64,000 bases of DNA from Macrostomum lignano (Eukaryota): NCBI GenBank assembly GCA_002269645.1, contig NIVC01000023.1, forward strand, positions 1,364,001 through 1,428,000, given 5' to 3'. Both the position numbers and the translations under genes were made by a program. Position 1 is the first letter of the stretch; each line of letters starts with the position of its first letter. The notes under the pieces are model-generated. The model worked only from the letters and a program-made list of their open reading frames with translations. It ran no database searches and had not been told where the DNA came from. Of this stretch, positions 1 through 64,000 are shown in pieces.

Positions 1-1023
1 GCACAGCCTGATTAGTACAACGAGTCTAGGTATAAAAAATGGGGCGGCAGATTTGTGCACGGCAATGGGGTTAAAAGAAGTTTTCTGTTTTCCTCATTGA
101 TCCACTCATTAGTGGCTTCCAGCAGAATATTAAATTGCTTTCTTACGTGGCCTTGGTTGCCTATGTCACATCCTTGAAGCCGCATGATAGTGATTTCATC
201 TTCGTAATGTATAGCACCAGACTTAGCTCATACGATTTTTATCATAGAGCAAACAAATCGCTTAGCGATTTCCATACAGCGACTGTTCAGCTCTGTTCAG
301 AGCTTTATTTGATGCTTTGGTGTGCTCTTCACCATTCGCACTCACAGAGGAGCCTAGTAGATAAGACCAAATTTTTGCTTTTTCTGAGCACCAAAAACTT
401 GTATCTGCCAATGAAAAACCAGCTAATAGAAGCTCAGTTTTTTTGTTGTACCACCAACCAGTACCAAAGGTGTTGTGCCTTTTGTGCCTTATTTAGTTTT
501 TACTTTTTATTCTTTTTTCTTCATGATCTTAGCTAGTAGGATTATCTTTTGCAAAATCCAATATCTCAAGTGCACTTTTGCATATATTAAGAATTAGCAA
601 TTTTGTCTGAAATTCTGCGACGCATTTTTTCTGGATTTTTTGACACAAAATTGCATTTTTTCGCGCAAGAATTTCATCCAGGGCTTAGTGGATATGTCGA
701 TTTACTTGTGATTGTGTGCAGCAAGGGTTCGAATCCCAAGTGGTCAGATATTTTTTTTGAAATTTTTAAGCAAACAGAAATTTGTCTTCCTTTAGTTTTT
801 TTCAGGTTTTTAATTAAAATAAAATAAAAGATTAAAATTATTTTTTTAATTAAAATAAACTTAATCTTAAAGTGTGGCCAATATGTATTGAAAAATATTT
901 CTTTTTCATATATAATTGCAGCCGAACTTCAAGATTTCGATGTGTGCGACTTTTTACTGTATGGTTTTTCCCGCCATAAAAACCGCATTGTAACGTACAA
1001 TACATAACAACGCGGTTTTCAGT

Positions 1024-1201
1024 GCGAGATTTGATGCGGGATTTCCCAACTTTAATTTAATTACATTTATTAAGCCCAATCGATGCGGGATTCAATGCGG
1101 GATTTCCCGACCTTAATTTTATTACATTTATTAAGCCCAATTGATGCGGTAATTGATGCGGGATTTCCCAACTTTAATTTAATTTGATTTATTAAGCCCA
1201 A
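1024..1201 (+). repeat. Tandem array of ~61-bp units (GATGCGGGATTTCCCAACTTTAATTTAATTACATTTATTAAGCCCAAT core)
   Basis: ATGCGGGATTTCCC recurs at 1034, 1095 and 1156. A reverse-complement array lies at 4690-4950. Confidence 0.85.
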
Positions 1202-3379
1202 TAGGTGGTTGAGAATATCAACAAGCTGTTCAATCAACTTGGCAACAACGTGGTGACCTTGGTGAATCTGCATCTTCAGCGAGGCAATGGCAACATGGAC
1301 CTGACAATTGTGGGTCTGTCCAGCTTGTTTGCCTAGCCTGCTGCTGCATGTTGATTGAACCCGGATGTTGAAGGAATTGCAGACTCTTTAATTAAACATT
1401 CATACATATTTGCATGTTGCAATTTTACCCCATACTCTTTATTCACATGCAAAATTTGCTTTTCATTTTTTAATGGCATGAGTTGTTAGTATAAAAAGAA
1501 TGATACACCAGATAAATTGCTTTTTTATTTTAATTATGAAGTTAGTGTAAAAATCCAATGCCGTTCTGTTACTAGTATAGTAATATGTGTGTTTTTGTGT
1601 GTAAATTTTTAATATAATGAGTAGCTTGTCAAAGAGCTGTCCGTGTGTGGTACATTTCCAAGTACCAGGTCGGCAGCAGTAAAGATAAGTAAACAATAAG
1701 AAATGCAATACGCAATGGGAAAAGCTACAAAATGTTTTAGTAAACACACAAATTCTTGTTTCATTTTACAGTTTAAACACGTGCAATATGAGATCAGAAA
1801 GATTAAATGCAACTTCGTTTTGGGAAACTTCAGCAGCAGAGGAATTACAAAGAAAGCATGGTTGACAATAAAAACTTAAGGAAGGAATGACGAGAACAAT
1901 GTCTCGTATTTTGGAAAAGGCAATTCAGGAGTTAGCTGAGGCTGATACATGATGCAGTTCAGGGCATTCTTAGGTTTAGGGAAGTTTCTCAGGGGCCATG
2001 CTACTTCAGGACAATTTAAACAAGGAAAGGATGTTTAAGTTCGATTTCTTCAGGGGCCCTGGCATTTCAGGGCGATTTAGAGTGGTCCAGGTGACATTTT
2101 CAGAGAATTTTTTGGGGCCATAATTGGTTTAGTTCAGGTCATTTGAGGTCTAGTCAGGGCACACATATATACCCGTTGTCATCCGATCAAAATCAGCAAA
2201 ATTAAGTCAAAACAATGTTCTCCCGTCGTGTTCTGAAATGCAAAAAGCAAAGGTTAGAAAATTAAGACATTTGATTTGCAAAGGAAGTAAAAAGCAGTTC
2301 AAATTTTTAAAGCATGAAAATTGACTGATTTAAATCTGATTTGATGTTGAAATTTGATTTGAATAAAAATAGTTTACTTCTTTGTGGGTGATTGCCTACT
2401 CCTTGTTTACTGCACAGTGCATTGTTTTGTCCTTATAGAGGCACTGTGCATGTACTTGATAAGTATAAATTTTAAAAGACACTGTCTTGCAAAAAAAATC
2501 AACAGAAATAAAGGTATTCCACATGTATGCTGCATCAGATCAAGTTCTATCAAGTGTGCATTTTTAGTGGCAAAAATCCTAAGGAACTTTATTTAGTGAA
2601 GAAACACAAATGCTCTTTAGTATACTTTTATGGATTTTTTGTCTTCAACACGTAATGTGGTAGATATGATGTCAAATTTTAACATTTTAAATTATAAAAG
2701 TATTATATTTATTATTTGTATTTGCACTATAAAAGTATTGGTTCATCAATTTTATCTGATTAATACATATAATCCTTTCCAGACTTGCGACTTGCACAAA
2801 GTCGATAAAATGGCTTCTGACGCAACATATTCACTTAATTAATGTAAGCATTCAAGCATGCCGCAAACCCATTGAATTTTTTTATTTGTGCACAAGAGGA
2901 AACTTAGAGCCTTCGGAAATTGGGTAAAATAGTTTTGGTGAAGTTCAAGATTGTAATAACCTTTTGCCATGATTCTGAGTGCTGGATCCATCTTTTGAGA
3001 TAGATTTATGTACATAGTTAAAAAGGAAAGAAATAGCACTACTTACGACGCGACGCCATCAAGCAGTAGTAGCACAACCACATTGGGCGCTCTAAGTTGT
3101 TGGCAAGTGGGTCAAGGCATTCTACATGTGCCCAAAGTTGACACAAGTCGGAGAAGATCTGTCATACAATTTAGCAACACCATTTTATTAGAAATGAGTT
3201 TCAAGGATTTAGCAGCTCATTAGTTCGTTTTGAAGGCTCTAAGTGCCCCATTTTTAAATTCCAAAATGCAGAATGCATTTAAAAGCTTGAAAATTCACAA
3301 AGCACCATTTTTTCAATTTTAGACTTAAATTAAAAAATGTTAATGGTAAAAAGAAACTCACCCAGAGATCCTGTTTCTT

Positions 3380-3620
3380 GCCCTTGTTGGAAGATTTGGG
3401 GAAATCTTTCTCTCTACATTGAAAGCAGTGGGACTCGCTGCCCTTGCTGGCCCTCTTAAGGAGGGTACGCCATATCTGCCAGCAAAAATCCATGAGAGAA
3501 CTGGGATTACTATTGACATCAACATGTAGATTGTTGCTGTTGGCGATTTGGGCAGCGAAAATACAGCAAAAAACGCCACAACTATTCATGTCGTCTTGAA
3601 CGGGTGTTCAAAACGACGCT
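3380..3620 (-). pseudogene. Possible decayed piggyBac-like transposase C-terminal fragment
   Basis: The minus-strand translation VFCCIFAAQIANSNNLHVDVNSNPSSLMDFCWQIWRTLLK resembles the piggyBac F..+D.A..N...LH....DFR..+A..LL pattern. It is short and disrupted, and was judged by eye only. Confidence 0.3.
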
Positions 3621-4689
3621 CTTTGAATTTAGGCCAGTTGCTATTGGTAGGTAGAGGCAGTTCGCTATGATTTTTTAAGTCAAACGGAAGGGATCAAGTT
3701 ATGCCTGTACTACTAGATAACATAGGAAAACGAAACTAGAAACTAGTAAAGCAAAAATAAAAGCCTTGGTTTTTTAATAGGAATGATCGCTTAAGTACAA
3801 GTTTACTTTACTATCGAAATTCTACACTGCTGAAAGAATCCGAACCCATCTTATCTCTGCTATAGCTTTCTGTGGGAATGAAGCTTTCCACTATACAAAA
3901 AGCCTACGCTTGTAAACTTCAAAAGTTTTATATGAGATACACACTATCTGAGTAACCATTGGTACATATAAAAAGATCAATATTTTCACAAAGCCAATTC
4001 AGCTACATGAAAACTTACTTGATATGCTTGCAAATTCTGTGCATTAAGTTTTTGCACATCTTTAGCGGGTCCAAAATGGTGACGAATCCGTGGCGCAGAT
4101 CCAACCAAAGAAGGATGAAATGGTTAGAATCGTGCCAGATCCCCAGTACTGTGGACCTCAAACAGGAAGCCTAAAACAGTAACAGGTTGTATACATATCT
4201 ATTTTTTTACAAAAAGTATTCTGCTACAATCTGCAATTGCTTAGATATATTATTTTAGTTCATCGTACAGCAATCCTGTGCATGGGTAATGCATTGTAGA
4301 AAGTACTGATCATCAATCTGTCTGTCTGCCTGTCTGTCTTTCTGTCTGTCTGTCTGTTTTTCTGTCAGTCTGTGCTGGGTGTCTGTCTTTGAAACTTTGA
4401 TTACTATGTTCCTCTTGTATTTAATCTTGTCATGCAAATAGCTGAAAGAATCTAATTGGAAACTTAAATAAAGAAGACTTAAGTAGATGTATACTATGTC
4501 TATTGAAATTCGGCCATGGGGGTTAATCTACATTATGTGCGATCTATAACTGAAGTCTGTACTCAAGCGGTGCAATTTTAGCAGCGCATGCAGGCACATC
4601 CAAAAGCAAAAAATCAAATGTAGAAAAATGTAATTTGAGCTTATAAGTTTCAAGCTCTAGTTTTAAATCTAGAATGCAATCTAGAATCG

Positions 4690-4950
4690 ATTTAAATCAA
4701 TTGGGCTTAATAAATCAAATTAAATTAAAGTCGGGAAATCCCGAATCAAATCCCACATCAATTATCCCATTGATTGGGCTTAATAAATGTAATTAAATTA
4801 AAGTTGGGAAATCCTGCATCGAATCTCGCATCAATTACTGCATCGATTGGGCTTAATAAATGTAATTAAATAAAAGTCAGGAAATCCCGCATCGAATCCC
4901 GCATCAATTACCACATTGATTGGGCTTAATAAATATAATTAAATTAAAGT
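4690..4950 (-). repeat. Tandem array of ~73-bp units, reverse complement of the 1024-1201 family
   Basis: GATTGGGCTTAATAAA recurs at 4772, 4845 and 4918. Confidence 0.85.
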
Positions 4951-5285
4951 GTGAACCCAGTCAATATTAATGACATGGCCACCCACTGTGTCTCTAAGTG
5001 TGAACCCAGTCAATATTAACGACATGGCCACCCACCATGTCTCTAAGTGTGAACCCATTCAATATTAACAACATGGCTGCCATGTAAGTTTCATTGACAC
5101 GGTGACTATGTCTCTAATAGTGACTAGGTCTATACTTATAGACATCGCGGCCGTGTCTTTAATGCAGAAACTTAGAGACACGGTGGCTGTGTCTATAAGT
5201 ATGGACCTAGTCACTATTAGAGACACGGCCGCTGTGTCTATAAGTTTTTTCATTATAGACATGGTCGTCATGTCTCTAAGTGTGG
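4950..5285. repeat. ~50-bp tandem repeat (GTGTGAACCCAGTCAATATTAA...) followed by an imperfect palindrome
   Basis: Three GTGTGAACCCA units. TCTCTAATAGTGACTAGGTC (~5111) is mirrored by GACCTAGTCACTATTAGAGA (~5205). Confidence 0.7.
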
Positions 5286-7653
5286 CATTTAAAATATTAT
5301 GATTATTTTCAATTTAAACAAACCTAAATTATGCCTACAAAAATATGATGCAAAATTAATACTATTAGCAAAAATTTACACTAATTTTATTTATCATTAA
5401 TTTAAAAGAAGCAAAAAGTTTATCACTGATAATACAAATTTTCCTTTACTTTATGTAAAAACGTTAAGTTACATTACAATTTTCAGGCACAGCATAAATT
5501 TATTCACTAAAATTTGTATGCCAAAAAAGTATGCATGGCTATGTTACTTGTGTATGCCAACAAAGTGTGCCAGGCATTGTGTACGCTGATTGTGTACGCT
5601 AAGGACTTAGGGTAGCCATTTTGTACACCGGAAAAGTTCTGGCATACATGCATACCATCCGCAACCTAGAGTCAGGATCATGTCATAGTATATGCCAGAA
5701 TAAAAAGTCCCCTAAAAATCTACATGCCACTTCATACTGAAATGTACACCAAGGTCCTAGGAACTTACGTCAGGTTTTCTAGGCTTTGCAACAATAAATG
5801 ACCTTTTTATGTGTTACACATTTTTGCCTACTTTATAAGCACCTCTACTTTACCCGCTTCACTCACCAAATACAACGCACTAGTTAACATCATATTTTTT
5901 GTTTAAGCTTTTTAAGAAAATTACATGATTAGTTTGTGTGGAATTTTAACTTTTTATAAATCAAGAATAGTTATAAACTTTCATCTTATGAGTTTTACGG
6001 TTTTTATGATTTATGCCACAGTGTCACACCAAAAGGTACACCAAATATATTTTGCCTCATTTTTTATGCCAATTGTACACCAAAAAGTAAAATTTTCAAT
6101 TGTATGCTAGAAATTTCCGGTGTAATGTACATCATCCTGGCTATGGTGTTTAGCCAGATTCTAGGCCTATTTTGTCAACTTGAGTTCCTGTGCAGTTCCT
6201 TTGCTGCAAATGTGCTTAGCTTAGGCATATTTAATTGCTATCAAGTGGTTTCACCACACCAGGTACAAGCCTGCCATAGTTTATGTTTTGCAAAGTCAAT
6301 TTTGACATTCCACAACCATAAATTTATTATGGCAAGCTTTGCCAGTTTGGCTGACATCAATACATAGCCTGGCATCCATAGTCAGAAAGATGGTGCTTTA
6401 CTTGGAAAGTTCCGGCATACACAGGGAAATTTTGAGCCAATTTTGGCATACACGGCGTACCACAGTTTAGAGAAAGTACCCCATGGCATGCAATGGCATG
6501 CCACGACACACAATTATGCCTGCCTACCCACAATATTGTGAATCCTGATGCATAAAATTTATTTTAAAAAAACTGTTTTTAAACTAAAAAGGAAAGAAAA
6601 TGTTTTTTTCTGGTGCTAATTTGCTTTTGTTAAAGTCATAAAAATTTCAATCAACACAAATGAAAAATTTGTTAAAGTTTGACTTTTACATTATTTTAAA
6701 CTTCCATTATTATTAAATGGATTATTATCAAAATTTCTGTTCATATGCACTGATATATCCCCAGTCTGTCGGCATACCAGCGGGTTGCGTATGTGGCATA
6801 CCACTTTTTTATAGACTTTATTCTGGTGTACCCATGCCATGATCCTGACTATGGCCTGGCATCTTGACTAGACAATGTTAAGTAGTCCAACTTGGCATTG
6901 CTAAACACTGCTAAAATAAGTAACTGCAGCATTGCCTGCTTAGCTATTGTTGCATTGTACCAGGCATTAGCATCCAGGCATTTAACTTTTTTTATTACAC
7001 TATACAGAACTAGTTCATTTTAACTGTTTCTGTTTTATTTTTAACTTCTTAAAAAAGTTAAACTTGGTTTTTTTAATTTAGTTTTCCATTTTTTCATGAA
7101 AGGCCAGCTAATTCTTTCTGATCAAAATTTAGCTTAGGCCTACTGTAACTAGACTATGCCAAATGTAAACTTAATCATTTTTGTATGCTAATTGTATAGA
7201 TTGATTGGGACTTGGAACTTTTGGTCCTACCTGCTGTCTTGGCAATCTTTATATGCCAAGCTGTACGCCAAGAGGGCATGCCAGGCCCCTCTGTATACCA
7301 AGTTGTATACCAGTAGTATATTGTAGGTCTCTCTGTATACCAGAATTTTCTAGCATACATATATATTATCTGGAGTCTAGGTAAAAGGCACTAGGTCTGA
7401 GATACCATTAGAGAAGTACTGGTAGCAAATTTGCCTCCAATTCAGGCTCCTCAGTCTTGTCTAGACTTTGCAGACTGCAGGCCAATAAACCTTGCCTAGA
7501 TGTTGAAGGGCCTACATTATCCTGTATAGTTAGGCATTGTGATGTGCGTATAAGAAGTGCATTGGTAGCACTGTCAGTCTGCTATAGTTTCAACACCTTC
7601 AACTGCTCAACTTTGCACTGCTGGAGCATACATGCATAAACTTAGAAATCACT

Positions 7654-7769
7654 TGGCCATTTCTATTGGCAACACACACATGTAAGTTGCTATAGGCTGA
7701 GAGCAGTCACATGACAACTATTCTGTCCAATAGCAATTTATGTGTATGTGTTGCCAATAGAAATGGCCA
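7654..7769. mobile_element. MITE-like hairpin, ~116 bp
   Basis: Perfect 23-bp inverted termini TGGCCATTTCTATTGGCAACACA / TGTGTTGCCAATAGAAATGGCCA, extending inward imperfectly. No clear TSD. Confidence 0.55.
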
Positions 7770-8492
7770 GGTAAATCCCTAGGTTGTGCCCAAGCTTGTG
7801 CTAGAGCAGTCTAGTTTCCATCCTACTCAGCATGATGTTTTTGTATATTTAACTATAAAGTAACACTGCATGGTTTCTGCTTTGCATAGCATCATATTAG
7901 ACCCAGCTGCAGGGTCCTGATTTTTGTTGCCCAATATTGTATACAAATATACACTAGAGCCTCTTGATCAGAGAAATGGCACATAACCTTAACTGATGTG
8001 ATTCAAGTCAAATAAATAAACTTAAATCAAATCAAATCAAATCCTATTGGCCTATGGTACTCTTTAGTGGCATGCGCCAATACTAGCCAACTTTTATCAC
8101 CTCTCATGGTGTCTTAGGTGTGTCAGGCATGGCAATTTTGAAGAAGTTGGGGGTCATATATGGGTTTCGGCTGATTTGAACAATGTAACCCATTTGCCTG
8201 CAGCTTATGTTGCATTTTTAGAGACAGACCAGCATACCAGCCCTCACATTGGATGCAGCAGTGAGTGTCTAGCTGCAGTCTATTAGCCTGTTTATGCACA
8301 GTGTGGACACCAAAGGCAGGGGTGGGTTTGGGCAGGTAGTTGTAGTCTAGAATAAAACAATAGTATTTCTGGCCCCATAGTCTCTGAGCTATTAAAGACC
8401 TGCAAGTCATATGCAGGCTCCTGCTGCTTAGTTAGGATGACGGTAGAGAAGCACTCTTAACAGATAATAGTAAGACAAAACTCAATATTATT

Positions 8493-8530
8493 TGCGACGC
8501 GTTTCGGCTAAAACTAGCCATCTTCAAGCA
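8493..8530 (-). ncRNA. Minimal type-I hammerhead ribozyme of PLE, core-mutated (CUGAAGA to UUGAAGA)
   Basis: Reverse complement reads TGC-TTGAAGA-TGGCTAGTTTTAGCC-GAAA-CGCG-TC-GCA: stems I and II plus the palindromic ACGCGU stem III. Confidence 0.75.
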
Positions 8531-8724
8531 CTATCGAACAGAATTTATTTCAACCTATTAAATACTGTATAGACGACAAAATCAGGTATTGAGAAGATAT
8601 AAAAGGACTAAAGGATCAATGTACAGTATAGCAATGTTCATAATATTTTTTGTGGAATGACAGGACAGAGAAAAAAGAGAGAGAGAGAGAGAATGAGGCG
8701 TATGCGCCCCAAATGTACTCTAGC

Positions 8725-8979
8725 TTAGAACACCAACAGCTGTTCACTCGCACCTCCTCCAGATAGTTGGACATTGAGAGTGGGTTTGTGTAACTTAATG
8801 TGCAGAGCTTCAAGAATGTTAAGTTTATGCTCATTTTTGCTGTTGTCTATGACCTTGAAATGAGAGGTTATGTCTGGCTCATCACAACAACCATGGCATT
8901 GCAGCAAATGTTCATGAATCGGAGAGTTTCGTTGCCTATGTTCCTTGGCTCTCATTTCAAGCCATTTCAAGCCAGACAT
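8725..8979 (-). pseudogene. C-terminal part of PLE GIY-YIG endonuclease (truncated)
   Basis: RAKEHRQRNSPIHEHLLQCHGC...FKVIDNSKNEHKLNILEALHIKLHKPTLNVQ matches the R..EH....S.+..H.....H.....F.++......+L.+.EA+.I....P.LN pattern of Penelope endonucleases. Confidence 0.85.
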
Positions 8980-9151
8980 AACCTCTCATTTCAAGGTCAT
9001 AGACAACAGCAAAAATGAGCATAAACTTAACATTCTTGAAGCTCTGCACATTAAGTTACACAAACCCACGCTCAATGTCCAACTATCTGGAGGAGGTGCG
9101 AGTGAACAGCTGTTGGTGTTCTAAGCTAGAGTACATTTGGGGCGCATACGC

Positions 9152-9228
<77 letters not shown>

Positions 9229-9368
9229 CTCTGTCCTGTCATTCCACAAAAAATATTATGAACATTGTTATACTGTACATTGATCCTTTAGTCCTTTTAT
9301 ATCTTCTCAATACCTGATTTTGTCGTCTACACAGTATTTAATAGGTTGAAATAAATTCTGTTCGATAG

Positions 9369-9406
9369 TGCCTGAAGATGGCTAGTTTTAGCCAAAACGC
9401 GTCGCA
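9369..9406 (+). ncRNA. Minimal type-I hammerhead ribozyme of PLE, core-mutated (GAAA to AAAA)
   Basis: TGC-CTGAAGA-TGGCTAGTTTTAGCC-AAAA-CGCG-TC-GCA. Confidence 0.75.
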
Positions 9407-11554
9407 AATAATATTGAGTTTTGTCTTACTATTATTAGTTAGGATGACTTGCTGCATGAAGAGCCAAGAGGTTTGCATGACCTATGTTGGCAGAAGCACA
9501 TCATATGCAATGACTACACAATATATTCACAGGTTTGTGCTGGTGTGGAATACTGGCGACTTGGAGCTACCGTTGTAGAGCCATTTGAGTTCTGCCCTTA
9601 GTTGTCAGTTTTCATCAACTGTTATTATAGATTAGGCAATTGATAACATGAGACCAATAGTCCATGAATGCACTGAAATGTCTGGAATGATATTGTTTAT
9701 GAGAATGCAAGTCCCATAGTTTTGTACAATATCAAGATACTGATTTTACATTTAAAGAAGTAACTTTCAAGTAACTTTAAAAAGTAACTCCTATTTATAT
9801 TGTCTAGCTAGGTCTAGATAGCTGACTGACAATAGCTGACAATTAAACAAACAAAAGTAACAAACTTTAATAACTATCTTTGTCTAGCTTGTATACATTT
9901 ATAATACAGTATATAATTATACTCATTGAATTTATACATACATTGCTTGAAAACAGCCAGTAGTGCATATGTATAATATATGACTTAGTCAATAATGTTG
10001 CAACAATCAAAGTTCTTGTGATAATAATAATAGTGCTAGGTCTAAAATTCATGATTTGAGCAAAATGAAAATGCTACAAGAATATGAGAATACTTTTGCT
10101 TTGGACACTTTCTTTCAAAAGAAGAAATTTATATTTTACTATGATGGCAAATATACACTTGTAGTACTTTAGATTGGGTTTGATCTCAATATTTGGTCTA
10201 TGTGGCTATCTTATTTAAATAGTTTGTGATTCTTCTATCTTTAATTGCATAAAGCAAGATCTACCAAGAATAGCAATCACTGCTGTTAGTTCAGAAAATG
10301 TAGAGAATCATCTTCCAATAAAAAAGAAGTTTAATTGTTGAGACATAGGTGCCAAAGCTTTGGTCAACATACTATGGTTTTTTTGTATATTACTTGTTTT
10401 GGCTTGAATTGCTTGATTGTCTACAAGAAGTAATATATAGGGATAAGATAGTTTGATAAAAAGGTTTCTATATGATAATTCTAAATATTCTACTATGTCA
10501 TTAATATAGATTTCAAAGAGTACTATATAGTATTGATATAGGACCAAGATGGAATTTAATCCTAGACCTATAGTCAGAAAGATAGCCTTTTCATAGAAAA
10601 GTTTAGCACAAATGAATGTTGAATATGCACTGTATTGGCATATTCTAGCATAACAACAGGCTAGGAGGGGAGGGGGAATCCAACATAGTATAGCACAAGA
10701 CAATAAAATCAGTGCAATTTGGCATAAGACAAAAACTTTTAGCAAGTTAATAGTTTTGCAGATAGAAAACTAGCACTTTTTTGCCAGTATATTGATAGCT
10801 TTTTAATTAAAATATGTTTGCATTGTATTTCCTATAAAACAAAATCAAATACAAGTTTAACTAGTTTTTTTTAATTAGAAACTAGTAATTTTTATGTTCC
10901 TATGTTTTTATTTACCAAAAATGTTTTAGCACATGGTGCAAGCAAATTTATTTGATAAGACTAGTTCCAGTGCATAGCATAATTAACTTTTTGATAGGAT
11001 TTGTTCTGGTACAGGTGTGCCATGATGCTGACTATGGTCCTATACTCGTACTTTTCTGTGTGGGCTAACAAAAGTTTTATACTTGAACTCATTTTTGTCA
11101 AACTTGTACTCATATAACTCTAAAATGTTTATAGGCCTATGTTATATGATTCCATTTGAAAATATTGCATATTGCACTTTTTTAAGGGCTCAGGGGCCAA
11201 TAATATAAAGAAATAAAAAACCTTAGTTGCATTATATTATGTCTGTCTTTTTGTTTGTTTCTAGACTTTTAAATAAGATGAAAAAAGTAAGAATGAGAAA
11301 GAGAGAAAGTGGAGTGAAAGGCTAGCTCAGATGCAATGCTAGATCATTGAAGGCCTTGGAGGCTGGATCTGGCCCTGGGACTAGATGTTGCTGACCCCTG
11401 CTTTAAGAAAAGAATTATAATATTTCTTTTAAGTATTTTGTAAAGCTTTTTATAAAAAACATGCTTATAAAATTATAGTGCCAAAACTTTTAGGTAAAAA
11501 ATAATGCAGAAAAATTGTACACAACTTTCTATTGCACAATTGCTATATAAACAT

Positions 11555-12250
11555 TCCAATCTCTCTAACTATAAAAATCAAAACTCTGTGTGTGTGTCTG
11601 TCTGTGTGTGGACAATTTTGATCGCTATGGACTCCCAAACCGCTCAACCAAATGACACCAAACTTTACACCCACCCTAAACTTACTACGGAGAGTGTCTT
11701 AGGCTACCTTAAAATTTCCTATACTCAAGTCTTCCTACCTAAAAGTACAAAAAACTGCTCAAAATGCGCAATTTTTTCACTAAATCCTCCATAGCGCCGC
11801 TCCACTTCTACCGATTCTTTTCAAATTTGACACAGACAATCTTAAACTATTTTGGCACAATTGTGTAAAATTTCGAGTCTTAAAGTTAATCCTGAGCGGT
11901 GCTGTGCACTTTTAAAGTTAGGCTGTTTTTTTCAGCGTAGCAACCACCCCAACCTCCGCCCGCCTGCCTCTCTTTCCCGATCCCGATCTGGGCCCAGATG
12001 TGTAAAAGGGTTTCAAAATTGACTAACTTTCAGCTGCCATAAGTTTGCTCCACGTAAAGCGATTGACTTTAAACTTGACACAATTCTTCATTGACTCATT
12101 CTCTATCTAAATGTAAAGTCTCAACTCTGTAACTCATTCAAAAAAGAAACTGTAAGCGTGTGAAGTTTGTCTGCTTTTTCTGTTGTTTTTGCCACTCACT
12201 CACTCATTCCCCCAGAGCCAGACGAAGGGTCAGGCGATAGGACTGAATGT
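11555..12250 (+). mobile_element. Possible non-autonomous Helitron-like element
   Basis: The start TCTCTCTAACTATAAAAATCAAAACTCTGTGTGTGTGTCTGTCTG...AAACCGCTCAACCAAATGACACCAAACTTT resembles the 5' ends of insect non-autonomous Helitrons, with recurrent AAA(T/C)TT(G/T)(A/G)CAC motifs. No clear 3' CTAG hairpin was found, so boundaries are uncertain. Confidence 0.35.
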
Positions 12251-12829
12251 ACATAGCAAATGTACAGTGTTTTGGAATAACTATTTTTAGCCTTCTCTGC
12301 ACCCCGAGAGTGGAGAGGCTACGTTTAGCCGTGACAGTTTAGTGAGAAAAGTTTAGTGAGAAATTCTAACCACTGCCCTCCCCTCTGTATTGGCAAACTC
12401 TGCAGCAGTTTAACAGTGGATGGCATGGCAATTGGCAAATCGAGGGAATCCACTATCCTGCTATCCAGTATGGTTTGTAAAAGCGAAAGATTTATGAAAA
12501 GGCGATGCGATGCAATGCAATACAACCCTACTAAATTAGGCACACCATGGAATGGAAATTTTAGGTTTCTTTTAAAGGTACTGTGTAAATATTAAATGGC
12601 CTCCTAAGAAATGCGTATTTCCTTGGTTGTTAGACTGATGCAGACTGCAGTGGAGCTGAAGATACACAAATTCCTTTCAGGGCTGCAAATTGGCAAAAAA
12701 GATGACGTGATCAAAGCTTGAGAACAGCCTTGAGAGTACTACGTCCCACAAACTGGCTTTCCAAGCAGGGATGGGCAGACTTTTACCTCAAAGGCCAGAA
12801 AAGAATCCAGCTTATGGCTGAGGGGGCAG

Positions 12830-14330
12830 TTGAGAGTGGAGAGAAGGAATAGACTATTCAAAAAGAGAGGAGAGGTGAGAGAGGGAATAAGAGAAAAGAT
12901 AAAAGATAATCGGAGAGATGAGGGAGTGAGGACGATGAGAGGAGAGAGGAGAGAGTAGAGGAGCGAGTAGAGAGTAGAGAGTAGAGTAGCGAGTGGAGAG
13001 GAGAGAGTAGAGGAGAGAGGAGAGAGTAGAGGAGCGAGTAGAGAGTAGAGAGTAGAGTAGCGAGTGGAGAGGAGAGAGTAGAGGAGCGAGTAGAGAGGAG
13101 AGAGCAGAGAGCTGCAGATGAGAGGAGAGCAGAGAGAAGAGCAGAGAGGAGTTAGTAAAGAGGAGAAAGGAGAGATGAGAGAGTAAATGGAAGAGAGAAG
13201 AGATAAGGTTGTACAGATGAGAGAGGTGTAAGGAGAGATGAGAGATGAGAGATAAAGGAGGAGAGTGGAGAGAGAAGAGACGAGACAAGAGAGGGAGAGA
13301 GTATATAGAAGAGGGAAGAGAAGAGAAGAGAAGAAAGGAGAAAGGAAAGTGAGGAGACAAAAGAGGTGAAATAAAAGAGTACAGAGGACAGAATGAGAGA
13401 ACATATAAGGCAGTAAAGATGACAGATGAAAGAGGCGGGATGAGCTGAGAGCATAGACGAAAATGAACAGACGAGAGATGGGAGAGTAGAGAGAACAGAG
13501 GAGAGATAAGAGAGAAGAGATTACAGGGACGAGAGGAGAGACAAAGGGAGAGAGAAGTGAGTGAGGCGAGAGGAGAGAAAAGAGGAGAATGGAGGGGAGA
13601 GAGTAGAGAGAAGAAAGATGGGAGAGGAGAGATAAGAGAGAGGGGGGAAGCAGAGAGAGAGGGGGGAAGCAGAGAGAGAAAGGGGAGAAGCAGAGAGAGA
13701 GGGGGGAAGCAGAGAGAGAGAGGGGAGAAGCAGAGAGAGAGGGGAGAAGCAGAGAGAGAGGGGAGAAGCAGAGAGAGAGGGGAGAAGCAGAGAGAGGGGG
13801 GGAAGCAGAGAGAGAGAGGGGGGAAGCAGAGAGAGAGAGGGGGAAGCAGAGAGAGAGGGGGAAGCAGAGAGAGAGGGGGAAGCAGAGAGAGAGGGGGGAA
13901 GCAGAGAGAGAGGGGGAAGCAGAGAGAGAGGGGGAAGCAGAGAGAGAGGGGGGAAGCAGAGAGAGAGGGGGGAAGCAGAGAGAGAGGGGGGAAGCAGAGA
14001 GAGAGGGGGGAAGCAGAGAGAGAGGGGGGAAGCAGAGAGAAATGAAAAGGGATAAAAGAGAAGAGAGAGAGAGAAGAGAAAGGAGAGATCAGAGAGCTAA
14101 TAAAGACGCGAGAGAAGATAGGTGAAGAAAAAGACGAGAGAAGAGTGGGAGGAGAGGAAAGGGAAAAGAAAAGAAAAGAGATGAGATAAGAGAGATGAAA
14201 AAGAAGAGAAATGGGGGAAGATACGAGAGAAGAGGGGAGAGAGGAAAGAGGAAAAAGAGAAGAGAGGAGAGAGAGAGAGAGGAGAGACGAGAGAGAAGAG
14301 AGGAAACAGAAGAGAAGATAGAAATTTCAA
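12830..14330. repeat. GA-rich low-complexity tract and minisatellite (GGGGAAGCAGAGAGAGA units ~13645-14040)
   Basis: Near-pure polypurine sequence, which accounts for the Leu/Ser and Arg/Glu/Gly pseudo-ORFs. Confidence 0.95.
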
Positions 14331-16924
14331 AGGATCCAAGGGACGTAGGGAGAGTCAGAGGCAGAGGCCAGAGTTTGCCAATACATGATTTAGAGTCAGA
14401 CAGACATTAACTGCCTAAAAAGCACCCCAGCCAACAAGATCAATGTTTGCCTCAAATTCTAATTTTACACGAATGTACTCCATTTGATGTCTATCTCTAT
14501 CCTACTAACTATTAACAAGTTTTTGTTTGAGTATGGCCTCAGATTTCAGAATACATGGAAAAATAGTTCCGGGATTGGAATTCCCCAGGTTCAAAATCCG
14601 CGGGTTTCAACAGCTTGTCTAGATATAAAATTGCCTTTGAGAACTCCTTTAGTTATTTATTGCTATAGGTTTAGATTTATCTTGTATATTAGTTTTCTAT
14701 GTTTTCAATGGAAAGTATGCATTAGCATGTTTATGCATATATTTTGTATTGTTTTGTCTTGCCTTAGACTTCCTTGATAGCTATTTTATATTACATTGTT
14801 GGACTTATTGCAAGCAATGGCCATTATTGCAGATAGTGTCTTGTATAGATTGGCCTCTAGCAAGTAGCAATGTAAGCATTGTCTGGCATGGTCTAGCAGG
14901 GGAAAGAAGAGCATCTGGTGTGGTTTAGATTTTTGCTACAATATGGATTGTTGGTTTGTTGGGACTATCAAAAGCCTTTTTATAGTCTACTTAGTCTATT
15001 ATAAAAGTTGCAAGAAAAACTATTTAAAGTTTTTAAACTTTAATGTCTCTATTATGGTTGCTTGCCTCTTTGTTTGATGCTTAGTAGTTAAAAAAAGGCA
15101 ACAAAAAGTAAATTTAATTCATATTCTATGAATAGTTTTCTAGCCAATAGGCTTGAGTCCATTGGCAATAAATTAGCATTTCATCATATAAAGCAAATTT
15201 AGAATATGCTTGTACTAATATTTGGATATTCCTAAATTTAGAATATTATAGTCTTAAAAGTTGATATATCAATGTCAAGCATCTATTTTAAGTCTAAAAA
15301 TAGCAAAATAAATTTAGCAAAGAACTTTCTTATCTTAAATTTTTGCCTATGATTGTTTTCACCTATTAAAAATTTATGTTCCAATAGCTATTAGATTTAA
15401 AGAATTGCCATTGCATTTTACCCATTGTTTTTTCAAAAATTCTAGTTTAGCAAAAAGTAGCCCAGTAGCATCTTATACTTGATTGGATTGATACTTCATA
15501 GATATTTTTAAGTAGTAAATTTTTTTTGGCCTTTGCAACCTTGCAGTTAAAAGTTGAAAAAAGGAATAAAATACAAATGTTTAACAGTGGCTTGTGTAAC
15601 ACACTCTTAAAGGACTGCAACAACTGATAGTTCCCTATTGAAACTTTTTTCACAAGTCAAAATGCTACTTGAAAGAATTTATTATGTTCTGAACTATCTT
15701 TATCTCTTTGTTAGCAATAAGAATAATTGCAACAACTTGGCTAGGGTCATTGCCATTGATAATCACTAGCAAGAACAAAAGCATGCTACATTTATTTACT
15801 TTCTAACTTGTATCAAATAAGTGCACAGTCTGTAGGCAGGCTAAATGCTTGTTTTATTTGGGGCAACTAAAATTAGTAATGTAATTCTGTTGTAAACATT
15901 TGAAGCTTAATTATAGATGCTATAATGTTTCTTGTCTACCTAAAGACTAAGAATAAAACCTTGATAATATTATTTAGAATTCCAAAGATCTACATGATAT
16001 TTCTAGATGTTCTAGGCTATGACTACTTTGCCTATAGCTTTTATCAGACGGTATTTTATTCGAGGTAGGTTAGCCTCTTCTTTTGTATCATCAAGAAGCT
16101 ATTTTGTGATTGTAATTACCATGAATCTTTTTAACTACACAAAGTCAATAGTAAAAAATACACTGTGGTATGCAATTGAATCAATGAAAAGTTAGGTAAA
16201 TCCTTATAGTGTATTTTCTAAAAAACTGACTATTTTTTAGACAAAAATGAGTAATGACGCAACATAAGTAGCCTTGATAATATTGTGTCCAAAAGCTCCA
16301 CTTGGACAGAAACTTGACCCTCTTGTGATATGCAACAGTTTTGGGGTTTGTTCCTTCAATTGCCTCTCTAAGCATAGGCTTGTGTTCATCTCTGATGTAA
16401 GTTTAGTTTTTACTCTTGAATCTAATCAGAGATTACAGTGAGGCAGTCAGACAAAGGCAGCACTTTGTCTCAAAGGTCAGAGCAGTATATTTTAGATTAC
16501 AAAGCTGTAAGTCCAGTTTAAAACCAAAAATTAGGTTTTTAACTTAAAAAAACTGGTTAAAGTCAAACGTGCAACCTTCATTTTTGACACCCCTGCTAAT
16601 GGTATAAAACCTACTAATTACTCTATTAGCACTTAAAGCATCACTAAGAAACTAGTGAGTTAAAAAATAAGTGTCAATAGTAATGCTATCATCTAGCACA
16701 AACCAAGCATTTTAGTTACCTGGTTGGTAAATTTTGTCTGATTTTGGTCATGTCTTGGTCTAGTAAAGACAAAAAGAGGATAACACATAACACATTTATC
16801 TTATAACATTTCAAAAATGATTATTCAGTTACAAAAGTAGTTTTGCATGTTTTACAACAGCTACAGTTTTTGTTATTTCCTAAAAATTGCAGCTATAAAA
16901 TTTACTAAGTAATAAAAAACAATA

Positions 16925-17105
16925 ATGGACGAAATTAATCAACTAACTGATGCGGAACTACGCGATGACCTTGCTGTACACATGGGCGACGCAAATGTGC
17001 CCCAGTTACTGACACTACTAGGCACTTGATGCGTCGTAAATTATATAGACTGCGCTCTGGACAACAGTTTGTGTCTGTGTGCAGCACCGACCAAGCTGAA
17101 GATAG
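16925..17105 (+). CDS. LEM-domain inner nuclear membrane protein (emerin/LAP2-like), exon 1 (LEM domain), with apparent 1-nt deletion at C-run 17000-17003
   Basis: MDEINQLTDAELRDDLAVHMGDANVP then, after a frame change, PVTDTTRHLMRRKLYRL matches the LEM motif (L+D.EL...L..........P+T.TTR.+..+KL..L). Donor AG|GTAAG at 17106. Missed by the ORF track. Confidence 0.85.
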
Positions 17106-17171
17106 GTAAGTGTTCTTTTATTTACAAATCAAGGATTTGATTCTTTTTGTGCAAAAAATCTGCTCTCAAAA

Positions 17172-17258
17172 ATGATGACAAAATAGATGACGAGTATGAT
17201 TGGCATAGCAAATAAATCTATGCTTTTTAATGTGAATTTTTATAAGGCATTTGTCTGA
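17172..17258 (+). ncRNA. SNORD15: Box C/D snoRNA, U15/SNORD15 family (LEM intron copy 1)
   Basis: Box C ATGATGA, D' guide TAGATGACGAG, internal stem GCATAG/CTATGC, D guide AGGCATTTG plus CTGA, terminal AAAA/TTTT. Confidence 0.85.
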
Positions 17259-17379
17259 TTTTGAGACAGAATTTAAACTAGTAATTATAGTAAGGTTGTC
17301 TTTATCCCATGAATTAAGTCTTAGTCCTAGTCTTAGTCCGCTTAGTTGCCATGCAGCTTAATATGCTGGATAATCACTC

Positions 17380-17540
17380 AGATTTGATCCCTTGACCAAT
17401 GGGTGCTAGTTGCCATGCAATCAGATAAACACGGCACCAGATTTGATCCCTTGACCAATGGGTGCTAGTTGCCATGCAATCAGATAAGCACACGGCACCA
17501 GATTTGATCCCTTGACCAATGGGTGCTAGTTGCCATGCAG
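17380..17540 (+). repeat. Short run of the 61-bp repeat upstream of the snoRNA module
   Basis: Three CAGATTTGATCCCTTGACCAATGGGTGCTAGTTGCCATGCA cores, the same family as 22297-23605. Confidence 0.9.
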
Positions 17541-17543
17541 TTA

Positions 17544-17670
17544 GTTGTCAATCCCGGTCAAGTTTAATACTGGTGCCAGAGCAACCCAGCTGGCAACAGC
17601 ACACCGCTGCAGCTGTCGCTGACTTCAGAGCGTCCTGGCTGCTGGTGGATGTTAATTCCGGCTTACAGAT
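17544..17670 (+). other. Conserved 127-nt GC-richer structured leader preceding snoRNA subtype a (candidate ncRNA or processing element)
   Basis: Two hairpins (GTTGTCA/TGGCAAC; CACC..GCAGC/GCTGC.GGTG), ending ACAGAT. 10 copies in the window, always at the module head. Function unknown. Confidence 0.4.
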
Positions 17671-17716
17671 AGCTTTATTGCTCAATGCACATTGTTAGTG
17701 ACTGTGCGGACTCGCT

Positions 17717-17801
17717 GTGATGACAATAGATGACGAGATTGACAGGTGCAAACTCGAGTAGTTTGTGCCAATTAGTGAAATTTAATGAGGCATTTGTCTG
17801 A
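17717..17801 (+). ncRNA. SNORD15: U15-family C/D snoRNA, subtype a (LEM intron copy 2)
   Basis: GTGATGA...TAGATGACGAG-A-TTGA...GGTGCAAACT/AGTTTGTGCC stem...GAGGCATTTGTCTGA. Confidence 0.9.
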
Positions 17802-17887
17802 GCCCTGAGTCCTGAGTATATATCTTAGATTTATATGATTTATGAGCTTATCAAGTACATAGAGTACTTTGGGTCATTGTGTTAGCA

Positions 17888-17967
17888 GTGATGACAATTT
17901 AGATGACGAACTGACAGACATAAATAATCAGTGTCTGCTCTGTGATCTTAATGAGGCATTTGTCTGA
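17888..17967 (+). ncRNA. SNORD15: U15-family C/D snoRNA, subtype b (LEM intron copy 3)
   Basis: GTGATGA...TTAGATGACGAA-CTGA...CAGACA/TGTCTG stem...GAGGCATTTGTCTGA. Confidence 0.9.
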
Positions 17968-18024
17968 GAACAAGACCCTATTGCATAGTGTTTATGAGTT
18001 TAGTCAGTTTTTATCAACTCGCTA

Positions 18025-18108
18025 ATGATGACAGAATAGATGACGAGATTGACAGGTGCAAATGATCAGTTTGTGCCAGTTATGAAATTCAAAGAGGCAT
18101 TTGTCTGA
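18025..18108 (+). ncRNA. SNORD15: U15-family C/D snoRNA, subtype c (LEM intron copy 4)
   Basis: ATGATGA...TAGATGACGAG-A-TTGA...GAGGCATTTGTCTGA with a perfect 8-bp terminal stem ACTCGCTA/TAGCGAGT. Confidence 0.92.
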
Positions 18109-18158
18109 TAGCGAGTGTCGCGATTTTTTTATGTTTGATAATAATAGCCTAAACTACA

Positions 18159-18238
18159 ATGATGACAATTTAGATGACGAGCTGATACAGGCATAACTTG
18201 TGCCTTTATAAAGTGATCTTAATGAGGCATTTGTCTGA
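18159..18238 (+). ncRNA. SNORD15: U15-family C/D snoRNA, b-like (LEM intron copy 5)
   Basis: ATGATGA...TTAGATGACGAG-CTGA...AGGCA/TGCCT stem...GAGGCATTTGTCTGA. Confidence 0.9.
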
Positions 18239-18338
18239 GTCCAAAAGCTTAATTTATTGTATATCCTATGGATTTTAATTCCATTATTGATCTATTATGG
18301 AGAGTTGTAAATATAAATAATACTTATTGTATTTTTAG

Positions 18339-18386
18339 CGAAAGCGATGTCAGTGACGGAGACGGCGCCAGAAGACAGCCAGTAAG
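18339..18386 (+). CDS. LEM-domain protein, exon 2 (48-nt symmetric phase 2-2 exon)
   Basis: Acceptor TTGTATTTTTAG, donor AG|GTAATA. Encodes (S)ESDVSDGDGARRQPV, an acidic Ser-rich linker in frame with exons 1 and 3. Confidence 0.65.
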
Positions 18387-19029
18387 GTAATAAATCGTTT
18401 GTTTTATTGAACTCAACTTTTCTACTTGCGATGTGTGAAACTCATAATATATAAGAAATTGGTTGGTGTCTTTGAGTAGAATATTTTGCACTTTTCTCAT
18501 CTTAATTATCAGATTGAACGTAAAGAATCTGATTGAACAACCACACAGGCCATCTAATTTAAAGTACGACTTGTCGATCAACATTACTATTTGTGACTGC
18601 TGTGTTCCTGTCACTATAGCTATTTGGTATGAAAATTCTAGTTGATAATATGTATATGTATAAGTTTTTTTCGGTGCTGGAATAAAAATGTTATTTATGA
18701 ACATATTCAGTTTTGGCTATTTGTTTGAGTTTACAACAGGTAACTTTTTGAGATTCTTAATGTTATGTCTTGAAGAAGCCACACACGATGATTGTAGCGA
18801 TGGTATGCGAGTCTGGCTCGTCTTAAATATGATCAGCTCTGATCTTTTTCGTTTATTATCCCCAAGCTCATCGACTTGGATTGCTTCACGACCTGTAGCC
18901 ATAGCTTTTCATTAGAGTCTATGGCTCGACATGGCTATTCGTACGTAGCAATAATAATAAATAAAACTCTGCCTTTATACTTAAGGCTAGTATGCAACAC
19001 TTAACAAGTATTTAAAGATATAACTTTTT

Positions 19030-19300
19030 CTGTTTGTGTACAATGGACTATAGAGTATGTCAGTGTACATTGGACTATTGAGTCTTTGTGAGTGTACATT
19101 CTGCCATTGATTCTTTGTCAGTGTATATTGGGCCATTGAGTGTTAGTCAGTGTACATTGGGCCATTGAGTGTTAGTCAGTGTACATTGGACCATTGAGTC
19201 TTTGTCAGTGTACGTTGGGCGATTCAGACTTTTTCTATGTACATTTACAAACAAATCTTTGTCAGTGTACTTTAGCTAACAAGTACTTGTCAGTGTAAAT
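19030..19300 (+). repeat. 29-bp minisatellite in LEM intron 2
   Basis: GTCAGTGTACATTGGGCCATTGAGTGTTA units (e.g. 19141, 19170). Confidence 0.9.
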
Positions 19301-19335
19301 TCGCCCAACAAGTCTTTCCCATTGTTTATTCGCAG

Positions 19336-19729
19336 TCCGGGCACTCGCGACACTTCGATGTTCTCCGCCGCAGGCGCAGCCGCCGCTGCCGCATCCAGCC
19401 CAGCAGGTCGCAGGTTCGATTCCACTCCGCAACGTCCCGGAGCTTCACCAGCCGACGATGGCAGCTTCGGCAGCGGTGGCGGTTCAGTTTTCCGCGAAAC
19501 CTATCGCCGACGCCCGTTGCACGAGAATGACGCCGGAACTGGTTACTATGGTAACGTGGGCTCGCCGTCTGGCGCTCGTCCGACCCCAGGAGCCGCCGCA
19601 GCTCCCAGTCGGTTTCGTCCGTCTCTGCTCAACTGCATCCTAGCCCTGGCTCTGATTGGCGCTGTAGCTTTTCTCCTGCTTCATTTTGATCCTCTGTACG
19701 AAAATCCGGTGCCAGAGATCTCTCATTGA
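19336..19729 (+). CDS. LEM-domain protein, exon 3 (low-complexity region plus C-terminal transmembrane helix)
   Basis: Acceptor TTTATTCGCAG, phase 2 compatible. LLNCILALALIGAVAFLLLHF is a TM helix followed by a short lumenal tail. Restored protein is ~207 aa. Confidence 0.85.
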
Positions 19730-19849
19730 ATGCGGAGATTGCATCGCAGTCTATCTGATCATGTTCGTTGTGTCCGTTTTTTATTGACCTGACTTAACTG
19801 CGCGAACTTTAAATTCCCCTGGTTCCCGGTGCACTTCTTTGAATATAAC

Positions 19850-19990
19850 TTGGGTCTTTGTGTTGAGTAGGGTGGGGTCTTTGTGTTAAATAGGGTCTTT
19901 GTGTTGGAAAAGGTCTTTGTGTTGGAAAAGGTCTTTGTGTTGGAAAAGGTCTTTGTGTTGGAATATAGTCTTTGTGTTGAATATAGTCTG
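19850..19990 (+). repeat. 18-bp minisatellite (GGTCTTTGTGTTGGAAAA) in LEM 3' UTR
   Basis: Visible tandem copies. Confidence 0.85.
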
Positions 19991-20529
19991 TGATTTATTC
20001 AGTTATAATATAAATAGGACTATACATGTAAGTTCTATTATTGTAAAAGTGTGTCGTATGGAAGTAAGGCAGTAATTTCTTTTTAGTAACCAGTTGCTGT
20101 ATTCACATTTATTTATAATAAAACCGTCAATTTTTTTCAAACATTACTTTGCAAAGTTTTTTAAATAAAGATTTATGTAAACAAACTGCACCTTTTTGTA
20201 CCTCTGCCACTCACTTGTTCAATTTATTAAATATTCTTATCCAGTAGGTGTTTCTGCTTACCGCATTTTATAACTCTCTAGCCGGGTGCAACTTCGCTGT
20301 CCCAGTTTATATTGCTTGCATACTTTAAATCAATTAGTAATGCTCGTACTACTAATAGTAACAAGTAGTACTTAGAGTATTTTTGTACTAAAGTGATCCG
20401 AATTTACGTATATTAAAACTTTTGCCTTGCGCCATTTTGTAATAGTTATTATGCAATCTGATACAAATTAGTTAAAATCCATTTAGAGTCTACTATAACG
20501 TCTTTGAACGGTAAAACAAATTGTATTTC

Positions 20530-20995
20530 TTCCAGATCCTCAGTTGCTGGGCCAGCCTCCCCGAGTGTCAGTTGCTGGGCCAGCCTCCCAGAGTGTCAGT
20601 TGCTGGGCCAGCCTCCCAGAGTGTCAGTTGCTTGGCCAGCCTCTCAGATCCTGAGTTGCTGGGCCAGCCTCTCAGATCTTCAGTTGCTGGGCCAGCCTCT
20701 CAGATCTTCAGTTGCTGGGCTAGCCTCCCAGATCCTCAGTTGCTGGGCAGCCTCCCAGATCCTCAGTTGCTGGGCCAGCCTCTCAGATTCTCTGTTGCTG
20801 GGCCGACCTCCCAGTTTGTCAGTTGCTGGGCCAGCCTCCCAGATCCTCAGTTGCTGGGCCAGCCTCCCAGATCCTCAGTTGCTGGGCCAGCCTCCCAGAT
20901 TCTCAGTTGCTGGGCCAGCCTCCCAGATCCTCAGTTGCTGGGCCAGCCTCCCAGATCCTCAGTTGCTGGACCAGCCTCCCAGATCCTCAGTGTTG
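20530..20995 (+). repeat. 28-bp minisatellite (CAGCCTCCCAGATCCTCAGTTGCTGGGC)
   Basis: The same family recurs at 50160-50720 and 55075-55430. It accounts for the WASLPDPQLLGQPPR pseudo-ORFs. Confidence 0.95.
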
Positions 20996-21492
20996 CAAAA
21001 ATTATTATGAATCAATGATTATAGTTTTCAAGGTTTATTTTCTCTTACTCAAGCGACTTTTTTAACGACTTGTTAATATTTTCCTATTATGAATAAATAT
21101 AAAATACCATTTGTATCGGGTAAAAGAACATTTGCCGCCTTTTTAATATCATATCGTTCAAATGGTGGTTTGCTTGATTTACTAATGATTTCGGTTTTAG
21201 TATAGCACAGATAATGTTTTTTTGGGTTTACATTTAAATTGTAAAATTGAGTGTTAGGTGTCAGTGAGTGCCTTAAAAACGTGTCAGGTGTCAGTAATAA
21301 AAAAAATATCTCATTAGCTTTTAGTATTAGATGTCTGTAATATTGATAAATTATTTAGTTAGTTATTCGTCTGTAAAATGATAATTTCTGAACTATCAAT
21401 TACTTTTTATACTTTGACATTTCAGAATATCTTCGAGCTACATTCCATCTAGAGTGCTTTTTGCATGCACGCATCGTAATACATAAGGAGAC

Positions 21493-22187
21493 ATGCTGCC
21501 AAATTCAAATGCCAATCGTCTTTCCCGTTTCCATGGCAACCGATGGCTTATAATGCTGACAATTATGTTGTTGCGGCTATCCCAGCTGGCGTTATTATTA
21601 GCTGAAAATGTTACAACTCAGCCAAGATTCGCAATCAGTAACCTTGAAGGTGTTAATGTTTATCGGTTATCAAGCAGCGATGATAGCGCTGATCAGGTGT
21701 CAGTCAAACCAATGCTGATATTAACCTACGCAGCGACTAGTCAAGCTGCTGCTAGTTCAGTTGCTAAGCAACTGATGCTACTAAAAGACTTTGTTAATTT
21801 GCCATCTTCAACCTCGACAAGGAGTAAAATTGTTGCAGAATTTCTACTACCAACTAGGAGCAACAATACAAACGTTTTAAAAGCATTGCGTCAATTAGAC
21901 TTGGTCGGTTATGAATCCATAACTAAGAAGCGAATATGTCAAATTCTTGCCTGCGAAAAAGATTTAAGCGGACAGCCTGAGTTAGTTGAACAGTTGGTTA
22001 ACAATCTGGCTGACAATGGCTGCAAGGTTAAATCCATTATTACCATAGACAATTGCTATCGAAGCGGCGCGTTGAAAGCGAGGCATCGGGCGTTTAATTT
22101 GACTAATCACTTGCAATGGCAGTTTATCAACTCGGGAGGCCTGGCTGATGACCATGAATACAGACTCAGATTGCGTCGAGACGTCAG
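21493..22187 (+). CDS. CPD: Carboxypeptidase D, coding exon 1 (signal peptide plus degenerate CP-like segment)
   Basis: Hydrophobic N-terminus (RWLIMLTIMLLRLSQLALLLA). Donor AG|GTGAG at 22188 is phase 2 and joins exon 2 as DVR-HHNY. Upstream acceptor TTTCAG at 21425. Confidence 0.75.
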
Positions 22188-22296
22188 GTGAGCGAAGCTG
22201 CACAACTGAAGTTGTTTTTGTTCCCCCATTGGAAATAAAGTTTGTCTTTTCTTAATATAATGTCAAATGTCAAAGATAAGCTGGACTGATGGACTA

Positions 22297-23605
22297 TTGA
22301 CCAATAGGTGCTAGTTGCCATGCAATCAGATAAGCACACGGCACCAGATTTGATCCCTTGACCAATGGGTGCTAGTTGCCATGCAATCAGATAAGCACAC
22401 GGCACCAGATTTGATCCCTTGACCAATGGGTGCTAGTTGCCATGCAATCAGATAAGCACACGGCACCAGATTTGATCCCTTGACCAATGGGTGCTAGTTG
22501 CCATGCAATCAGATAAGCACACGGCACCAGATTTGATCCCTTGACCAATGGGTGCTAGTTGCCATGCAATCAGATAAGCACACGGCACCAGATTTGATCC
22601 CTTGACCAATGGGTGCTAGTTGCCATGCAATCAGATAAGCACACGGCACCAGATTTGATCCCTTGACCAATGGGTGCTAGTTGCCATGCAATCAGATAAG
22701 CACACGGCACCAGATTTGATCCCTTGACCAATGGGTGCTAGTTGCCATGCAATTAAATGAGCACACGGCACCAGATTTGATCCCTTGACCAATGGGTGCT
22801 AGTTGCCATGCAATTAAATGAGCACACGGCACCAGATTTGATCCCTTGATCAATGGGTGCTAGTTGCCATGCAATTAAATGAGCACACGGCACCAGATTT
22901 GATCCCTTGATCAATGGGTGCTAGTTGCCATGCAATTAAATGAGCACACGGCACCAGATTTGATCCCTTGACCAATGGGTGCTAGTTGCCATGCAATTAA
23001 ATGAGCACACGGCACCAGATTTGATCCCTTGACCAATGGGTGCTAGTTGCCATGCAATTAAATGAGCACACGGCACCAGATTTGATCCCTTGACCAATGG
23101 GTGCTAGTTGCCATGCAATTAAATGAGCACACGGCACCAGATTTGATCCCTTGACCAATGGGTGCTAGTTGCCATGCAATTAAATGAGCACACGGCACCA
23201 GATTTGATCCCTTGACCAATGGGTGCTAGTTGCCATGCAATTAAATGAGCACACGGCATCAGATTTGATCCCTTGACCAATGGGTGCTAGTTGCCATGCA
23301 ATCAGATAAGCACACGGCACCAGATTTGATCCCTTGACCAATGGGTGCTAGTTGCCATGCAATTAAATGAGCACACGGCACCAGATTTGATCCCTTGATC
23401 AATGGGTGCTAGTTGCCATGCAATCAGATAAGCACACGGCACCAGATTTGATCCCTTGACCAATGGGTGCTAGTTGCCATGCAATTAAATGAGCACACGG
23501 CACCAGATTTGATCCCTTGACCAATGGGTGCTAGTTGCCATGCAATTAAATGAGCACACGGCACCAGATTTGATCCCTTGACCAATGGGTGCTAGTTGCC
23601 ATGCA
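22297..23605 (+). repeat. 61-bp tandem array, 21 full units, two interspersed variants
   Basis: GCACACGGCA recurs every 61 bp from 22334 to 23554. Variants CAATCAGATAA (A) and CAATTAAATGA (B). No spacers. Confidence 0.97.
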
Positions 23606-23782
23606 GTTAGTTGTCAAGCCCGGTCAAGTTTAATACTGGTGCCAGAGCAACCCAGCTGGCAACAGCACACCGCTGCAGCTGTCGCTGACTTCAGAGCTGC
23701 CTGGCTGCTGGTGGATGTTAATTCCGGCTTACAGATAGCTTTATTGCTCAATACACATTGTTAGTGACTGTGCGGATTCGCT

Positions 23783-23867
23783 GTGATGACAATAGATGAT
23801 GAGATTGACAGGTGCAAACTCGAGTAGTTTGTGCCAATTAGTGAAATTTAATGAGGCATTTGTCTGA
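23783..23867 (+). ncRNA. SNORD15: U15-family C/D snoRNA, subtype a (first CPD-intron copy; D' guide variant GATGATGAG)
   Basis: GTGATGA...GAGGCATTTGTCTGA with the same stems as 17717. Confidence 0.88.
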
Positions 23868-23941
23868 GCCCTGACTCCTGAGTATATAGATTTATATTAT
23901 TTATGAGCTTATCAGGTACATAGAGTGCTTTGGGTCATTGT

Positions 23942-24292
23942 CCAGAAGACACAGCCTGGCGTAATGACAAACTTAACTGGCCATTATTTCAGCTGCATCT
24001 CGTCAGCTCAAGCCTATCATCAGCTTATTCATTTATAGTCTATGGCCCAACAGCTTTTTTACTTATAGTCTATGGCCCAACCACCGCCCTCTTTACGCAG
24101 TCGCACGCACGCAGACTCTTACCCTGAAATAATGACCGCTTCCGGCACGCTGAAATAATGGCCAGGCTGTGTCTTATAGACAATGACGTTGCGTAGTAGG
24201 TAAGGGGCTGAAATAATGGCCATAGAAACTCGTGCGCTACGCGCACTCGTGTTTGGCCATTATTTCAGCCCCTTACTTACTACGCAATCTAC
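23942..24292. mobile_element. 351-bp non-autonomous palindromic insertion with 6-bp direct repeat CATTGT (Crypton-like or MITE); copies at 29063, 34184, 39304, 44425
   Basis: The empty site GGGTCATTGTG is visible at ~27085 and ~28755. CATTGT at 23936-23941 and 24293-24298. Two long internal hairpins (23934-24187; 24188-24289). Confidence 0.7.
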
Positions 24293-24305
24293 CATTGTGT
24301 GAGCA

Positions 24306-24688
24306 GTGATGACAATTTAGATGACGAACTGACAGGCATAATCAGTGTCTGCTCTGTGATCTTAATGAGGCATTTGTCTGAGAACAAGACCCTATTGCAT
24401 AGTGTTTATGAGTTTAGTCAGTTTTTATCAACTCGCTAATGATGACAGAATAGATGACGAGATTGACAGGTGCAAATAATCAGTTTGTGCCAGTTATGAA
24501 ATTCAATGAGGCATTTGTCTGATAGCGAGTGTCACGGTTATATGTTTCACAATATGTGATTGTTACACTAAAGTTTGTCGTGTGTAAATTCTTCCTCTAT
24601 AAAAATGATGACAAAAAAGATGACGAGAATGACTGGCATAGCGACTGTCTTTCCTTCAGTATGAATTATTAATGAGGCATTTGTCTGA
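24306..24688 (+). ncRNA. SNORD15: Cluster of 3 U15-family snoRNAs (b 24306-24381, c 24439-24522, d 24605-24688)
   Basis: Each has RTGATGA, an AGATGACGA guide and GAGGCATTTGTCTGA. Confidence 0.9.
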
Positions 24689-24797
24689 TTTTCAATTTAG
24701 AACTAAGTCAGGCAGCTGTTAGTCAAATAAGTCTTATTACTTGTCCTGAAAATGGAGTATCGGTATATTAAAGCAGGATTTTACTGCCTAATAATAC

Positions 24798-25632
24798 GGG
24801 GCTATAAAATTTGCTTGCGGAAATTTGCTTGCTGAAGTCTGCTTGTCGAATTTTGCTTGCCGAAGTTTGCTTGCAGAAATTTTGCTTGCCGAGGTTTGCC
24901 AGCCACAGTTTTCTTGCGGAACCTTAAAGAACCTATTATTACGCTCTTGTATTTCTAATTTTTATTTTCTATGATTCGTGGAAGTCGCCTATAGTGTTAT
25001 GATTTTGTATGAGGTTTTGGCGGATTTGAAAAGCCGTAATGCATAAATGTAATAATTTAGTTTTTTACTGGGAATACATTTTCAACAAAAATTAGACACA
25101 ATTTCGAACAATGCACATATCGAATGATTTAGGCACCGAAATGTACAGAATAGATTTTTTTAGAAATGAACGTACATTGTACACCAATGAACATCATTTC
25201 TATATACTAAATTCTTAGAATGAAACTCTATAAGCCTAGTTTGAAAGCTTAGTGTCAAGTCAGTTGACGTCGATGCTGATAAGAATCCACTTGCAAAACA
25301 TCTGTAGTAAGTAATAATTGACTGACCAACTTCACAAGCAATCAAAACAAGCAAGCAGACAAGAAAAGAATTCGGCAAGTTTAAACCTTGCAATTATGAT
25401 TGCGAATTTCTAGGAAGCAGACATCAAAATTCCGCAAGCAAAGTTCGGCAAGCAAAGTTCCTGCAAGCAAATTTCCTGCAACTGCAAGCAAAGTTCGGGA
25501 TGCGAAGTTCGGCATACAAAGTTCGGCATGCAAAATTCGGCAAGAAAAATTCGGCCAGCAAAGTTCGGCAGGCAAAATTCCGGCAAGCAAAGTTCGGCAA
25601 GCAAACTTCCCGCAAGCAAACGTCGTACTCCC
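24798..25632. mobile_element. ~835-bp non-autonomous TIR element with inverted arrays of ~13-bp subterminal repeats (GCAAGCAAAGTTCG); copies at ~29919, 35040, 40160
   Basis: Left end GGGGCTATAAAATTTGCTTGCGGAAATTTGCTTGC is mirrored by right end GCAAGCAAACTTCCCGCAAGCAAACGTCGTACTCCC. Absent from the homologous module tail at ~27595. Confidence 0.65.
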
Positions 25633-25834
25633 ATTCCAACCATCGACCATAGTGTTCAATTTCACCAGTCTTATTCCCTTACTTTGCACTCCAGCAGTCC
25701 ATTTTCCACTGCCTCCTCTGGGGAGTTCAAAAGACAGTGCAACCGTTGTTGACCCAGGCCTCAACCCACCCGGTACATGGTTGGCTTGTCGTTCTCATTT
25801 CATGGGTGTTTCAATAAAGTAAAGATCACAATCG

Positions 25835-26244
25835 GTGAAGCCTATCTCCTCTCTGATAGGTGTGAAGGCTGTTGGCTCCAAGGTGATGTGCCTTTGTTAA
25901 GGTCTTGCTTTTGGTCCTGCTAGGTGCCCACGCACCCTACTCAATAATTTGATTACACCTACCCTAATGGACAGATGTGCAACCGACAGCTCAGCGGCAG
26001 CCATTGCGCGGCGCATCTGAAGGCTGCGTACGGCTGTTCAGTCCAAGGACTGGGGGGGGGGGTCGCCACACACACCCTCAATTACCCCAGCTAATGCTGG
26101 CACCCATTTTACAGCTGGGTGAACTGAAGCAATGCAGAGTTAAGTGTCTTGCTCAAGGACACAAATTGTTCCAGTGGGATTTGGGAATCGAACCCCCGAC
26201 CTTCAAGTCGTGAGTCCGACGCTCTGACCACTAGGCTACAACCC
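25835..26244 (-). mobile_element. tRNA-derived CORE-type SINE; copies at ~30956-31365, 36077-36485, 41197-41606
   Basis: Minus strand has A box TAGCCTAGTGG, B box GGTTCGATTCC, then GTGTCCTTGAGCAAGACACTTAAC...CTGTAAAATGGG resembling the MIR/CORE domain. The 3' boundary is uncertain. Confidence 0.85.
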
Positions 26245-26361
26245 TAGCCTAGTGATACTCACTAGGACTCACCAGGATCCTCACTAGGATCCTTAACACC
26301 AGCTGATCCTCAAAAACTGTTAAAGCAGCTAAGTTGGTGTTTCATGTAACTCTTTTGTAAC

Positions 26362-26441
26362 TTGTACAAATAGACGACGAGAATGACTGCATTAACACTT
26401 TCTATGATTCGCTAGGAATTACTATTGAGGCATTTGTCTGA
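26362..26441 (+). pseudogene. SNORD15: Degenerate U15 copy lacking box C; copies at ~31483, 36603, 41724
   Basis: TAGACGACGAG (mutated D' guide) ... GAGGCATTTGTCTGA, with no RTGATGA upstream. Confidence 0.75.
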
Positions 26442-26930
26442 TTTTCAATTTGAAATCGAGTTAGACTCTGGTGAGACAAATAAGCTTTAATTATATAGGT
26501 TTTAAGATTATTGGATTTCCTGTATAAATTAGTCAATCCAATGCTATGTTTTCCTTTATTACCGTCCTGAAAGTAGAGCATTAGTATCTAGTGTAAAATA
26601 GGGTATTAGTAGTGTAGCAGATTTACTGCCTAATAAATCAAGTTATCTTCTATTTTATTTAAGACGCTATTTAAAATTCTAGTTGCCATGCAATCAGATA
26701 AGCACACGGCACCAGATTTGATCCCTTGACCAATGGGTGCTAGTTGCCATGCAGTTAGTTGTCAAGCCCGGTCAAGTTTAATACTGGTGCCAGAGCAACC
26801 CAGCTGGCAACAGCACACCGCTGCAGCTGTCGCTGACTTCAGAGCTGCCTGGCTGCTGGTGGATGTTAATTCCGGCTTACAGATAGCTTTATTGCTCAAT
26901 GCACATTGTTAGTGACTGTGCGGATTCGCT

Positions 26931-27485
26931 GTGATGACAATAGATGACGAGATTGACAGGTGCAAACTCGAGTAGTTTGTGCCAATTAGTGAAATTTAAT
27001 GAGGCATTTGTCTGAGCCCTGAGTCCTGAGTATATATCTTAGATTTATATTATTTATGAGCTTATCAAGTACATAGAGTACTTTGGGTCATTGTGTTAGC
27101 AGTGATGACAATTTAGATGACGAACTGACAGACATAATCAGTGTCTGCTCTGTGATCTTAATGAGGCATTTGTCTGAGCACAAGACCTATTGCATAGTGT
27201 TTATGAGTTTAGTCAGTTTTTATCAACTCGCTAATGATGACAGAATAGATGACGAGATTGACAGGTGCAAATGATCAGTTTGTGCCAGTTATGAAATTTC
27301 AATGAGGCATTTGTCTGATAGAGAGTGTCACGGTTATATGTTTCACAATATGTGATTGTTACACTAAAGTTTGTAGTTTGTAAATTCTTCCTCTATAAAA
27401 ATGATGACAAAAAAAGATGACGAGAATGACTGGCATAGCGACTGTCTTTCCTTCAGTATGAATTATTAATGAGGCATTTGTCTGA
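26931..27485 (+). ncRNA. SNORD15: Cluster of 4 U15-family snoRNAs (a 26931-27015, b 27102-27177, c 27234-27318, d 27401-27485)
   Basis: Boxes and guides as above, preceded by the 61-mer and 127-nt leader at ~26680-26885. Confidence 0.9.
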
Positions 27486-27924
27486 TTTTCAATTTAGAAC
27501 TAAGTCAGGCAGCTGTTAACTTGTTAAGACAAATAAGCCTTATTACTTTTCCTGAAAGTGGAGTATCGGTGTATTAAATCAGGATTTTACTGCCTAATTA
27601 ATACATCATAGCATCAAGCTGTCTAGATTTTGTTTAAAAAGCGTATGACTAATTTTGTACCTCAAATGTTAAATAATTTCAGGTCTTAGTTAGACACCGG
27701 CCTCATTGTCTCTGTATTAATAATGCACCAAATTTCAGGGCCTTCGGCCTTCATGGATTTCGATGCAATATTTTTTATGGGTAGTGCCTTGAATGTCTCA
27801 CTGACTTGAAGATTTAAATACCTTTTGACCAATGGGTGTTATTCAATTACATAAGCACATGGCACCGATGAGTGCTAGTTGCCACGCAATTAGACAAGTA
27901 AATAAACACGCGGCAACTAATTAG

Positions 27925-28292
27925 TGCGTGGGGGCGTAGCCTAGCAGGCGCTCTGATGTACCAGAGGCCCAGGCTCGATTCCAAGTGCAGTCACATTAAT
28001 TTGGGGCTGAATTGGAATCTCGGCTTGGCTCTACTCGTGCAATTAACGCCTGCGTTGAGGGCCACCCCAAGGCACAGTGAAGTGTACATGCCTAACGATA
28101 AATAAAGTTAGGGTCGCTGTACACTCCTGTGTGACTGAGTGAGTGCCTGTGCGTGTGACTGCGTACGTATCCGCGCGCTTGTGTGCCTGCTCAGGGGGGT
28201 CAGCGGAACAGACATAATGCTTCTTGCCGGTTGTGTAACAGTGTCGCTTAAAGTGCGCCATGATGCACACAGCCCTTGTCTCTAATAAAAAA
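27925..28292 (+). mobile_element. Second tRNA-derived SINE family; copies at ~33046, 38166, 43287
   Basis: A box TAGCCTAGCAGG (27937), B-like box GGCTCGATTCC (27972), GC-rich body, AATAAAAAA tail (28284-28292). Inserted among degenerate 61-mers. Confidence 0.7.
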
Positions 28293-28602
28293 CCAACGGG
28301 TGCCAGTGTAAATGCGATACGGCACCAGATTTGATCCCTTGACCAATGGGTGCTAGTTGCCATGCAATCAGATAAACACGGCACCAGATTTGATCTCTTG
28401 ACCAATGGGTGCTAGTTGCCATGCAGTTAGTTGTCAAGCCCGGTCAAGTTTAATACTGGTGCCAGAGCAACCCAGCTGGCAACAGCACACCGCTGCAGCT
28501 GTCGCTGACTTCAGAGCTGCCTGGCTGCTGGTGGATGTTAATTCCGGCTTACAGATAGCTTTATTGCTCAATGCACATTGTTAGTGACTGTGCGGACTCG
28601 CT

Positions 28603-28988
28603 GTGATGACAATAGATGACGAGATTGACAGGTGCAAACTCGAGTAGTTTGTGCCAATTAGTGAAATTTAATGAGGCATTTGTCTGAGCCCTGAGTCCTG
28701 AGTATATAGATTTATATTATTTATGAGCTTATCAAGTACATAGAGTACTTTGGGTCATTGTGTCAGCAGTGATGACAATTTAGATGACGAACTGACAGGC
28801 ATAATCAGTGTCTGCTCTGTGATCTTAATGAGGCATTTGTCTGAGAACAAGACCCTATTGCATAGTGTTTATGAGTTTAGTCAGTTTTTATCAACTCGCT
28901 AATGATGACAGAATAGATGACGAGATTGACAGGTGCAAACTCGAGTAGTTTGTGCCAATTAGTGAAATTTAATGAGGCATTTGTCTGA
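28603..28988 (+). ncRNA. SNORD15: Cluster of 3 U15-family snoRNAs (a 28603-28687, b 28769-28844, chimeric c/a 28902-28988)
   Basis: Boxes and guides intact. Confidence 0.9.
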
Positions 28989-29426
28989 GCCCTGAGTCCT
29001 GAGTATATAGATTTATATTATTTATGAGCTTATCAGGTACATAGAGTGCTTTGGGTCATTGTCCAGAAGACACAGCCTGGCGTAATGACAAACTTAACTG
29101 GCCATTATTTCAGCTGCATCTCGTCAGCTCAAGCCTATCATCAGCTTATTCATTTATAGTCTATGGCCCAACAGCTTTTTTACTTATAGTCTATGGCCCA
29201 ACCACCGCCCTCTTTACGCAGTCGCACGCACGCAGACTCTTACCCTGAAATAATGACCGCTTCCGGCACGCTGAAATAATGGCCAGGCTGTGTCTTATAG
29301 ACAATGACGTTGCGTAGTAGGTAAGGGGCTGAAATAATGGCCATAGAAACTCGTGCGCTACGCGCACTCGTGTTTGGCCATTATTTCAGCCCCTTACTTA
29401 CTACGCAATCTACCATTGTGTGAGCA

Positions 29427-29809
29427 GTGATGACAATTTAGATGACGAACTGACAGGCATAATCAGTGTCTGCTCTGTGATCTTAATGAGGCATTTGTCT
29501 GAGAACAAGACCCTATTGCATAGTGTTTATGAGTTTAGTCAGTTTTTATCAACTCGCTAATGATGACAGAATAGATGACGAGATTGACAGGTGCAAATAA
29601 TCAGTTTGTGCCAGTTATGAAATTCAATGAGGCATTTGTCTGATAGCGAGTGTCACGGTTATATGTTTCACAATATGTGATTGTTACACTAAAGTTTGTC
29701 GTGTGTAAATTCTTCCTCTATAAAAATGATGACAAAAAAGATGACGAGAATGACTGGCATAGCGACTGTCTTTCCTTCAGTATGAATTATTAATGAGGCA
29801 TTTGTCTGA
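29427..29809 (+). ncRNA. SNORD15: Cluster of 3 U15-family snoRNAs (b,c,d), unit 2
   Basis: Copy of 24306-24688. Confidence 0.9.
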
Positions 29810-32051
29810 TTTTCAATTTAGAACTAAGTCAGGCAGCTGTTAGTCAAATAAGTCTTATTACTTGTCCTGAAAATGGAGTATCGGTATATTAAAGCAGGAT
29901 TTTACTGCCTAATAATACGGGGCTATAAAATTTGCTTGCGGAAATTTGCTTGCTGAAGTCTGCTTGTCGAATTTTGCTTGCCGAAGTTTGCTTGCAGAAA
30001 TTTTGCTTGCCGAGGTTTGCCAGCCACAGTTTTCTTGCGGAACCTTAAAGAACCTATTATTACGCTCTTGTATTTCTAATTTTTATTTTCTATGATTCGT
30101 GGAAGTCGCCTATAGTGTTATGATTTTGTATGAGGTTTTGGCGGATTTGAAAAGCCGTAATGCATAAATGTAATAATTTAGTTTTTTACTGGGAATACAT
30201 TTTCAACAAAAATTAGACACAATTTCGAACAATGCACATATCGAATGATTTAGGCACCGAAATGTACAGAATAGATTTTTTTAGAAATGAACGTACATTG
30301 TACACCAATGAACATCATTTCTATATACTAAATTCTTAGAATGAAACTCTATAAGCCTAGTTTGAAAGCTTAGTGTCAAGTCAGTTGACGTCGATGCTGA
30401 TAAGAATCCACTTGCAAAACATCTGTAGTAAGTAATAATTGACTGACCAACTTCACAAGCAATCAAAACAAGCAAGCAGACAAGAAAAGAATTCGGCAAG
30501 TTTAAACCTTGCAATTATGATTGCGAATTTCTAGGAAGCAGACATCAAAATTCCGCAAGCAAAGTTCGGCAAGCAAAGTTCCTGCAAGCAAATTTCCTGC
30601 AACTGCAAGCAAAGTTCGGGATGCGAAGTTCGGCATACAAAGTTCGGCATGCAAAATTCGGCAAGAAAAATTCGGCCAGCAAAGTTCGGCAGGCAAAATT
30701 CCGGCAAGCAAAGTTCGGCAAGCAAACTTCCCGCAAGCAAACGTCGTACTCCCATTCCAACCATCGACCATAGTGTTCAATTTCACCAGTCTTATTCCCT
30801 TACTTTGCACTCCAGCAGTCCATTTTCCACTGCCTCCTCTGGGGAGTTCAAAAGACAGTGCAACCGTTGTTGACCCAGGCCTCAACCCACCCGGTACATG
30901 GTTGGCTTGTCGTTCTCATTTCATGGGTGTTTCAATAAAGTAAAGATCACAATCGGTGAAGCCTATCTCCTCTCTGATAGGTGTGAAGGCTGTTGGCTCC
31001 AAGGTGATGTGCCTTTGTTAAGGTCTTGCTTTTGGTCCTGCTAGGTGCCCACGCACCCTACTCAATAATTTGATTACACCTACCCTAATGGACAGATGTG
31101 CAACCGACAGCTCAGCGGCAGCCATTGCGCGGCGCATCTGAAGGCTGCGTACGGCTGTTCAGTCCAAGGACTGGGGGGGGGGGTCGCCACACACACCCTC
31201 AATTACCCCAGCTAATGCTGGCACCCATTTTACAGCTGGGTGAACTGAAGCAATGCAGAGTTAAGTGTCTTGCTCAAGGACACAAATTGTTCCAGTGGGA
31301 TTTGGGAATCGAACCCCCGACCTTCAAGTCGTGAGTCCGACGCTCTGACCACTAGGCTACAACCCTAGCCTAGTGATACTCACTAGGACTCACCAGGATC
31401 CTCACTAGGATCCTTAACACCAGCTGATCCTCAAAAACTGTTAAAGCAGCTAAGTTGGTGTTTCATGTAACTCTTTTGTAACTTGTACAAATAGACGACG
31501 AGAATGACTGCATTAACACTTTCTATGATTCGCTAGGAATTACTATTGAGGCATTTGTCTGATTTTCAATTTGAAATCGAGTTAGACTCTGGTGAGACAA
31601 ATAAGCTTTAATTATATAGGTTTTAAGATTATTGGATTTCCTGTATAAATTAGTCAATCCAATGCTATGTTTTCCTTTATTACCGTCCTGAAAGTAGAGC
31701 ATTAGTATCTAGTGTAAAATAGGGTATTAGTAGTGTAGCAGATTTACTGCCTAATAAATCAAGTTATCTTCTATTTTATTTAAGACGCTATTTAAAATTC
31801 TAGTTGCCATGCAATCAGATAAGCACACGGCACCAGATTTGATCCCTTGACCAATGGGTGCTAGTTGCCATGCAGTTAGTTGTCAAGCCCGGTCAAGTTT
31901 AATACTGGTGCCAGAGCAACCCAGCTGGCAACAGCACACCGCTGCAGCTGTCGCTGACTTCAGAGCTGCCTGGCTGCTGGTGGATGTTAATTCCGGCTTA
32001 CAGATAGCTTTATTGCTCAATGCACATTGTTAGTGACTGTGCGGATTCGCT

Positions 32052-32606
32052 GTGATGACAATAGATGACGAGATTGACAGGTGCAAACTCGAGTAGTTTG
32101 TGCCAATTAGTGAAATTTAATGAGGCATTTGTCTGAGCCCTGAGTCCTGAGTATATATCTTAGATTTATATTATTTATGAGCTTATCAAGTACATAGAGT
32201 ACTTTGGGTCATTGTGTTAGCAGTGATGACAATTTAGATGACGAACTGACAGACATAATCAGTGTCTGCTCTGTGATCTTAATGAGGCATTTGTCTGAGC
32301 ACAAGACCCTATTGCATAGTGTTTATGAGTTTAGTCAGTTTTTATCAACTCGCTAATGATGACAGAATAGATGACGAGATTGACAGGTGCAAATGATCAG
32401 TTTGTGCCAGTTATGAAATTTCAATGAGGCATTTGTCTGATAGCGAGTGTCACGGTTATATGTTTCACAATATGTGATTGTTACACTAAAGTTTGTAGTT
32501 TGTAAATTCTTCCTCTATAAAAATGATGACAAAAAAGATGACGAGAATGACTGGCATAGCGACTGTCTTTCCTTCAGTATGAATTATTAATGAGGCATTT
32601 GTCTGA
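32052..32606 (+). ncRNA. SNORD15: Cluster of 4 U15-family snoRNAs (a,b,c,d), unit 2
   Basis: Copy of 26931-27485. Confidence 0.9.
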
Positions 32607-33723
32607 TTTTCAATTTAGAACTAAGTCAGGCAGCTGTTAACTTGTTAAGACAAATAAGCCTTATTACTTTTCCTGAAAGTGGAGTATCGGTGTATTAAAG
32701 CAGGATTTTACTGCCTAATTAATACATCATAGCATCAAGCTGTCTAGATTTTGTTTAAAAAGCGTATGACTAATTTTGTACCTCAAATGTTAAATAATTT
32801 CAGGTCTTAGTTAGACACCGGCCTCATTGTCTCTGTATTAATAATGCACCAAATTTCAGGGCCTTCGGCCTTCATGGATTTCGATGCAATATTTTTTATG
32901 GGTAGTGCCTTGAATGTCTCACTGACTTGAAGATTTAAATACCTTTTGACCAATGGGTGTTATTCAATTACATAAGCACATGGCACCGATGAGTGCTAGT
33001 TGCCACGCAATTAGACAAGTAAATAAACACGCGGCAACTAATTAGTGCGTGGGGGCGTAGCCTAGCAGGCGCTCTGATGTACCAGAGGCCCAGGCTCGAT
33101 TCCAAGTGCAGTCACATTAATTTGGGGCTGAATTGGAATCTCGGCTTGGCTCTACTCGTGCAATTAACGCCTGCGTTGAGGGCCACCCCAAGGCACAGTG
33201 AAGTGTACATGCCTAACGATAAATAAAGTTAGGGTCGCTGTACACTCCTGTGTGACTGAGTGAGTGCCTGTGCGTGTGACTGCGTACGTATCCGCGCGCT
33301 TGTGTGCCTGCTCAGGGGGGTCAGCGGAACAGACATAATGCTTCTTGCCGGTTGTGTAACAGTGTCGCTTAAAGTGCGCCATGATGCACACAGCCCTTGT
33401 CTCTAATAAAAAACCAACGGGTGCCAGTGTAAATGCGATACGGCACCAGATTTGATCCCTTGACCAATGGGTGCTAGTTGCCATGCAATCAGATAAACAC
33501 GGCACCAGATTTGATCTCTTGACCAATGGGTGCTAGTTGCCATGCAGTTAGTTGTCAAGCCCGGTCAAGTTTAATACTGGTGCCAGAGCAACCCAGCTGG
33601 CAACAGCACACCGCTGCAGCTGTCGCTGACTTCAGAGCTGCCTGGCTGCTGGTGGATGTTAATTCCGGCTTACAGATAGCTTTATTGCTCAATGCACATT
33701 GTTAGTGACTGTGCGGACTCGCT

Positions 33724-34109
33724 GTGATGACAATAGATGACGAGATTGACAGGTGCAAACTCGAGTAGTTTGTGCCAATTAGTGAAATTTAATGAGGCAT
33801 TTGTCTGAGCCCTGAGTCCTGAGTATATAGATTTATATTATTTATGAGCTTATCAAGTACATAGAGTACTTTGGGTCATTGTGTCAGCAGTGATGACAAT
33901 TTAGATGACGAACTGACAGGCATAATCAGTGTCTGCTCTGTGATCTTAATGAGGCATTTGTCTGAGAACAAGACCCTATTGCATAGTGTTTATGAGTTTA
34001 GTCAGTTTTTATCAACTCGCTAATGATGACAGAATAGATGACGAGATTGACAGGTGCAAACTCGAGTAGTTTGTGCCAATTAGTGAAATTTAATGAGGCA
34101 TTTGTCTGA
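33724..34109 (+). ncRNA. SNORD15: Cluster of 3 U15-family snoRNAs (a,b,c/a), unit 2
   Basis: Copy of 28603-28988. Confidence 0.9.
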
Positions 34110-34547
34110 GCCCTGAGTCCTGAGTATATAGATTTATATTATTTATGAGCTTATCAGGTACATAGAGTGCTTTGGGTCATTGTCCAGAAGACACAGCCTG
34201 GCGTAATGACAAACTTAACTGGCCATTATTTCAGCTGCATCTCGTCAGCTCAAGCCTATCATCAGCTTATTCATTTATAGTCTATGGCCCAACAGCTTTT
34301 TTACTTATAGTCTATGGCCCAACCACCGCCCTCTTTACGCAGTCGCACGCACGCAGACTCTTACCCTGAAATAATGACCGCTTCCGGCACGCTGAAATAA
34401 TGGCCAGGCTGTGTCTTATAGACAATGACGTTGCGTAGTAGGTAAGGGGCTGAAATAATGGCCATAGAAACTCGTGCGCTACGCGCACTCGTGTTTGGCC
34501 ATTATTTCAGCCCCTTACTTACTACGCAATCTACCATTGTGTGAGCA

Positions 34548-34930
34548 GTGATGACAATTTAGATGACGAACTGACAGGCATAATCAGTGTCTGCTCTGTG
34601 ATCTTAATGAGGCATTTGTCTGAGAACAAGACCCTATTGCATAGTGTTTATGAGTTTAGTCAGTTTTTATCAACTCGCTAATGATGACAGAATAGATGAC
34701 GAGATTGACAGGTGCAAATAATCAGTTTGTGCCAGTTATGAAATTCAATGAGGCATTTGTCTGATAGCGAGTGTCACGGTTATATGTTTCACAATATGTG
34801 ATTGTTACACTAAAGTTTGTCGTGTGTAAATTCTTCCTCTATAAAAATGATGACAAAAAAGATGACGAGAATGACTGGCATAGCGACTGTCTTTCCTTCA
34901 GTATGAATTATTAATGAGGCATTTGTCTGA
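34548..34930 (+). ncRNA. SNORD15: Cluster of 3 U15-family snoRNAs (b,c,d), unit 3
   Basis: Copy of 24306-24688. Confidence 0.9.
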
Positions 34931-37171
34931 TTTTCAATTTAGAACTAAGTCAGGCAGCTGTTAGTCAAATAAGTCTTATTACTTGTCCTGAAAATGGAGT
35001 ATCGGTATATTAAAGCAGGATTTTACTGCCTAATAATACGGGGCTATAAAATTTGCTTGCGGAAATTTGCTTGCTGAAGTCTGCTTGTCGAATTTTGCTT
35101 GCCGAAGTTTGCTTGCAGAAATTTTGCTTGCCGAGGTTTGCCAGCCACAGTTTTCTTGCGGAACCTTAAAGAACCTATTATTACGCTCTTGTATTTCTAA
35201 TTTTTATTTTCTATGATTCGTGGAAGTCGCCTATAGTGTTATGATTTTGTATGAGGTTTTGGCGGATTTGAAAAGCCGTAATGCATAAATGTAATAATTT
35301 AGTTTTTTACTGGGAATACATTTTCAACAAAAATTAGACACAATTTCGAACAATGCACATATCGAATGATTTAGGCACCGAAATGTACAGAATAGATTTT
35401 TTTAGAAATGAACGTACATTGTACACCAATGAACATCATTTCTATATACTAAATTCTTAGAATGAAACTCTATAAGCCTAGTTTGAAAGCTTAGTGTCAA
35501 GTCAGTTGACGTCGATGCTGATAAGAATCCACTTGCAAAACATCTGTAGTAAGTAATAATTGACTGACCAACTTCACAAGCAATCAAAACAAGCAAGCAG
35601 ACAAGAAAAGAATTCGGCAAGTTTAAACCTTGCAATTATGATTGCGAATTTCTAGGAAGCAGACATCAAAATTCCGCAAGCAAAGTTCGGCAAGCAAAGT
35701 TCCTGCAAGCAAATTTCCTGCAACTGCAAGCAAAGTTCGGGATGCGAAGTTCGGCATACAAAGTTCGGCATGCAAAATTCGGCAAGAAAAATTCGGCCAG
35801 CAAAGTTCGGCAGGCAAAATTCCGGCAAGCAAAGTTCGGCAAGCAAACTTCCCGCAAGCAAACGTCGTACTCCCATTCCAACCATCGACCATAGTGTTCA
35901 ATTTCACCAGTCTTATTCCCTTACTTTGCACTCCAGCAGTCCATTTTCCACTGCCTCCTCTGGGGAGTTCAAAAGACAGTGCAACCGTTGTTGACCCAGG
36001 CCTCAACCCACCCGGTACATGGTTGGCTTGTCGTTCTCATTTCATGGGTGTTTCAATAAAGTAAAGATCACAATCGGTGAAGCCTATCTCCTCTCTGATA
36101 GGTGTGAAGGCTGTTGGCTCCAAGGTGATGTGCCTTTGTTAAGGTCTTGCTTTTGGTCCTGCTAGGTGCCCACGCACCCTACTCAATAATTTGATTACAC
36201 CTACCCTAATGGACAGATGTGCAACCGACAGCTCAGCGGCAGCCATTGCGCGGCGCATCTGAAGGCTGCGTACGGCTGTTCAGTCCAAGGACTGGGGGGG
36301 GGGTCGCCACACACACCCTCAATTACCCCAGCTAATGCTGGCACCCATTTTACAGCTGGGTGAACTGAAGCAATGCAGAGTTAAGTGTCTTGCTCAAGGA
36401 CACAAATTGTTCCAGTGGGATTTGGGAATCGAACCCCCGACCTTCAAGTCGTGAGTCCGACGCTCTGACCACTAGGCTACAACCCTAGCCTAGTGATACT
36501 CACTAGGACTCACCAGGATCCTCACTAGGATCCTTAACACCAGCTGATCCTCAAAAACTGTTAAAGCAGCTAAGTTGGTGTTTCATGTAACTCTTTTGTA
36601 ACTTGTACAAATAGACGACGAGAATGACTGCATTAACACTTTCTATGATTCGCTAGGAATTACTATTGAGGCATTTGTCTGATTTTCAATTTGAAATCGA
36701 GTTAGACTCTGGTGAGACAAATAAGCTTTAATTATATAGGTTTTAAGATTATTGGATTTCCTGTATAAATTAGTCAATCCAATGCTATGTTTTCCTTTAT
36801 TACCGTCCTGAAAGTAGAGCATTAGTATCTAGTGTAAAATAGGGTATTAGTAGTGTAGCAGATTTACTGCCTAATAAATCAAGTTATCTTCTATTTTATT
36901 TAAGACGCTATTTAAAATTCTAGTTGCCATGCAATCAGATAAGCACACGGCACCAGATTTGATCCCTTGACCAATGGGTGCTAGTTGCCATGCAGTTAGT
37001 TGTCAAGCCCGGTCAAGTTTAATACTGGTGCCAGAGCAACCCAGCTGGCAACAGCACACCGCTGCAGCTGTCGCTGACTTCAGAGCTGCCTGGCTGCTGG
37101 TGGATGTTAATTCCGGCTTACAGATAGCTTTATTGCTCAATGCACATTGTTAGTGACTGTGCGGATTCGCT

Positions 37172-37726
37172 GTGATGACAATAGATGACGAGATTGACAG
37201 GTGCAAACTCGAGTAGTTTGTGCCAATTAGTGAAATTTAATGAGGCATTTGTCTGAGCCCTGAGTCCTGAGTATATATCTTAGATTTATATTATTTATGA
37301 GCTTATCAAGTACATAGAGTACTTTGGGTCATTGTGTTAGCAGTGATGACAATTTAGATGACGAACTGACAGACATAATCAGTGTCTGCTCTGTGATCTT
37401 AATGAGGCATTTGTCTGAGCACAAGACCCTATTGCATAGTGTTTATGAGTTTAGTCAGTTTTTATCAACTCGCTAATGATGACAGAATAGATGACGAGAT
37501 TGACAGGTGCAAATGATCAGTTTGTGCCAGTTATGAAATTTCAATGAGGCATTTGTCTGATAGCGAGTGTCACGGTTATATGTTTCACAATATGTGATTG
37601 TTACACTAAAGTTTGTAGTTTGTAAATTCTTCCTCTATAAAAATGATGACAAAAAAGATGACGAGAATGACTGGCATAGCGACTGTCTTTCCTTCAGTAT
37701 GAATTATTAATGAGGCATTTGTCTGA
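37172..37726 (+). ncRNA. SNORD15: Cluster of 4 U15-family snoRNAs (a,b,c,d), unit 3
   Basis: Copy of 26931-27485. Confidence 0.9.
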
Positions 37727-38843
37727 TTTTCAATTTAGAACTAAGTCAGGCAGCTGTTAACTTGTTAAGACAAATAAGCCTTATTACTTTTCCTGAAAGT
37801 GGAGTATCGGTGTATTAAAGCAGGATTTTACTGCCTAATTAATACATCATAGCATCAAGCTGTCTAGATTTTGTTTAAAAAGCGTATGACTAATTTTGTA
37901 CCTCAAATGTTAAATAATTTCAGGTCTTAGTTAGACACCGGCCTCATTGTCTCTGTATTAATAATGCACCAAATTTCAGGGCCTTCGGCCTTCATGGATT
38001 TCGATGCAATATTTTTTATGGGTAGTGCCTTGAATGTCTCACTGACTTGAAGATTTAAATACCTTTTGACCAATGGGTGTTATTCAATTACATAAGCACA
38101 TGGCACCGATGAGTGCTAGTTGCCACGCAATTAGACAAGTAAATAAACACGCGGCAACTAATTAGTGCGTGGGGGCGTAGCCTAGCAGGCGCTCTGATGT
38201 ACCAGAGGCCCAGGCTCGATTCCAAGTGCAGTCACATTAATTTGGGGCTGAATTGGAATCTCGGCTTGGCTCTACTCGTGCAATTAACGCCTGCGTTGAG
38301 GGCCACCCCAAGGCACAGTGAAGTGTACATGCCTAACGATAAATAAAGTTAGGGTCGCTGTACACTCCTGTGTGACTGAGTGAGTGCCTGTGCGTGTGAC
38401 TGCGTACGTATCCGCGCGCTTGTGTGCCTGCTCAGGGGGGTCAGCGGAACAGACATAATGCTTCTTGCCGGTTGTGTAACAGTGTCGCTTAAAGTGCGCC
38501 ATGATGCACACAGCCCTTGTCTCTAATAAAAAACCAACGGGTGCCAGTGTAAATGCGATACGGCACCAGATTTGATCCCTTGACCAATGGGTGCTAGTTG
38601 CCATGCAATCAGATAAACACGGCACCAGATTTGATCTCTTGACCAATGGGTGCTAGTTGCCATGCAGTTAGTTGTCAAGCCCGGTCAAGTTTAATACTGG
38701 TGCCAGAGCAACCCAGCTGGCAACAGCACACCGCTGCAGCTGTCGCTGACTTCAGAGCTGCCTGGCTGCTGGTGGATGTTAATTCCGGCTTACAGATAGC
38801 TTTATTGCTCAATGCACATTGTTAGTGACTGTGCGGACTCGCT

Positions 38844-39229
38844 GTGATGACAATAGATGACGAGATTGACAGGTGCAAACTCGAGTAGTTTGTGCCAATT
38901 AGTGAAATTTAATGAGGCATTTGTCTGAGCCCTGAGTCCTGAGTATATAGATTTATATTATTTATGAGCTTATCAAGTACATAGAGTACTTTGGGTCATT
39001 GTGTCAGCAGTGATGACAATTTAGATGACGAACTGACAGGCATAATCAGTGTCTGCTCTGTGATCTTAATGAGGCATTTGTCTGAGAACAAGACCCTATT
39101 GCATAGTGTTTATGAGTTTAGTCAGTTTTTATCAACTCGCTAATGATGACAGAATAGATGACGAGATTGACAGGTGCAAACTCGAGTAGTTTGTGCCAAT
39201 TAGTGAAATTTAATGAGGCATTTGTCTGA
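38844..39229 (+). ncRNA. SNORD15: Cluster of 3 U15-family snoRNAs (a,b,c/a), unit 3
   Basis: Copy of 28603-28988. Confidence 0.9.
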
Positions 39230-39667
39230 GCCCTGAGTCCTGAGTATATAGATTTATATTATTTATGAGCTTATCAGGTACATAGAGTGCTTTGGGTCAT
39301 TGTCCAGAAGACACAGCCTGGCGTAATGACAAACTTAACTGGCCATTATTTCAGCTGCATCTCGTCAGCTCAAGCCTATCATCAGCTTATTCATTTATAG
39401 TCTATGGCCCAACAGCTTTTTTACTTATAGTCTATGGCCCAACCACCGCCCTCTTTACGCAGTCGCACGCACGCAGACTCTTACCCTGAAATAATGACCG
39501 CTTCCGGCACGCTGAAATAATGGCCAGGCTGTGTCTTATAGACAATGACGTTGCGTAGTAGGTAAGGGGCTGAAATAATGGCCATAGAAACTCGTGCGCT
39601 ACGCGCACTCGTGTTTGGCCATTATTTCAGCCCCTTACTTACTACGCAATCTACCATTGTGTGAGCA

Positions 39668-40050
39668 GTGATGACAATTTAGATGACGAACTGACAGGCA
39701 TAATCAGTGTCTGCTCTGTGATCTTAATGAGGCATTTGTCTGAGAACAAGACCCTATTGCATAGTGTTTATGAGTTTAGTCAGTTTTTATCAACTCGCTA
39801 ATGATGACAGAATAGATGACGAGATTGACAGGTGCAAATAATCAGTTTGTGCCAGTTATGAAATTCAATGAGGCATTTGTCTGATAGCGAGTGTCACGGT
39901 TATATGTTTCACAATATGTGATTGTTACACTAAAGTTTGTCGTGTGTAAATTCTTCCTCTATAAAAATGATGACAAAAAAGATGACGAGAATGACTGGCA
40001 TAGCGACTGTCTTTCCTTCAGTATGAATTATTAATGAGGCATTTGTCTGA
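39668..40050 (+). ncRNA. SNORD15: Cluster of 3 U15-family snoRNAs (b,c,d), unit 4
   Basis: Copy of 24306-24688. Confidence 0.9.
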
Positions 40051-42292
40051 TTTTCAATTTAGAACTAAGTCAGGCAGCTGTTAGTCAAATAAGTCTTATT
40101 ACTTGTCCTGAAAATGGAGTATCGGTATATTAAAGCAGGATTTTACTGCCTAATAATACGGGGCTATAAAATTTGCTTGCGGAAATTTGCTTGCTGAAGT
40201 CTGCTTGTCGAATTTTGCTTGCCGAAGTTTGCTTGCAGAAATTTTGCTTGCCGAGGTTTGCCAGCCACAGTTTTCTTGCGGAACCTTAAAGAACCTATTA
40301 TTACGCTCTTGTATTTCTAATTTTTATTTTCTATGATTCGTGGAAGTCGCCTATAGTGTTATGATTTTGTATGAGGTTTTGGCGGATTTGAAAAGCCGTA
40401 ATGCATAAATGTAATAATTTAGTTTTTTACTGGGAATACATTTTCAACAAAAATTAGACACAATTTCGAACAATGCACATATCGAATGATTTAGGCACCG
40501 AAATGTACAGAATAGATTTTTTTAGAAATGAACGTACATTGTACACCAATGAACATCATTTCTATATACTAAATTCTTAGAATGAAACTCTATAAGCCTA
40601 GTTTGAAAGCTTAGTGTCAAGTCAGTTGACGTCGATGCTGATAAGAATCCACTTGCAAAACATCTGTAGTAAGTAATAATTGACTGACCAACTTCACAAG
40701 CAATCAAAACAAGCAAGCAGACAAGAAAAGAATTCGGCAAGTTTAAACCTTGCAATTATGATTGCGAATTTCTAGGAAGCAGACATCAAAATTCCGCAAG
40801 CAAAGTTCGGCAAGCAAAGTTCCTGCAAGCAAATTTCCTGCAACTGCAAGCAAAGTTCGGGATGCGAAGTTCGGCATACAAAGTTCGGCATGCAAAATTC
40901 GGCAAGAAAAATTCGGCCAGCAAAGTTCGGCAGGCAAAATTCCGGCAAGCAAAGTTCGGCAAGCAAACTTCCCGCAAGCAAACGTCGTACTCCCATTCCA
41001 ACCATCGACCATAGTGTTCAATTTCACCAGTCTTATTCCCTTACTTTGCACTCCAGCAGTCCATTTTCCACTGCCTCCTCTGGGGAGTTCAAAAGACAGT
41101 GCAACCGTTGTTGACCCAGGCCTCAACCCACCCGGTACATGGTTGGCTTGTCGTTCTCATTTCATGGGTGTTTCAATAAAGTAAAGATCACAATCGGTGA
41201 AGCCTATCTCCTCTCTGATAGGTGTGAAGGCTGTTGGCTCCAAGGTGATGTGCCTTTGTTAAGGTCTTGCTTTTGGTCCTGCTAGGTGCCCACGCACCCT
41301 ACTCAATAATTTGATTACACCTACCCTAATGGACAGATGTGCAACCGACAGCTCAGCGGCAGCCATTGCGCGGCGCATCTGAAGGCTGCGTACGGCTGTT
41401 CAGTCCAAGGACTGGGGGGGGGGGTCGCCACACACACCCTCAATTACCCCAGCTAATGCTGGCACCCATTTTACAGCTGGGTGAACTGAAGCAATGCAGA
41501 GTTAAGTGTCTTGCTCAAGGACACAAATTGTTCCAGTGGGATTTGGGAATCGAACCCCCGACCTTCAAGTCGTGAGTCCGACGCTCTGACCACTAGGCTA
41601 CAACCCTAGCCTAGTGATACTCACTAGGACTCACCAGGATCCTCACTAGGATCCTTAACACCAGCTGATCCTCAAAAACTGTTAAAGCAGCTAAGTTGGT
41701 GTTTCATGTAACTCTTTTGTAACTTGTACAAATAGACGACGAGAATGACTGCATTAACACTTTCTATGATTCGCTAGGAATTACTATTGAGGCATTTGTC
41801 TGATTTTCAATTTGAAATCGAGTTAGACTCTGGTGAGACAAATAAGCTTTAATTATATAGGTTTTAAGATTATTGGATTTCCTGTATAAATTAGTCAATC
41901 CAATGCTATGTTTTCCTTTATTACCGTCCTGAAAGTAGAGCATTAGTATCTAGTGTAAAATAGGGTATTAGTAGTGTAGCAGATTTACTGCCTAATAAAT
42001 CAAGTTATCTTCTATTTTATTTAAGACGCTATTTAAAATTCTAGTTGCCATGCAATCAGATAAGCACACGGCACCAGATTTGATCCCTTGACCAATGGGT
42101 GCTAGTTGCCATGCAGTTAGTTGTCAAGCCCGGTCAAGTTTAATACTGGTGCCAGAGCAACCCAGCTGGCAACAGCACACCGCTGCAGCTGTCGCTGACT
42201 TCAGAGCTGCCTGGCTGCTGGTGGATGTTAATTCCGGCTTACAGATAGCTTTATTGCTCAATGCACATTGTTAGTGACTGTGCGGATTCGCT

Positions 42293-42847
42293 GTGATGAC
42301 AATAGATGACGAGATTGACAGGTGCAAACTCGAGTAGTTTGTGCCAATTAGTGAAATTTAATGAGGCATTTGTCTGAGCCCTGAGTCCTGAGTATATATC
42401 TTAGATTTATATTATTTATGAGCTTATCAAGTACATAGAGTACTTTGGGTCATTGTGTTAGCAGTGATGACAATTTAGATGACGAACTGACAGACATAAT
42501 CAGTGTCTGCTCTGTGATCTTAATGAGGCATTTGTCTGAGCACAAGACCCTATTGCATAGTGTTTATGAGTTTAGTCAGTTTTTATCAACTCGCTAATGA
42601 TGACAGAATAGATGACGAGATTGACAGGTGCAAATGATCAGTTTGTGCCAGTTATGAAATTTCAATGAGGCATTTGTCTGATAGAGAGTGTCACGGTTAT
42701 ATGTTTCACAATATGTGATTGTTACACTAAAGTTTGTAGTTTGTAAATTCTTCCTCTATAAAAATGATGACAAAAAAGATGACGAGAATGACTGGCATAG
42801 CGACTGTCTTTCCTTCAGTATGAATTATTAATGAGGCATTTGTCTGA
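42293..42847 (+). ncRNA. SNORD15: Cluster of 4 U15-family snoRNAs (a,b,c,d), unit 4
   Basis: Copy of 26931-27485. Confidence 0.9.
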
Positions 42848-43964
42848 TTTTCAATTTAGAACTAAGTCAGGCAGCTGTTAACTTGTTAAGACAAATAAGC
42901 CTTATTACTTTTCCTGAAAGTGGAGTATCGGTGTATTAAAGCAGGATTTTACTGCCTAATTAATACATCATAGCATCAAGCTGTCTAGATTTTGTTTAAA
43001 AAGCGTATGACTAATTTTGTACCTCAAATGTTAAATAATTTCAGGTCTTAGTTAGACACCGGCCTCATTGTCTCTGTATTAATAATGCACCAAATTTCAG
43101 GGCCTTCGGCCTTCATGGATTTCGATGCAATATTTTTTATGGGTAGTGCCTTGAATGTCTCACTGACTTGAAGATTTAAATACCTTTTGACCAATGGGTG
43201 TTATTCAATTACATAAGCACATGGCACCGATGAGTGCTAGTTGCCACGCAATTAGACAAGTAAATAAACACGCGGCATCTAATTAGTGCGTGGGGGCGTA
43301 GCCTAGCAGGCGCTCTGATGTACCAGAGGCCCAGGCTCGATTCCAAGTGCAGTCACATTAATTTGGGGCTGAATTGGAATCTCGGCTTGGCTCTACTCGT
43401 GCAATTAACGCCTGCGTTGAGGGCCACCCCAAGGCACAGTGAAGTGTACATGCCTAACGATAAATAAAGTTAGGGTCGCTGTACACTCCTGTGTGACTGA
43501 GTGAGTGCCTGTGCGTGTGACTGCGTACGTATCCGCGCGCTTGTGTGCCTGCTCAGGGGGGTCAGCGGAACAGACATAATGCTTCTTGCCGGTTGTGTAA
43601 CAGTGTCGCTTAAAGTGCGCCATGATGCACACAGCCCTTGTCTCTAATAAAAAACCAACGGGTGCCAGTGTAAATGCGATACGGCACCAGATTTGATCCC
43701 TTGACCAATGGGTGCTAGTTGCCATGCAATCAGATAAACACGGCACCAGATTTGATCTCTTGACCAATGGGTGCTAGTTGCCATGCAGTTAGTTGTCAAG
43801 CCCGGTCAAGTTTAATACTGGTGCCAGAGCAACCCAGCTGGCAACAGCACACCGCTGCAGCTGTCGCTGACTTCAGAGCTGCCTGGCTGCTGGTGGATGT
43901 TAATTCCGGCTTACAGATAGCTTTATTGCTCAATGCACATTGTTAGTGACTGTGCGGACTCGCT

Positions 43965-44350
43965 GTGATGACAATAGATGACGAGATTGACAGGTGCAAA
44001 CTCGAGTAGTTTGTGCCAATTAGTGAAATTTAATGAGGCATTTGTCTGAGCCCTGAGTCCTGAGTATATAGATTTATATTATTTATGAGCTTATCAAGTA
44101 CATAGAGTACTTTGGGTCATTGTGTCAGCAGTGATGACAATTTAGATGACGAACTGACAGGCATAATCAGTGTCTGCTCTGTGATCTTAATGAGGCATTT
44201 GTCTGAGAACAAGACCCTATTGCATAGTGTTTATGAGTTTAGTCAGTTTTTATCAACTCGCTAATGATGACAGAATAGATGACGAGATTGACAGGTGCAA
44301 ACTCGAGTAGTTTGTGCCAATTAGTGAAATTTAATGAGGCATTTGTCTGA
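43965..44350 (+). ncRNA. SNORD15: Cluster of 3 U15-family snoRNAs (a,b,c/a), unit 4
   Basis: Copy of 28603-28988. Confidence 0.9.
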
Positions 44351-44788
44351 GCCCTGAGTCCTGAGTATATAGATTTATATTATTTATGAGCTTATCAGGT
44401 ACATAGAGTGCTTTGGGTCATTGTCCAGAAGACACAGCCTGGCGTAATGACAAACTTAACTGGCCATTATTTCAGCTGCATCTCGTCAGCTCAAGCCTAT
44501 CATCAGCTTATTCATTTATAGTCTATGGCCCAACAGCTTTTTTACTTATAGTCTATGGCCCAACCACCGCCCTCTTTACGCAGTCGCACGCACGCAGACT
44601 CTTACCCTGAAATAATGACCGCTTCCGGCACGCTGAAATAATGGCCAGGCTGTGTCTTATAGACAATGACGTTGCGTAGTAGGTAAGGGGCTGAAATAAT
44701 GGCCATAGAAACTCGTGCGCTACGCGCACTCGTGTTTGGCCATTATTTCAGCCCCTTACTTACTACGCAATCTACCATTGTGTGAGCA

Positions 44789-45165
44789 GTGATGACAATT
44801 TAGATGACGAACTGACAGGCATAATCAGTGTCTGCTCTGTGATCTTAATGAGGCATTTGTCTGAGAACAAGACCCTATTGCATAGTGTTTATGAGTTTAG
44901 TCAGTTTTTATCAACTCGCTAATGATGACAGAATAGATGACGAGATTGACAGGTGCAAATGATCAGTTTGTGCCAGTTATGACATTTCAATGAGGCATTT
45001 GTCTGATATCGAGTTTCGCTTATATGTTGTTTTCCATAATTTTACTACTATACCAGTCTGTAAGTCCTTCGCTTTTTAAATATGATGACAAATTAGATGA
45101 CGAGAATGACTGGTATAGCGACTATCTGTGCTTCAGTATGAATTATTAATGAGGCATTTGTTTGA
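44789..45165 (+). ncRNA. SNORD15: Terminal cluster of 3 U15-family snoRNAs (b 44789, c 44922-45006, divergent d-like 45082-45165 with box D variant TTGA)
   Basis: The last copy has a 14-nt D' guide AATTAGATGACGAG and ends GAGGCATTTGTTTGA. Confidence 0.85.
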
Positions 45166-45429
45166 TTTTCAAATTTAAATGTTTTTGAATTACGAGTACT
45201 AACGATGACATATTAGCTGACGAGACATACTAGTTGCTATGCTGCTCATGGGTTGTTTTATCCGCCTTCTCAATTCTTAGTGTCGGCGATCAGTACCCGC
45301 GGAACGAATCTTCGCCAATATTGAGGCTTGTCAAATTTACAAATCAAATGCGATCAGATCGAGAACGGAAAGGCTTCAAAGACTATGTTTCAGTTGATAG
45401 CAAGTCGCTTGTGTGAGTTTACTTACTGT

Positions 45430-45631
45430 TTTTTGTTTTATAGAGATAGAAATGGAGGTAGAGAAAGACAGGTAGAGGGAGAGAGACAGGTAGAGGGAGA
45501 GAGAGACAGGTAGAGGGAGAGAGACAGGTAGAGGGAGAGAGACAGGTAGAGAGAGACAGTTAGAGGGAGAGAGACAGGTAGAGAGAGAGAGACAGGTAGA
45601 GGGAGAGAGACAGGTAGAGGGAGAGAGACAG

Positions 45632-45694
<63 letters not shown>

Positions 45695-46290
45695 GAGGGA
45701 GAGAGACAGGTAAAGGGAGAGAGTCAGGTAGAAGAGAGATACAGGTAGAGGGAGAAAGACAGGTAGAAGAGAGAGACAGGTAGAAGAAGAGAGAGAGACA
45801 GGTAGAGGGAGAGAGAGACAGGTAGAGGGAGAGAGACAGGTAGAGGGAGAGACAGGTAGAGGGAGAGAGAGACAGGTAGAGGGAGAGAGACAGGTAGAGG
45901 GAGAGACAGGTAGAGGGAGAGAGAGACAGGTAGAGGGAGAGAGAGACAGGTAGAGGGAGAGAGAGACAGGTAGAGGGAGAGAGAGACAGGTAGAGGGAGA
46001 GAGAGACAGGTAGAGGGAGAGAGAGAGACAGATAGAGGGGGAGAGAGACAGGTAGAGAGAAAGACAGGTAGAGAGAGACAGGTAGAGAGAGACAGGTAGA
46101 GAGAGACAGTTTGAGAGAAAGACAGGTAGAGAGAGACAAGTAGAGAGAGACAGGTAGAGAGAGAGAGACAGGTAGAGGGAGAGACAGGTAGAGGGAGAGA
46201 CAGGTAGAGAGAAAGACAGGTAGAGAGAGACAGGTAGAGAGAGACAGGTAGAGAGAGACAGGTAGAGAGAGACAGTAGAGAGGCCAACAG
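45430..46290 (+). repeat. GA-rich minisatellite (AGAGACAGGTAGAGGG) with embedded (GA)n
   Basis: Visible tandem units, source of the Leu/Ser pseudo-ORFs. Confidence 0.95.
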
Positions 46291-46380
46291 AAATTCTGTC
46301 TATGGGCAGTAATGAGAATTTAAGTATTTTTTATTTTCAAATACTGACTTAATAATCGTTACTAATCGGATTTCCTTCAG

Positions 46381-46535
46381 GCACCATAATTACGACGCTC
46401 TGACGGCCTACCTGCACAGAATTCATTCAGCTTGTCCAAGCGTGACTCGCCTTTATTCGATTGGAAAATCTGTTCAAAATCGAGAACTGTGGGTTATTGA
46501 GTTTTCCGGCCAGTCGCCTGGATCGCATAGGCCAG
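46381..46535 (+). CDS. CPD: CPD exon 2 (start of active M14 domain)
   Basis: TTCCTTCAG acceptor; HHNYDALTAYLHRIHSACPSVTRLYSIGKSVQNRELWVIEF; donor G|GTTTG, phase 1. Confidence 0.92.
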
Positions 46536-46659
46536 GTTTGTGCCTTTTCTCTGCTGGTTATTTTTTCGTTCGATACATATCGGTAGCTAGTGTCGATCGA
46601 TGTAGTAGTACTGAATTTTTGATATGCCTACTGAGTTTTTATTGATCTTGATAGATAAT

Positions 46660-47690
46660 TATAAATGACTTGACCTTGATAGGAAATTCTAGAAAATTGA
46701 CCTTGGCGGGGAATTCCAAAAAATTGACCTTGGTGGGGAATTCCGAATTACTTGACCTTGGTGGGGAATTCCAAAAAACGTGACCTTGATAGGAAATTCC
46801 AAATTAATTGAACTTGGTGGGGAATTCCGAATAACTTGACCTTGGTGGGGAATTCCAAAAACGTTACCTTGATAGGAAATTCCAAATTAATTGACCTTGA
46901 TGGGGAATTCCGAATAACTTGACCTTGATGGGGAATTCCGAATAACTTGACCTTAATAGGGAATTCTGAGTAACTTGACCTTGATGGGGAATTCCAAATA
47001 ACTTGACTTGAATGGGGGATTCCAAATAACTTGACTTTGATGAGGAATTCCAAATAACGACTTTAATGGGGAATTCCAAGTAACTCAATCTTGATGGGGA
47101 ATTTCAAATAACTTGACTTTAATGGGGAATTCCAAATAACTCAATCTTGATGGGGAATTCCAAATAAATCAATCTTGATGGGGAATTCCAAATAACTCAA
47201 TCTTGATGGGGATTTCCAAATAACTTGACTTTAATGGGGAATTCCGAATAACTTGACCTTGATGGGGAATTCCGAATAACTTGACCTTGATGGGGAATTC
47301 CGAATAACTTGACCTTGATAGGGAATTATGAGTAACTTGACCTTGATGGGGAATTCCAAATAACTTGACTTTAATGGGGGATTTCAAATAACTTGACTTT
47401 AATGGGGGATTCCAAATAACTTGACTTTGATGAGGAATTCCAAATAACTTGACTTTAATGGGGAATTCCAAATAACTCAATCTTGATGGGGAATTCCAAA
47501 TAACTCAATCTTGATGGGGAATTCAAAATAACCTGACTTTAATGGGAAATTCCAAATAAATCAATCTTGATGGGTAATTCCAAATAAATCAATCTTGATG
47601 GGGATTTCCAAATAACTTGACTTCAATGGGGTTTTCCAAATAGCTTGACTTCAATGGGGTTTTCCAAATAGCTTGACCTTGATAGGGACT
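46660..47690 (+). repeat. 28-bp intronic minisatellite (TTGACCTTGATGGGGAATTCCGAATAAC)
   Basis: Period 28 (e.g. 46891, 46919). Confidence 0.95.
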
Positions 47691-47796
47691 AAAAAACTTA
47701 TTTGATATTGATATGGGCGATTTCCGAGTTCCTTAAGTTTTATTGGAAATTCTCGCAACTTATACGCACACCCCACCTTGACTTCACTGTTGCCAG

Positions 47797-48130
47797 GCGT
47801 TCCCGAATTCAAGTACGTTGGCAACATGCACGGCAACGAAGTAGTGAGCCGGGAAGTGCTTCTTTATTTAGCCGACTTTTTTTGCCGCAATTACGACCGA
47901 ACTCCGTTAGTCAAAGATCTGCTGGCCAGCACTCGGGTGCACATCATGCCCAGCATGAACCCGGACGGATACGAGAGTTCCCATGCTGGCGATTCTAACG
48001 GCGTTGTTGGCCGGTCTAACGCTAATGGCATCGATTTGAATAGAAATTTTCCCGATCAATTTCGCGCCGGCGAACCGGACGAGAAACCGGAGCAGCCGGA
48101 GACTGCGGCAGTGCGCGCCTGGCTGGCCAG
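47797..48130 (+). CDS. CPD: CPD exon 3 (Zn ligands [20 protein letters not shown])
   Basis: [20 protein letters not shown]...[14 protein letters not shown]...DLNRNFPD are M14B hallmarks. Splice phases 1/2 are consistent. Confidence 0.97.
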
Positions 48131-48249
48131 GTTAGAGTGGTTTCGTTTTTGCTGAGCTTTTAGAAATAAGTACTCTGAGATACCCTGAAATATACCTGAG
48201 ATGAGATATCTGAGATGCCCTGAAACACCCTGAGATAATTTTGGAGAAA

Positions 48250-48660
48250 CTTGATTGTTTGACCATGGAAATTTCCGCGTTTGACCTTGGAATATTCCGA
48301 TTGTTTGACCTTGAAAAGTTCCGATTATTTGACCTTGTAAAATTCCGATTGTTTGACCTTGAAAAATTCCAATAGTTTGACCTTGAAAAGTTCCGATCAT
48401 TTGACCTTGTAAAATTTCGATTGTTTGACCTTGGAAAATTCCAACTGTTTGACCTTGGAAAATTTCGATTATTTGACCTTGAAAAAATTTAATTGTTTGA
48501 CCTTGAAAAATTCTAATTATTTGACCTTATAAAACTTCAGATTGTTTGACCTAAAAATTCTCTCTAATTATTTGACTTTGAAAAATTCAATTGTTTGACC
48601 CTAAAAGCTCCCAATTGTTTGACCTTGGAAAATTCAGATTGTTTGACTTTGAAAATGTCC
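48250..48660 (+). repeat. 24-bp intronic minisatellite (TTTGACCTTGGAAAATTCCGATTG)
   Basis: Period 24 (48304, 48328, 48352). Confidence 0.93.
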
Positions 48661-48744
48661 GATTGTCCTTGACAACATGTTAAAGCGAGACATAATAGCA
48701 TTTCTTTTTAAACTCTATATTCCACTTCCTGCGCGCATACTCAG

Positions 48745-48840
48745 ATGGCCATTTGTCCTCAGCGCTAATTTGCACGGCGGCGCCGTTGTTGCTAACTATC
48801 CGTTCGACGGCACCAAGGAGGGCGCTAGCGTCTACTCTAA
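48745..48840 (+). CDS. CPD: CPD exon 4 (third Zn ligand, SANLHGG)
   Basis: [22 protein letters not shown]; CTCAG acceptor, GTAAG donor. Missed by the ORF track. Confidence 0.95.
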
Positions 48841-48939
48841 GTAAGCTGCGATGCTTTGATTGTTATAAAACGAATGTAATCGGGCCGTAGTCGTATAAAA
48901 CCAGTAGAAAAATCTCTATGACCAATCTTGTAAAAGCGT

Positions 48940-49560
48940 TTTTGACCTAATCAGAAAATCCCTATGATCCAATCCCTAAATTCGAATGACACAAAAAATC
49001 TTCATATCGAATCCCACAATTCTGATGACCCAATCTTTAGATTCCTTATGACCCAATCCTTGAATTTTTATGACCTAATCCTTGGATTCCTTATGACCCA
49101 ATCCTTGAATTCTTGTGACACAATCCTTGTTTCCTTATGACACAATATTTGATTCTTTATGACCCAATCTTTGAATTCTTGTGACTCAATCCTTTGACTC
49201 CTAATTATGACCCAATCCTTGAATTTTTATGGCCCAATCCTTGGATTCCTTATGACACAATCCTTGAATTCTTATGACCCAATCCTTGTTTCCTTATGAC
49301 ACAATATTTGATTCTTTATGACCCAATCTTTGAATTCTTGTGACTCAATCCTTTGACTCCTAATTATGACCCAATCCTTGAACTTTTATGACCCAATCCT
49401 TGGATTCCTTATGACCCAATCCTTGATTCTTAATTATGACCCAATCCTTGATTCCTTATTATGACCCAATCCTTGATTCCTTATGACCCAATCCTTGGAT
49501 TTTTTTTAACCCGATCCTTGGATTCCTTATGACGCAATCCTTGAAAATCCTTATGATCAA
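48940..49560 (+). repeat. ~22-bp intronic minisatellite (TATGACCCAATCCTTGAATTCT)
   Basis: Visible degenerate tandem units. Confidence 0.9.
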
Positions 49561-49671
49561 GTTAAATTACATTTTTATAATTCTTATTAGCCATAATACC
49601 CAAACAGATCAATGCTAAATGGCATCGAATTTCATAATTGAGCGATCGCGTCGCAACACTGTGAATTCCAG

Positions 49672-50133
49672 AGCGCCAGACGATGCCACATTTCGCCAGC
49701 TGGCCAGAGCGTACTCCAGCAGTCACCCCCGTATGACCAGTCAGCACAGATGTCCAGCTTACCTCACAGAACGATTCACAGACGGCATCACTAACGGGGC
49801 CCAGTGGTACAGCCTGTACGGCGGCATGCAGGACTACAATTATCTGAATACAAACTGCTTTGAACTGACGCTGGAGCTCAGCTGTAATAAGCATCCCTAC
49901 GCTGCCGAACTGCCCAGGTATTGGTCTGAGAATTTCTACCCCCTGTTAGTGTTCATGTCCGCTGTGCACAAGGGCGTCCGCGGGTTCGTGCTGGACTTCG
50001 ATACTGGAGCACCTTTGTCTGCTGTTAGCGTCCTGGTTGACGGCATTGATCACGCTGTGCTGACTGCTCAGGATGGCGACTATTGGAGACTGTTGGCTCC
50101 TGGGTCGTACACGCTGCGGTTTGTTAAGCGCGG
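49672..50133 (+). CDS. CPD: CPD exon 5 (catalytic Glu region and transthyretin-like domain)
   Basis: APDDATFRQLARAYS...GITNGAQWYSLYGGMQDYNYLNTNCFELTLELSCNKHP...GVRGFVLD...DGDYWRLLAPGSY. Confidence 0.97.
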
Positions 50134-50159
50134 GTGAGTTTGTTGTGGCTTGGCCGGCT

Positions 50160-50720
50160 TCAACTGTACTTAGTTGCTGGGGCAGCCTCCCAGATCCCCA
50201 GTTGCTGGGCCAGTCTCCCAGAGTGTCAGTTGCTGGGTCAGCCTCCCAGATCCCCAGTTGCTGGGCCAGAGAAACCATAGTTTTTATTAATCGAACCCTG
50301 TAAAAACAGCCTCTCAGATCCTCAGTTGCTGGGCCAGTCTCCCAGATCCTCAGTATCTGGACCAGCCTCCCAGAGTGTCAGTTGCTGAGCCAGCCTCCCA
50401 GATCCTCAGTATCTGGGCCAGCCTCCCAGATCCTCAGTATCTGGGCCAGCCTCCCAGAGTGTCAGTATCTGAGCCAGCCTCCCAGATCCTCAGTATCTGG
50501 GCCAGTCTCCCAGTGTCAGTTGCTGGGACAGCCTCCCAGATCCCCAGTTGCTGGGCCAGCCTCCCAGATCCTCAGTATCCGGACCAGCCTCCCAGATCCT
50601 CAGTATCTGGTCCAGCCTCCCAGATCCCCAGTTGCTGAGCCAGCCTCCCAGATCCTCAGTTGTTGGGCCAGCCTCCCAGATCCTCAGTTGTTGGGCCAGC
50701 CTCCCAGATCCTCAGCTGCT
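50160..50720 (+). repeat. 28-bp minisatellite (same family as 20530-20995)
   Basis: Period 28 (50401, 50429). Confidence 0.93.
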
Positions 50721-50788
50721 AGGCAGATCCTTAGATAAAGTTTTCGGACACCAAACTAATCACCAGGACGTTAACCACCCGGCCGCAG

Positions 50789-51162
50789 GTACTCGAGCTA
50801 CTCAGCTACCGTGACCGTCACAGACGAGGCGGCAGTGCAGCTGAATGCGACTCTACGCATTCGCCCATTTGCCGATTGGTCAGCAGCTCAGGATTTCAAT
50901 TTGAAGGCCAATTTAGCTTCAGAATATTTGCCAACAATTGCCGATTATCGACAGCAGTCGAAAGATCTAGCTAGGCAGTATCCTGGCCTGGTGGCTGTGC
51001 GCAGTCTAGCAGATGGGGTGACCGCTCTAACTCTGTGCGGACGAATCGATGACGATGATGCTAAAAATAGCCTACCAGGCGCTCTGCTTGTTGGCACGCT
51101 GAACAAATTTGAGAGCGCAACTGGCGAAGTTTTGTTACGATTGGCTAGGCATTTGGCTGCAG
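50789..51162 (+). CDS. CPD: CPD exon 6 (start of a catalytically degenerate CP domain)
   Basis: GYSSYSATVTV...LARQYPGLVAVRSL...GALLVGTLNKFESATGEVLLRLARHL (HGNE replaced). Phases 2/1 are consistent. Confidence 0.88.
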
Positions 51163-51289
51163 GTGCGTACGCTTGTTTACGGTGGAGGTCAATTGATTTG
51201 GACCCGACCCCCCCCCTAAGATTCAATTATGTTAGTCTTTGAGAATAAAATAATAAAAGGTCGCTTGACCCTAATACATGTAGCGTTGA

Positions 51290-51918
51290 TTGTTGGATAG
51301 ACAGCTAGATTTGTAGCTTCTCTATTAGCTGCTCTAAATGTGGTCATTTGACCCCTCCCTGAAATAACGGAGACTAGTGGGTACTGAAGATACATTAGTC
51401 GCTTCTTTACTAACTGCTCTAGGGAGGTCATTTGACCCCCCTCCCTGAAATAACGGAGACTAGTGGGTAGTGAAGATACATTAGTTGCTTCTTTATTAAC
51501 TGCTCTAGGGAGGTCATTTGACCCCCCTCCCTGAAATAACGGTGACTATTGGATAGTTAAGAGACATAGATTAGTAGCTTTATTATTAACTGCTCTAGGG
51601 AGGTCATTTGACCACCCCCCTGAAATAACGGAAACTAGTGGGTAGTGAAGATACATTAGTTGCTTCTTTATTAACTGCTCTAGGGAGGTCATTTGACCAC
51701 CCCCCTGAAATAACGGAAACTAGTGGGTAGTGAAGATACATTAGTTGCTTCTTTATTAACTGCTCTAGGGAGGTCATTTGACCACCCCATGAAATAACGG
51801 ACACTAGTGGGTAGTGAAGATACATTAGTAGCTTTATTATTAACTGCTCTAGGGAGGTCATTTGACCCCCCTCCCTAAAATAACGGAGACTATTGGATAG
51901 TTAAGAGACATAGATTAG
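51290..51918 (+). repeat. ~86-bp intronic tandem repeat (resumes 53266-53310 after the transposon)
   Basis: AGGGAGGTCATTTGACC recurs at ~86-bp period. Confidence 0.9.
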
Positions 51919-53265
51919 CCCGTTGGAAAAGTTATGCACCTGCAGAGGCATAAAAGGTGAACGAGGTGCACAAAAGAGGCACTTTGGTGGCCTATTTCGT
52001 GTGTGTTTTGGAAATGCACCTGAGTGCACCTTTTATGCCTAAATGTCACCAATATTTTTGAAAAGAGGCATGAAAGGTGTAAAATCGGTGAAGTGGTCAG
52101 GCAGTAGGTGAATTCTCAATTTTGATTGGTTGCGGCGGTAGGGGCAGTAAAGGTGTATAAGGGGCACTGGAGGTGCGCAAAAGGTGAAGAGTAGGCTCAC
52201 AAGTGAGGCACATCAGGTGCACGAGAGGTGCTGAAGGGGCGCAGAAAGCGCATGAAAGGTGAACTAGAGGTGCATTTAAGGTGCATTTCAGGCACGAAAG
52301 GTGAATTAGAGGTGCATAAGGTGTACATTTGCGGCGTAAATATGTATACAGGTGCATTTCCAAAACACGCTCGAAATAGACCCCTAAAGTGCCTCTTCTG
52401 TGCACCTCGCTCACCTTTCATGCCTATGCACGAATTAACGCATTAAGGATTCGTAACAAAAAATTAACTGAGAGTTACATACTCGTACATTGCACGCACA
52501 GATTGAACAAAGAAAAGCTTGATTTACACCTATACTAATCGCTGTTATCCCCTTCCTGATCCTGACAAACCACGAAACTAAACATTTCCTATACTGATAA
52601 GTCTTAATGACTTTCAAATACTCAGTAAAAGTTCCGAAAAGTGATGAAAAGGTTTGCATTAGTGAGGAAAAGTTTCCAATAATGAAAAAAGATAGCAAAG
52701 AACTTCGCCAGTTGAAACTTTAACGCCCCTTGCATTGCCTCTACGCCTAAAGTGCCCACTGTGCACCTTTTATTCACCTTTCGTGCCTCCAGTGCACACT
52801 GTACACCTTTTCTGCACCTCCACCGCAGCACACCTTTTTTCACCTTTCACTCCCCCAATGCCCCCAATTCCTATTTTATTCACCTTTTGTGCCTCAACGC
52901 ACAACTGTGCACCTTTTATTCACCTTTCGTGCCTCCAGTGCACACTGTACACCTTTTCTGCACCTCCACAGCAGCGCACCTTTTATTCACCTTTCGCTCC
53001 ACCAATGCCCCCAATTCCTACTTTGTTCACCTTTTGTGCCTCAACGCACAACTGTGCACCTTTTATGCACCTAACTCCCCTACGACACCTGTGCCCCTAC
53101 CGCCTATTTCGTGCCTTAAATTCACCTTCCGCCCCTGCAGAGGCACTCAGGTGAACAAAAGGTGCACCAGTGGCACAAAAAAGGCATAAGAGAGGCAAAA
53201 GTGAGGCAGAAGGTGCAAAACTCTTCACCTTTCATGCCTACTTTAAAAACTCAAAATCCAACGGG
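51919..53265. mobile_element. 1347-bp non-autonomous CMC/EnSpm(CACTA)-like DNA transposon
   Basis: TIR CCCGTTGGA / TCCAACGGG and 3-bp TSD TAG, confirmed against the uninterrupted repeat unit (GATTAG-TAGCTTT at ~51560). Many inverted subterminal GAGGTGCA/TGCACCTT repeats. Superfamily assignment is inferred from CCC termini plus the 3-bp TSD. Confidence 0.8.
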
Positions 53266-53434
53266 TAGTAGCTTTATTATTAACTGCTCTAGGGAGGTCA
53301 TTTGACCCTTCTGAACTAGCGGTTATCATCTGTGAATATAGGATAGTGACGACAAAAATATTTGAGTTTAGGATTGCACCAGAGAGGTCACTTGACCCCC
53401 CCTAAACCGCCGTCGATCTTCCTTCCCACCTCAG

Positions 53435-53907
53435 GCTACAACCAATCAGACGAGCTGCGCAGCCTACTAAACAATTTAAGAATAACAATTGTCCCGGTGC
53501 TATTCAGTAGCAGTAATAATTCTACTAAACTGTCAATCAACAATGCATCATCAGCTGATTGCTCCAATACTGAGTTGTTGAGCTCCGCTACAGCTGTGGA
53601 ATCGCTAATGTCTGTCATGCAAAACTCTACTGGACAATTGACTTCGCCAGTACTATTTATGGCGCTTCGGACTGGGTTCACTAACGATTCGAGTATTGCA
53701 AGATTGGCATCGACTGATCTATCGCAGAATTTGAGCACTGTTGTTAGATTGGTTAAATCTTTGGCTAAGCACTTCATCTCCAGCAAGCTGGTTGATGGAG
53801 CTTTGGTTAGACCGATTGCCAACTCTGCGGTCACGGTTGGAGGCGGTGGCGACTCTAAAGAGCTGCAGTTGTTGAACTACTTTCAGTATAGTCTTGGAGC
53901 TGCGTCT
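53435..53907 (+). CDS. CPD: CPD exon 7 (degenerate CP domain)
   Basis: GYNQSDELRSLLNNLRITIVPVL...; CCTCAG acceptor, GTGAG donor, phases 1/0. Confidence 0.85.
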
Positions 53908-53934
53908 GTGAGCTCTACACTTCACTGTTAGCCC

Positions 53935-54830
53935 TCAATAGAATCCCCAGATCCCAGATCGTCAAGAGAATCCTCAGATCCCAAATCCTCAATAGAATCC
54001 CCAGATCCCAGATCGTCAATAGAATCCCCAGATCACAGATCGTCAATAGAATCCCCAGATCCCAAATCCTCAATAGAATCCCCAGATCCCAAATCCTCAA
54101 TAGAATCCCCAGATCCTCAATAGAATCCCCAGATCTTAATAGAATCCCCTAATTCTCAATAAAATCCCCAGATCCTCAATAGAATCCCCAGATCCCAAAT
54201 CCTCAATAGAATCCCCAGATCCTCAATAGAATCCCCAGATCTTAATAGAATCCCCTAATTCTCAATAAAATCCCCAGATACTCAATAGAATCCCCAGATC
54301 CCAAATCCTCAATAGAATCCCCAGATCCCAAATCCTCAATAGAATCCCCAGATCCCAAATCCTCAATAGAATCCCCAGATCCTCAATAGAATCCCCAGAT
54401 CTTAATAGAATTCCCTAATTCTCAATAAAATCCCCAGATCCTCAATAGAATCCCCAGATCCCAGATCCTCAATAGAATCCCCAGATCCCAGATCCTCAAT
54501 AGAATCCCCAGATCCCAGATCCTCAATAGAATCCCCAGATCCTCAATAGAATCCCCAGATCCTCAATAAAATCCCCAGATCCTCAATAGAATCCCCAGAT
54601 CTTAATAGAATCCCCTAATTCTCAATAAAATCCCCAGATCCTCAATAGAATCCCCAGATCCTCAATAGAATCCCCAGATCCTCAATAAAATCCCCAGATC
54701 CTCAATAAAATCCCCAGATCCTCAATAGAATCCCCAGATCCTCAATATAATTCTGTGATCCCAGATCCTCAATATAATTCTGTGATCCCAGATCCTCAAT
54801 ATAATTCTGTGATCCCAGATCCTCAATGCA
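53935..54830 (+). repeat. 20/27-bp intronic minisatellite (ATCCCCAGATCCTCAATAGA)
   Basis: Visible tandem units sharing CCCAGATCCTCA with the 28-bp family. Confidence 0.93.
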
Positions 54831-54883
54831 GTCTTCAGTATAATTATATTTATTAATTGAATTGCACAATAATTTTTTCTCAG

Positions 54884-54998
54884 ATGTCGCTCCGACTAAA
54901 CAGCTGTTCTACACCGGCTGGTGGCAGTCTGCCCGGCCTGTACAGAGACAATCAGCTGGCACTGTTAAATGTTCTGACCAACTTCTACAAGCGATACG
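54884..54998 (+). CDS. CPD: CPD exon 8
   Basis: TTTTTTCTCAG acceptor; LNSCSTP...LYRDNQLALLNVL aligns to the ELSC.KYP...W..N+.AL+ end of a CP domain; phases 0/1. Confidence 0.8.
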
Positions 54999-55074
54999 GT
55001 AATCCACTGACCCTTAATGAATACAATAATAAGTCTAGCATACTACTTAATATAAATAGTGCATCGAATTACTC

Positions 55075-55430
55075 AGTTGCTCGGCCAGCCTCCCAGATCC
55101 TCAGTTGCTGTGTCAACCTCCCAGATCCTCAGTTGCTGTGTCAACCTCCCAGATCCTCAGTTGCTGTGTCAACCTCCCAGATCCTCAGTTGCTGTGTCAA
55201 CCTCCCAGATCCTCAGTTGCTGGGCCAGCCTCCCAGATCCTCAGTATCTGGGCCAGCCTCCCAGATCCTCAGTTGCTGGGCCAGCCTCCCAGATCCTCAG
55301 TTGCTGGGTCAGCCTCCCAGATCCTCAGTTGTTGGGCCAGCCTCCCAGAGTGTCAGTTGCTGGGCAGCCCCCCAGAGTGTCAGTTGCTGGGCCAGCCTCC
55401 TCGAGTGTCAATTGTTGGGCCAGCCTCCCC
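55075..55430 (+). repeat. 28-bp minisatellite (third occurrence)
   Basis: CCTCCCAGATCCTCAGTTGCTG units. Confidence 0.93.
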
Positions 55431-55582
55431 AGTTACATTATCTTGACAACTTGTATCAGAGTTTGAGTCCATGCCTGGAAAGCTAAAATTGCTACACTTT
55501 TTGAACTCGTAAACGAAATTGATTGTTTCCTTAGTCTCTGATATTAATCCTGTTTTCCAACCAATCCCCCCCTTCCCCCCAG

Positions 55583-56033
55583 TGGCATGCGGTCGAATTC
55601 TCGACGCGAAAACTGGCTCTCCAATTCCTCTGGCAGCAACAGCAGCGTCATCAGCCAGTAGCAACTCTGTCACCCTGTGGCTCGGTGTCGACCAGACACC
55701 ATCCAACAAGCTGGTGTATTCATCAGCCTCTGCCAGTCTGGCAGCTGCTGGTAGATTCTGCGTATTAGCCAATCGTAGCTCCCACTCTGTCCTCACAGCC
55801 TGCTCTAAAGGCTACGCTTGTAATTCTTTGTCGGCCTATTCTCGAGAGTCGGTTCCGGCGTCAATATTGGAGTTTCGACTGCAACAAGGCGGACTGTCGA
55901 CTTCCATGGACGGAGCGACTGAGGCGTTGCTGAATGACCTGCTGGCTCAATCTGGTAGTCGATCTGAGACGATGGCAAAATTGCAAAATCTATTTGGAAC
56001 TGGGCACTGTTCGATGCGAGTTCATTTTGATGT
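55583..56033 (+). CDS. CPD: CPD exon 9 (transthyretin-like domain and linker)
   Basis: VACGRILDAKTGSPIP...GRFCVLA...CSKGY; phases 1/2. Confidence 0.8.
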
Positions 56034-56089
56034 GTGAGTTGTGTGTTCTCTTCACTAAATCCTAGTTGACCCCAAAATATACCAGCTAC

Positions 56090-56640
56090 CCCTTCCTAAT
56101 TCACCCCCTCTAATCGATCCCTCCCTAGTAGACCTCCCTCTTTAATTGACCCCTCCCTCTCTAATTGATCCCTCCCTCTCTAATTGACCCCTCCCTCTCT
56201 AATTGACCCCTCCCTCTCTAATTGACCCCTCCCTCTCTAATTGACCCCTCCCTCTCTAATTGATCCCTCCCTCTCTAATTGACCCCTCCCTCTCTAATTG
56301 ATCCCTCCCTCTCTAATTGACCCCTTCCTTTCTACCTAATTTACCCCTCCCCAATCGAGACCCCTCTAATTGGCCCTCTCCTTAATTGACCCCTAATTGA
56401 CCCCTCACTAATTGACCTTTTTCCCTAATTGACCCCCTCTAATTGACACCCTCTTATTGCCCACCTCCCTTATCGAACTCTCCCTAGTTTACCTTTTATC
56501 ATCCCTTATTGACCCCCAATTGATCTACACTTTCTATGAAGTAATTGACCCCTCTAGTTAACCGTCCCTAATTGACTTCCCTAACTGACCCCCTCTCTAA
56601 TTGACCCCTTCCCTAATTGACCTCCATAATTGACCCCTGC
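56090..56640 (+). repeat. 19-bp intronic minisatellite (CTCTCTAATTGACCCCTCC)
   Basis: Period 19 (56161, 56180, 56199). Confidence 0.92.
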
Positions 56641-56899
56641 CCATTTAATAGCCGCAGTAAATCGAAGCGCAATAAGTCATTGATCATGTCACTAATCTGT
56701 CATGCTCGAAGCTGCTGCAAAAGCTAAACAAGCGCATCAGCTCCAGAAGCTGTGTTTTTTCTCGTGCTTGCAGCAGTCATAACATGACGAAATTATTTAC
56801 GACTCTTTGTTCCTCTTTGTTTACTCAATTGCACTGATCGCAGTGTGCAGTTCAGCTGGGACAAATGCGTACAGCCTTTAAAAGTTCCCTTTAGAAAAC

Positions 56900-57430
56900 C
56901 TGAACCCTACCTGATGAATCACACCTGAAACCTACCTGAAGAATCACACCTGAAACCTACCTGAAGGATCGCCCTTGAACCCTACCTAATGAATCACACC
57001 TGAAACCTACCTGAAGAATCACACCTGAAACCTACCTGAAGAATCACACCTGAAACCTACCTGAAGAATCACACCTGAAACCTACCTGAAGAATCACACC
57101 TGAAACCTACCTGAAGAATCGCCCCTGAACCCTACCTGAAGAATCGCCCCTGAATCCTACCTGAAGAATCGCCCCTGAACCCTACCTGAAGAATCGCCCC
57201 TGAACCCTACCTGAAGAATCACACCTTGAACCCTACCTGAAGAATCGCCCTTGAACCCTACCTGAAGAATCGCCCCTGAACCCTACCTGAAGAATCGCGC
57301 CTGAACCCTACCTGAAGAATCGCCCCTGAACCCTACCTGAAGAATCGCCCCTGAACCCTACCTGAAGAATCACACCTTGAACCCTACCTGAAGAATCGCC
57401 CCTGAACCCTACCTGAAGAATCGCCCCTGA
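56900..57430 (+). repeat. 25-bp intronic minisatellite (CCTACCTGAAGAATCGCCCCTGAAC)
   Basis: Period 25 (57121, 57146, 57171). Confidence 0.93.
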
Positions 57431-57458
57431 ACCAAGTCATGCATCCCACTCTTGCCAG

Positions 57459-58140
57459 CTTCCCAGATCAGTCCCAGTTCCGTTTGGACTTCTTCAACTC
57501 GAACAGCAGCAGCGGTATAGCAGCAGCAGAAGCAGACTCTGCAGCCAGTAGGCCCCGAGCTACCCTGGCAACCCAGTCGCACCCTCGCCTTCTGCTAGGC
57601 CTCGCAGTGCAGCTGTGTCGCCAAGCCGATAGTGGCCGAGATTTTCGTCTGAACGAATTGGCCGCGGGTTTGGATCGGCTGCGTTTGATTGTTACTAAAT
57701 CCGCACCAGCTTGCAGCGATACTACTAATAGTACTAATAAGAATTCCAATCCCGAGTCGATGCAAATATTCCAAGCTGCCGATTATAACAATGCCAAGGA
57801 TGATGTTAGAATTTCTGTGATTATGGCCGGTCCCGATGCTTCTAACGCTGTTGCTATGGCGGAGTCAGTCAATACTAGACTGCCCGTATCTGCCAGACGG
57901 TATACTATTGATCGGTGTCATCGATTGTCCAGCTCAAGTCCGCCTCCATTGGCGCCTGGCGCTGCTTGTACTACAGAATCGGCGCCAATTCTGCGCTGCT
58001 TAGGCGTGAGATTAAGTCAGACTGGATTAGATTTACAATTGGCCGCTGCGGCGCCCAACTGTTGCAAATCTGCGGACTCTTCGTCTATGATTGCGTGGGC
58101 GGCTAATTCCGACGCGTTGTTGCACTCTCTGTCTGCCGCT
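57459..58140 (+). CDS. CPD: CPD exon 10 (further highly degenerate CP-like domain)
   Basis: Open 682-nt exon with phases 2/0 fitting its neighbours. LLLGLAVQLCRQ...LDRLRLIV echoes the LL.L...LC....+.+..RI+ helix of CP domains. GTAAGT donor. Confidence 0.75.
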
Positions 58141-58249
58141 GTAAGTAGTATGATTCGCGTATGCGTGTTGGGGTGGTAGTAGTCTCCTGGAGTAGTTGAG
58201 TTCAGTTAAATTATTCCTTTATTTGCGGTCTCATTTTCCGTGTAATAAT

Positions 58250-58670
58250 CTCTTAATTAGTGATTCTATTATTCACGTGTTAATCCCTTAATTAGTGATC
58301 CAATTATTCAGGTGTTAATCCCTTAATTAGTGATCCTATTATTCAGGTGTTAATCCCTTAATTAGTGATCCAATCATTCAGGTGTTAATCCCTTAATTAG
58401 TGATCCTATTATTCAGGTGTTAATCCCTTAATTAGTGATCCTATAATTCAGGTTTTAATCTCTTAACTAGTGATCCTATTATTTAGGTGTTAATTCCTTA
58501 ATTAGTGATCCTATTGTCTAGGTAACAATCTCTTAATTAGTGATCTTATTTAGGTTTTGATCCCTTAATTAGCGATCCCATTGTCCAGATATTAACTCCC
58601 ATGATTAACGATCCAATCATTCAGGTGTTAATCCTTTAATCAGCGATTCCCATCAGGTATTAATCCCTTA
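58250..58670 (+). repeat. 35-bp intronic minisatellite (CTTAATTAGTGATCCTATTATTCAGGTGTTAATCC)
   Basis: Period 35 (58321, 58356). Confidence 0.92.
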
Positions 58671-58864
58671 ATTTGGCATCACAGTGTCCAGTACTTGTGA
58701 GTAACATTCTACTAAAAAGTGCTTATTTTTACTTTTTCTGTCTTTGAAAATATCCGGGATTATTCTTTGCTCGCTTCTTTATAAGTAGTGTGGCAAAAAC
58801 CCTAACAAGTACGAGCGTATTTTATGTTTTTTTCCATCAACATGAAAATAAACAAACTTTTCAG

Positions 58865-59186
58865 CTACTTATTGGCATCCGAGGTCGGCTGACTGATTCG
58901 AGAGATGGCAAGCCGATTGTTGCAGCCAGCGTGAGCATCGATGGGGTGCCATACAGTCGGCTGACTAATCCGAATGGCGAATTCTATTTTCTATTGTCTC
59001 CCGGTGTCTATTCCCTCCGATTGGCAGCTGCTGGCTACGTTAATCATACTGATATCTATCGTGTTAGCCAAGCTGCTCTGGCTATTGCTAGCTTGGATTT
59101 GGCTCAGTTCTATTTGCATCCCAGTGGCACTGATCACTCGGTTAATAGGGATATTGCTGCCACTGCTGCGGTTGTCACGCTTGTTG
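58865..59186 (+). CDS. CPD: CPD exon 11 (last transthyretin-like/CarboxypepD_reg domain)
   Basis: IGIRGRLTDSRDGKPIVAASVSIDG...TNPNGEFYFLLSPGVYSLRLAAAGY; phases 0/1. Confidence 0.92.
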
Positions 59187-59204
59187 GTAAGTGACGCTAA
59201 TTCG

Positions 59205-59855
59205 GCACTGACATTAAGGCGCTAGTTGGGCACCGAAAGTGGGGCTGAATGGGCACTGAAATTGAGGCTGATTGGGCACTGAAATTGAGGCTGATTGGGC
59301 ACTGAAAGTGAGACTGATTTTTGGCACTGAAAGTGAGACTGATTGGGCACTGAAAGTGAGGCTGATTGGGCACTGAAATTGAGGCTGATTGGGCACTGAA
59401 AGTGAGACTGATTTTTGGCACTGAAAGTGAGACTGATTGGGCACTGAAAGTGAGGCTGAATGGGCACTGAAAGTGAGGCTGAATGGGCACTGAAATTGGG
59501 GCTAAATGGGCGCTGAAATTGAGGCTGATAGGACACTGAAATTGAGGCTGATTGGGCACTGAAAGTGAGGCTGATTGGGCACTGAAAGTGAGGCTGATTG
59601 GTCACTGAAAGTGAGGCTGATTGGGCACTGAAAGTGAGGCTGATTGGGCACTGAAAGTGAGGCTGATTGGGCACTGAAAGTGAGGCTGATTGGGCACTGA
59701 AAGTGAGGCTGATTGGGCACTGAAAGTGAGGCTGATTGGGCACTGAAAGTGAGGCTGATTGGGCACTGAAAGTGAGGCTGATTGGGCACTGAAAGTGAGG
59801 CTGATTGGGCACTGAAAGTGAGGCTGATTGGGCACTGAAAGTGAGGCTGATTGGG
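59205..59855 (+). repeat. 23-bp intronic minisatellite (GGCACTGAAAGTGAGGCTGATTG)
   Basis: Period 23 (59641, 59664, 59687). Confidence 0.95.
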
Positions 59856-59902
59856 TCTCAATCAATGCCTAATGCTTGTCCATAACACTCGCAATTGGAC
59901 AG

Positions 59903-60165
59903 TGCTGGCACTGGTGTGCATCCTGGCTGCTCTGGCCGCGCTTCTTCTTCGCAGCCGTTGCCTCTTTTGCGATGAACGCGGCCTGCCAGCTCTGCCAGTG
60001 ATTGTCGGCGGCTCGGGATCTTCAGCAACGGCGGCGGCGACGGCATCTGCGGCATCGTCGTCCAGCTCGGCATTCAGTCATCGCGGTGTGCAGTACAGCA
60101 AAGTGCCATCGAACGATCCAGAAGAAGTCTATTTGAATGGCATTGATGTTGACTCGGCTATCTAG
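59903..60165 (+). CDS. CPD: CPD exon 12 (TM helix end and cytosolic tail)
   Basis: VLALVCILAALAALLL TM followed by basic residues, YSKV (YxxPhi) and acidic DPEEVYLNGIDVDSAI; stop TAG at 60163-60165. Confidence 0.85.
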
Positions 60166-60769
60166 TGTTGATTCTCTGGCAGTGACTTTGTTATTGTTGT
60201 TGTTGTCAGTGACAATTTGACCTTTATTGACATTTTGACAGCTTAGCATTACAAAATATTTTTTGTCGCTGACGATATATTAGGAAGGGGATTGGGGAAG
60301 GATCTCATTGGGAAATAGATTTATTATAACTGTAGTGTAAAGCTAACTTACGGGTAAACTAATATAGCTTAATATTTATGATATTTTATGCTTTCTGTCC
60401 AAAAACAATTTAAAAAGTGCAATTTAAAAAAAACTGCATTTTAGTTGGTGAAAAAAATTATGATAGCTCGTACATTTGTCTATAATTAAATGGCTTTCCA
60501 ACTTCTTCACTTCTGTTTTTTCCTCCAGTGGATTTCATGTTAGTAGTGTAATGTGTATAATTATTAATCTCTATCATATGTTTTCGCTACTATTCTAGCG
60601 AATATCATTATATTATTTTTTTCATACATAGCCTATCGAGGTTTACAATTATCGTTTTATTCATTATTGTTTTGATTTTTTTAGTTTTTTTCTCTGATTA
60701 GATTCGGAAAATAGGAAAGCGCACAAGCGCCCAACAATTCCTATTCCCAAAAGTACATTCAAGCTCATC

Positions 60770-61230
60770 AATTCCTTCCCCCGAATGTACACCCAAGCTC
60801 CTATCAATTCCTTCCCCCGAATGTACACCCAAGCTCCTATCAATTCCTTCCCCCGAATGTACATTCAAGCTCCTATCAATTCCTTCCCCCGAATGTACAC
60901 CCGAAGCTCCTATCAATTTCTTCCCCCGAATGTACACCCAAGCTCCTATCAATTCCTTCCCCCGAATGTACATTCAAGCTCCTATCAATTCCTTCCCCCG
61001 AATGTACATTCAAGCTCCTATCAATTCCTTCCCCCGAATGTACATTCAAGCTCCTATCAATTCCTTCCCCCGAATGTACACCCAAGCTCCTATCAATTCC
61101 TTCCCCCGAATGTACACCCATTCCTATCAATTCCTTCCCCCGAATGTACACTCAACTCCTAGCAATTCCTTCCCCCGAATGTACACCCAAGCTCCTATCA
61201 ATTCCTTCCCCCGAATGTACACTCAAGTTC
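60770..61230 (+). repeat. 36-bp intergenic minisatellite (ATTCCTTCCCCCGAATGTACACCCAAGCTCCTATCA)
   Basis: Period 36 (60781, 60817). Confidence 0.95.
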
Positions 61231-61844
61231 CATTTGTTTATTTTTAAACGTATATTTTTTGTTTTTTTCGCGACCTAGAAACATTCGAGTGCTCTGAGTC
61301 TATTTTGGCAAGCACATTCATATCAGATCTAAAAGAATATTTGCACCTGGTAACGACTGAATCGAAGAACGTGGAATTTTTTATCTAATGTTTTTTTATA
61401 GTCGAAATTCTCATAAATTCCACTTCCGTGTGGTTCAACTGCACTGTGGTTCAATTTTGTATTTTATTTGAAAAAATGAATAGCTGTGACCTTTAATTCT
61501 TTCGAAGACATATTTCACGGTGAGACTCGCTCATACATATTATTTCCTGTTTTTATATCAATAATTGCTGTTTTTCTCTCGCCTTGTTCAGATCAATAAA
61601 TGCGAATTTAATTTGTTTTCTTCAACTGCCTTAAATATAGAATTAAAAAGCACTCAACGATTCCATTGATGTAACAGTTAATCGAGATTTCAATTTTCGT
61701 ATCTAACTAAATTTAAACATACTCTACGCCTATGATACTACTGAATAGTCAAACAGTAGAATTCTTTGGACATTATGATCGAAATTTAATAACGCGCCAT
61801 ATCGGTTTTCTCTATTTTTAAGCGCGTCAAGCTTGCCTAGTGTG

Positions 61845-62087
61845 ATGGATGCCTTACGGCGTTTCTTTGAAAGCTATCTATCAAGCTTGGACGGTATTGA
61901 CGCCATATTGTTGTCGGATCGCTGCGGCGTGCCTTTGATCAGTGCCGCTTTGCCTGAGCGGCACTGGACGGTGGATCTAGTGGTGAAGCGAGGCCTGGTG
62001 CCCAGCTTCTGTCAGGCCGGGGATCACGCGAACAGGGCTGGCTTGGGAGCCCTAGACTGCGCCATCTGCCAGTTCAATCAGATGACC
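61845..62087 (+). CDS. LAMTOR3: Ragulator subunit LAMTOR3 (MP1), first coding exon; remainder not seen in window
   Basis: MDALRRFFESYLSSLDGIDAILLSDRCGVPLI...GLVPSFCQAGDHANRAGLG..DCAICQFNQM parallels the human MP1 N-terminus (DDLKRFLYKKLPSVEGLHAIVVSDRDGVPVI, from memory). Donor ACC|GTGAG. Confidence 0.9.
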
Positions 62088-62109
62088 GTGAGCTCGCACA
62101 GGGACTCTT

Positions 62110-63706
62110 GTGAATGCAGCTGATTGGTTTGTGTGAATGTAGCTGATTGGATTTGTGTGAATGCAGCTGATTAGATTTGTGAATGTAGCTGATTGGATTT
62201 GTGTGAATGCAGCTGATTAGATTTGTGTGAATGTATTTGATTAGATTTGTGTGAATGTATCTGATTAGATTTGTGTGAATGTAGCTGATTGGTTTGTGTG
62301 AATGTAGCTGATTAGATTTGTGTGAATGTAACTGCTTAGATTTGTGTGGATGTAGCTGATTAGATCTGTGTGAATGTAGCTGATTGTTTTGTGTGAATTT
62401 AGCTGATTGGATCGGTGTGAATGTAGCTGATTAGATCGGTGTGAATATAGCTGATTAGATCTGTGTGAATGTAGCTGATTAGATTTTTGTGAATGTAGCT
62501 GATTAGATCTGTGTGAATGTAGCTGATTAGATTTGTGTGAATATAGCTGATTAGATCTGTGTGAATGTAGCTGATTCGTTTGTGTGAATGCAGCTGATTG
62601 GATTTGTGTGAATGTATCTGATTAGATTTGTGTGAATTTATCTGATTAGATTTTTGTGAATGTAGCTGATTAGATTTGTGTGAATATAGCTGATTAGATC
62701 TATGTGAATACAGCTGATTTTATTGTGAATGTATCTGATTAGATTTGTGAATATAGCTGATTGGTTTGTGTGAATGTAGCTGATTAGATCTGTGTGAATG
62801 TAGCTGATTAGATTTGTGTGAATGTATGTGATTAGATTTGTGTGAATGTAGCTGATTCGTTTGTGTGAATGCAGCTGATTGGATTTGTGTGAATGCAGCT
62901 GATTGGTTTGTGTCAATGCAGCTGATTAGATTTGTGTGAATGTATCTGATTAGATTTGTGTGAATTTATCTGATTACAATTTTGTGAATGTAGCTGATTA
63001 GATTTGTGTGAATATAGCTGATTAGATCTATGTGAATGCAGCTGATTTTATTGTGAATGTATCTAATTAGATTTGTGAATGTAGCTGATTGGTTTGTGTG
63101 AATGTAGCTGATTAGATCTGTTAATGCAGCTGATTGATTTGTGTGAATGTAGCTGATTGTTTTGTGTGAATGTAGCTGATTAGATTTGTGTGAATATAGC
63201 TGATTAGATCTATGTGAATGCAGATGATTTTAGTGTGAATATAGCTGATTGGTTTGTGTGAATGTAGCTGATTAGATCTGTGTGAATGTAGCTGATTAGA
63301 TCTGTGTGAATGTAGCTGATTAGATCTGTGTGAATGTAGCTGATTAGATTTGTGTGAATGTATCTGATTAGATTTGTGTAAATGTAGCTGATTCGTTTGT
63401 GTGAATGCAGCTGATTGGATTTGTGTGAATGCAGCTGATTGGTTTGTGTCAATGCAGCTGATTAGATTTGTGTGAATGTATCTGATTAGATTTGTGTGAA
63501 TTTATCTGATTACATTTTTGTGAATGTAGCTGATTAGATGTGTGAATATAGCTGATTAGATCTATGTGAATGCAGCTGATTTTATTGTGAATGTATCTAA
63601 TTAGATTTGTGAATGTAGCTGATTGGTTTGTGTGAATGTAGCTGATTAGATCTGTTAATGCAGCTGATTGATTAGTGTGAATGTAGCTGATTGGTTTGTG
63701 TGAATG
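62110..63706 (+). repeat. 24-bp intronic minisatellite (TGTGTGAATGTAGCTGATTAGATT)
   Basis: About 65 degenerate tandem units. Confidence 0.95.

Positions 63707-64000
<294 letters not shown>

What the first reader, a model, noticed from the sequence alone, without database searches (positions are those of the whole stretch)
17106..18338. Five C/D snoRNAs packed in one 1.2-kb intron of a nuclear-envelope gene
Seen: 5 diverged U15 paralogs with 50-170-nt spacers (copies 1 and 2 are separated by the 61-mer and leader). Their internal stems differ in sequence but keep pairing (GCATAG/CTATGC, GGTGCAAACT/AGTTTGTGCC, CAGACA/TGTCTG, AGGCA/TGCCT). Established: vertebrate intronic snoRNAs are typically one per intron and released by exonucleolytic trimming, human U15 sits in RPS3 introns, and polycistronic intronic clusters are mainly known from plants. 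Inference: release needs endonucleolytic cuts between copies or independent transcription, and the host is atypical.
Basis: partly seen in the sequence, partly recalled or inferred. Interest (0 to 1): 0.7.

Follow-up and report, generated by a model that had tools for sequence, protein, structure and literature searches.

The report
Flatworm U15-type snoRNA intron cluster
Five real copies of an ancient rRNA-methylation guide RNA (the U15/snR75 type) sit in one intron of a flatworm (Macrostomum) LEM-domain gene, but they are only the edge of a 53-copy, recently amplified array that fills the next gene's intron too, so the layout is a known invertebrate/plant style rather than a broken vertebrate rule.

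Summary
Window 17106-18338 is a GT..AG intron of a LEM-domain gene, and the organism is Macrostomum lignano or a close relative. The intron holds five box C/D snoRNA genes at 17172-17258, 17717-17801, 17888-17967, 18025-18108 and 18159-18238. Boxes and guides are 96% identical between copies, the rest of the body 50%, the flanks 29%. Each copy carries the U15/snR75 double guide, aimed at two 28S positions 7 nt apart (human A3764 and G3771).

No Rfam model reaches its gathering score. Flatworm snoRNAs are known to escape homology searches.

- The "61-mer + leader" between copies 1 and 2 has the full layout of an H/ACA snoRNA (17494-17670).
- The window holds 53 copies of this C/D snoRNA, all on the + strand. 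Forty-eight lie in the first intron of the next gene, a carboxypeptidase D-like gene, in a 5121-bp repeat unit whose copies are 99.9% identical.
- The middle 740 bp of the LEM intron is a copy of that array's cassette.

Several snoRNAs in one intron is already known from rice and Drosophila. Processing from the host intron is the likeliest route but is inferred, not shown.

The parts
16925..17105 (+). Exon 1 of the LEM-domain host gene. It has a C run one base shorter (17000-17003) than the paralogous locus, which shifts the reading frame inside the LEM domain.
   Evidence: Frame a gives MDEINQLTDAELRDDLAVHMGDANVP and frame b continues PVTDTTRHLMRRKL. P0001 reads ...ANVPPVTDTTR.
17106..18338 (+). 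Intron 1 of the LEM gene (GT..AG), host of five C/D snoRNAs and one H/ACA candidate.
   Evidence: The same intron in L001 keeps all six elements in order at 95-99% identity (one spacer replaced), while intron 2 is 85% identical.
17172..17258 (+). C/D copy 1 (type A), 87 nt. Flanked by an 8-bp terminal stem UCUCAAAA/UUUUGAGA (17164-17266). D' box AUGA.
   Evidence: Best Rfam hits are snoMe28S-Am2589 at 29.2 bits (gathering score 37), snR75 at 24.1 and snoR21 at 30.3.
17379..17493 (+). 61-bp tandem repeat. Each unit repeats the first 46 nt of hairpin 1 of the H/ACA candidate plus a 13-15 nt linker.
   Evidence: There are 2.7 copies here, more units in L001 (186 extra bases in the alignment) and 21.5 units at 22297-23609.
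17494..17670 (+). Hairpin 1 is 17494-17577, H box AGAGCA 17578-17583, hairpin 2 17588-17663, and ACA 17665-17667 followed by 3 nt.
   Evidence: MFE -69.2 kcal/mol, z -3.1, none of 200 shuffles as stable; layout filter; 10 copies in the window; no Rfam hit.
17717..17801 (+). C/D copy 2 (type B), 85 nt. Flanking stem GGACUC/GAGUCC, 10-bp internal stem, D' box UUGA.
   Evidence: 100% identical to array copies.
17888..17967 (+). C/D copy 3 (type C), 80 nt. External stem GGGUC-UUGU/ACAAGACCC. D' box CUGA lies one nt closer to the guide.
18025..18108 (+). C/D copy 4 (type D), 84 nt. 8-bp terminal stem ACUCGCUA/UAGCGAGU.
18159..18238 (+). C/D copy 5 (type E), 80 nt. No terminal stem. Its D box ends 100 nt upstream of the 3' splice site. 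This type occurs only in the LEM intron.
17379..18115 (+). Cassette (61-mers, H/ACA candidate, copies 2, 3 and 4) shared with the downstream array: 94-100% identity over the snoRNAs and leader, 88-100% over the spacers.
18339..19729 (+). Rest of the LEM gene: exon 2 18339-18386, intron 2 18387-19335, exon 3 19336-19729 (C-terminal transmembrane tail, stop at 19727-19729).
21493..22188 (+). Probable exon 1 of the next gene (carboxypeptidase D-like), with a GT donor at 22189.
   Evidence: The 1517-aa gene called in L001 starts at the same ATG.
22297..23609 (+). 61-bp repeat array of 21.5 units. The last unit runs straight into an H/ACA candidate copy.
23560..45226 (+). Array of 48 further U15-type C/D copies and 9 H/ACA candidate copies inside the carboxypeptidase gene's first large intron. 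The core is a 5121-bp higher-order repeat whose units are 99.9-99.98% identical. Each unit has 10 intact C/D copies, 1 copy without a C box and 2 H/ACA candidates.
47778..48155 (+). First recognisable Peptidase_M14 coding exon after the array (coordinates are ORF limits, not splice sites).
   Evidence: PF00246, E = 1.4e-34.

Best explanation
The five elements are working genes for a short (80-87 nt) flatworm form of the ancient U15/snR75/snR13 methylation guide.

Shown by the sequence:
- The D guide GAGGCAUUUGU places the fifth base upstream of box D opposite the last A of CCAAAUGCC in 28S rRNA. This is yeast A2281, human A3764 and Drosophila A2589.
- The D' guide UAGAUGACGAG places the fifth base upstream of D' opposite the G of CUCGUC, 7 nt downstream. 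This is yeast G2288 and human G3771.

Inferred mechanism:
- The copies are transcribed as part of the LEM-gene pre-mRNA. The 48 array copies are transcribed as part of the carboxypeptidase pre-mRNA.
- Each unit assembles a C/D snoRNP on its kink-turn. Terminal or external stems on copies 1-4 help this. Copy 5 has no such stem but lies 100 nt from the 3' splice site.
- The spliced-out intron is cut in the 50-86-nt spacers and trimmed by exonucleases up to each snoRNP. This is how intronic snoRNA gene clusters of rice and Drosophila are thought to work.
- The H/ACA candidate would be released from the same intron.

The cluster is one end of a family that grows by local tandem duplication. The latest round made 5121-bp units that are 99.9% identical.

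My confidence by step: about 0.9 that these are genuine U15/snR75-type guides, about 0.55 for processing from the host intron, about 0.6 for the H/ACA reading.
For: Selection pattern:
- Across the five copies, boxes plus guides (33 columns) are 96% identical. The rest of the body is 50% and the flanks 29%.
- All 39 invariant columns fall in the boxes, the guides and a few neighbouring positions.

Family:
- All five copies give near end-to-end, sub-threshold matches to families that carry the same guides in different kingdoms: snoMe28S-Am2589, snR75, plant SNOR75, Tetrahymena TtnuCD10 and Plasmodium snoR21. The matched letters are the two guides.
- Human SNORD15A uses D' for G3771 and D for A3764 (PMC5027482). 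The two guides here overlap on one continuous target with the same 7-nt offset (read directly from the sequence).

Structure:
- A hairpin follows D' in all five copies.
- Flanking stems on copies 1, 3 and 4 beat shuffles (p <= 0.04). Copy 2 has a 6-7 bp stem.

Conservation:
- The paralogous locus L001 keeps all five copies and the H/ACA candidate in order. Four of the five snoRNA bodies are 98-99% identical (copy 3 is 93%), one spacer has been replaced, and intron 2 is only 85% identical.

Host orientation:
- All 53 copies in the window and all 22 in L001 are on the strand of the host genes, none antisense.

Precedent:
- Intronic gene clusters are known in rice and Drosophila (PMC2780460).
Against: - No expression data were available, so no RNA ends, no methylation and no processing step has been seen.
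- No Rfam model reaches its gathering score.
- Same-strand orientation is weak evidence. Tandem duplication keeps orientation, so there are really only two independent placements.
- The cassette always begins with a repeat array whose units each carry a CCAAT motif, which could be a promoter.
- D' boxes in copies 1, 2 and 4 are non-canonical (AUGA, UUGA).
- In copies 3 and 5 the CUGA lies one nt closer, so the strict fifth-base rule points to the neighbouring U rather than the G.
- Some array copies are clearly degenerate. Four lack a C box, and the commonest A-type has no internal or terminal stem.
The target is inferred from universal conservation and from the family consensus.
Confidence: 0.62

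Rival explanations
1. The cassette (61-mer array, H/ACA candidate, copies 2-4) is its own transcription unit inside the intron. A promoter in or next to the 61-bp repeats would drive a polycistronic snoRNA precursor. An RNase III-type enzyme plus exonucleases would then cut it up, as in yeast, plant and trypanosomatid clusters. Copies 1 and 5 alone would be truly intron-processed.
For: - The cassette moves and multiplies as a unit and always starts with the repeat and the 'leader'.
- Each 61-mer holds a GACCAATGG motif of the CCAAT-box type.
- The cassette sits in the introns of two unrelated, non-ribosomal host genes, which would be odd hosts if expression depended on them.
- Copies 1 and 5 are unique to the LEM intron and lie outside the cassette.
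Against: - The 61-mer is explained more simply as a partial duplication of hairpin 1 of the H/ACA candidate. The CCAAT motif lies at the edge of that hairpin's upper stem and apical region.
- Four cassettes in the window have a single unit instead of an array.
- No promoter model for flatworm snoRNA genes exists to test against.
- Every cassette is sense to its host gene.
Confidence: 0.22
2. Most copies are dead passengers of a young satellite-like repeat. Only one or a few copies, perhaps elsewhere in the genome, supply the functional U15-type RNA, and the LEM-intron set is mostly relics.
For: - Repeat units are 99.9-99.98% identical, too young for selection to have acted on them.
- The unit carries transposon debris: a tRNA-derived SINE-like piece and a palindromic MITE-like insert.
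- Four copies lack a C box, one has a mutated D' guide and one a UUGA D box.
Against: - The five types A-E are old. Their bodies are 50% identical outside the functional elements, yet boxes and guides stay at 96%. Each lineage was therefore under selection for a long time.
- Copies 1 and 5 are not part of the young repeat and are 98-99% conserved in L001.
Confidence: 0.1
3. The large array is an assembly artefact (over-expanded repeats), and only the LEM-intron cluster plus one or two cassettes are real.
For: Near-identical 5.1-kb units are the kind of sequence that long-read assemblers can miscount.
Against: - L001, a different contig about 92% identical in unique sequence, independently shows at least four cassettes and 22 copies. 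It has a different period, about 2.2 kb instead of 5.1 kb.
- The units differ by a few real substitutions and indels.
Confidence: 0.05

Closest known systems
Human SNORD15A/B (U15), Rfam RF00067, clan CL00045
   Same: Same double guide in the same order. The D' guide GAUGACGAG targets 28S G3771 and the D guide GAGGCAUUUGU targets A3764, 7 nt apart (PMC5027482). Both are intron-encoded.
   Different: - U15 is about 146 nt with a long internal region. These copies are 80-87 nt.
- U15 sits one per intron in RPS3 (my own knowledge, Tycowski et al. 1993). Here five lie in one intron of a LEM gene.
- The Rfam model scores only 18 bits against a gathering score of 75, on model positions 96-141.
Yeast snR75 (RF01185) and snR13; Drosophila snoMe28S-Am2589 (RF00529)
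   Same: snR75 has the same D' guide UAGAUGACGAGU (25S Gm2288). Me28S-Am2589 has the same D guide GAGGCAUUUGUCUGA. Sizes are similar (88-109 nt). The best Rfam scores for copy 1 are among these families.
   Different: In yeast and Drosophila the two guides are carried by separate snoRNAs. Here, as in human, plant SNOR75, Tetrahymena TtnuCD10 and Plasmodium snoR21, one RNA carries both. Scores are below gathering: 24.1 against 40 and 29.2 against 37.
Intronic snoRNA gene clusters of rice and Drosophila melanogaster
   Same: Several snoRNA genes lie in one intron of a protein-coding or non-coding host, sense to the host and separated by short spacers (PMC2780460).
   Different: As I recall them, those clusters are not part of tens-of-copies tandem arrays. 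Here all five C/D members are paralogues of one guide, mixed with an H/ACA candidate. Mixed C/D plus H/ACA clusters are described as uncommon in Drosophila (PMC5932544).
Tandemly repeated snoRNA arrays: mammalian SNORD115/SNORD116, and the Euglena and trypanosomatid snoRNA repeat clusters (my own knowledge)
   Same: Tens of near-identical snoRNA copies in head-to-tail repeats, all in one orientation.
   Different: SNORD115/116 are orphan guides, one per intron of a repeated non-coding host. The Euglenozoan clusters are independent polycistronic units. Here a canonical rRNA guide is amplified inside one intron of a protein-coding animal gene.

Membership tests
Box C/D snoRNA (class) | C box RUGAUGA near the 5' end and D box CUGA near the 3' end | tested here: met
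   5 of 5 copies have AUGAUGA or GUGAUGA, and CUGA.
Box C/D snoRNA (class) | Short terminal stem that brings the C and D boxes together | tested here: met
   Copies 1-4 have 6-9 bp terminal or external stems. Those of copies 1, 3 and 4 beat shuffles. Copy 5 has none.
Box C/D snoRNA (class) | Antisense element of at least 9-10 nt ending next to D or D', complementary to rRNA, with the target opposite the fifth base | tested here: inconclusive
   - The guides are identical to the guide segments of the snR75, SNORD15, Me28S-Am2589, TtnuCD10 and snoR21 consensus and to the published SNORD15A pairing.
- In copies 3 and 5 the D' register is shifted by 1 nt.
Box C/D snoRNA (class) | Stable RNA of defined ends bound by fibrillarin, NOP56, NOP58 and SNU13 | not testable with these tools
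   No expression or RNP data were available.
SNORD15 (Rfam RF00067) | Covariance-model score at or above the gathering score of 75 bits | tested here: not met
   Best score is 18.2 bits, on model positions 96-141 only. Nothing reaches gathering in the whole window.
SNORD15 (Rfam RF00067) | Double guide: D' to the G3771 equivalent and D to the A3764 equivalent | tested here: met
   Both guide sequences are present in all five copies, in that order.
snoMe28S-Am2589 (RF00529) and snR75 (RF01185) | Score at or above gathering (37 and 40 bits) | tested here: not met
   29.2 and 24.1 bits for copy 1, lower for the others.
Intronic snoRNA gene cluster (rice/Drosophila type) | Two or more snoRNA genes within one intron, on the sense strand of the host | tested here: met
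   Five C/D copies and one H/ACA candidate lie in intron 17106-18338 of a + strand gene. The exons match P0001.
Intronic snoRNA gene cluster (rice/Drosophila type) | snoRNAs are released from the host pre-mRNA intron, with no promoter of their own | not testable with these tools
   This needs transcription start and RNA-end data.
Box H/ACA snoRNA (for 17494-17670) | Hairpin-hinge-hairpin-tail layout, with an H box ANANNA in the hinge and ACA after hairpin 2 | tested here: met
   - MFE structure with AGAGCA in the hinge and ACA 1 nt after hairpin 2.
- A crude layout filter passed 18 of 7259 positions in the window. Ten of these are copies of this element at -69 kcal/mol. The other eight are at -11 to -32 kcal/mol.
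Box H/ACA snoRNA (for 17494-17670) | Internal loop (pseudouridylation pocket) whose top lies 14-16 nt from the H box or ACA | tested here: met
   - Hairpin 1: 7-nt 3' pocket strand plus 8-bp lower stem gives 15 nt to the H box.
- Hairpin 2: 16 nt to ACA, provided a weak 4-bp helix (AGCA/UGUU) is open (read).
Box H/ACA snoRNA (for 17494-17670) | Pocket strands complementary to an rRNA or snRNA site flanking a U, and covariation in the stems | not tested
   No Macrostomum rRNA was at hand. All 15 copies are at least 97% identical, so there is no covariation signal. No Rfam family matches.

The most novel reading that the evidence does not exclude
The cassette (61-bp repeat, H/ACA candidate, three U15-type C/D genes) is a self-contained snoRNA gene module that is still expanding. 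It would carry its own promoter and multiply by tandem duplication inside introns. The family would also have split into two guide forms: 38 copies in the canonical D' register and 15 copies shifted by one nt. These would methylate neighbouring 28S nucleotides at the base of helix 71, near an intersubunit bridge. A flatworm would then tune guide dosage or ribosome heterogeneity through copy number.
Probability: 0.1. Interest if true: 0.65.

Novelty: new member of a known kind. Interest (0 to 1): 0.4.

Why it matters
- Flatworm snoRNAs are almost unannotated. A homology survey of Schistosoma found no clear homologue of any known snoRNA except U3 (PMC2770079).
- This locus gives a securely assignable flatworm guide RNA, because both guides are readable by eye. 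It shows that the human-type double guide is kept in a compact 80-nt form.
- It extends the intronic-cluster organisation from insects and plants to Platyhelminthes.
- The 53-copy array is a ready natural experiment. The types differ in their internal sequences, so ordinary small-RNA data could show which copies are expressed. The same data could show whether intron position or flanking stems predict yield.
- Macrostomum lignano is transgenic-tractable, so the choice between intron processing and independent transcription can be tested directly.
- The result is not a break with known biology. It is a clear, somewhat extreme case of a known arrangement.

Tried and rejected
- **Rfam at gathering thresholds, whole window:** no hits. 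I did not read this as 'no snoRNA', because the permissive scan recovered guide-matched families for every copy.
- **Spliced-leader RNA gene as the 'leader':** a search with the M. lignano SL sequence as I recall it, allowing up to 3 mismatches, found nothing. Rejected, although the query came from memory.
- **miRNA precursor for the 'leader':** the only hit is mir-191 at 17.6 bits against 54. Rejected in favour of the two-hairpin H/ACA layout.
- **Column-wise covariation test on MAFFT alignments A1 and A2:** the 3' arms of the internal stems are out of register for copies 3 and 5. I folded each copy separately and counted pairs only for copies 1, 2 and 4.
- **Protein search with the carboxypeptidase exon 1:** no homologues. 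The exon assignment rests on the L001 gene call starting at the same ATG.
- **ARAGORN:** no tRNA genes. The tRNA-like Rfam hit (27.5 bits against 29) is read as a SINE-like relic.
- **Pfam on the ORFs inside the 5.1-kb unit:** nothing. They are not genes.
- **First H/ACA control scan:** timed out. It was rerun with fewer lengths.
- **The sigma-70 promoter scanner:** not used, because it does not apply to an animal genome.
Full report
**What is at 17106-18338**

- The stretch is a GT..AG intron.
- The flanking exons are 16925-17105, 18339-18386 and 19336-19729. They translate to a small protein with an N-terminal LEM domain and a C-terminal membrane anchor.
- The only database relative is Macrostomum lignano BOX15_Mlig005543g1 (P0001, 207 aa, Pfam LEM, 94% identity, full coverage).
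- The organism is therefore a free-living flatworm, M. lignano or a very close relative, not a vertebrate.
- P0001 is encoded on GCA_002269645.1 contig NIVC01000073.1, fetched as L001. L001 is a paralogous or homeologous copy of this neighbourhood, roughly 92% identical in unique DNA.

**The five copies are real**

From C box to D box they span 17172-17258, 17717-17801, 17888-17967, 18025-18108 and 18159-18238, all on the + strand. Each reads, in order:
- a C box (A/G)UGAUGA;
- UAGAUGACGA(G/A), followed by a D' box (AUGA, UUGA or CUGA);
- a hairpin;
- a weak C' box (NUGAA or NUGAU);
- (G/A)AGGCAUUUGU, followed by the D box CUGA.

Across the five copies, the 33 box-and-guide columns are 96% identical pairwise. 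The other 56 body columns are 50% identical and the flanks 29%. That is the signature of long-standing selection on function, not of recent copying.

**Stems**

- Every copy folds a hairpin right after D', built from different sequences.
Copies 2 and 4 share one stem.
- Where the alignment is in register (copy 1 against copies 2/4) there are two double compensatory changes and three one-sided changes.
- Per-copy significance against shuffles is strong for copies 2 and 4 (z about -3.2) and modest for copies 1, 3 and 5 (z -1.0 to -1.9).
- Copies 1-4 also have 6-9 bp terminal or external stems. Copy 5 has none, and its D box ends 100 nt before the 3' splice site.
- From my own knowledge (Hirose, Shu and Steitz 2003): mammalian intronic C/D snoRNAs near the branch point assemble in a splicing-dependent way, and badly placed ones rely on external stems. 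The pattern here fits that, but this is an analogy, not a test.

**Which family**

- No Rfam family reaches its gathering score anywhere in the window.
- With permissive thresholds, every copy gives sub-threshold matches, most of them spanning the whole model. The families are snoMe28S-Am2589 (29.2 bits against 37), snR75 (24.1 against 40), plant SNOR75, Tetrahymena TtnuCD10 and Plasmodium snoR21. SNORD15 matches on its 3' part only (18 bits against 75). The aligned identities are exactly the two guides.
- The two guides overlap on one continuous target, CAAAUGCCUCGUCAUCUA (with one mismatch at the base next to box D). This is the universally conserved 28S segment at the base of helix 71 (my own knowledge).
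- By the fifth-base rule, box D selects the last A of CCAAAUG and box D' selects the G of CUCGUC, 7 nt apart.
- Human SNORD15A does the same: D to A3764 and D' to G3771 (Krogh et al. 2016, PMC5027482).
- I therefore file the copies as working like U15/snR75. Formal membership of the Rfam families was tested and not met.
- A Schistosoma survey likewise found no unambiguous homologue of any known snoRNA but U3 (PMC2770079). Weak model scores are therefore expected in flatworms.

- In copies 1, 2 and 4, two bases separate GACGAG from UGA. This is the same register as human U15, but the D' boxes are non-canonical.
- In copies 3 and 5 only one base separates them, and the D' box is a canonical CUGA.
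- Taken strictly, copies 3 and 5 point at the U next to the G.
- Window-wide the split is 38 to 15 copies. Whether this matters is unknown.

**The '61-mer and leader'**

- Positions 17494-17670 fold into hairpin, AGAGCA, hairpin, ACA plus 3 nt. The MFE is -69.2 kcal/mol, z is -3.1, and none of 200 shuffles is as stable.
- Internal loops have tops 15 nt from the H box and 16 nt from ACA, which fits the H/ACA geometry.
- A crude layout filter was applied at every ACA on both strands. It passed 18 of 7259 tests. Ten were copies of this element at -69 kcal/mol. The other eight were AT-rich folds at -11 to -32 kcal/mol.
- The 61-bp repeat is a tandem duplication of the first 46 nt of hairpin 1 plus a linker.
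- No Rfam family matches. The copies are too alike for covariation, and no target could be sought.
- I rate the H/ACA reading at about 0.6.

**The wider picture**

- The 15-mer of D guide plus D box occurs 53 times in the window, against 0.2 expected.
- A profile built from twelve distinct copies finds 53 full copies and one fragment in the window, and 22 copies in L001. All are on the + strand.
- By type the window holds 14 B, 14 C, 10 D, 13 A2 (four without a C box), one A and one E.
- Forty-eight copies lie between 23.6 and 45.2 kb. That is after the GT donor at 22189 of a probable first exon (21493-22188) and before the Peptidase_M14 exons that start near 47778. In L001 a 1517-aa carboxypeptidase D-like gene is called from the same ATG across the equivalent repeats.
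- The core of the array is a 5121-bp higher-order unit repeated about four times at 99.9-99.98% identity. Each unit carries ten intact C/D genes, one degenerate copy and two H/ACA candidates. It also carries transposon debris: a tRNA-derived SINE-like piece and a palindromic MITE-like insert.
- In the LEM intron, 17379-18115 (61-mers, H/ACA candidate, copies 2-4) matches the array cassette at 94-100% over the snoRNAs and leader, and 88-100% over the spacers. Copy 1, copy 5 and their flanks are unique to the intron.
- L001 keeps the whole LEM-intron set in the same order. Four of the five snoRNA bodies are 98-99% identical (copy 3 is 93%). One spacer is replaced, the number of 61-mers differs, and intron 2 is only 85% identical. 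L001's carboxypeptidase intron has cassettes at about 2.2-kb spacing instead of 5.1 kb.
- The family is therefore real in two independent loci and turns over fast.

**How it most likely works**

- Shown: gene structure, boxes, guides, stems, copy number, orientation, and conservation between two loci.
- Inferred: the copies are transcribed within the host pre-mRNAs, each assembles its own snoRNP, and the excised intron is cut in the spacers and trimmed. [quoted passage not shown]
- The main rival is that the cassette has its own promoter and yields a polycistronic precursor. I rate it at about 0.22. The cassette behaves as a unit and its repeats carry CCAAT motifs, but the H/ACA hairpin accounts for those motifs.
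- That most copies are inert repeat passengers is likely for part of the young array. It is unlikely for the five old types.

**Verdict**

- This is a new member of known kinds: a U15/snR75-type guide in an intronic snoRNA gene cluster, in a phylum where snoRNAs are barely described.
- Its unusual features are the scale and youth of the amplification and the mixed C/D plus H/ACA cassette.
- Nothing here needed a referred step.

Noticed in passing
window 17494-17670 (and 9 more copies, e.g. 23560-23736, 26708-26884, 28380-28556): The 'leader' between C/D copies 1 and 2 has the full hairpin, H box (AGAGCA), hairpin, ACA layout of an H/ACA snoRNA, with pocket-to-box distances of 15 and 16 nt. No Rfam family matches it.
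   Followed up: partly
window 17379-17539, 22297-23609; L001 10452-10806: The 61-bp satellite is a tandem duplication of the 5' arm and apical part of hairpin 1 of that H/ACA candidate. Copy number varies widely between sites: 2.7 units in this LEM intron, 21.5 at 22297-23609, and about three more in L001's LEM intron than here.
   Followed up: partly
window 17000-17003: The C run in LEM exon 1 is CCCC here and CCCCC in L001/P0001, which shifts the frame in the middle of the LEM domain. Downstream exons stay open in the shifted frame. It is therefore either a homopolymer assembly error or a frameshifted allele or paralogue that still serves as a snoRNA host.
   Followed up: partly
window 23560-45226: A 5121-bp higher-order tandem repeat, about 4 units at 99.9-99.98% identity, lies in the first large intron of a carboxypeptidase D-like gene. 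It carries 48 further U15-type copies. The paralogous locus L001 has about a 2.2-kb period instead.
   Followed up: yes
window ~23931-24290 (repeated at ~29050-29410 and in later units): A roughly 360-bp insert with a long perfect palindrome (ttgcgtagtaggtaaggggctgaaataatggcca ... its reverse complement) lies in the spacer between type B and type C copies. It looks like a MITE-type transposon and gives weak miRNA-precursor hits (mir-2807, 28 bits against 54).
   Followed up: no
window 26175-26245 minus strand (repeated every 5121 bp): A tRNA-like sequence just below the Rfam tRNA threshold (27.5 bits against 29) that ARAGORN does not call. It is probably the head of a tRNA-derived SINE. It lies about 120 nt upstream of the degenerate C/D copy that lacks a C box.
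   Followed up: partly
window copies 3 and 5 (17905-17915, 18176-18186) and all type C array copies: The D' box lies one nt closer to the guide than in copies 1, 2 and 4 and in human U15. The fifth-base rule then points to the U next to the conserved Gm site. Window-wide, 15 copies are shifted and 38 canonical.
   Followed up: partly
window 18387-19335 against L001: Intron 2 of the LEM gene is 85% identical between the two loci, while the snoRNA-bearing intron 1 is 95-99% identical outside one replaced spacer. This fits either constraint on intron 1 or gene conversion within it.
   Followed up: no
window 19058-19270, 20532-20991, 45455-46282, 46642-47688: Several other minisatellites with periods of 14-29 bp flank the two genes and give long spurious ORFs. 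The region as a whole is very rich in repeats.
   Followed up: no

What the first reader, a model, noticed from the sequence alone, without database searches (positions are those of the whole stretch)
17172..45165. 53-copy expansion of a dual-guide U15/SNORD15 snoRNA hidden in two introns
Seen: 53 units of the form RTGATGA...AGATGACGA...AGGCATTTGT(C/T)TGA. 48 have canonical C and D boxes, 4 lack box C and 1 has TTGA. Established (rRNA sequence recalled): both guides are antisense to the conserved LSU rRNA segment GCCAAAUGCCUCGUCAUCUAAUUAG. By the +5 rule the D guide targets the third A of CCAAAUG (yeast Am2281, snR13; human U15 site) and the D' guide of a/c/d targets the G of CUCGUC (yeast Gm2288, snR75). 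Most animals carry one or a few U15 genes. Inference: a locally amplified snoRNA array with an order of magnitude more gene copies, possibly a mobile or amplifiable snoRNA cassette. No tool-based confirmation was possible.
Basis: partly seen in the sequence, partly recalled or inferred. Interest (0 to 1): 0.9.

Follow-up and report, generated by a model that had tools for sequence, protein, structure and literature searches.

The report
Tandemly amplified U15-type snoRNA genes
Two neighbouring genes of the flatworm Macrostomum lignano carry 53 copies, in two introns, of the small RNA that guides two conserved ribosomal RNA methylations; this is an unusually large but mechanistically ordinary tandem gene amplification, and its exact copy number still needs read-level confirmation.

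Summary
There are 53 units of 76-87 nt on the + strand between 17172 and 45165. The exact guide-plus-D-box 14-mer (52 units) occurs nowhere else in the 764-Mb assembly except at two syntenic loci.

The genome is Macrostomum lignano (Mlig_3_7). The units are box C/D snoRNAs built like human SNORD15A. The D guide pairs with the species' own 28S rRNA and places A2605 at the +5 position (yeast Am2281, human Am3764). The D' guide of types A, C and D places G2612 (yeast Gm2288, human Gm3771). Type B is shifted by one base, to U2613.

Five units lie in intron 1 of a LEM-domain gene. Forty-eight lie in intron 1 of a carboxypeptidase-D-like gene.

The large array is a 5.12-kb higher-order repeat of 11 units, present about 4.2 times. 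Its copies are nearly identical, so the count cannot be verified from sequence alone. The homeologous loci hold 20 and 8 units.

A chimeric C/A unit, nested duplications of different ages and a locus-specific 61-bp minisatellite all point to unequal crossing-over, not mobility. Several copies are defective.

No Rfam family reaches its gathering score. Expression and methylation are untested.

Verdict: a new, extreme member of a known kind, of moderate interest.

The parts
16925..17105 (+). Exon 1 of a LEM-domain, tail-anchored (emerin-like) protein gene. In the window the C-run at 17000-17003 is one C shorter than in both homeologs, which shifts the reading frame.
   Evidence: Pfam LEM E=9.8e-9. 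CCCC in the window against CCCCC in C73 and C2275. The public model P0121 on C73 matches the three-exon model exactly.
17106..18338 (+). LEM gene intron 1, which holds the first cluster of 5 snoRNA units.
   Evidence: Donor GATAG|gtaagt and acceptor ttttag|C. The exon 1-exon 2 junction is confirmed by P0121.
17172..17258 (+). Unit D0. It has a C box, the AGATGACGAG guide, an ATGA D' box, a shorter 9-bp D guide (AAGGCATTTG) and CTGA. It starts 66 nt after the 5' splice site.
   Evidence: Strong terminal stem of -12.5 kcal/mol. Identical in all three loci.
17330..17545 (+). About 3 copies of the locus-specific 59-61-bp minisatellite. Each copy contains GACCAATGGG (CCAAT-like) and GTTGCCATGCAA (X-box-like). 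It is followed by a GC-rich leader of about 170 nt (17546-17716).
   Evidence: TRF. The same block precedes every type A unit. It is locus-specific in the genome.
17717..18238 (+). Units A (17717-17801), B (17888-17967), C (18025-18108) and B' (18159-18238), separated by spacers of 50-86 nt. The last unit ends 100 nt before the 3' splice site.
18339..18386 (+). LEM gene exon 2 (48 nt). Exon 3 is 19336-19729.
21493..22187 (+). Coding exon 1 of the carboxypeptidase-D-like gene (M14 peptidase plus CarboxypepD_reg domains).
   Evidence: tblastn of P0001 residues 1-223. Donor GTCAG|gtgagc. Pfam hits on downstream exons.
22188..45280 (+). Carboxypeptidase-D-like gene intron 1, 23.1 kb, which holds 48 snoRNA units. 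The same intron is 7.9 kb with 15 units in C73 and 1.3 kb with 3 units in C2275.
22297..23609 (+). 61-bp minisatellite, 21.5 copies at 98% identity, directly upstream of the array.
   Evidence: TRF. Self-BLAST.
23778..45177 (+). Higher-order tandem repeat with a period of 5120-5121 bp, about 4.2 copies. The copies are h0 23778-26359 (partial), h1 26360-31480, h2 31481-36600, h3 36601-41721 and h4 41722-45177 (partial).
   Evidence: Self-BLAST. h1, h2 and h3 differ at 5 positions. h0 and h4 differ from the internal copies only at the array ends.
26360..31480 (+). One full repeat with 11 units: E 26360-26441 (no C box); A 26931-27015; B 27102-27177; C 27234-27318; D 27401-27485; A 28603-28687; B 28769-28844; C/A chimera 28902-28988; B 29427-29502; C 29560-29643; D 29726-29809.
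   Evidence: Internal sub-duplications are 95-97% identical, at offsets of 1674, 2325 and 2796 bp.
28902..28988 (+). Chimeric unit: the 5' half (flank, C box) is type C and the 3' half is type A. It appears 4 times, at 28902, 34023, 39143 and 44264. It is the footprint of an unequal crossover between a C unit and an A unit, and its terminal stem is mismatched.
   Evidence: Sequence comparison. Terminal duplex of only -4.7 kcal/mol, against -11 to -12 for the parental types.
23783..23867 (+). Type A unit with a C-to-T change in the D' guide (AGATGATGAG), at the base that pairs with the target G.
45082..45165 (+). Last unit, type D, with a TTGA D box. It ends 115 nt before the 3' splice site. 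A truncated relic follows at 45196-45235.
24807..25625 (.). Element inside the repeat spacer with inverted blocks of short tandem repeats, resembling a transposon. A tRNA-like (SINE-like) segment lies at 26175-26245, and a MITE-like insertion with terminal inverted repeats lies at 29055-29410.
   Evidence: Sub-threshold tRNA hit of 27.5 bits. ARAGORN finds no tRNA gene.
45281..45413 (+). Carboxypeptidase-D-like gene exon 2. The later exons are intact (46382-46540, 47793-48131 and onward to about 60162).

Best explanation
These are genes for the Macrostomum lignano counterpart of the dual-guide box C/D snoRNA U15 (human SNORD15A; yeast snR13 plus snR75; Drosophila Me28S-Am2589).

Function (inferred). 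Each unit would assemble with fibrillarin, Nop56, Nop58 and Snu13 and direct 2'-O-methylation of 28S rRNA. The D guide targets A2605. The D' guide targets G2612 in types A, C and D. Both sites lie in helices 70/71 of domain IV, at intersubunit bridge B3.

Expression (inferred). The genes are sense-oriented inside intron 1 of a LEM-domain gene (5 units) and intron 1 of the adjacent carboxypeptidase-D-like gene (48 units). They are most likely released from the excised or unspliced intron. Because there are many units per intron, release would need cuts between units followed by exonucleolytic trimming back to the snoRNP.

Amplification (shown from sequence). An old cassette grew by repeated unequal crossing-over between its own similar units. 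The cassette consists of the 61-bp minisatellite, a leader and four diverged isoforms A-B-C-D. Growth happened first as sub-duplications that are now 95-97% identical. It happened most recently as a 5.12-kb, 11-unit higher-order repeat present about 4.2 times. The process is locus-bound and ongoing, and it differs between the three subgenomes of this neopolyploid (53, 20 and 8 units). Redundancy lets some copies decay.

Whether the amplification is adaptive dosage or a neutral by-product of a genome very prone to tandem repeats is not known. I lean towards neutral.
For: Anatomy.
- C box, D' box, degenerate C' box and D box occur in canonical order and spacing in 48 of 53 units.
- Across 25 distinct variants from three loci, the invariant columns are the boxes and both guides. 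The internal region is only about 60-70% alike.
- Types A, B, C and D0 fold into a terminal stem plus an internal hairpin, with z-scores from -1.8 to -3.4. The hairpin is kept with different sequences in different types: GGUGCAAAC/GUUUGUGCC, CAGACA/UGUCUG, GCAUAG/CUAUGC.

Target.
- The own rDNA carries the exact complement.
- The D guide forms 12 bp with LSU 2602-2613. The D' guide forms 10-11 bp with LSU 2609-2619.
- The +5 positions are A2605 and G2612, 7 nt apart. This matches yeast A2281/G2288 (PMC4174444) and human A3764/G3771, both guided by SNORD15A (PMC5027482).

Rfam. All sub-threshold hits are to families that share both guide sequences: plasmodium_snoR21, TtnuCD10, snoMe28S-Am2589, SNOR75, snR75, SNORD15.

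Uniqueness. All 80 genome-wide occurrences of the 14-mer lie in the three syntenic loci. The reversed control pattern gives 7 hits.

Host introns. P0121 and P0001 gene models.

Constraint. Between the window and C73, snoRNA bodies in the orthologous intron carry 10 substitutions in 410 sites, against 45 in 802 for the rest of the intron (Fisher p=0.013).

Mechanism.
- The chimeric C/A unit.
- Duplications of several ages: 88-91% and 99.7% in C73; 95-97% and about 99.9% in the window.
- The minisatellite is locus-specific.

Three loci. They are expected, because 69.6% of Mlig_3_7 lies in 3-copy paralogous blocks (PMC10733133).
Against: - No expression, snoRNP-association or methylation data were available.
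- No Rfam model reaches its gathering score. The best are snoMe28S-Am2589 at 29.2 against 37, snR75 at 24.1 against 40, and SNORD15 at 18.2 against 75.
- Animal introns usually process one snoRNA each. Forty-eight in one 23-kb intron needs a processing route that has not been shown in flatworms.
- Type D units in the window fold poorly (z +0.87).
- Several copies are visibly defective: 4 lack a C box, 1 has a TTGA D box, 1 has a guide mutation, and 4 are chimeras with a poor terminal stem. In C73, 2 of 3 D units lack a C box. An unknown fraction may therefore be silent.
- The 5.12-kb copies are so alike that the assembly may misstate their number. Mlig_3_7 is a Canu/PacBio draft with only 64% error-free bases by REAPR and many chimeric scaffolds.
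- Type B would methylate U2613, a site not reported as methylated in the human map consulted.
Confidence: 0.8

Rival explanations
1. The copy number is inflated by the assembly. The real locus holds one or two 5.12-kb units, giving about 21-32 snoRNA units in the window. The extra near-identical copies are mis-joined reads from the other subgenomes or haplotypes.
For: Copies h1, h2 and h3 differ at 5 of 5121 positions, and 3 of the 5 are single-base indels, two of them in homopolymer runs. Copies h2 and h3 differ by one G-run indel. The window also carries a probable homopolymer error in LEM exon 1. The assembly paper reports 872 coverage errors, and the later paper reports 36% chimeric scaffolds and mis-represented copy numbers.
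Against: Assemblers usually collapse identical tandem repeats rather than expand them. The h0 and h4 ends carry private variants that anchor the array in unique flanks. The homeologs independently show multi-cassette arrays of 15 and 3 units in the same intron, with old and recent duplications. Even a full collapse leaves about 21 units here and about 49 in the assembly.
Confidence: 0.25
2. Most of the array is neutral, satellite-like DNA. Only a few units per locus are processed into working snoRNA, for example the unit nearest each 3' splice site or the five in the LEM intron. The rest are passengers of minisatellite-driven unequal crossing-over and add no dosage.
For: Tandem repeats make up 15% of this genome, and nearly every intron of the host gene holds a minisatellite. 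The youngest copies are too recent for selection to have acted. Defective units are tolerated. The homeologs manage with 8 and 20 units. Transposon-like insertions sit inside the repeat.
Against: Boxes and guides are invariant in nearly all copies, including those from older duplications that are 88-97% identical. Spacers between units diverge by up to 33%. Terminal stems are retained for types A, C and D0.
Confidence: 0.35
3. The cassettes are independent transcription units. The 61-bp minisatellite (CCAAT-like plus X-box-like motifs) and the GC-rich leader act as a promoter for a polycistronic A-B-C-D precursor, as in plant and yeast snoRNA clusters. The host introns merely house them.
For: Every type A unit, in both introns and in all three loci, is preceded by the same minisatellite-plus-leader block. 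The minisatellite is found nowhere else in the genome apart from two relics. Polycistronic processing would explain many units per intron.
Against: The block shares no motif with the U1 snRNA promoter of this genome. The leader is no better conserved between homeologs (3.0% substitutions) than the intron average. The association could simply reflect the unit of duplication. The D0 and E units lie outside such cassettes.
Confidence: 0.15
4. The units are mobile snoRNA-derived elements (retrogenes or snoRTs, or cargo of a transposon) that spread by transposition.
For: Fragments homologous to the start of the LEM intron (a D0-like unit plus minisatellite) exist on two other contigs, C256 and C4349.
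Against: All 80 exact 14-mers lie in three syntenic loci. Units have no poly(A) tails or target-site duplications and share conserved spacers. The C256 relic includes host exon and intron sequence at 82% identity, so it is a segmental-duplication fragment and not a retrocopy.
Confidence: 0.03

Closest known systems
Human SNORD15A/B (U15), Rfam RF00067
   Same: Dual-guide box C/D snoRNA. The D guide targets the third A of CCAAAUG (28S A3764). The D' guide targets the G of CUCGUC (G3771), 7 nt away. It is intron-encoded in a protein-coding gene, in sense orientation (PMC5027482).
   Different: Humans have two copies, one per intron of RPS3 (my own knowledge). Here there are 5 and 48 per intron, in a LEM-domain gene and a carboxypeptidase-D-like gene. 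The unit is 76-87 nt against a 146-position Rfam model. The Rfam score is 18 bits against a 75-bit threshold, and only the 3' guide region aligns.
Yeast snR75 (Gm2288) and snR13 (Am2280/Am2281)
   Same: Same rRNA sites in helices 70/71 of domain IV. Losing these methylations destabilises 60S subunits and lowers fidelity in yeast (PMC4174444).
   Different: In yeast the two sites are served by two separate, independently transcribed single-copy genes. Here one RNA carries both guides. snR75 scores 24.1 bits against a 40-bit threshold.
Drosophila snoMe28S-Am2589 (RF00529), Plasmodium snoR21, Tetrahymena TtnuCD10, plant SNOR75
   Same: These are the best, though sub-threshold, full-length Rfam alignments. 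They share both guide sequences (GAUGACGAG and GAGGCAUUUG) and, for snoR21, an internal hairpin.
   Different: All are below the gathering score. Those families have one to a few copies per genome (my own knowledge for Drosophila: isoforms a-c).
Mammalian SNORD115 and SNORD116 arrays at the Prader-Willi locus
   Same: Dozens of tandemly repeated, intron-encoded canonical box C/D snoRNA genes produced by local amplification (PMC3413130, listed).
   Different: Those arrays have one snoRNA per intron of a repeated non-coding host exon-intron unit. They are imprinted and brain-specific and have no rRNA target. Here the RNA is a housekeeping rRNA guide, many units share one intron of a protein-coding gene, and no repeated exons were identified.
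Intronic and polycistronic snoRNA gene clusters of plants and Drosophila, and tandem snoRNA arrays of trypanosomatids and Euglena (own knowledge)
   Same: Several snoRNAs lie 50-90 nt apart in one precursor, which requires cuts between units. Isoform families arise by tandem duplication.
   Different: Those clusters usually mix different snoRNA species. This one contains only isoforms of a single species, arranged in a higher-order repeat.

Membership tests
Box C/D (2'-O-methylation guide) snoRNA | C box RUGAUGA near the 5' end and D box CUGA near the 3' end | tested here: met
   48 of 53 units have both. Four lack the C box and one has UUGA as its D box.
Box C/D (2'-O-methylation guide) snoRNA | Terminal stem that brings the C and D boxes together | tested here: met
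   Types D0, A and C have flank duplexes of -11 to -12.5 kcal/mol. Type B has a more distal GGGUC/GACCC stem. Type D and the chimera are weak.
Box C/D (2'-O-methylation guide) snoRNA | An antisense element of 10 nt or more immediately upstream of D or D', placing a conserved rRNA methylation site opposite the 5th nucleotide | tested here: met
   The D guide forms 12 bp with LSU 2602-2613, with +5 at A2605. The D' guide forms 10-11 bp with LSU 2609-2619, with +5 at G2612 (U2613 for type B). The target is exact in the own rDNA. The sites equal yeast A2281/G2288 and human A3764/G3771.
Box C/D (2'-O-methylation guide) snoRNA | Internal D' and C' boxes | tested here: met
   The D' box is UUGA, AUGA or CUGA and its TGA is an invariant column. 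The C' box is degenerate (GUGAAA, GUGAUC, AUGAAA, AUGAAU).
Box C/D (2'-O-methylation guide) snoRNA | Accumulates as a stable RNA of about 70-100 nt bound by fibrillarin, Nop56, Nop58 and Snu13, and the target is methylated | not testable with these tools
   No RNA-seq, CLIP or RiboMeth-seq data could be reached. No paper on M. lignano snoRNAs was found.
Rfam SNORD15 (RF00067), snR75 (RF01185) and snoMe28S-Am2589 (RF00529); the first two share clan CL00045 | Covariance-model score at or above the curated gathering threshold | tested here: not met
   No hits at gathering thresholds. The best scores are 18.2 against 75, 24.1 against 40, and 29.2 against 37 bits. Membership therefore rests on the shared targets and architecture, not on the Rfam models.
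U15 orthology group, defined by target | One RNA guides both the A of CCAAAUG (D guide) and the G of CUCGUC (D' guide) in helices 70/71 | tested here: met
   Types A, C, D and D0. Type B keeps the D guide, but its D' register is shifted by 1 nt.
SNORD115/116-type tandem array | Each snoRNA lies in its own intron of a tandemly repeated host exon-intron unit | tested here: inconclusive
   The gene model of the homeolog splices straight across the whole array. Units lie 50-90 nt apart with no room for exons within cassettes. Cryptic exons between cassettes cannot be excluded without RNA-seq.
snoRNA retrogenes (snoRTs) or other mobile snoRNA copies | Dispersed copies with a poly(A) tail and target-site duplications | tested here: not met
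   All copies lie in three syntenic loci. The relics on C256 and C4349 carry host exon or intron sequence. No poly(A) tails or target-site duplications were seen.

The most novel reading that the evidence does not exclude
The cassette (a locus-specific CCAAT/X-box minisatellite, a leader and four U15 isoforms) is a self-contained, independently transcribed snoRNA operon. Its copy number changes quickly by unequal crossing-over and differs about 7-fold between the subgenomes of a neopolyploid. This would give heritable variation in U15 dosage, and so in methylation stoichiometry at bridge B3. The abundant type B isoform would add a lineage-specific Um2613 next to Gm2612. That would make it a natural system for studying snoRNA dosage and ribosome heterogeneity.
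Probability: 0.1. Interest if true: 0.7.

Novelty: new member of a known kind. Interest (0 to 1): 0.35.

Why it matters
rRNA-guiding snoRNAs in animals are normally single-copy or few-copy and sit one per intron. Here a housekeeping guide reaches 8, 20 and 53 copies at three homeologous loci, with many units sharing one intron of a protein-coding gene.

If the copies are expressed, three things follow:
- Flatworms can process long intronic snoRNA polycistrons.
- The locus becomes a datable example of snoRNA gene birth-and-death by unequal crossing-over, with chimeric units, isoform divergence and decay of redundant copies.
- It gives a natural dosage series for a methylation cluster (helices 70/71, bridge B3) that matters for 60S stability in yeast.

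It is also a practical warning for annotation. None of the 53 genes is found by Rfam at its default thresholds.

If the copies are mostly silent, or the count is an assembly effect, this is simply one more tandem repeat in a genome that is 15% tandem repeats.

Tried and rejected
- Rfam at gathering thresholds on the window gave nothing.
- Rfam families RF00016 and RF00529 searched over the whole genome gave nothing. The first-look filter is too coarse for short snoRNAs, so this says nothing about absence.
I used patterns instead.
- I wanted the copy number of another universal snoRNA (U14) as a control, to learn whether all snoRNAs are amplified here. Three patterns derived from the U14 guide, the last two adjusted to this species' 18S (ACATCTAAGG), found nothing. 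The control is therefore missing.
- An snRNA-type promoter was tested. No 8-mer or longer is shared between the U1 upstream region and the cassette leader.
- A simple snoscan-like scan of the window for other guides (11 nt or more, followed by CTGA) found only the type B D' guide and one chance match without a C box. No other snoRNA species was detected in these introns by this narrow scan.
- ARAGORN found no tRNA genes in the repeat. The tRNA-like hits are SINE-like remnants.
- The literature search found no paper describing M. lignano snoRNAs or this array.


Full report
**1.

The pattern AGGCATTTGTYTGA (up to 1 mismatch) occurs 53 times. All matches are on the + strand, between 17245 and 45165. 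Shuffles predict 0.09 matches.

Each match is the 3' end of a 76-87 nt unit. The unit reads, in order:
- C box RTGATGA
- 4-7 nt
- AGATGACGA(G/A)
- a D' box (TTGA, ATGA or CTGA)
- an internal hairpin
- a degenerate C' box
- (A)ATGAGGCATTTGT
- D box CTGA

Four units have no C box, one has a TTGA D box, and 48 are canonical. A covariance model built from 25 distinct variants recovers the same 53 at 71-100 bits. It also finds one truncated relic at 45196-45235.

Only 16 distinct core sequences exist. They fall into types A (10), B (14), B' (1), C (10), a C/A chimera (4), D (9), D0 (1) and E (4, degenerate).

**2. Organism and genomic setting.**

A concatenation of the downstream exons finds 'hypothetical protein BOX15_Mlig003337g1 [Macrostomum lignano]' (P0001). 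P0001 lies on a contig of 944,459 bp, which is contig C73 of this same assembly.

The assembly has 764.4 Mb in 5,269 contigs. That matches Mlig_3_7, a Canu assembly of PacBio data with 15% tandem repeats (PMC5730564).

The window holds two adjacent + strand genes.

The first encodes a 207-aa LEM-domain protein with a C-terminal membrane anchor:
- Pfam LEM, E=9.8e-9.
- Exons at 16925-17105, 18339-18386 and 19336-19729.
- My three-exon model of the C73 copy is letter-for-letter the public protein P0121.
- Its intron 1 (17106-18338) holds five units: D0, then the minisatellite and leader, then A, B, C and B'.

The second encodes a carboxypeptidase-D-like protein (M14 plus CarboxypepD_reg domains):
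- Exon 1 ends at 22187 (GTCAG|gtgagc).
- Exon 2 starts at 45281.
- The 23.1-kb intron between them holds the other 48 units.

So 'two introns' is correct. All units are in the sense orientation of their hosts.

**3. Architecture of the amplification.**

Self-comparison shows a tandem higher-order repeat from 23778 to 45177, with a period of 5120-5121 bp and about 4.2 copies. Each period carries 11 units in the order E | A B C D | A B C/A | B C D. It also contains older internal duplications that are 95-97% identical.

The three complete periods differ at only 5 positions. Periods h2 and h3 differ by a single G-run indel. The partial end copies differ from the inner ones only near the array boundaries.

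The spacers hold transposon-like insertions and SINE-like tRNA remnants that were amplified along with the snoRNAs.

Every type A unit is preceded by a piece of a 61-bp minisatellite and a GC-rich leader of about 170 nt. A 21.5-copy block of the minisatellite (22297-23609) lies just upstream of the array.

The C/A unit has the 5' flank and C-box side of type C and the 3' half and flank of type A. That is what an unequal crossover between a C unit and an A unit would leave.

**4. Genome-wide distribution.**

The exact 14-mer AGGCATTTGTCTGA occurs 80 times in the assembly: 52 on C23 (this window), 20 on C73 and 8 on C2275. It occurs nowhere else. The reversed control pattern occurs 7 times.

C73 and C2275 are collinear with the window across both host genes, at 85-99% identity. 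Both have the same five units in the LEM intron. Their carboxypeptidase introns hold A-B-C-D x3 plus A-B-C (C73, 7.9 kb) and A-B-C only (C2275, 1.3 kb).

Three collinear copies are what is expected for this neopolyploid. In Mlig_3_7, 69.6% of the assembly lies in 3-copy paralogous blocks that correspond to subgenomes S, L1 and L2. Some 36% of the assembly length lies in chimeric scaffolds (PMC10733133).

C2275 resembles the window on its 5' side and C73 on its 3' side. It is either chimeric or recombinant.

In C73 the cassettes are 99.7% identical for one pair and 88-91% for the others. Duplication has therefore occurred repeatedly over time, which argues that the process is biological.

Copies of one type resemble each other more within a locus than between loci. 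For example, the type C loop is AAATTTCAG in every C73 copy but AAATGATCAG or AAATAATCAG in the window. This indicates independent amplification or concerted evolution.

The 61-bp minisatellite is likewise confined to these three loci, plus short relics on C256 and C4349. The C256 relic is a 620-bp fragment, 82% identical to window 17076-17541. It includes host exon sequence and a D0-like unit with no C box. It is a duplication remnant, not a transposed copy.

The 'mobile cassette' idea is therefore not supported. 'Locally amplifiable' is supported.

**5. What the units are.**

The species' own rDNA (L015: LSU 2717-6474 by Rfam) contains GCCAAATGCCTCGTCATCTAATTAG exactly, starting at LSU position 2600.

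The D guide 5'-AUGAGGCAUUUG-3' pairs with LSU 2602-2613 (11 Watson-Crick pairs plus one G-U). The fifth nucleotide upstream of CUGA pairs with A2605.

The D' guide 5'-(U)AGAUGACGAG-3' pairs with LSU 2609-2619. In types A, C, D and D0, the fifth nucleotide upstream of the D' box pairs with G2612.

The two sites are 7 nt apart. This matches two known cases:
- Yeast A2281 (snR13) and G2288 (snR75), in helices 70/71 at bridge B3 (PMC4174444).
- Human A3764 and G3771, both assigned to SNORD15A through its D and D' guides (PMC5027482).

Type B and B' units have one nucleotide fewer before a canonical CUGA D' box. The rule therefore points to U2613. I found no report of methylation at the equivalent human position in the map I consulted.

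Across the 25 variants, the invariant columns are the boxes and both guides, while the interior varies freely. Even so, each type keeps a hairpin there with a different sequence.

In the orthologous LEM intron, snoRNA bodies differ between the window and C73 at 10 of 410 sites. The rest of the intron differs at 45 of 802 sites (p=0.013). Unit D0 is identical in all three loci.

All of this fits functional dual-guide C/D snoRNAs of the U15 target group.

**6. Membership caveat.**

No Rfam family reaches its gathering score. In E-value mode every snoRNA hit is to a family that shares the two guide sequences: plasmodium_snoR21, TtnuCD10, snoMe28S-Am2589, SNOR75, snR75 and SNORD15. The best scores are 31, 30, 29, 24.5, 24 and 18 bits, against thresholds of 90, 85, 37, 50, 40 and 75.

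I therefore file these as U15-type by target and architecture, not as members of RF00067.

**7. How it most likely works.**

Shown:
- gene anatomy
- complementarity to the species' own rRNA
- intron location
- mode and relative timing of duplication

Inferred:
- The units are transcribed as part of the two host pre-mRNAs.
- Units only 50-90 nt apart must be separated by endonucleolytic cuts and trimmed to the snoRNP, as in plant, yeast and Drosophila clusters.
- The last unit in each intron lies 100-115 nt upstream of the 3' splice site, which is compatible with splicing-coupled assembly.

An alternative is that the minisatellite and leader form a promoter for each A-B-C-D cassette. The strict association is suggestive. 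However, the block shares no motif with the U1 promoter, and the leader is not unusually conserved.

Whether amplification raises dosage is unknown. The following all fit neutral expansion at least as well:
- decaying copies (type E, the TTGA D box, a guide mutation, the chimera's poor stem, C-box loss in C73 type D units)
- the extreme youth of the 5.12-kb repeat
- the tandem-repeat richness of this genome

**8. Reliability of '53'.**

The near-identity of the 5.12-kb copies means the sequence cannot prove how many there are. The window also shows a probable homopolymer error (CCCC against CCCCC in LEM exon 1).

If the repeat were collapsed to one passage (h0 plus h4), the window would still hold about 21 units. 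The assembly would hold about 49. Read-level evidence is needed.

**9. Novelty and verdict.**

I found no description of this array or of M. lignano snoRNAs in the searchable literature.

Tandem snoRNA arrays (SNORD115/116) and multi-snoRNA introns (plants, Drosophila) are known. Local duplication is the standard way that snoRNA isoforms arise. What is unusual here is the scale for a housekeeping rRNA guide in an animal, the single-species composition of the cluster, and the roughly 7-fold difference between homeologs.

I rate it a new, extreme member of a known kind, with interest 0.35.

Noticed in passing
L015:8262-8424 (G000:C1213, rDNA unit): A full-length U1 snRNA gene (151.7 bits) sits in the rDNA intergenic spacer, about 1.8 kb downstream of the 28S gene. 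It would therefore be repeated with every rDNA unit.
   Followed up: no
L020:5310-5373 and 4422-4485 (G000:C23:1360310, just upstream of the window); over 300 places genome-wide: A dispersed repeat carries a 28S-derived segment of about 65 nt. The segment spans the R2-insertion-site region and the U15 target, with one change (GCTAAATGCCTCGTCATCTAATTAG). The 25-mer search (up to 1 mismatch) gave 152 + 158 matches in all, about 39 of them exact rDNA copies; most of the rest carry this variant and are spread over many contigs. Only this part of 28S was searched, so no link to the snoRNA array can be inferred.
   Followed up: partly
window 17000-17003: LEM-domain gene exon 1 has a run of 4 C where both homeologs have 5. 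This shifts the frame inside the LEM domain. It is either a PacBio homopolymer error or the start of pseudogenisation of this homeolog.
   Followed up: partly
window 17888-17967 and the 14 other type B and B' units: Type B and B' units have a canonical CUGA D' box one nucleotide closer to the guide. The +5 rule therefore selects U2613 instead of G2612. This could be a lineage-specific extra methylation or an inactive register.
   Followed up: partly
window 22297-23609, 17330-17545, and upstream of every type A unit: The 61-bp minisatellite contains GACCAATGGG (CCAAT-box-like) and GTTGCCATGCAA (RFX/X-box-like) in every repeat. In the whole genome it is found only at the three snoRNA loci and in two relics.
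   Followed up: partly
window 45455-63708: Most introns of the carboxypeptidase-D-like gene contain their own minisatellite, with periods of 18-36 bp and higher-order periods of 45-181 bp. One 28-bp family (CAGCCTCCCAGATCCTCAGTTGCTGGGC) recurs at 20532-20991, 50172-50724 and 55072-55429.
   Followed up: no
G000:C2275 (66 kb) compared with C23 and C73: Contig C2275 is 97-99% identical to the window upstream of and in the LEM gene. In the carboxypeptidase intron and later exons it resembles C73 instead. This is either a chimeric scaffold or a recombinant homeolog.
   Followed up: partly
G000:C256:23410-23690 and C4349:21605-21684: These are relic fragments of the start of the LEM intron: a D0-like unit with no C box and a TTGA D box, plus about 1.3 minisatellite repeats. 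They lie outside any carboxypeptidase or LEM gene context.
   Followed up: partly
window 12738-14330: A purine-rich (GA) low-complexity block of about 1.5 kb with strong strand skew (GC skew +0.53). It produces long spurious open reading frames on both strands.
   Followed up: no
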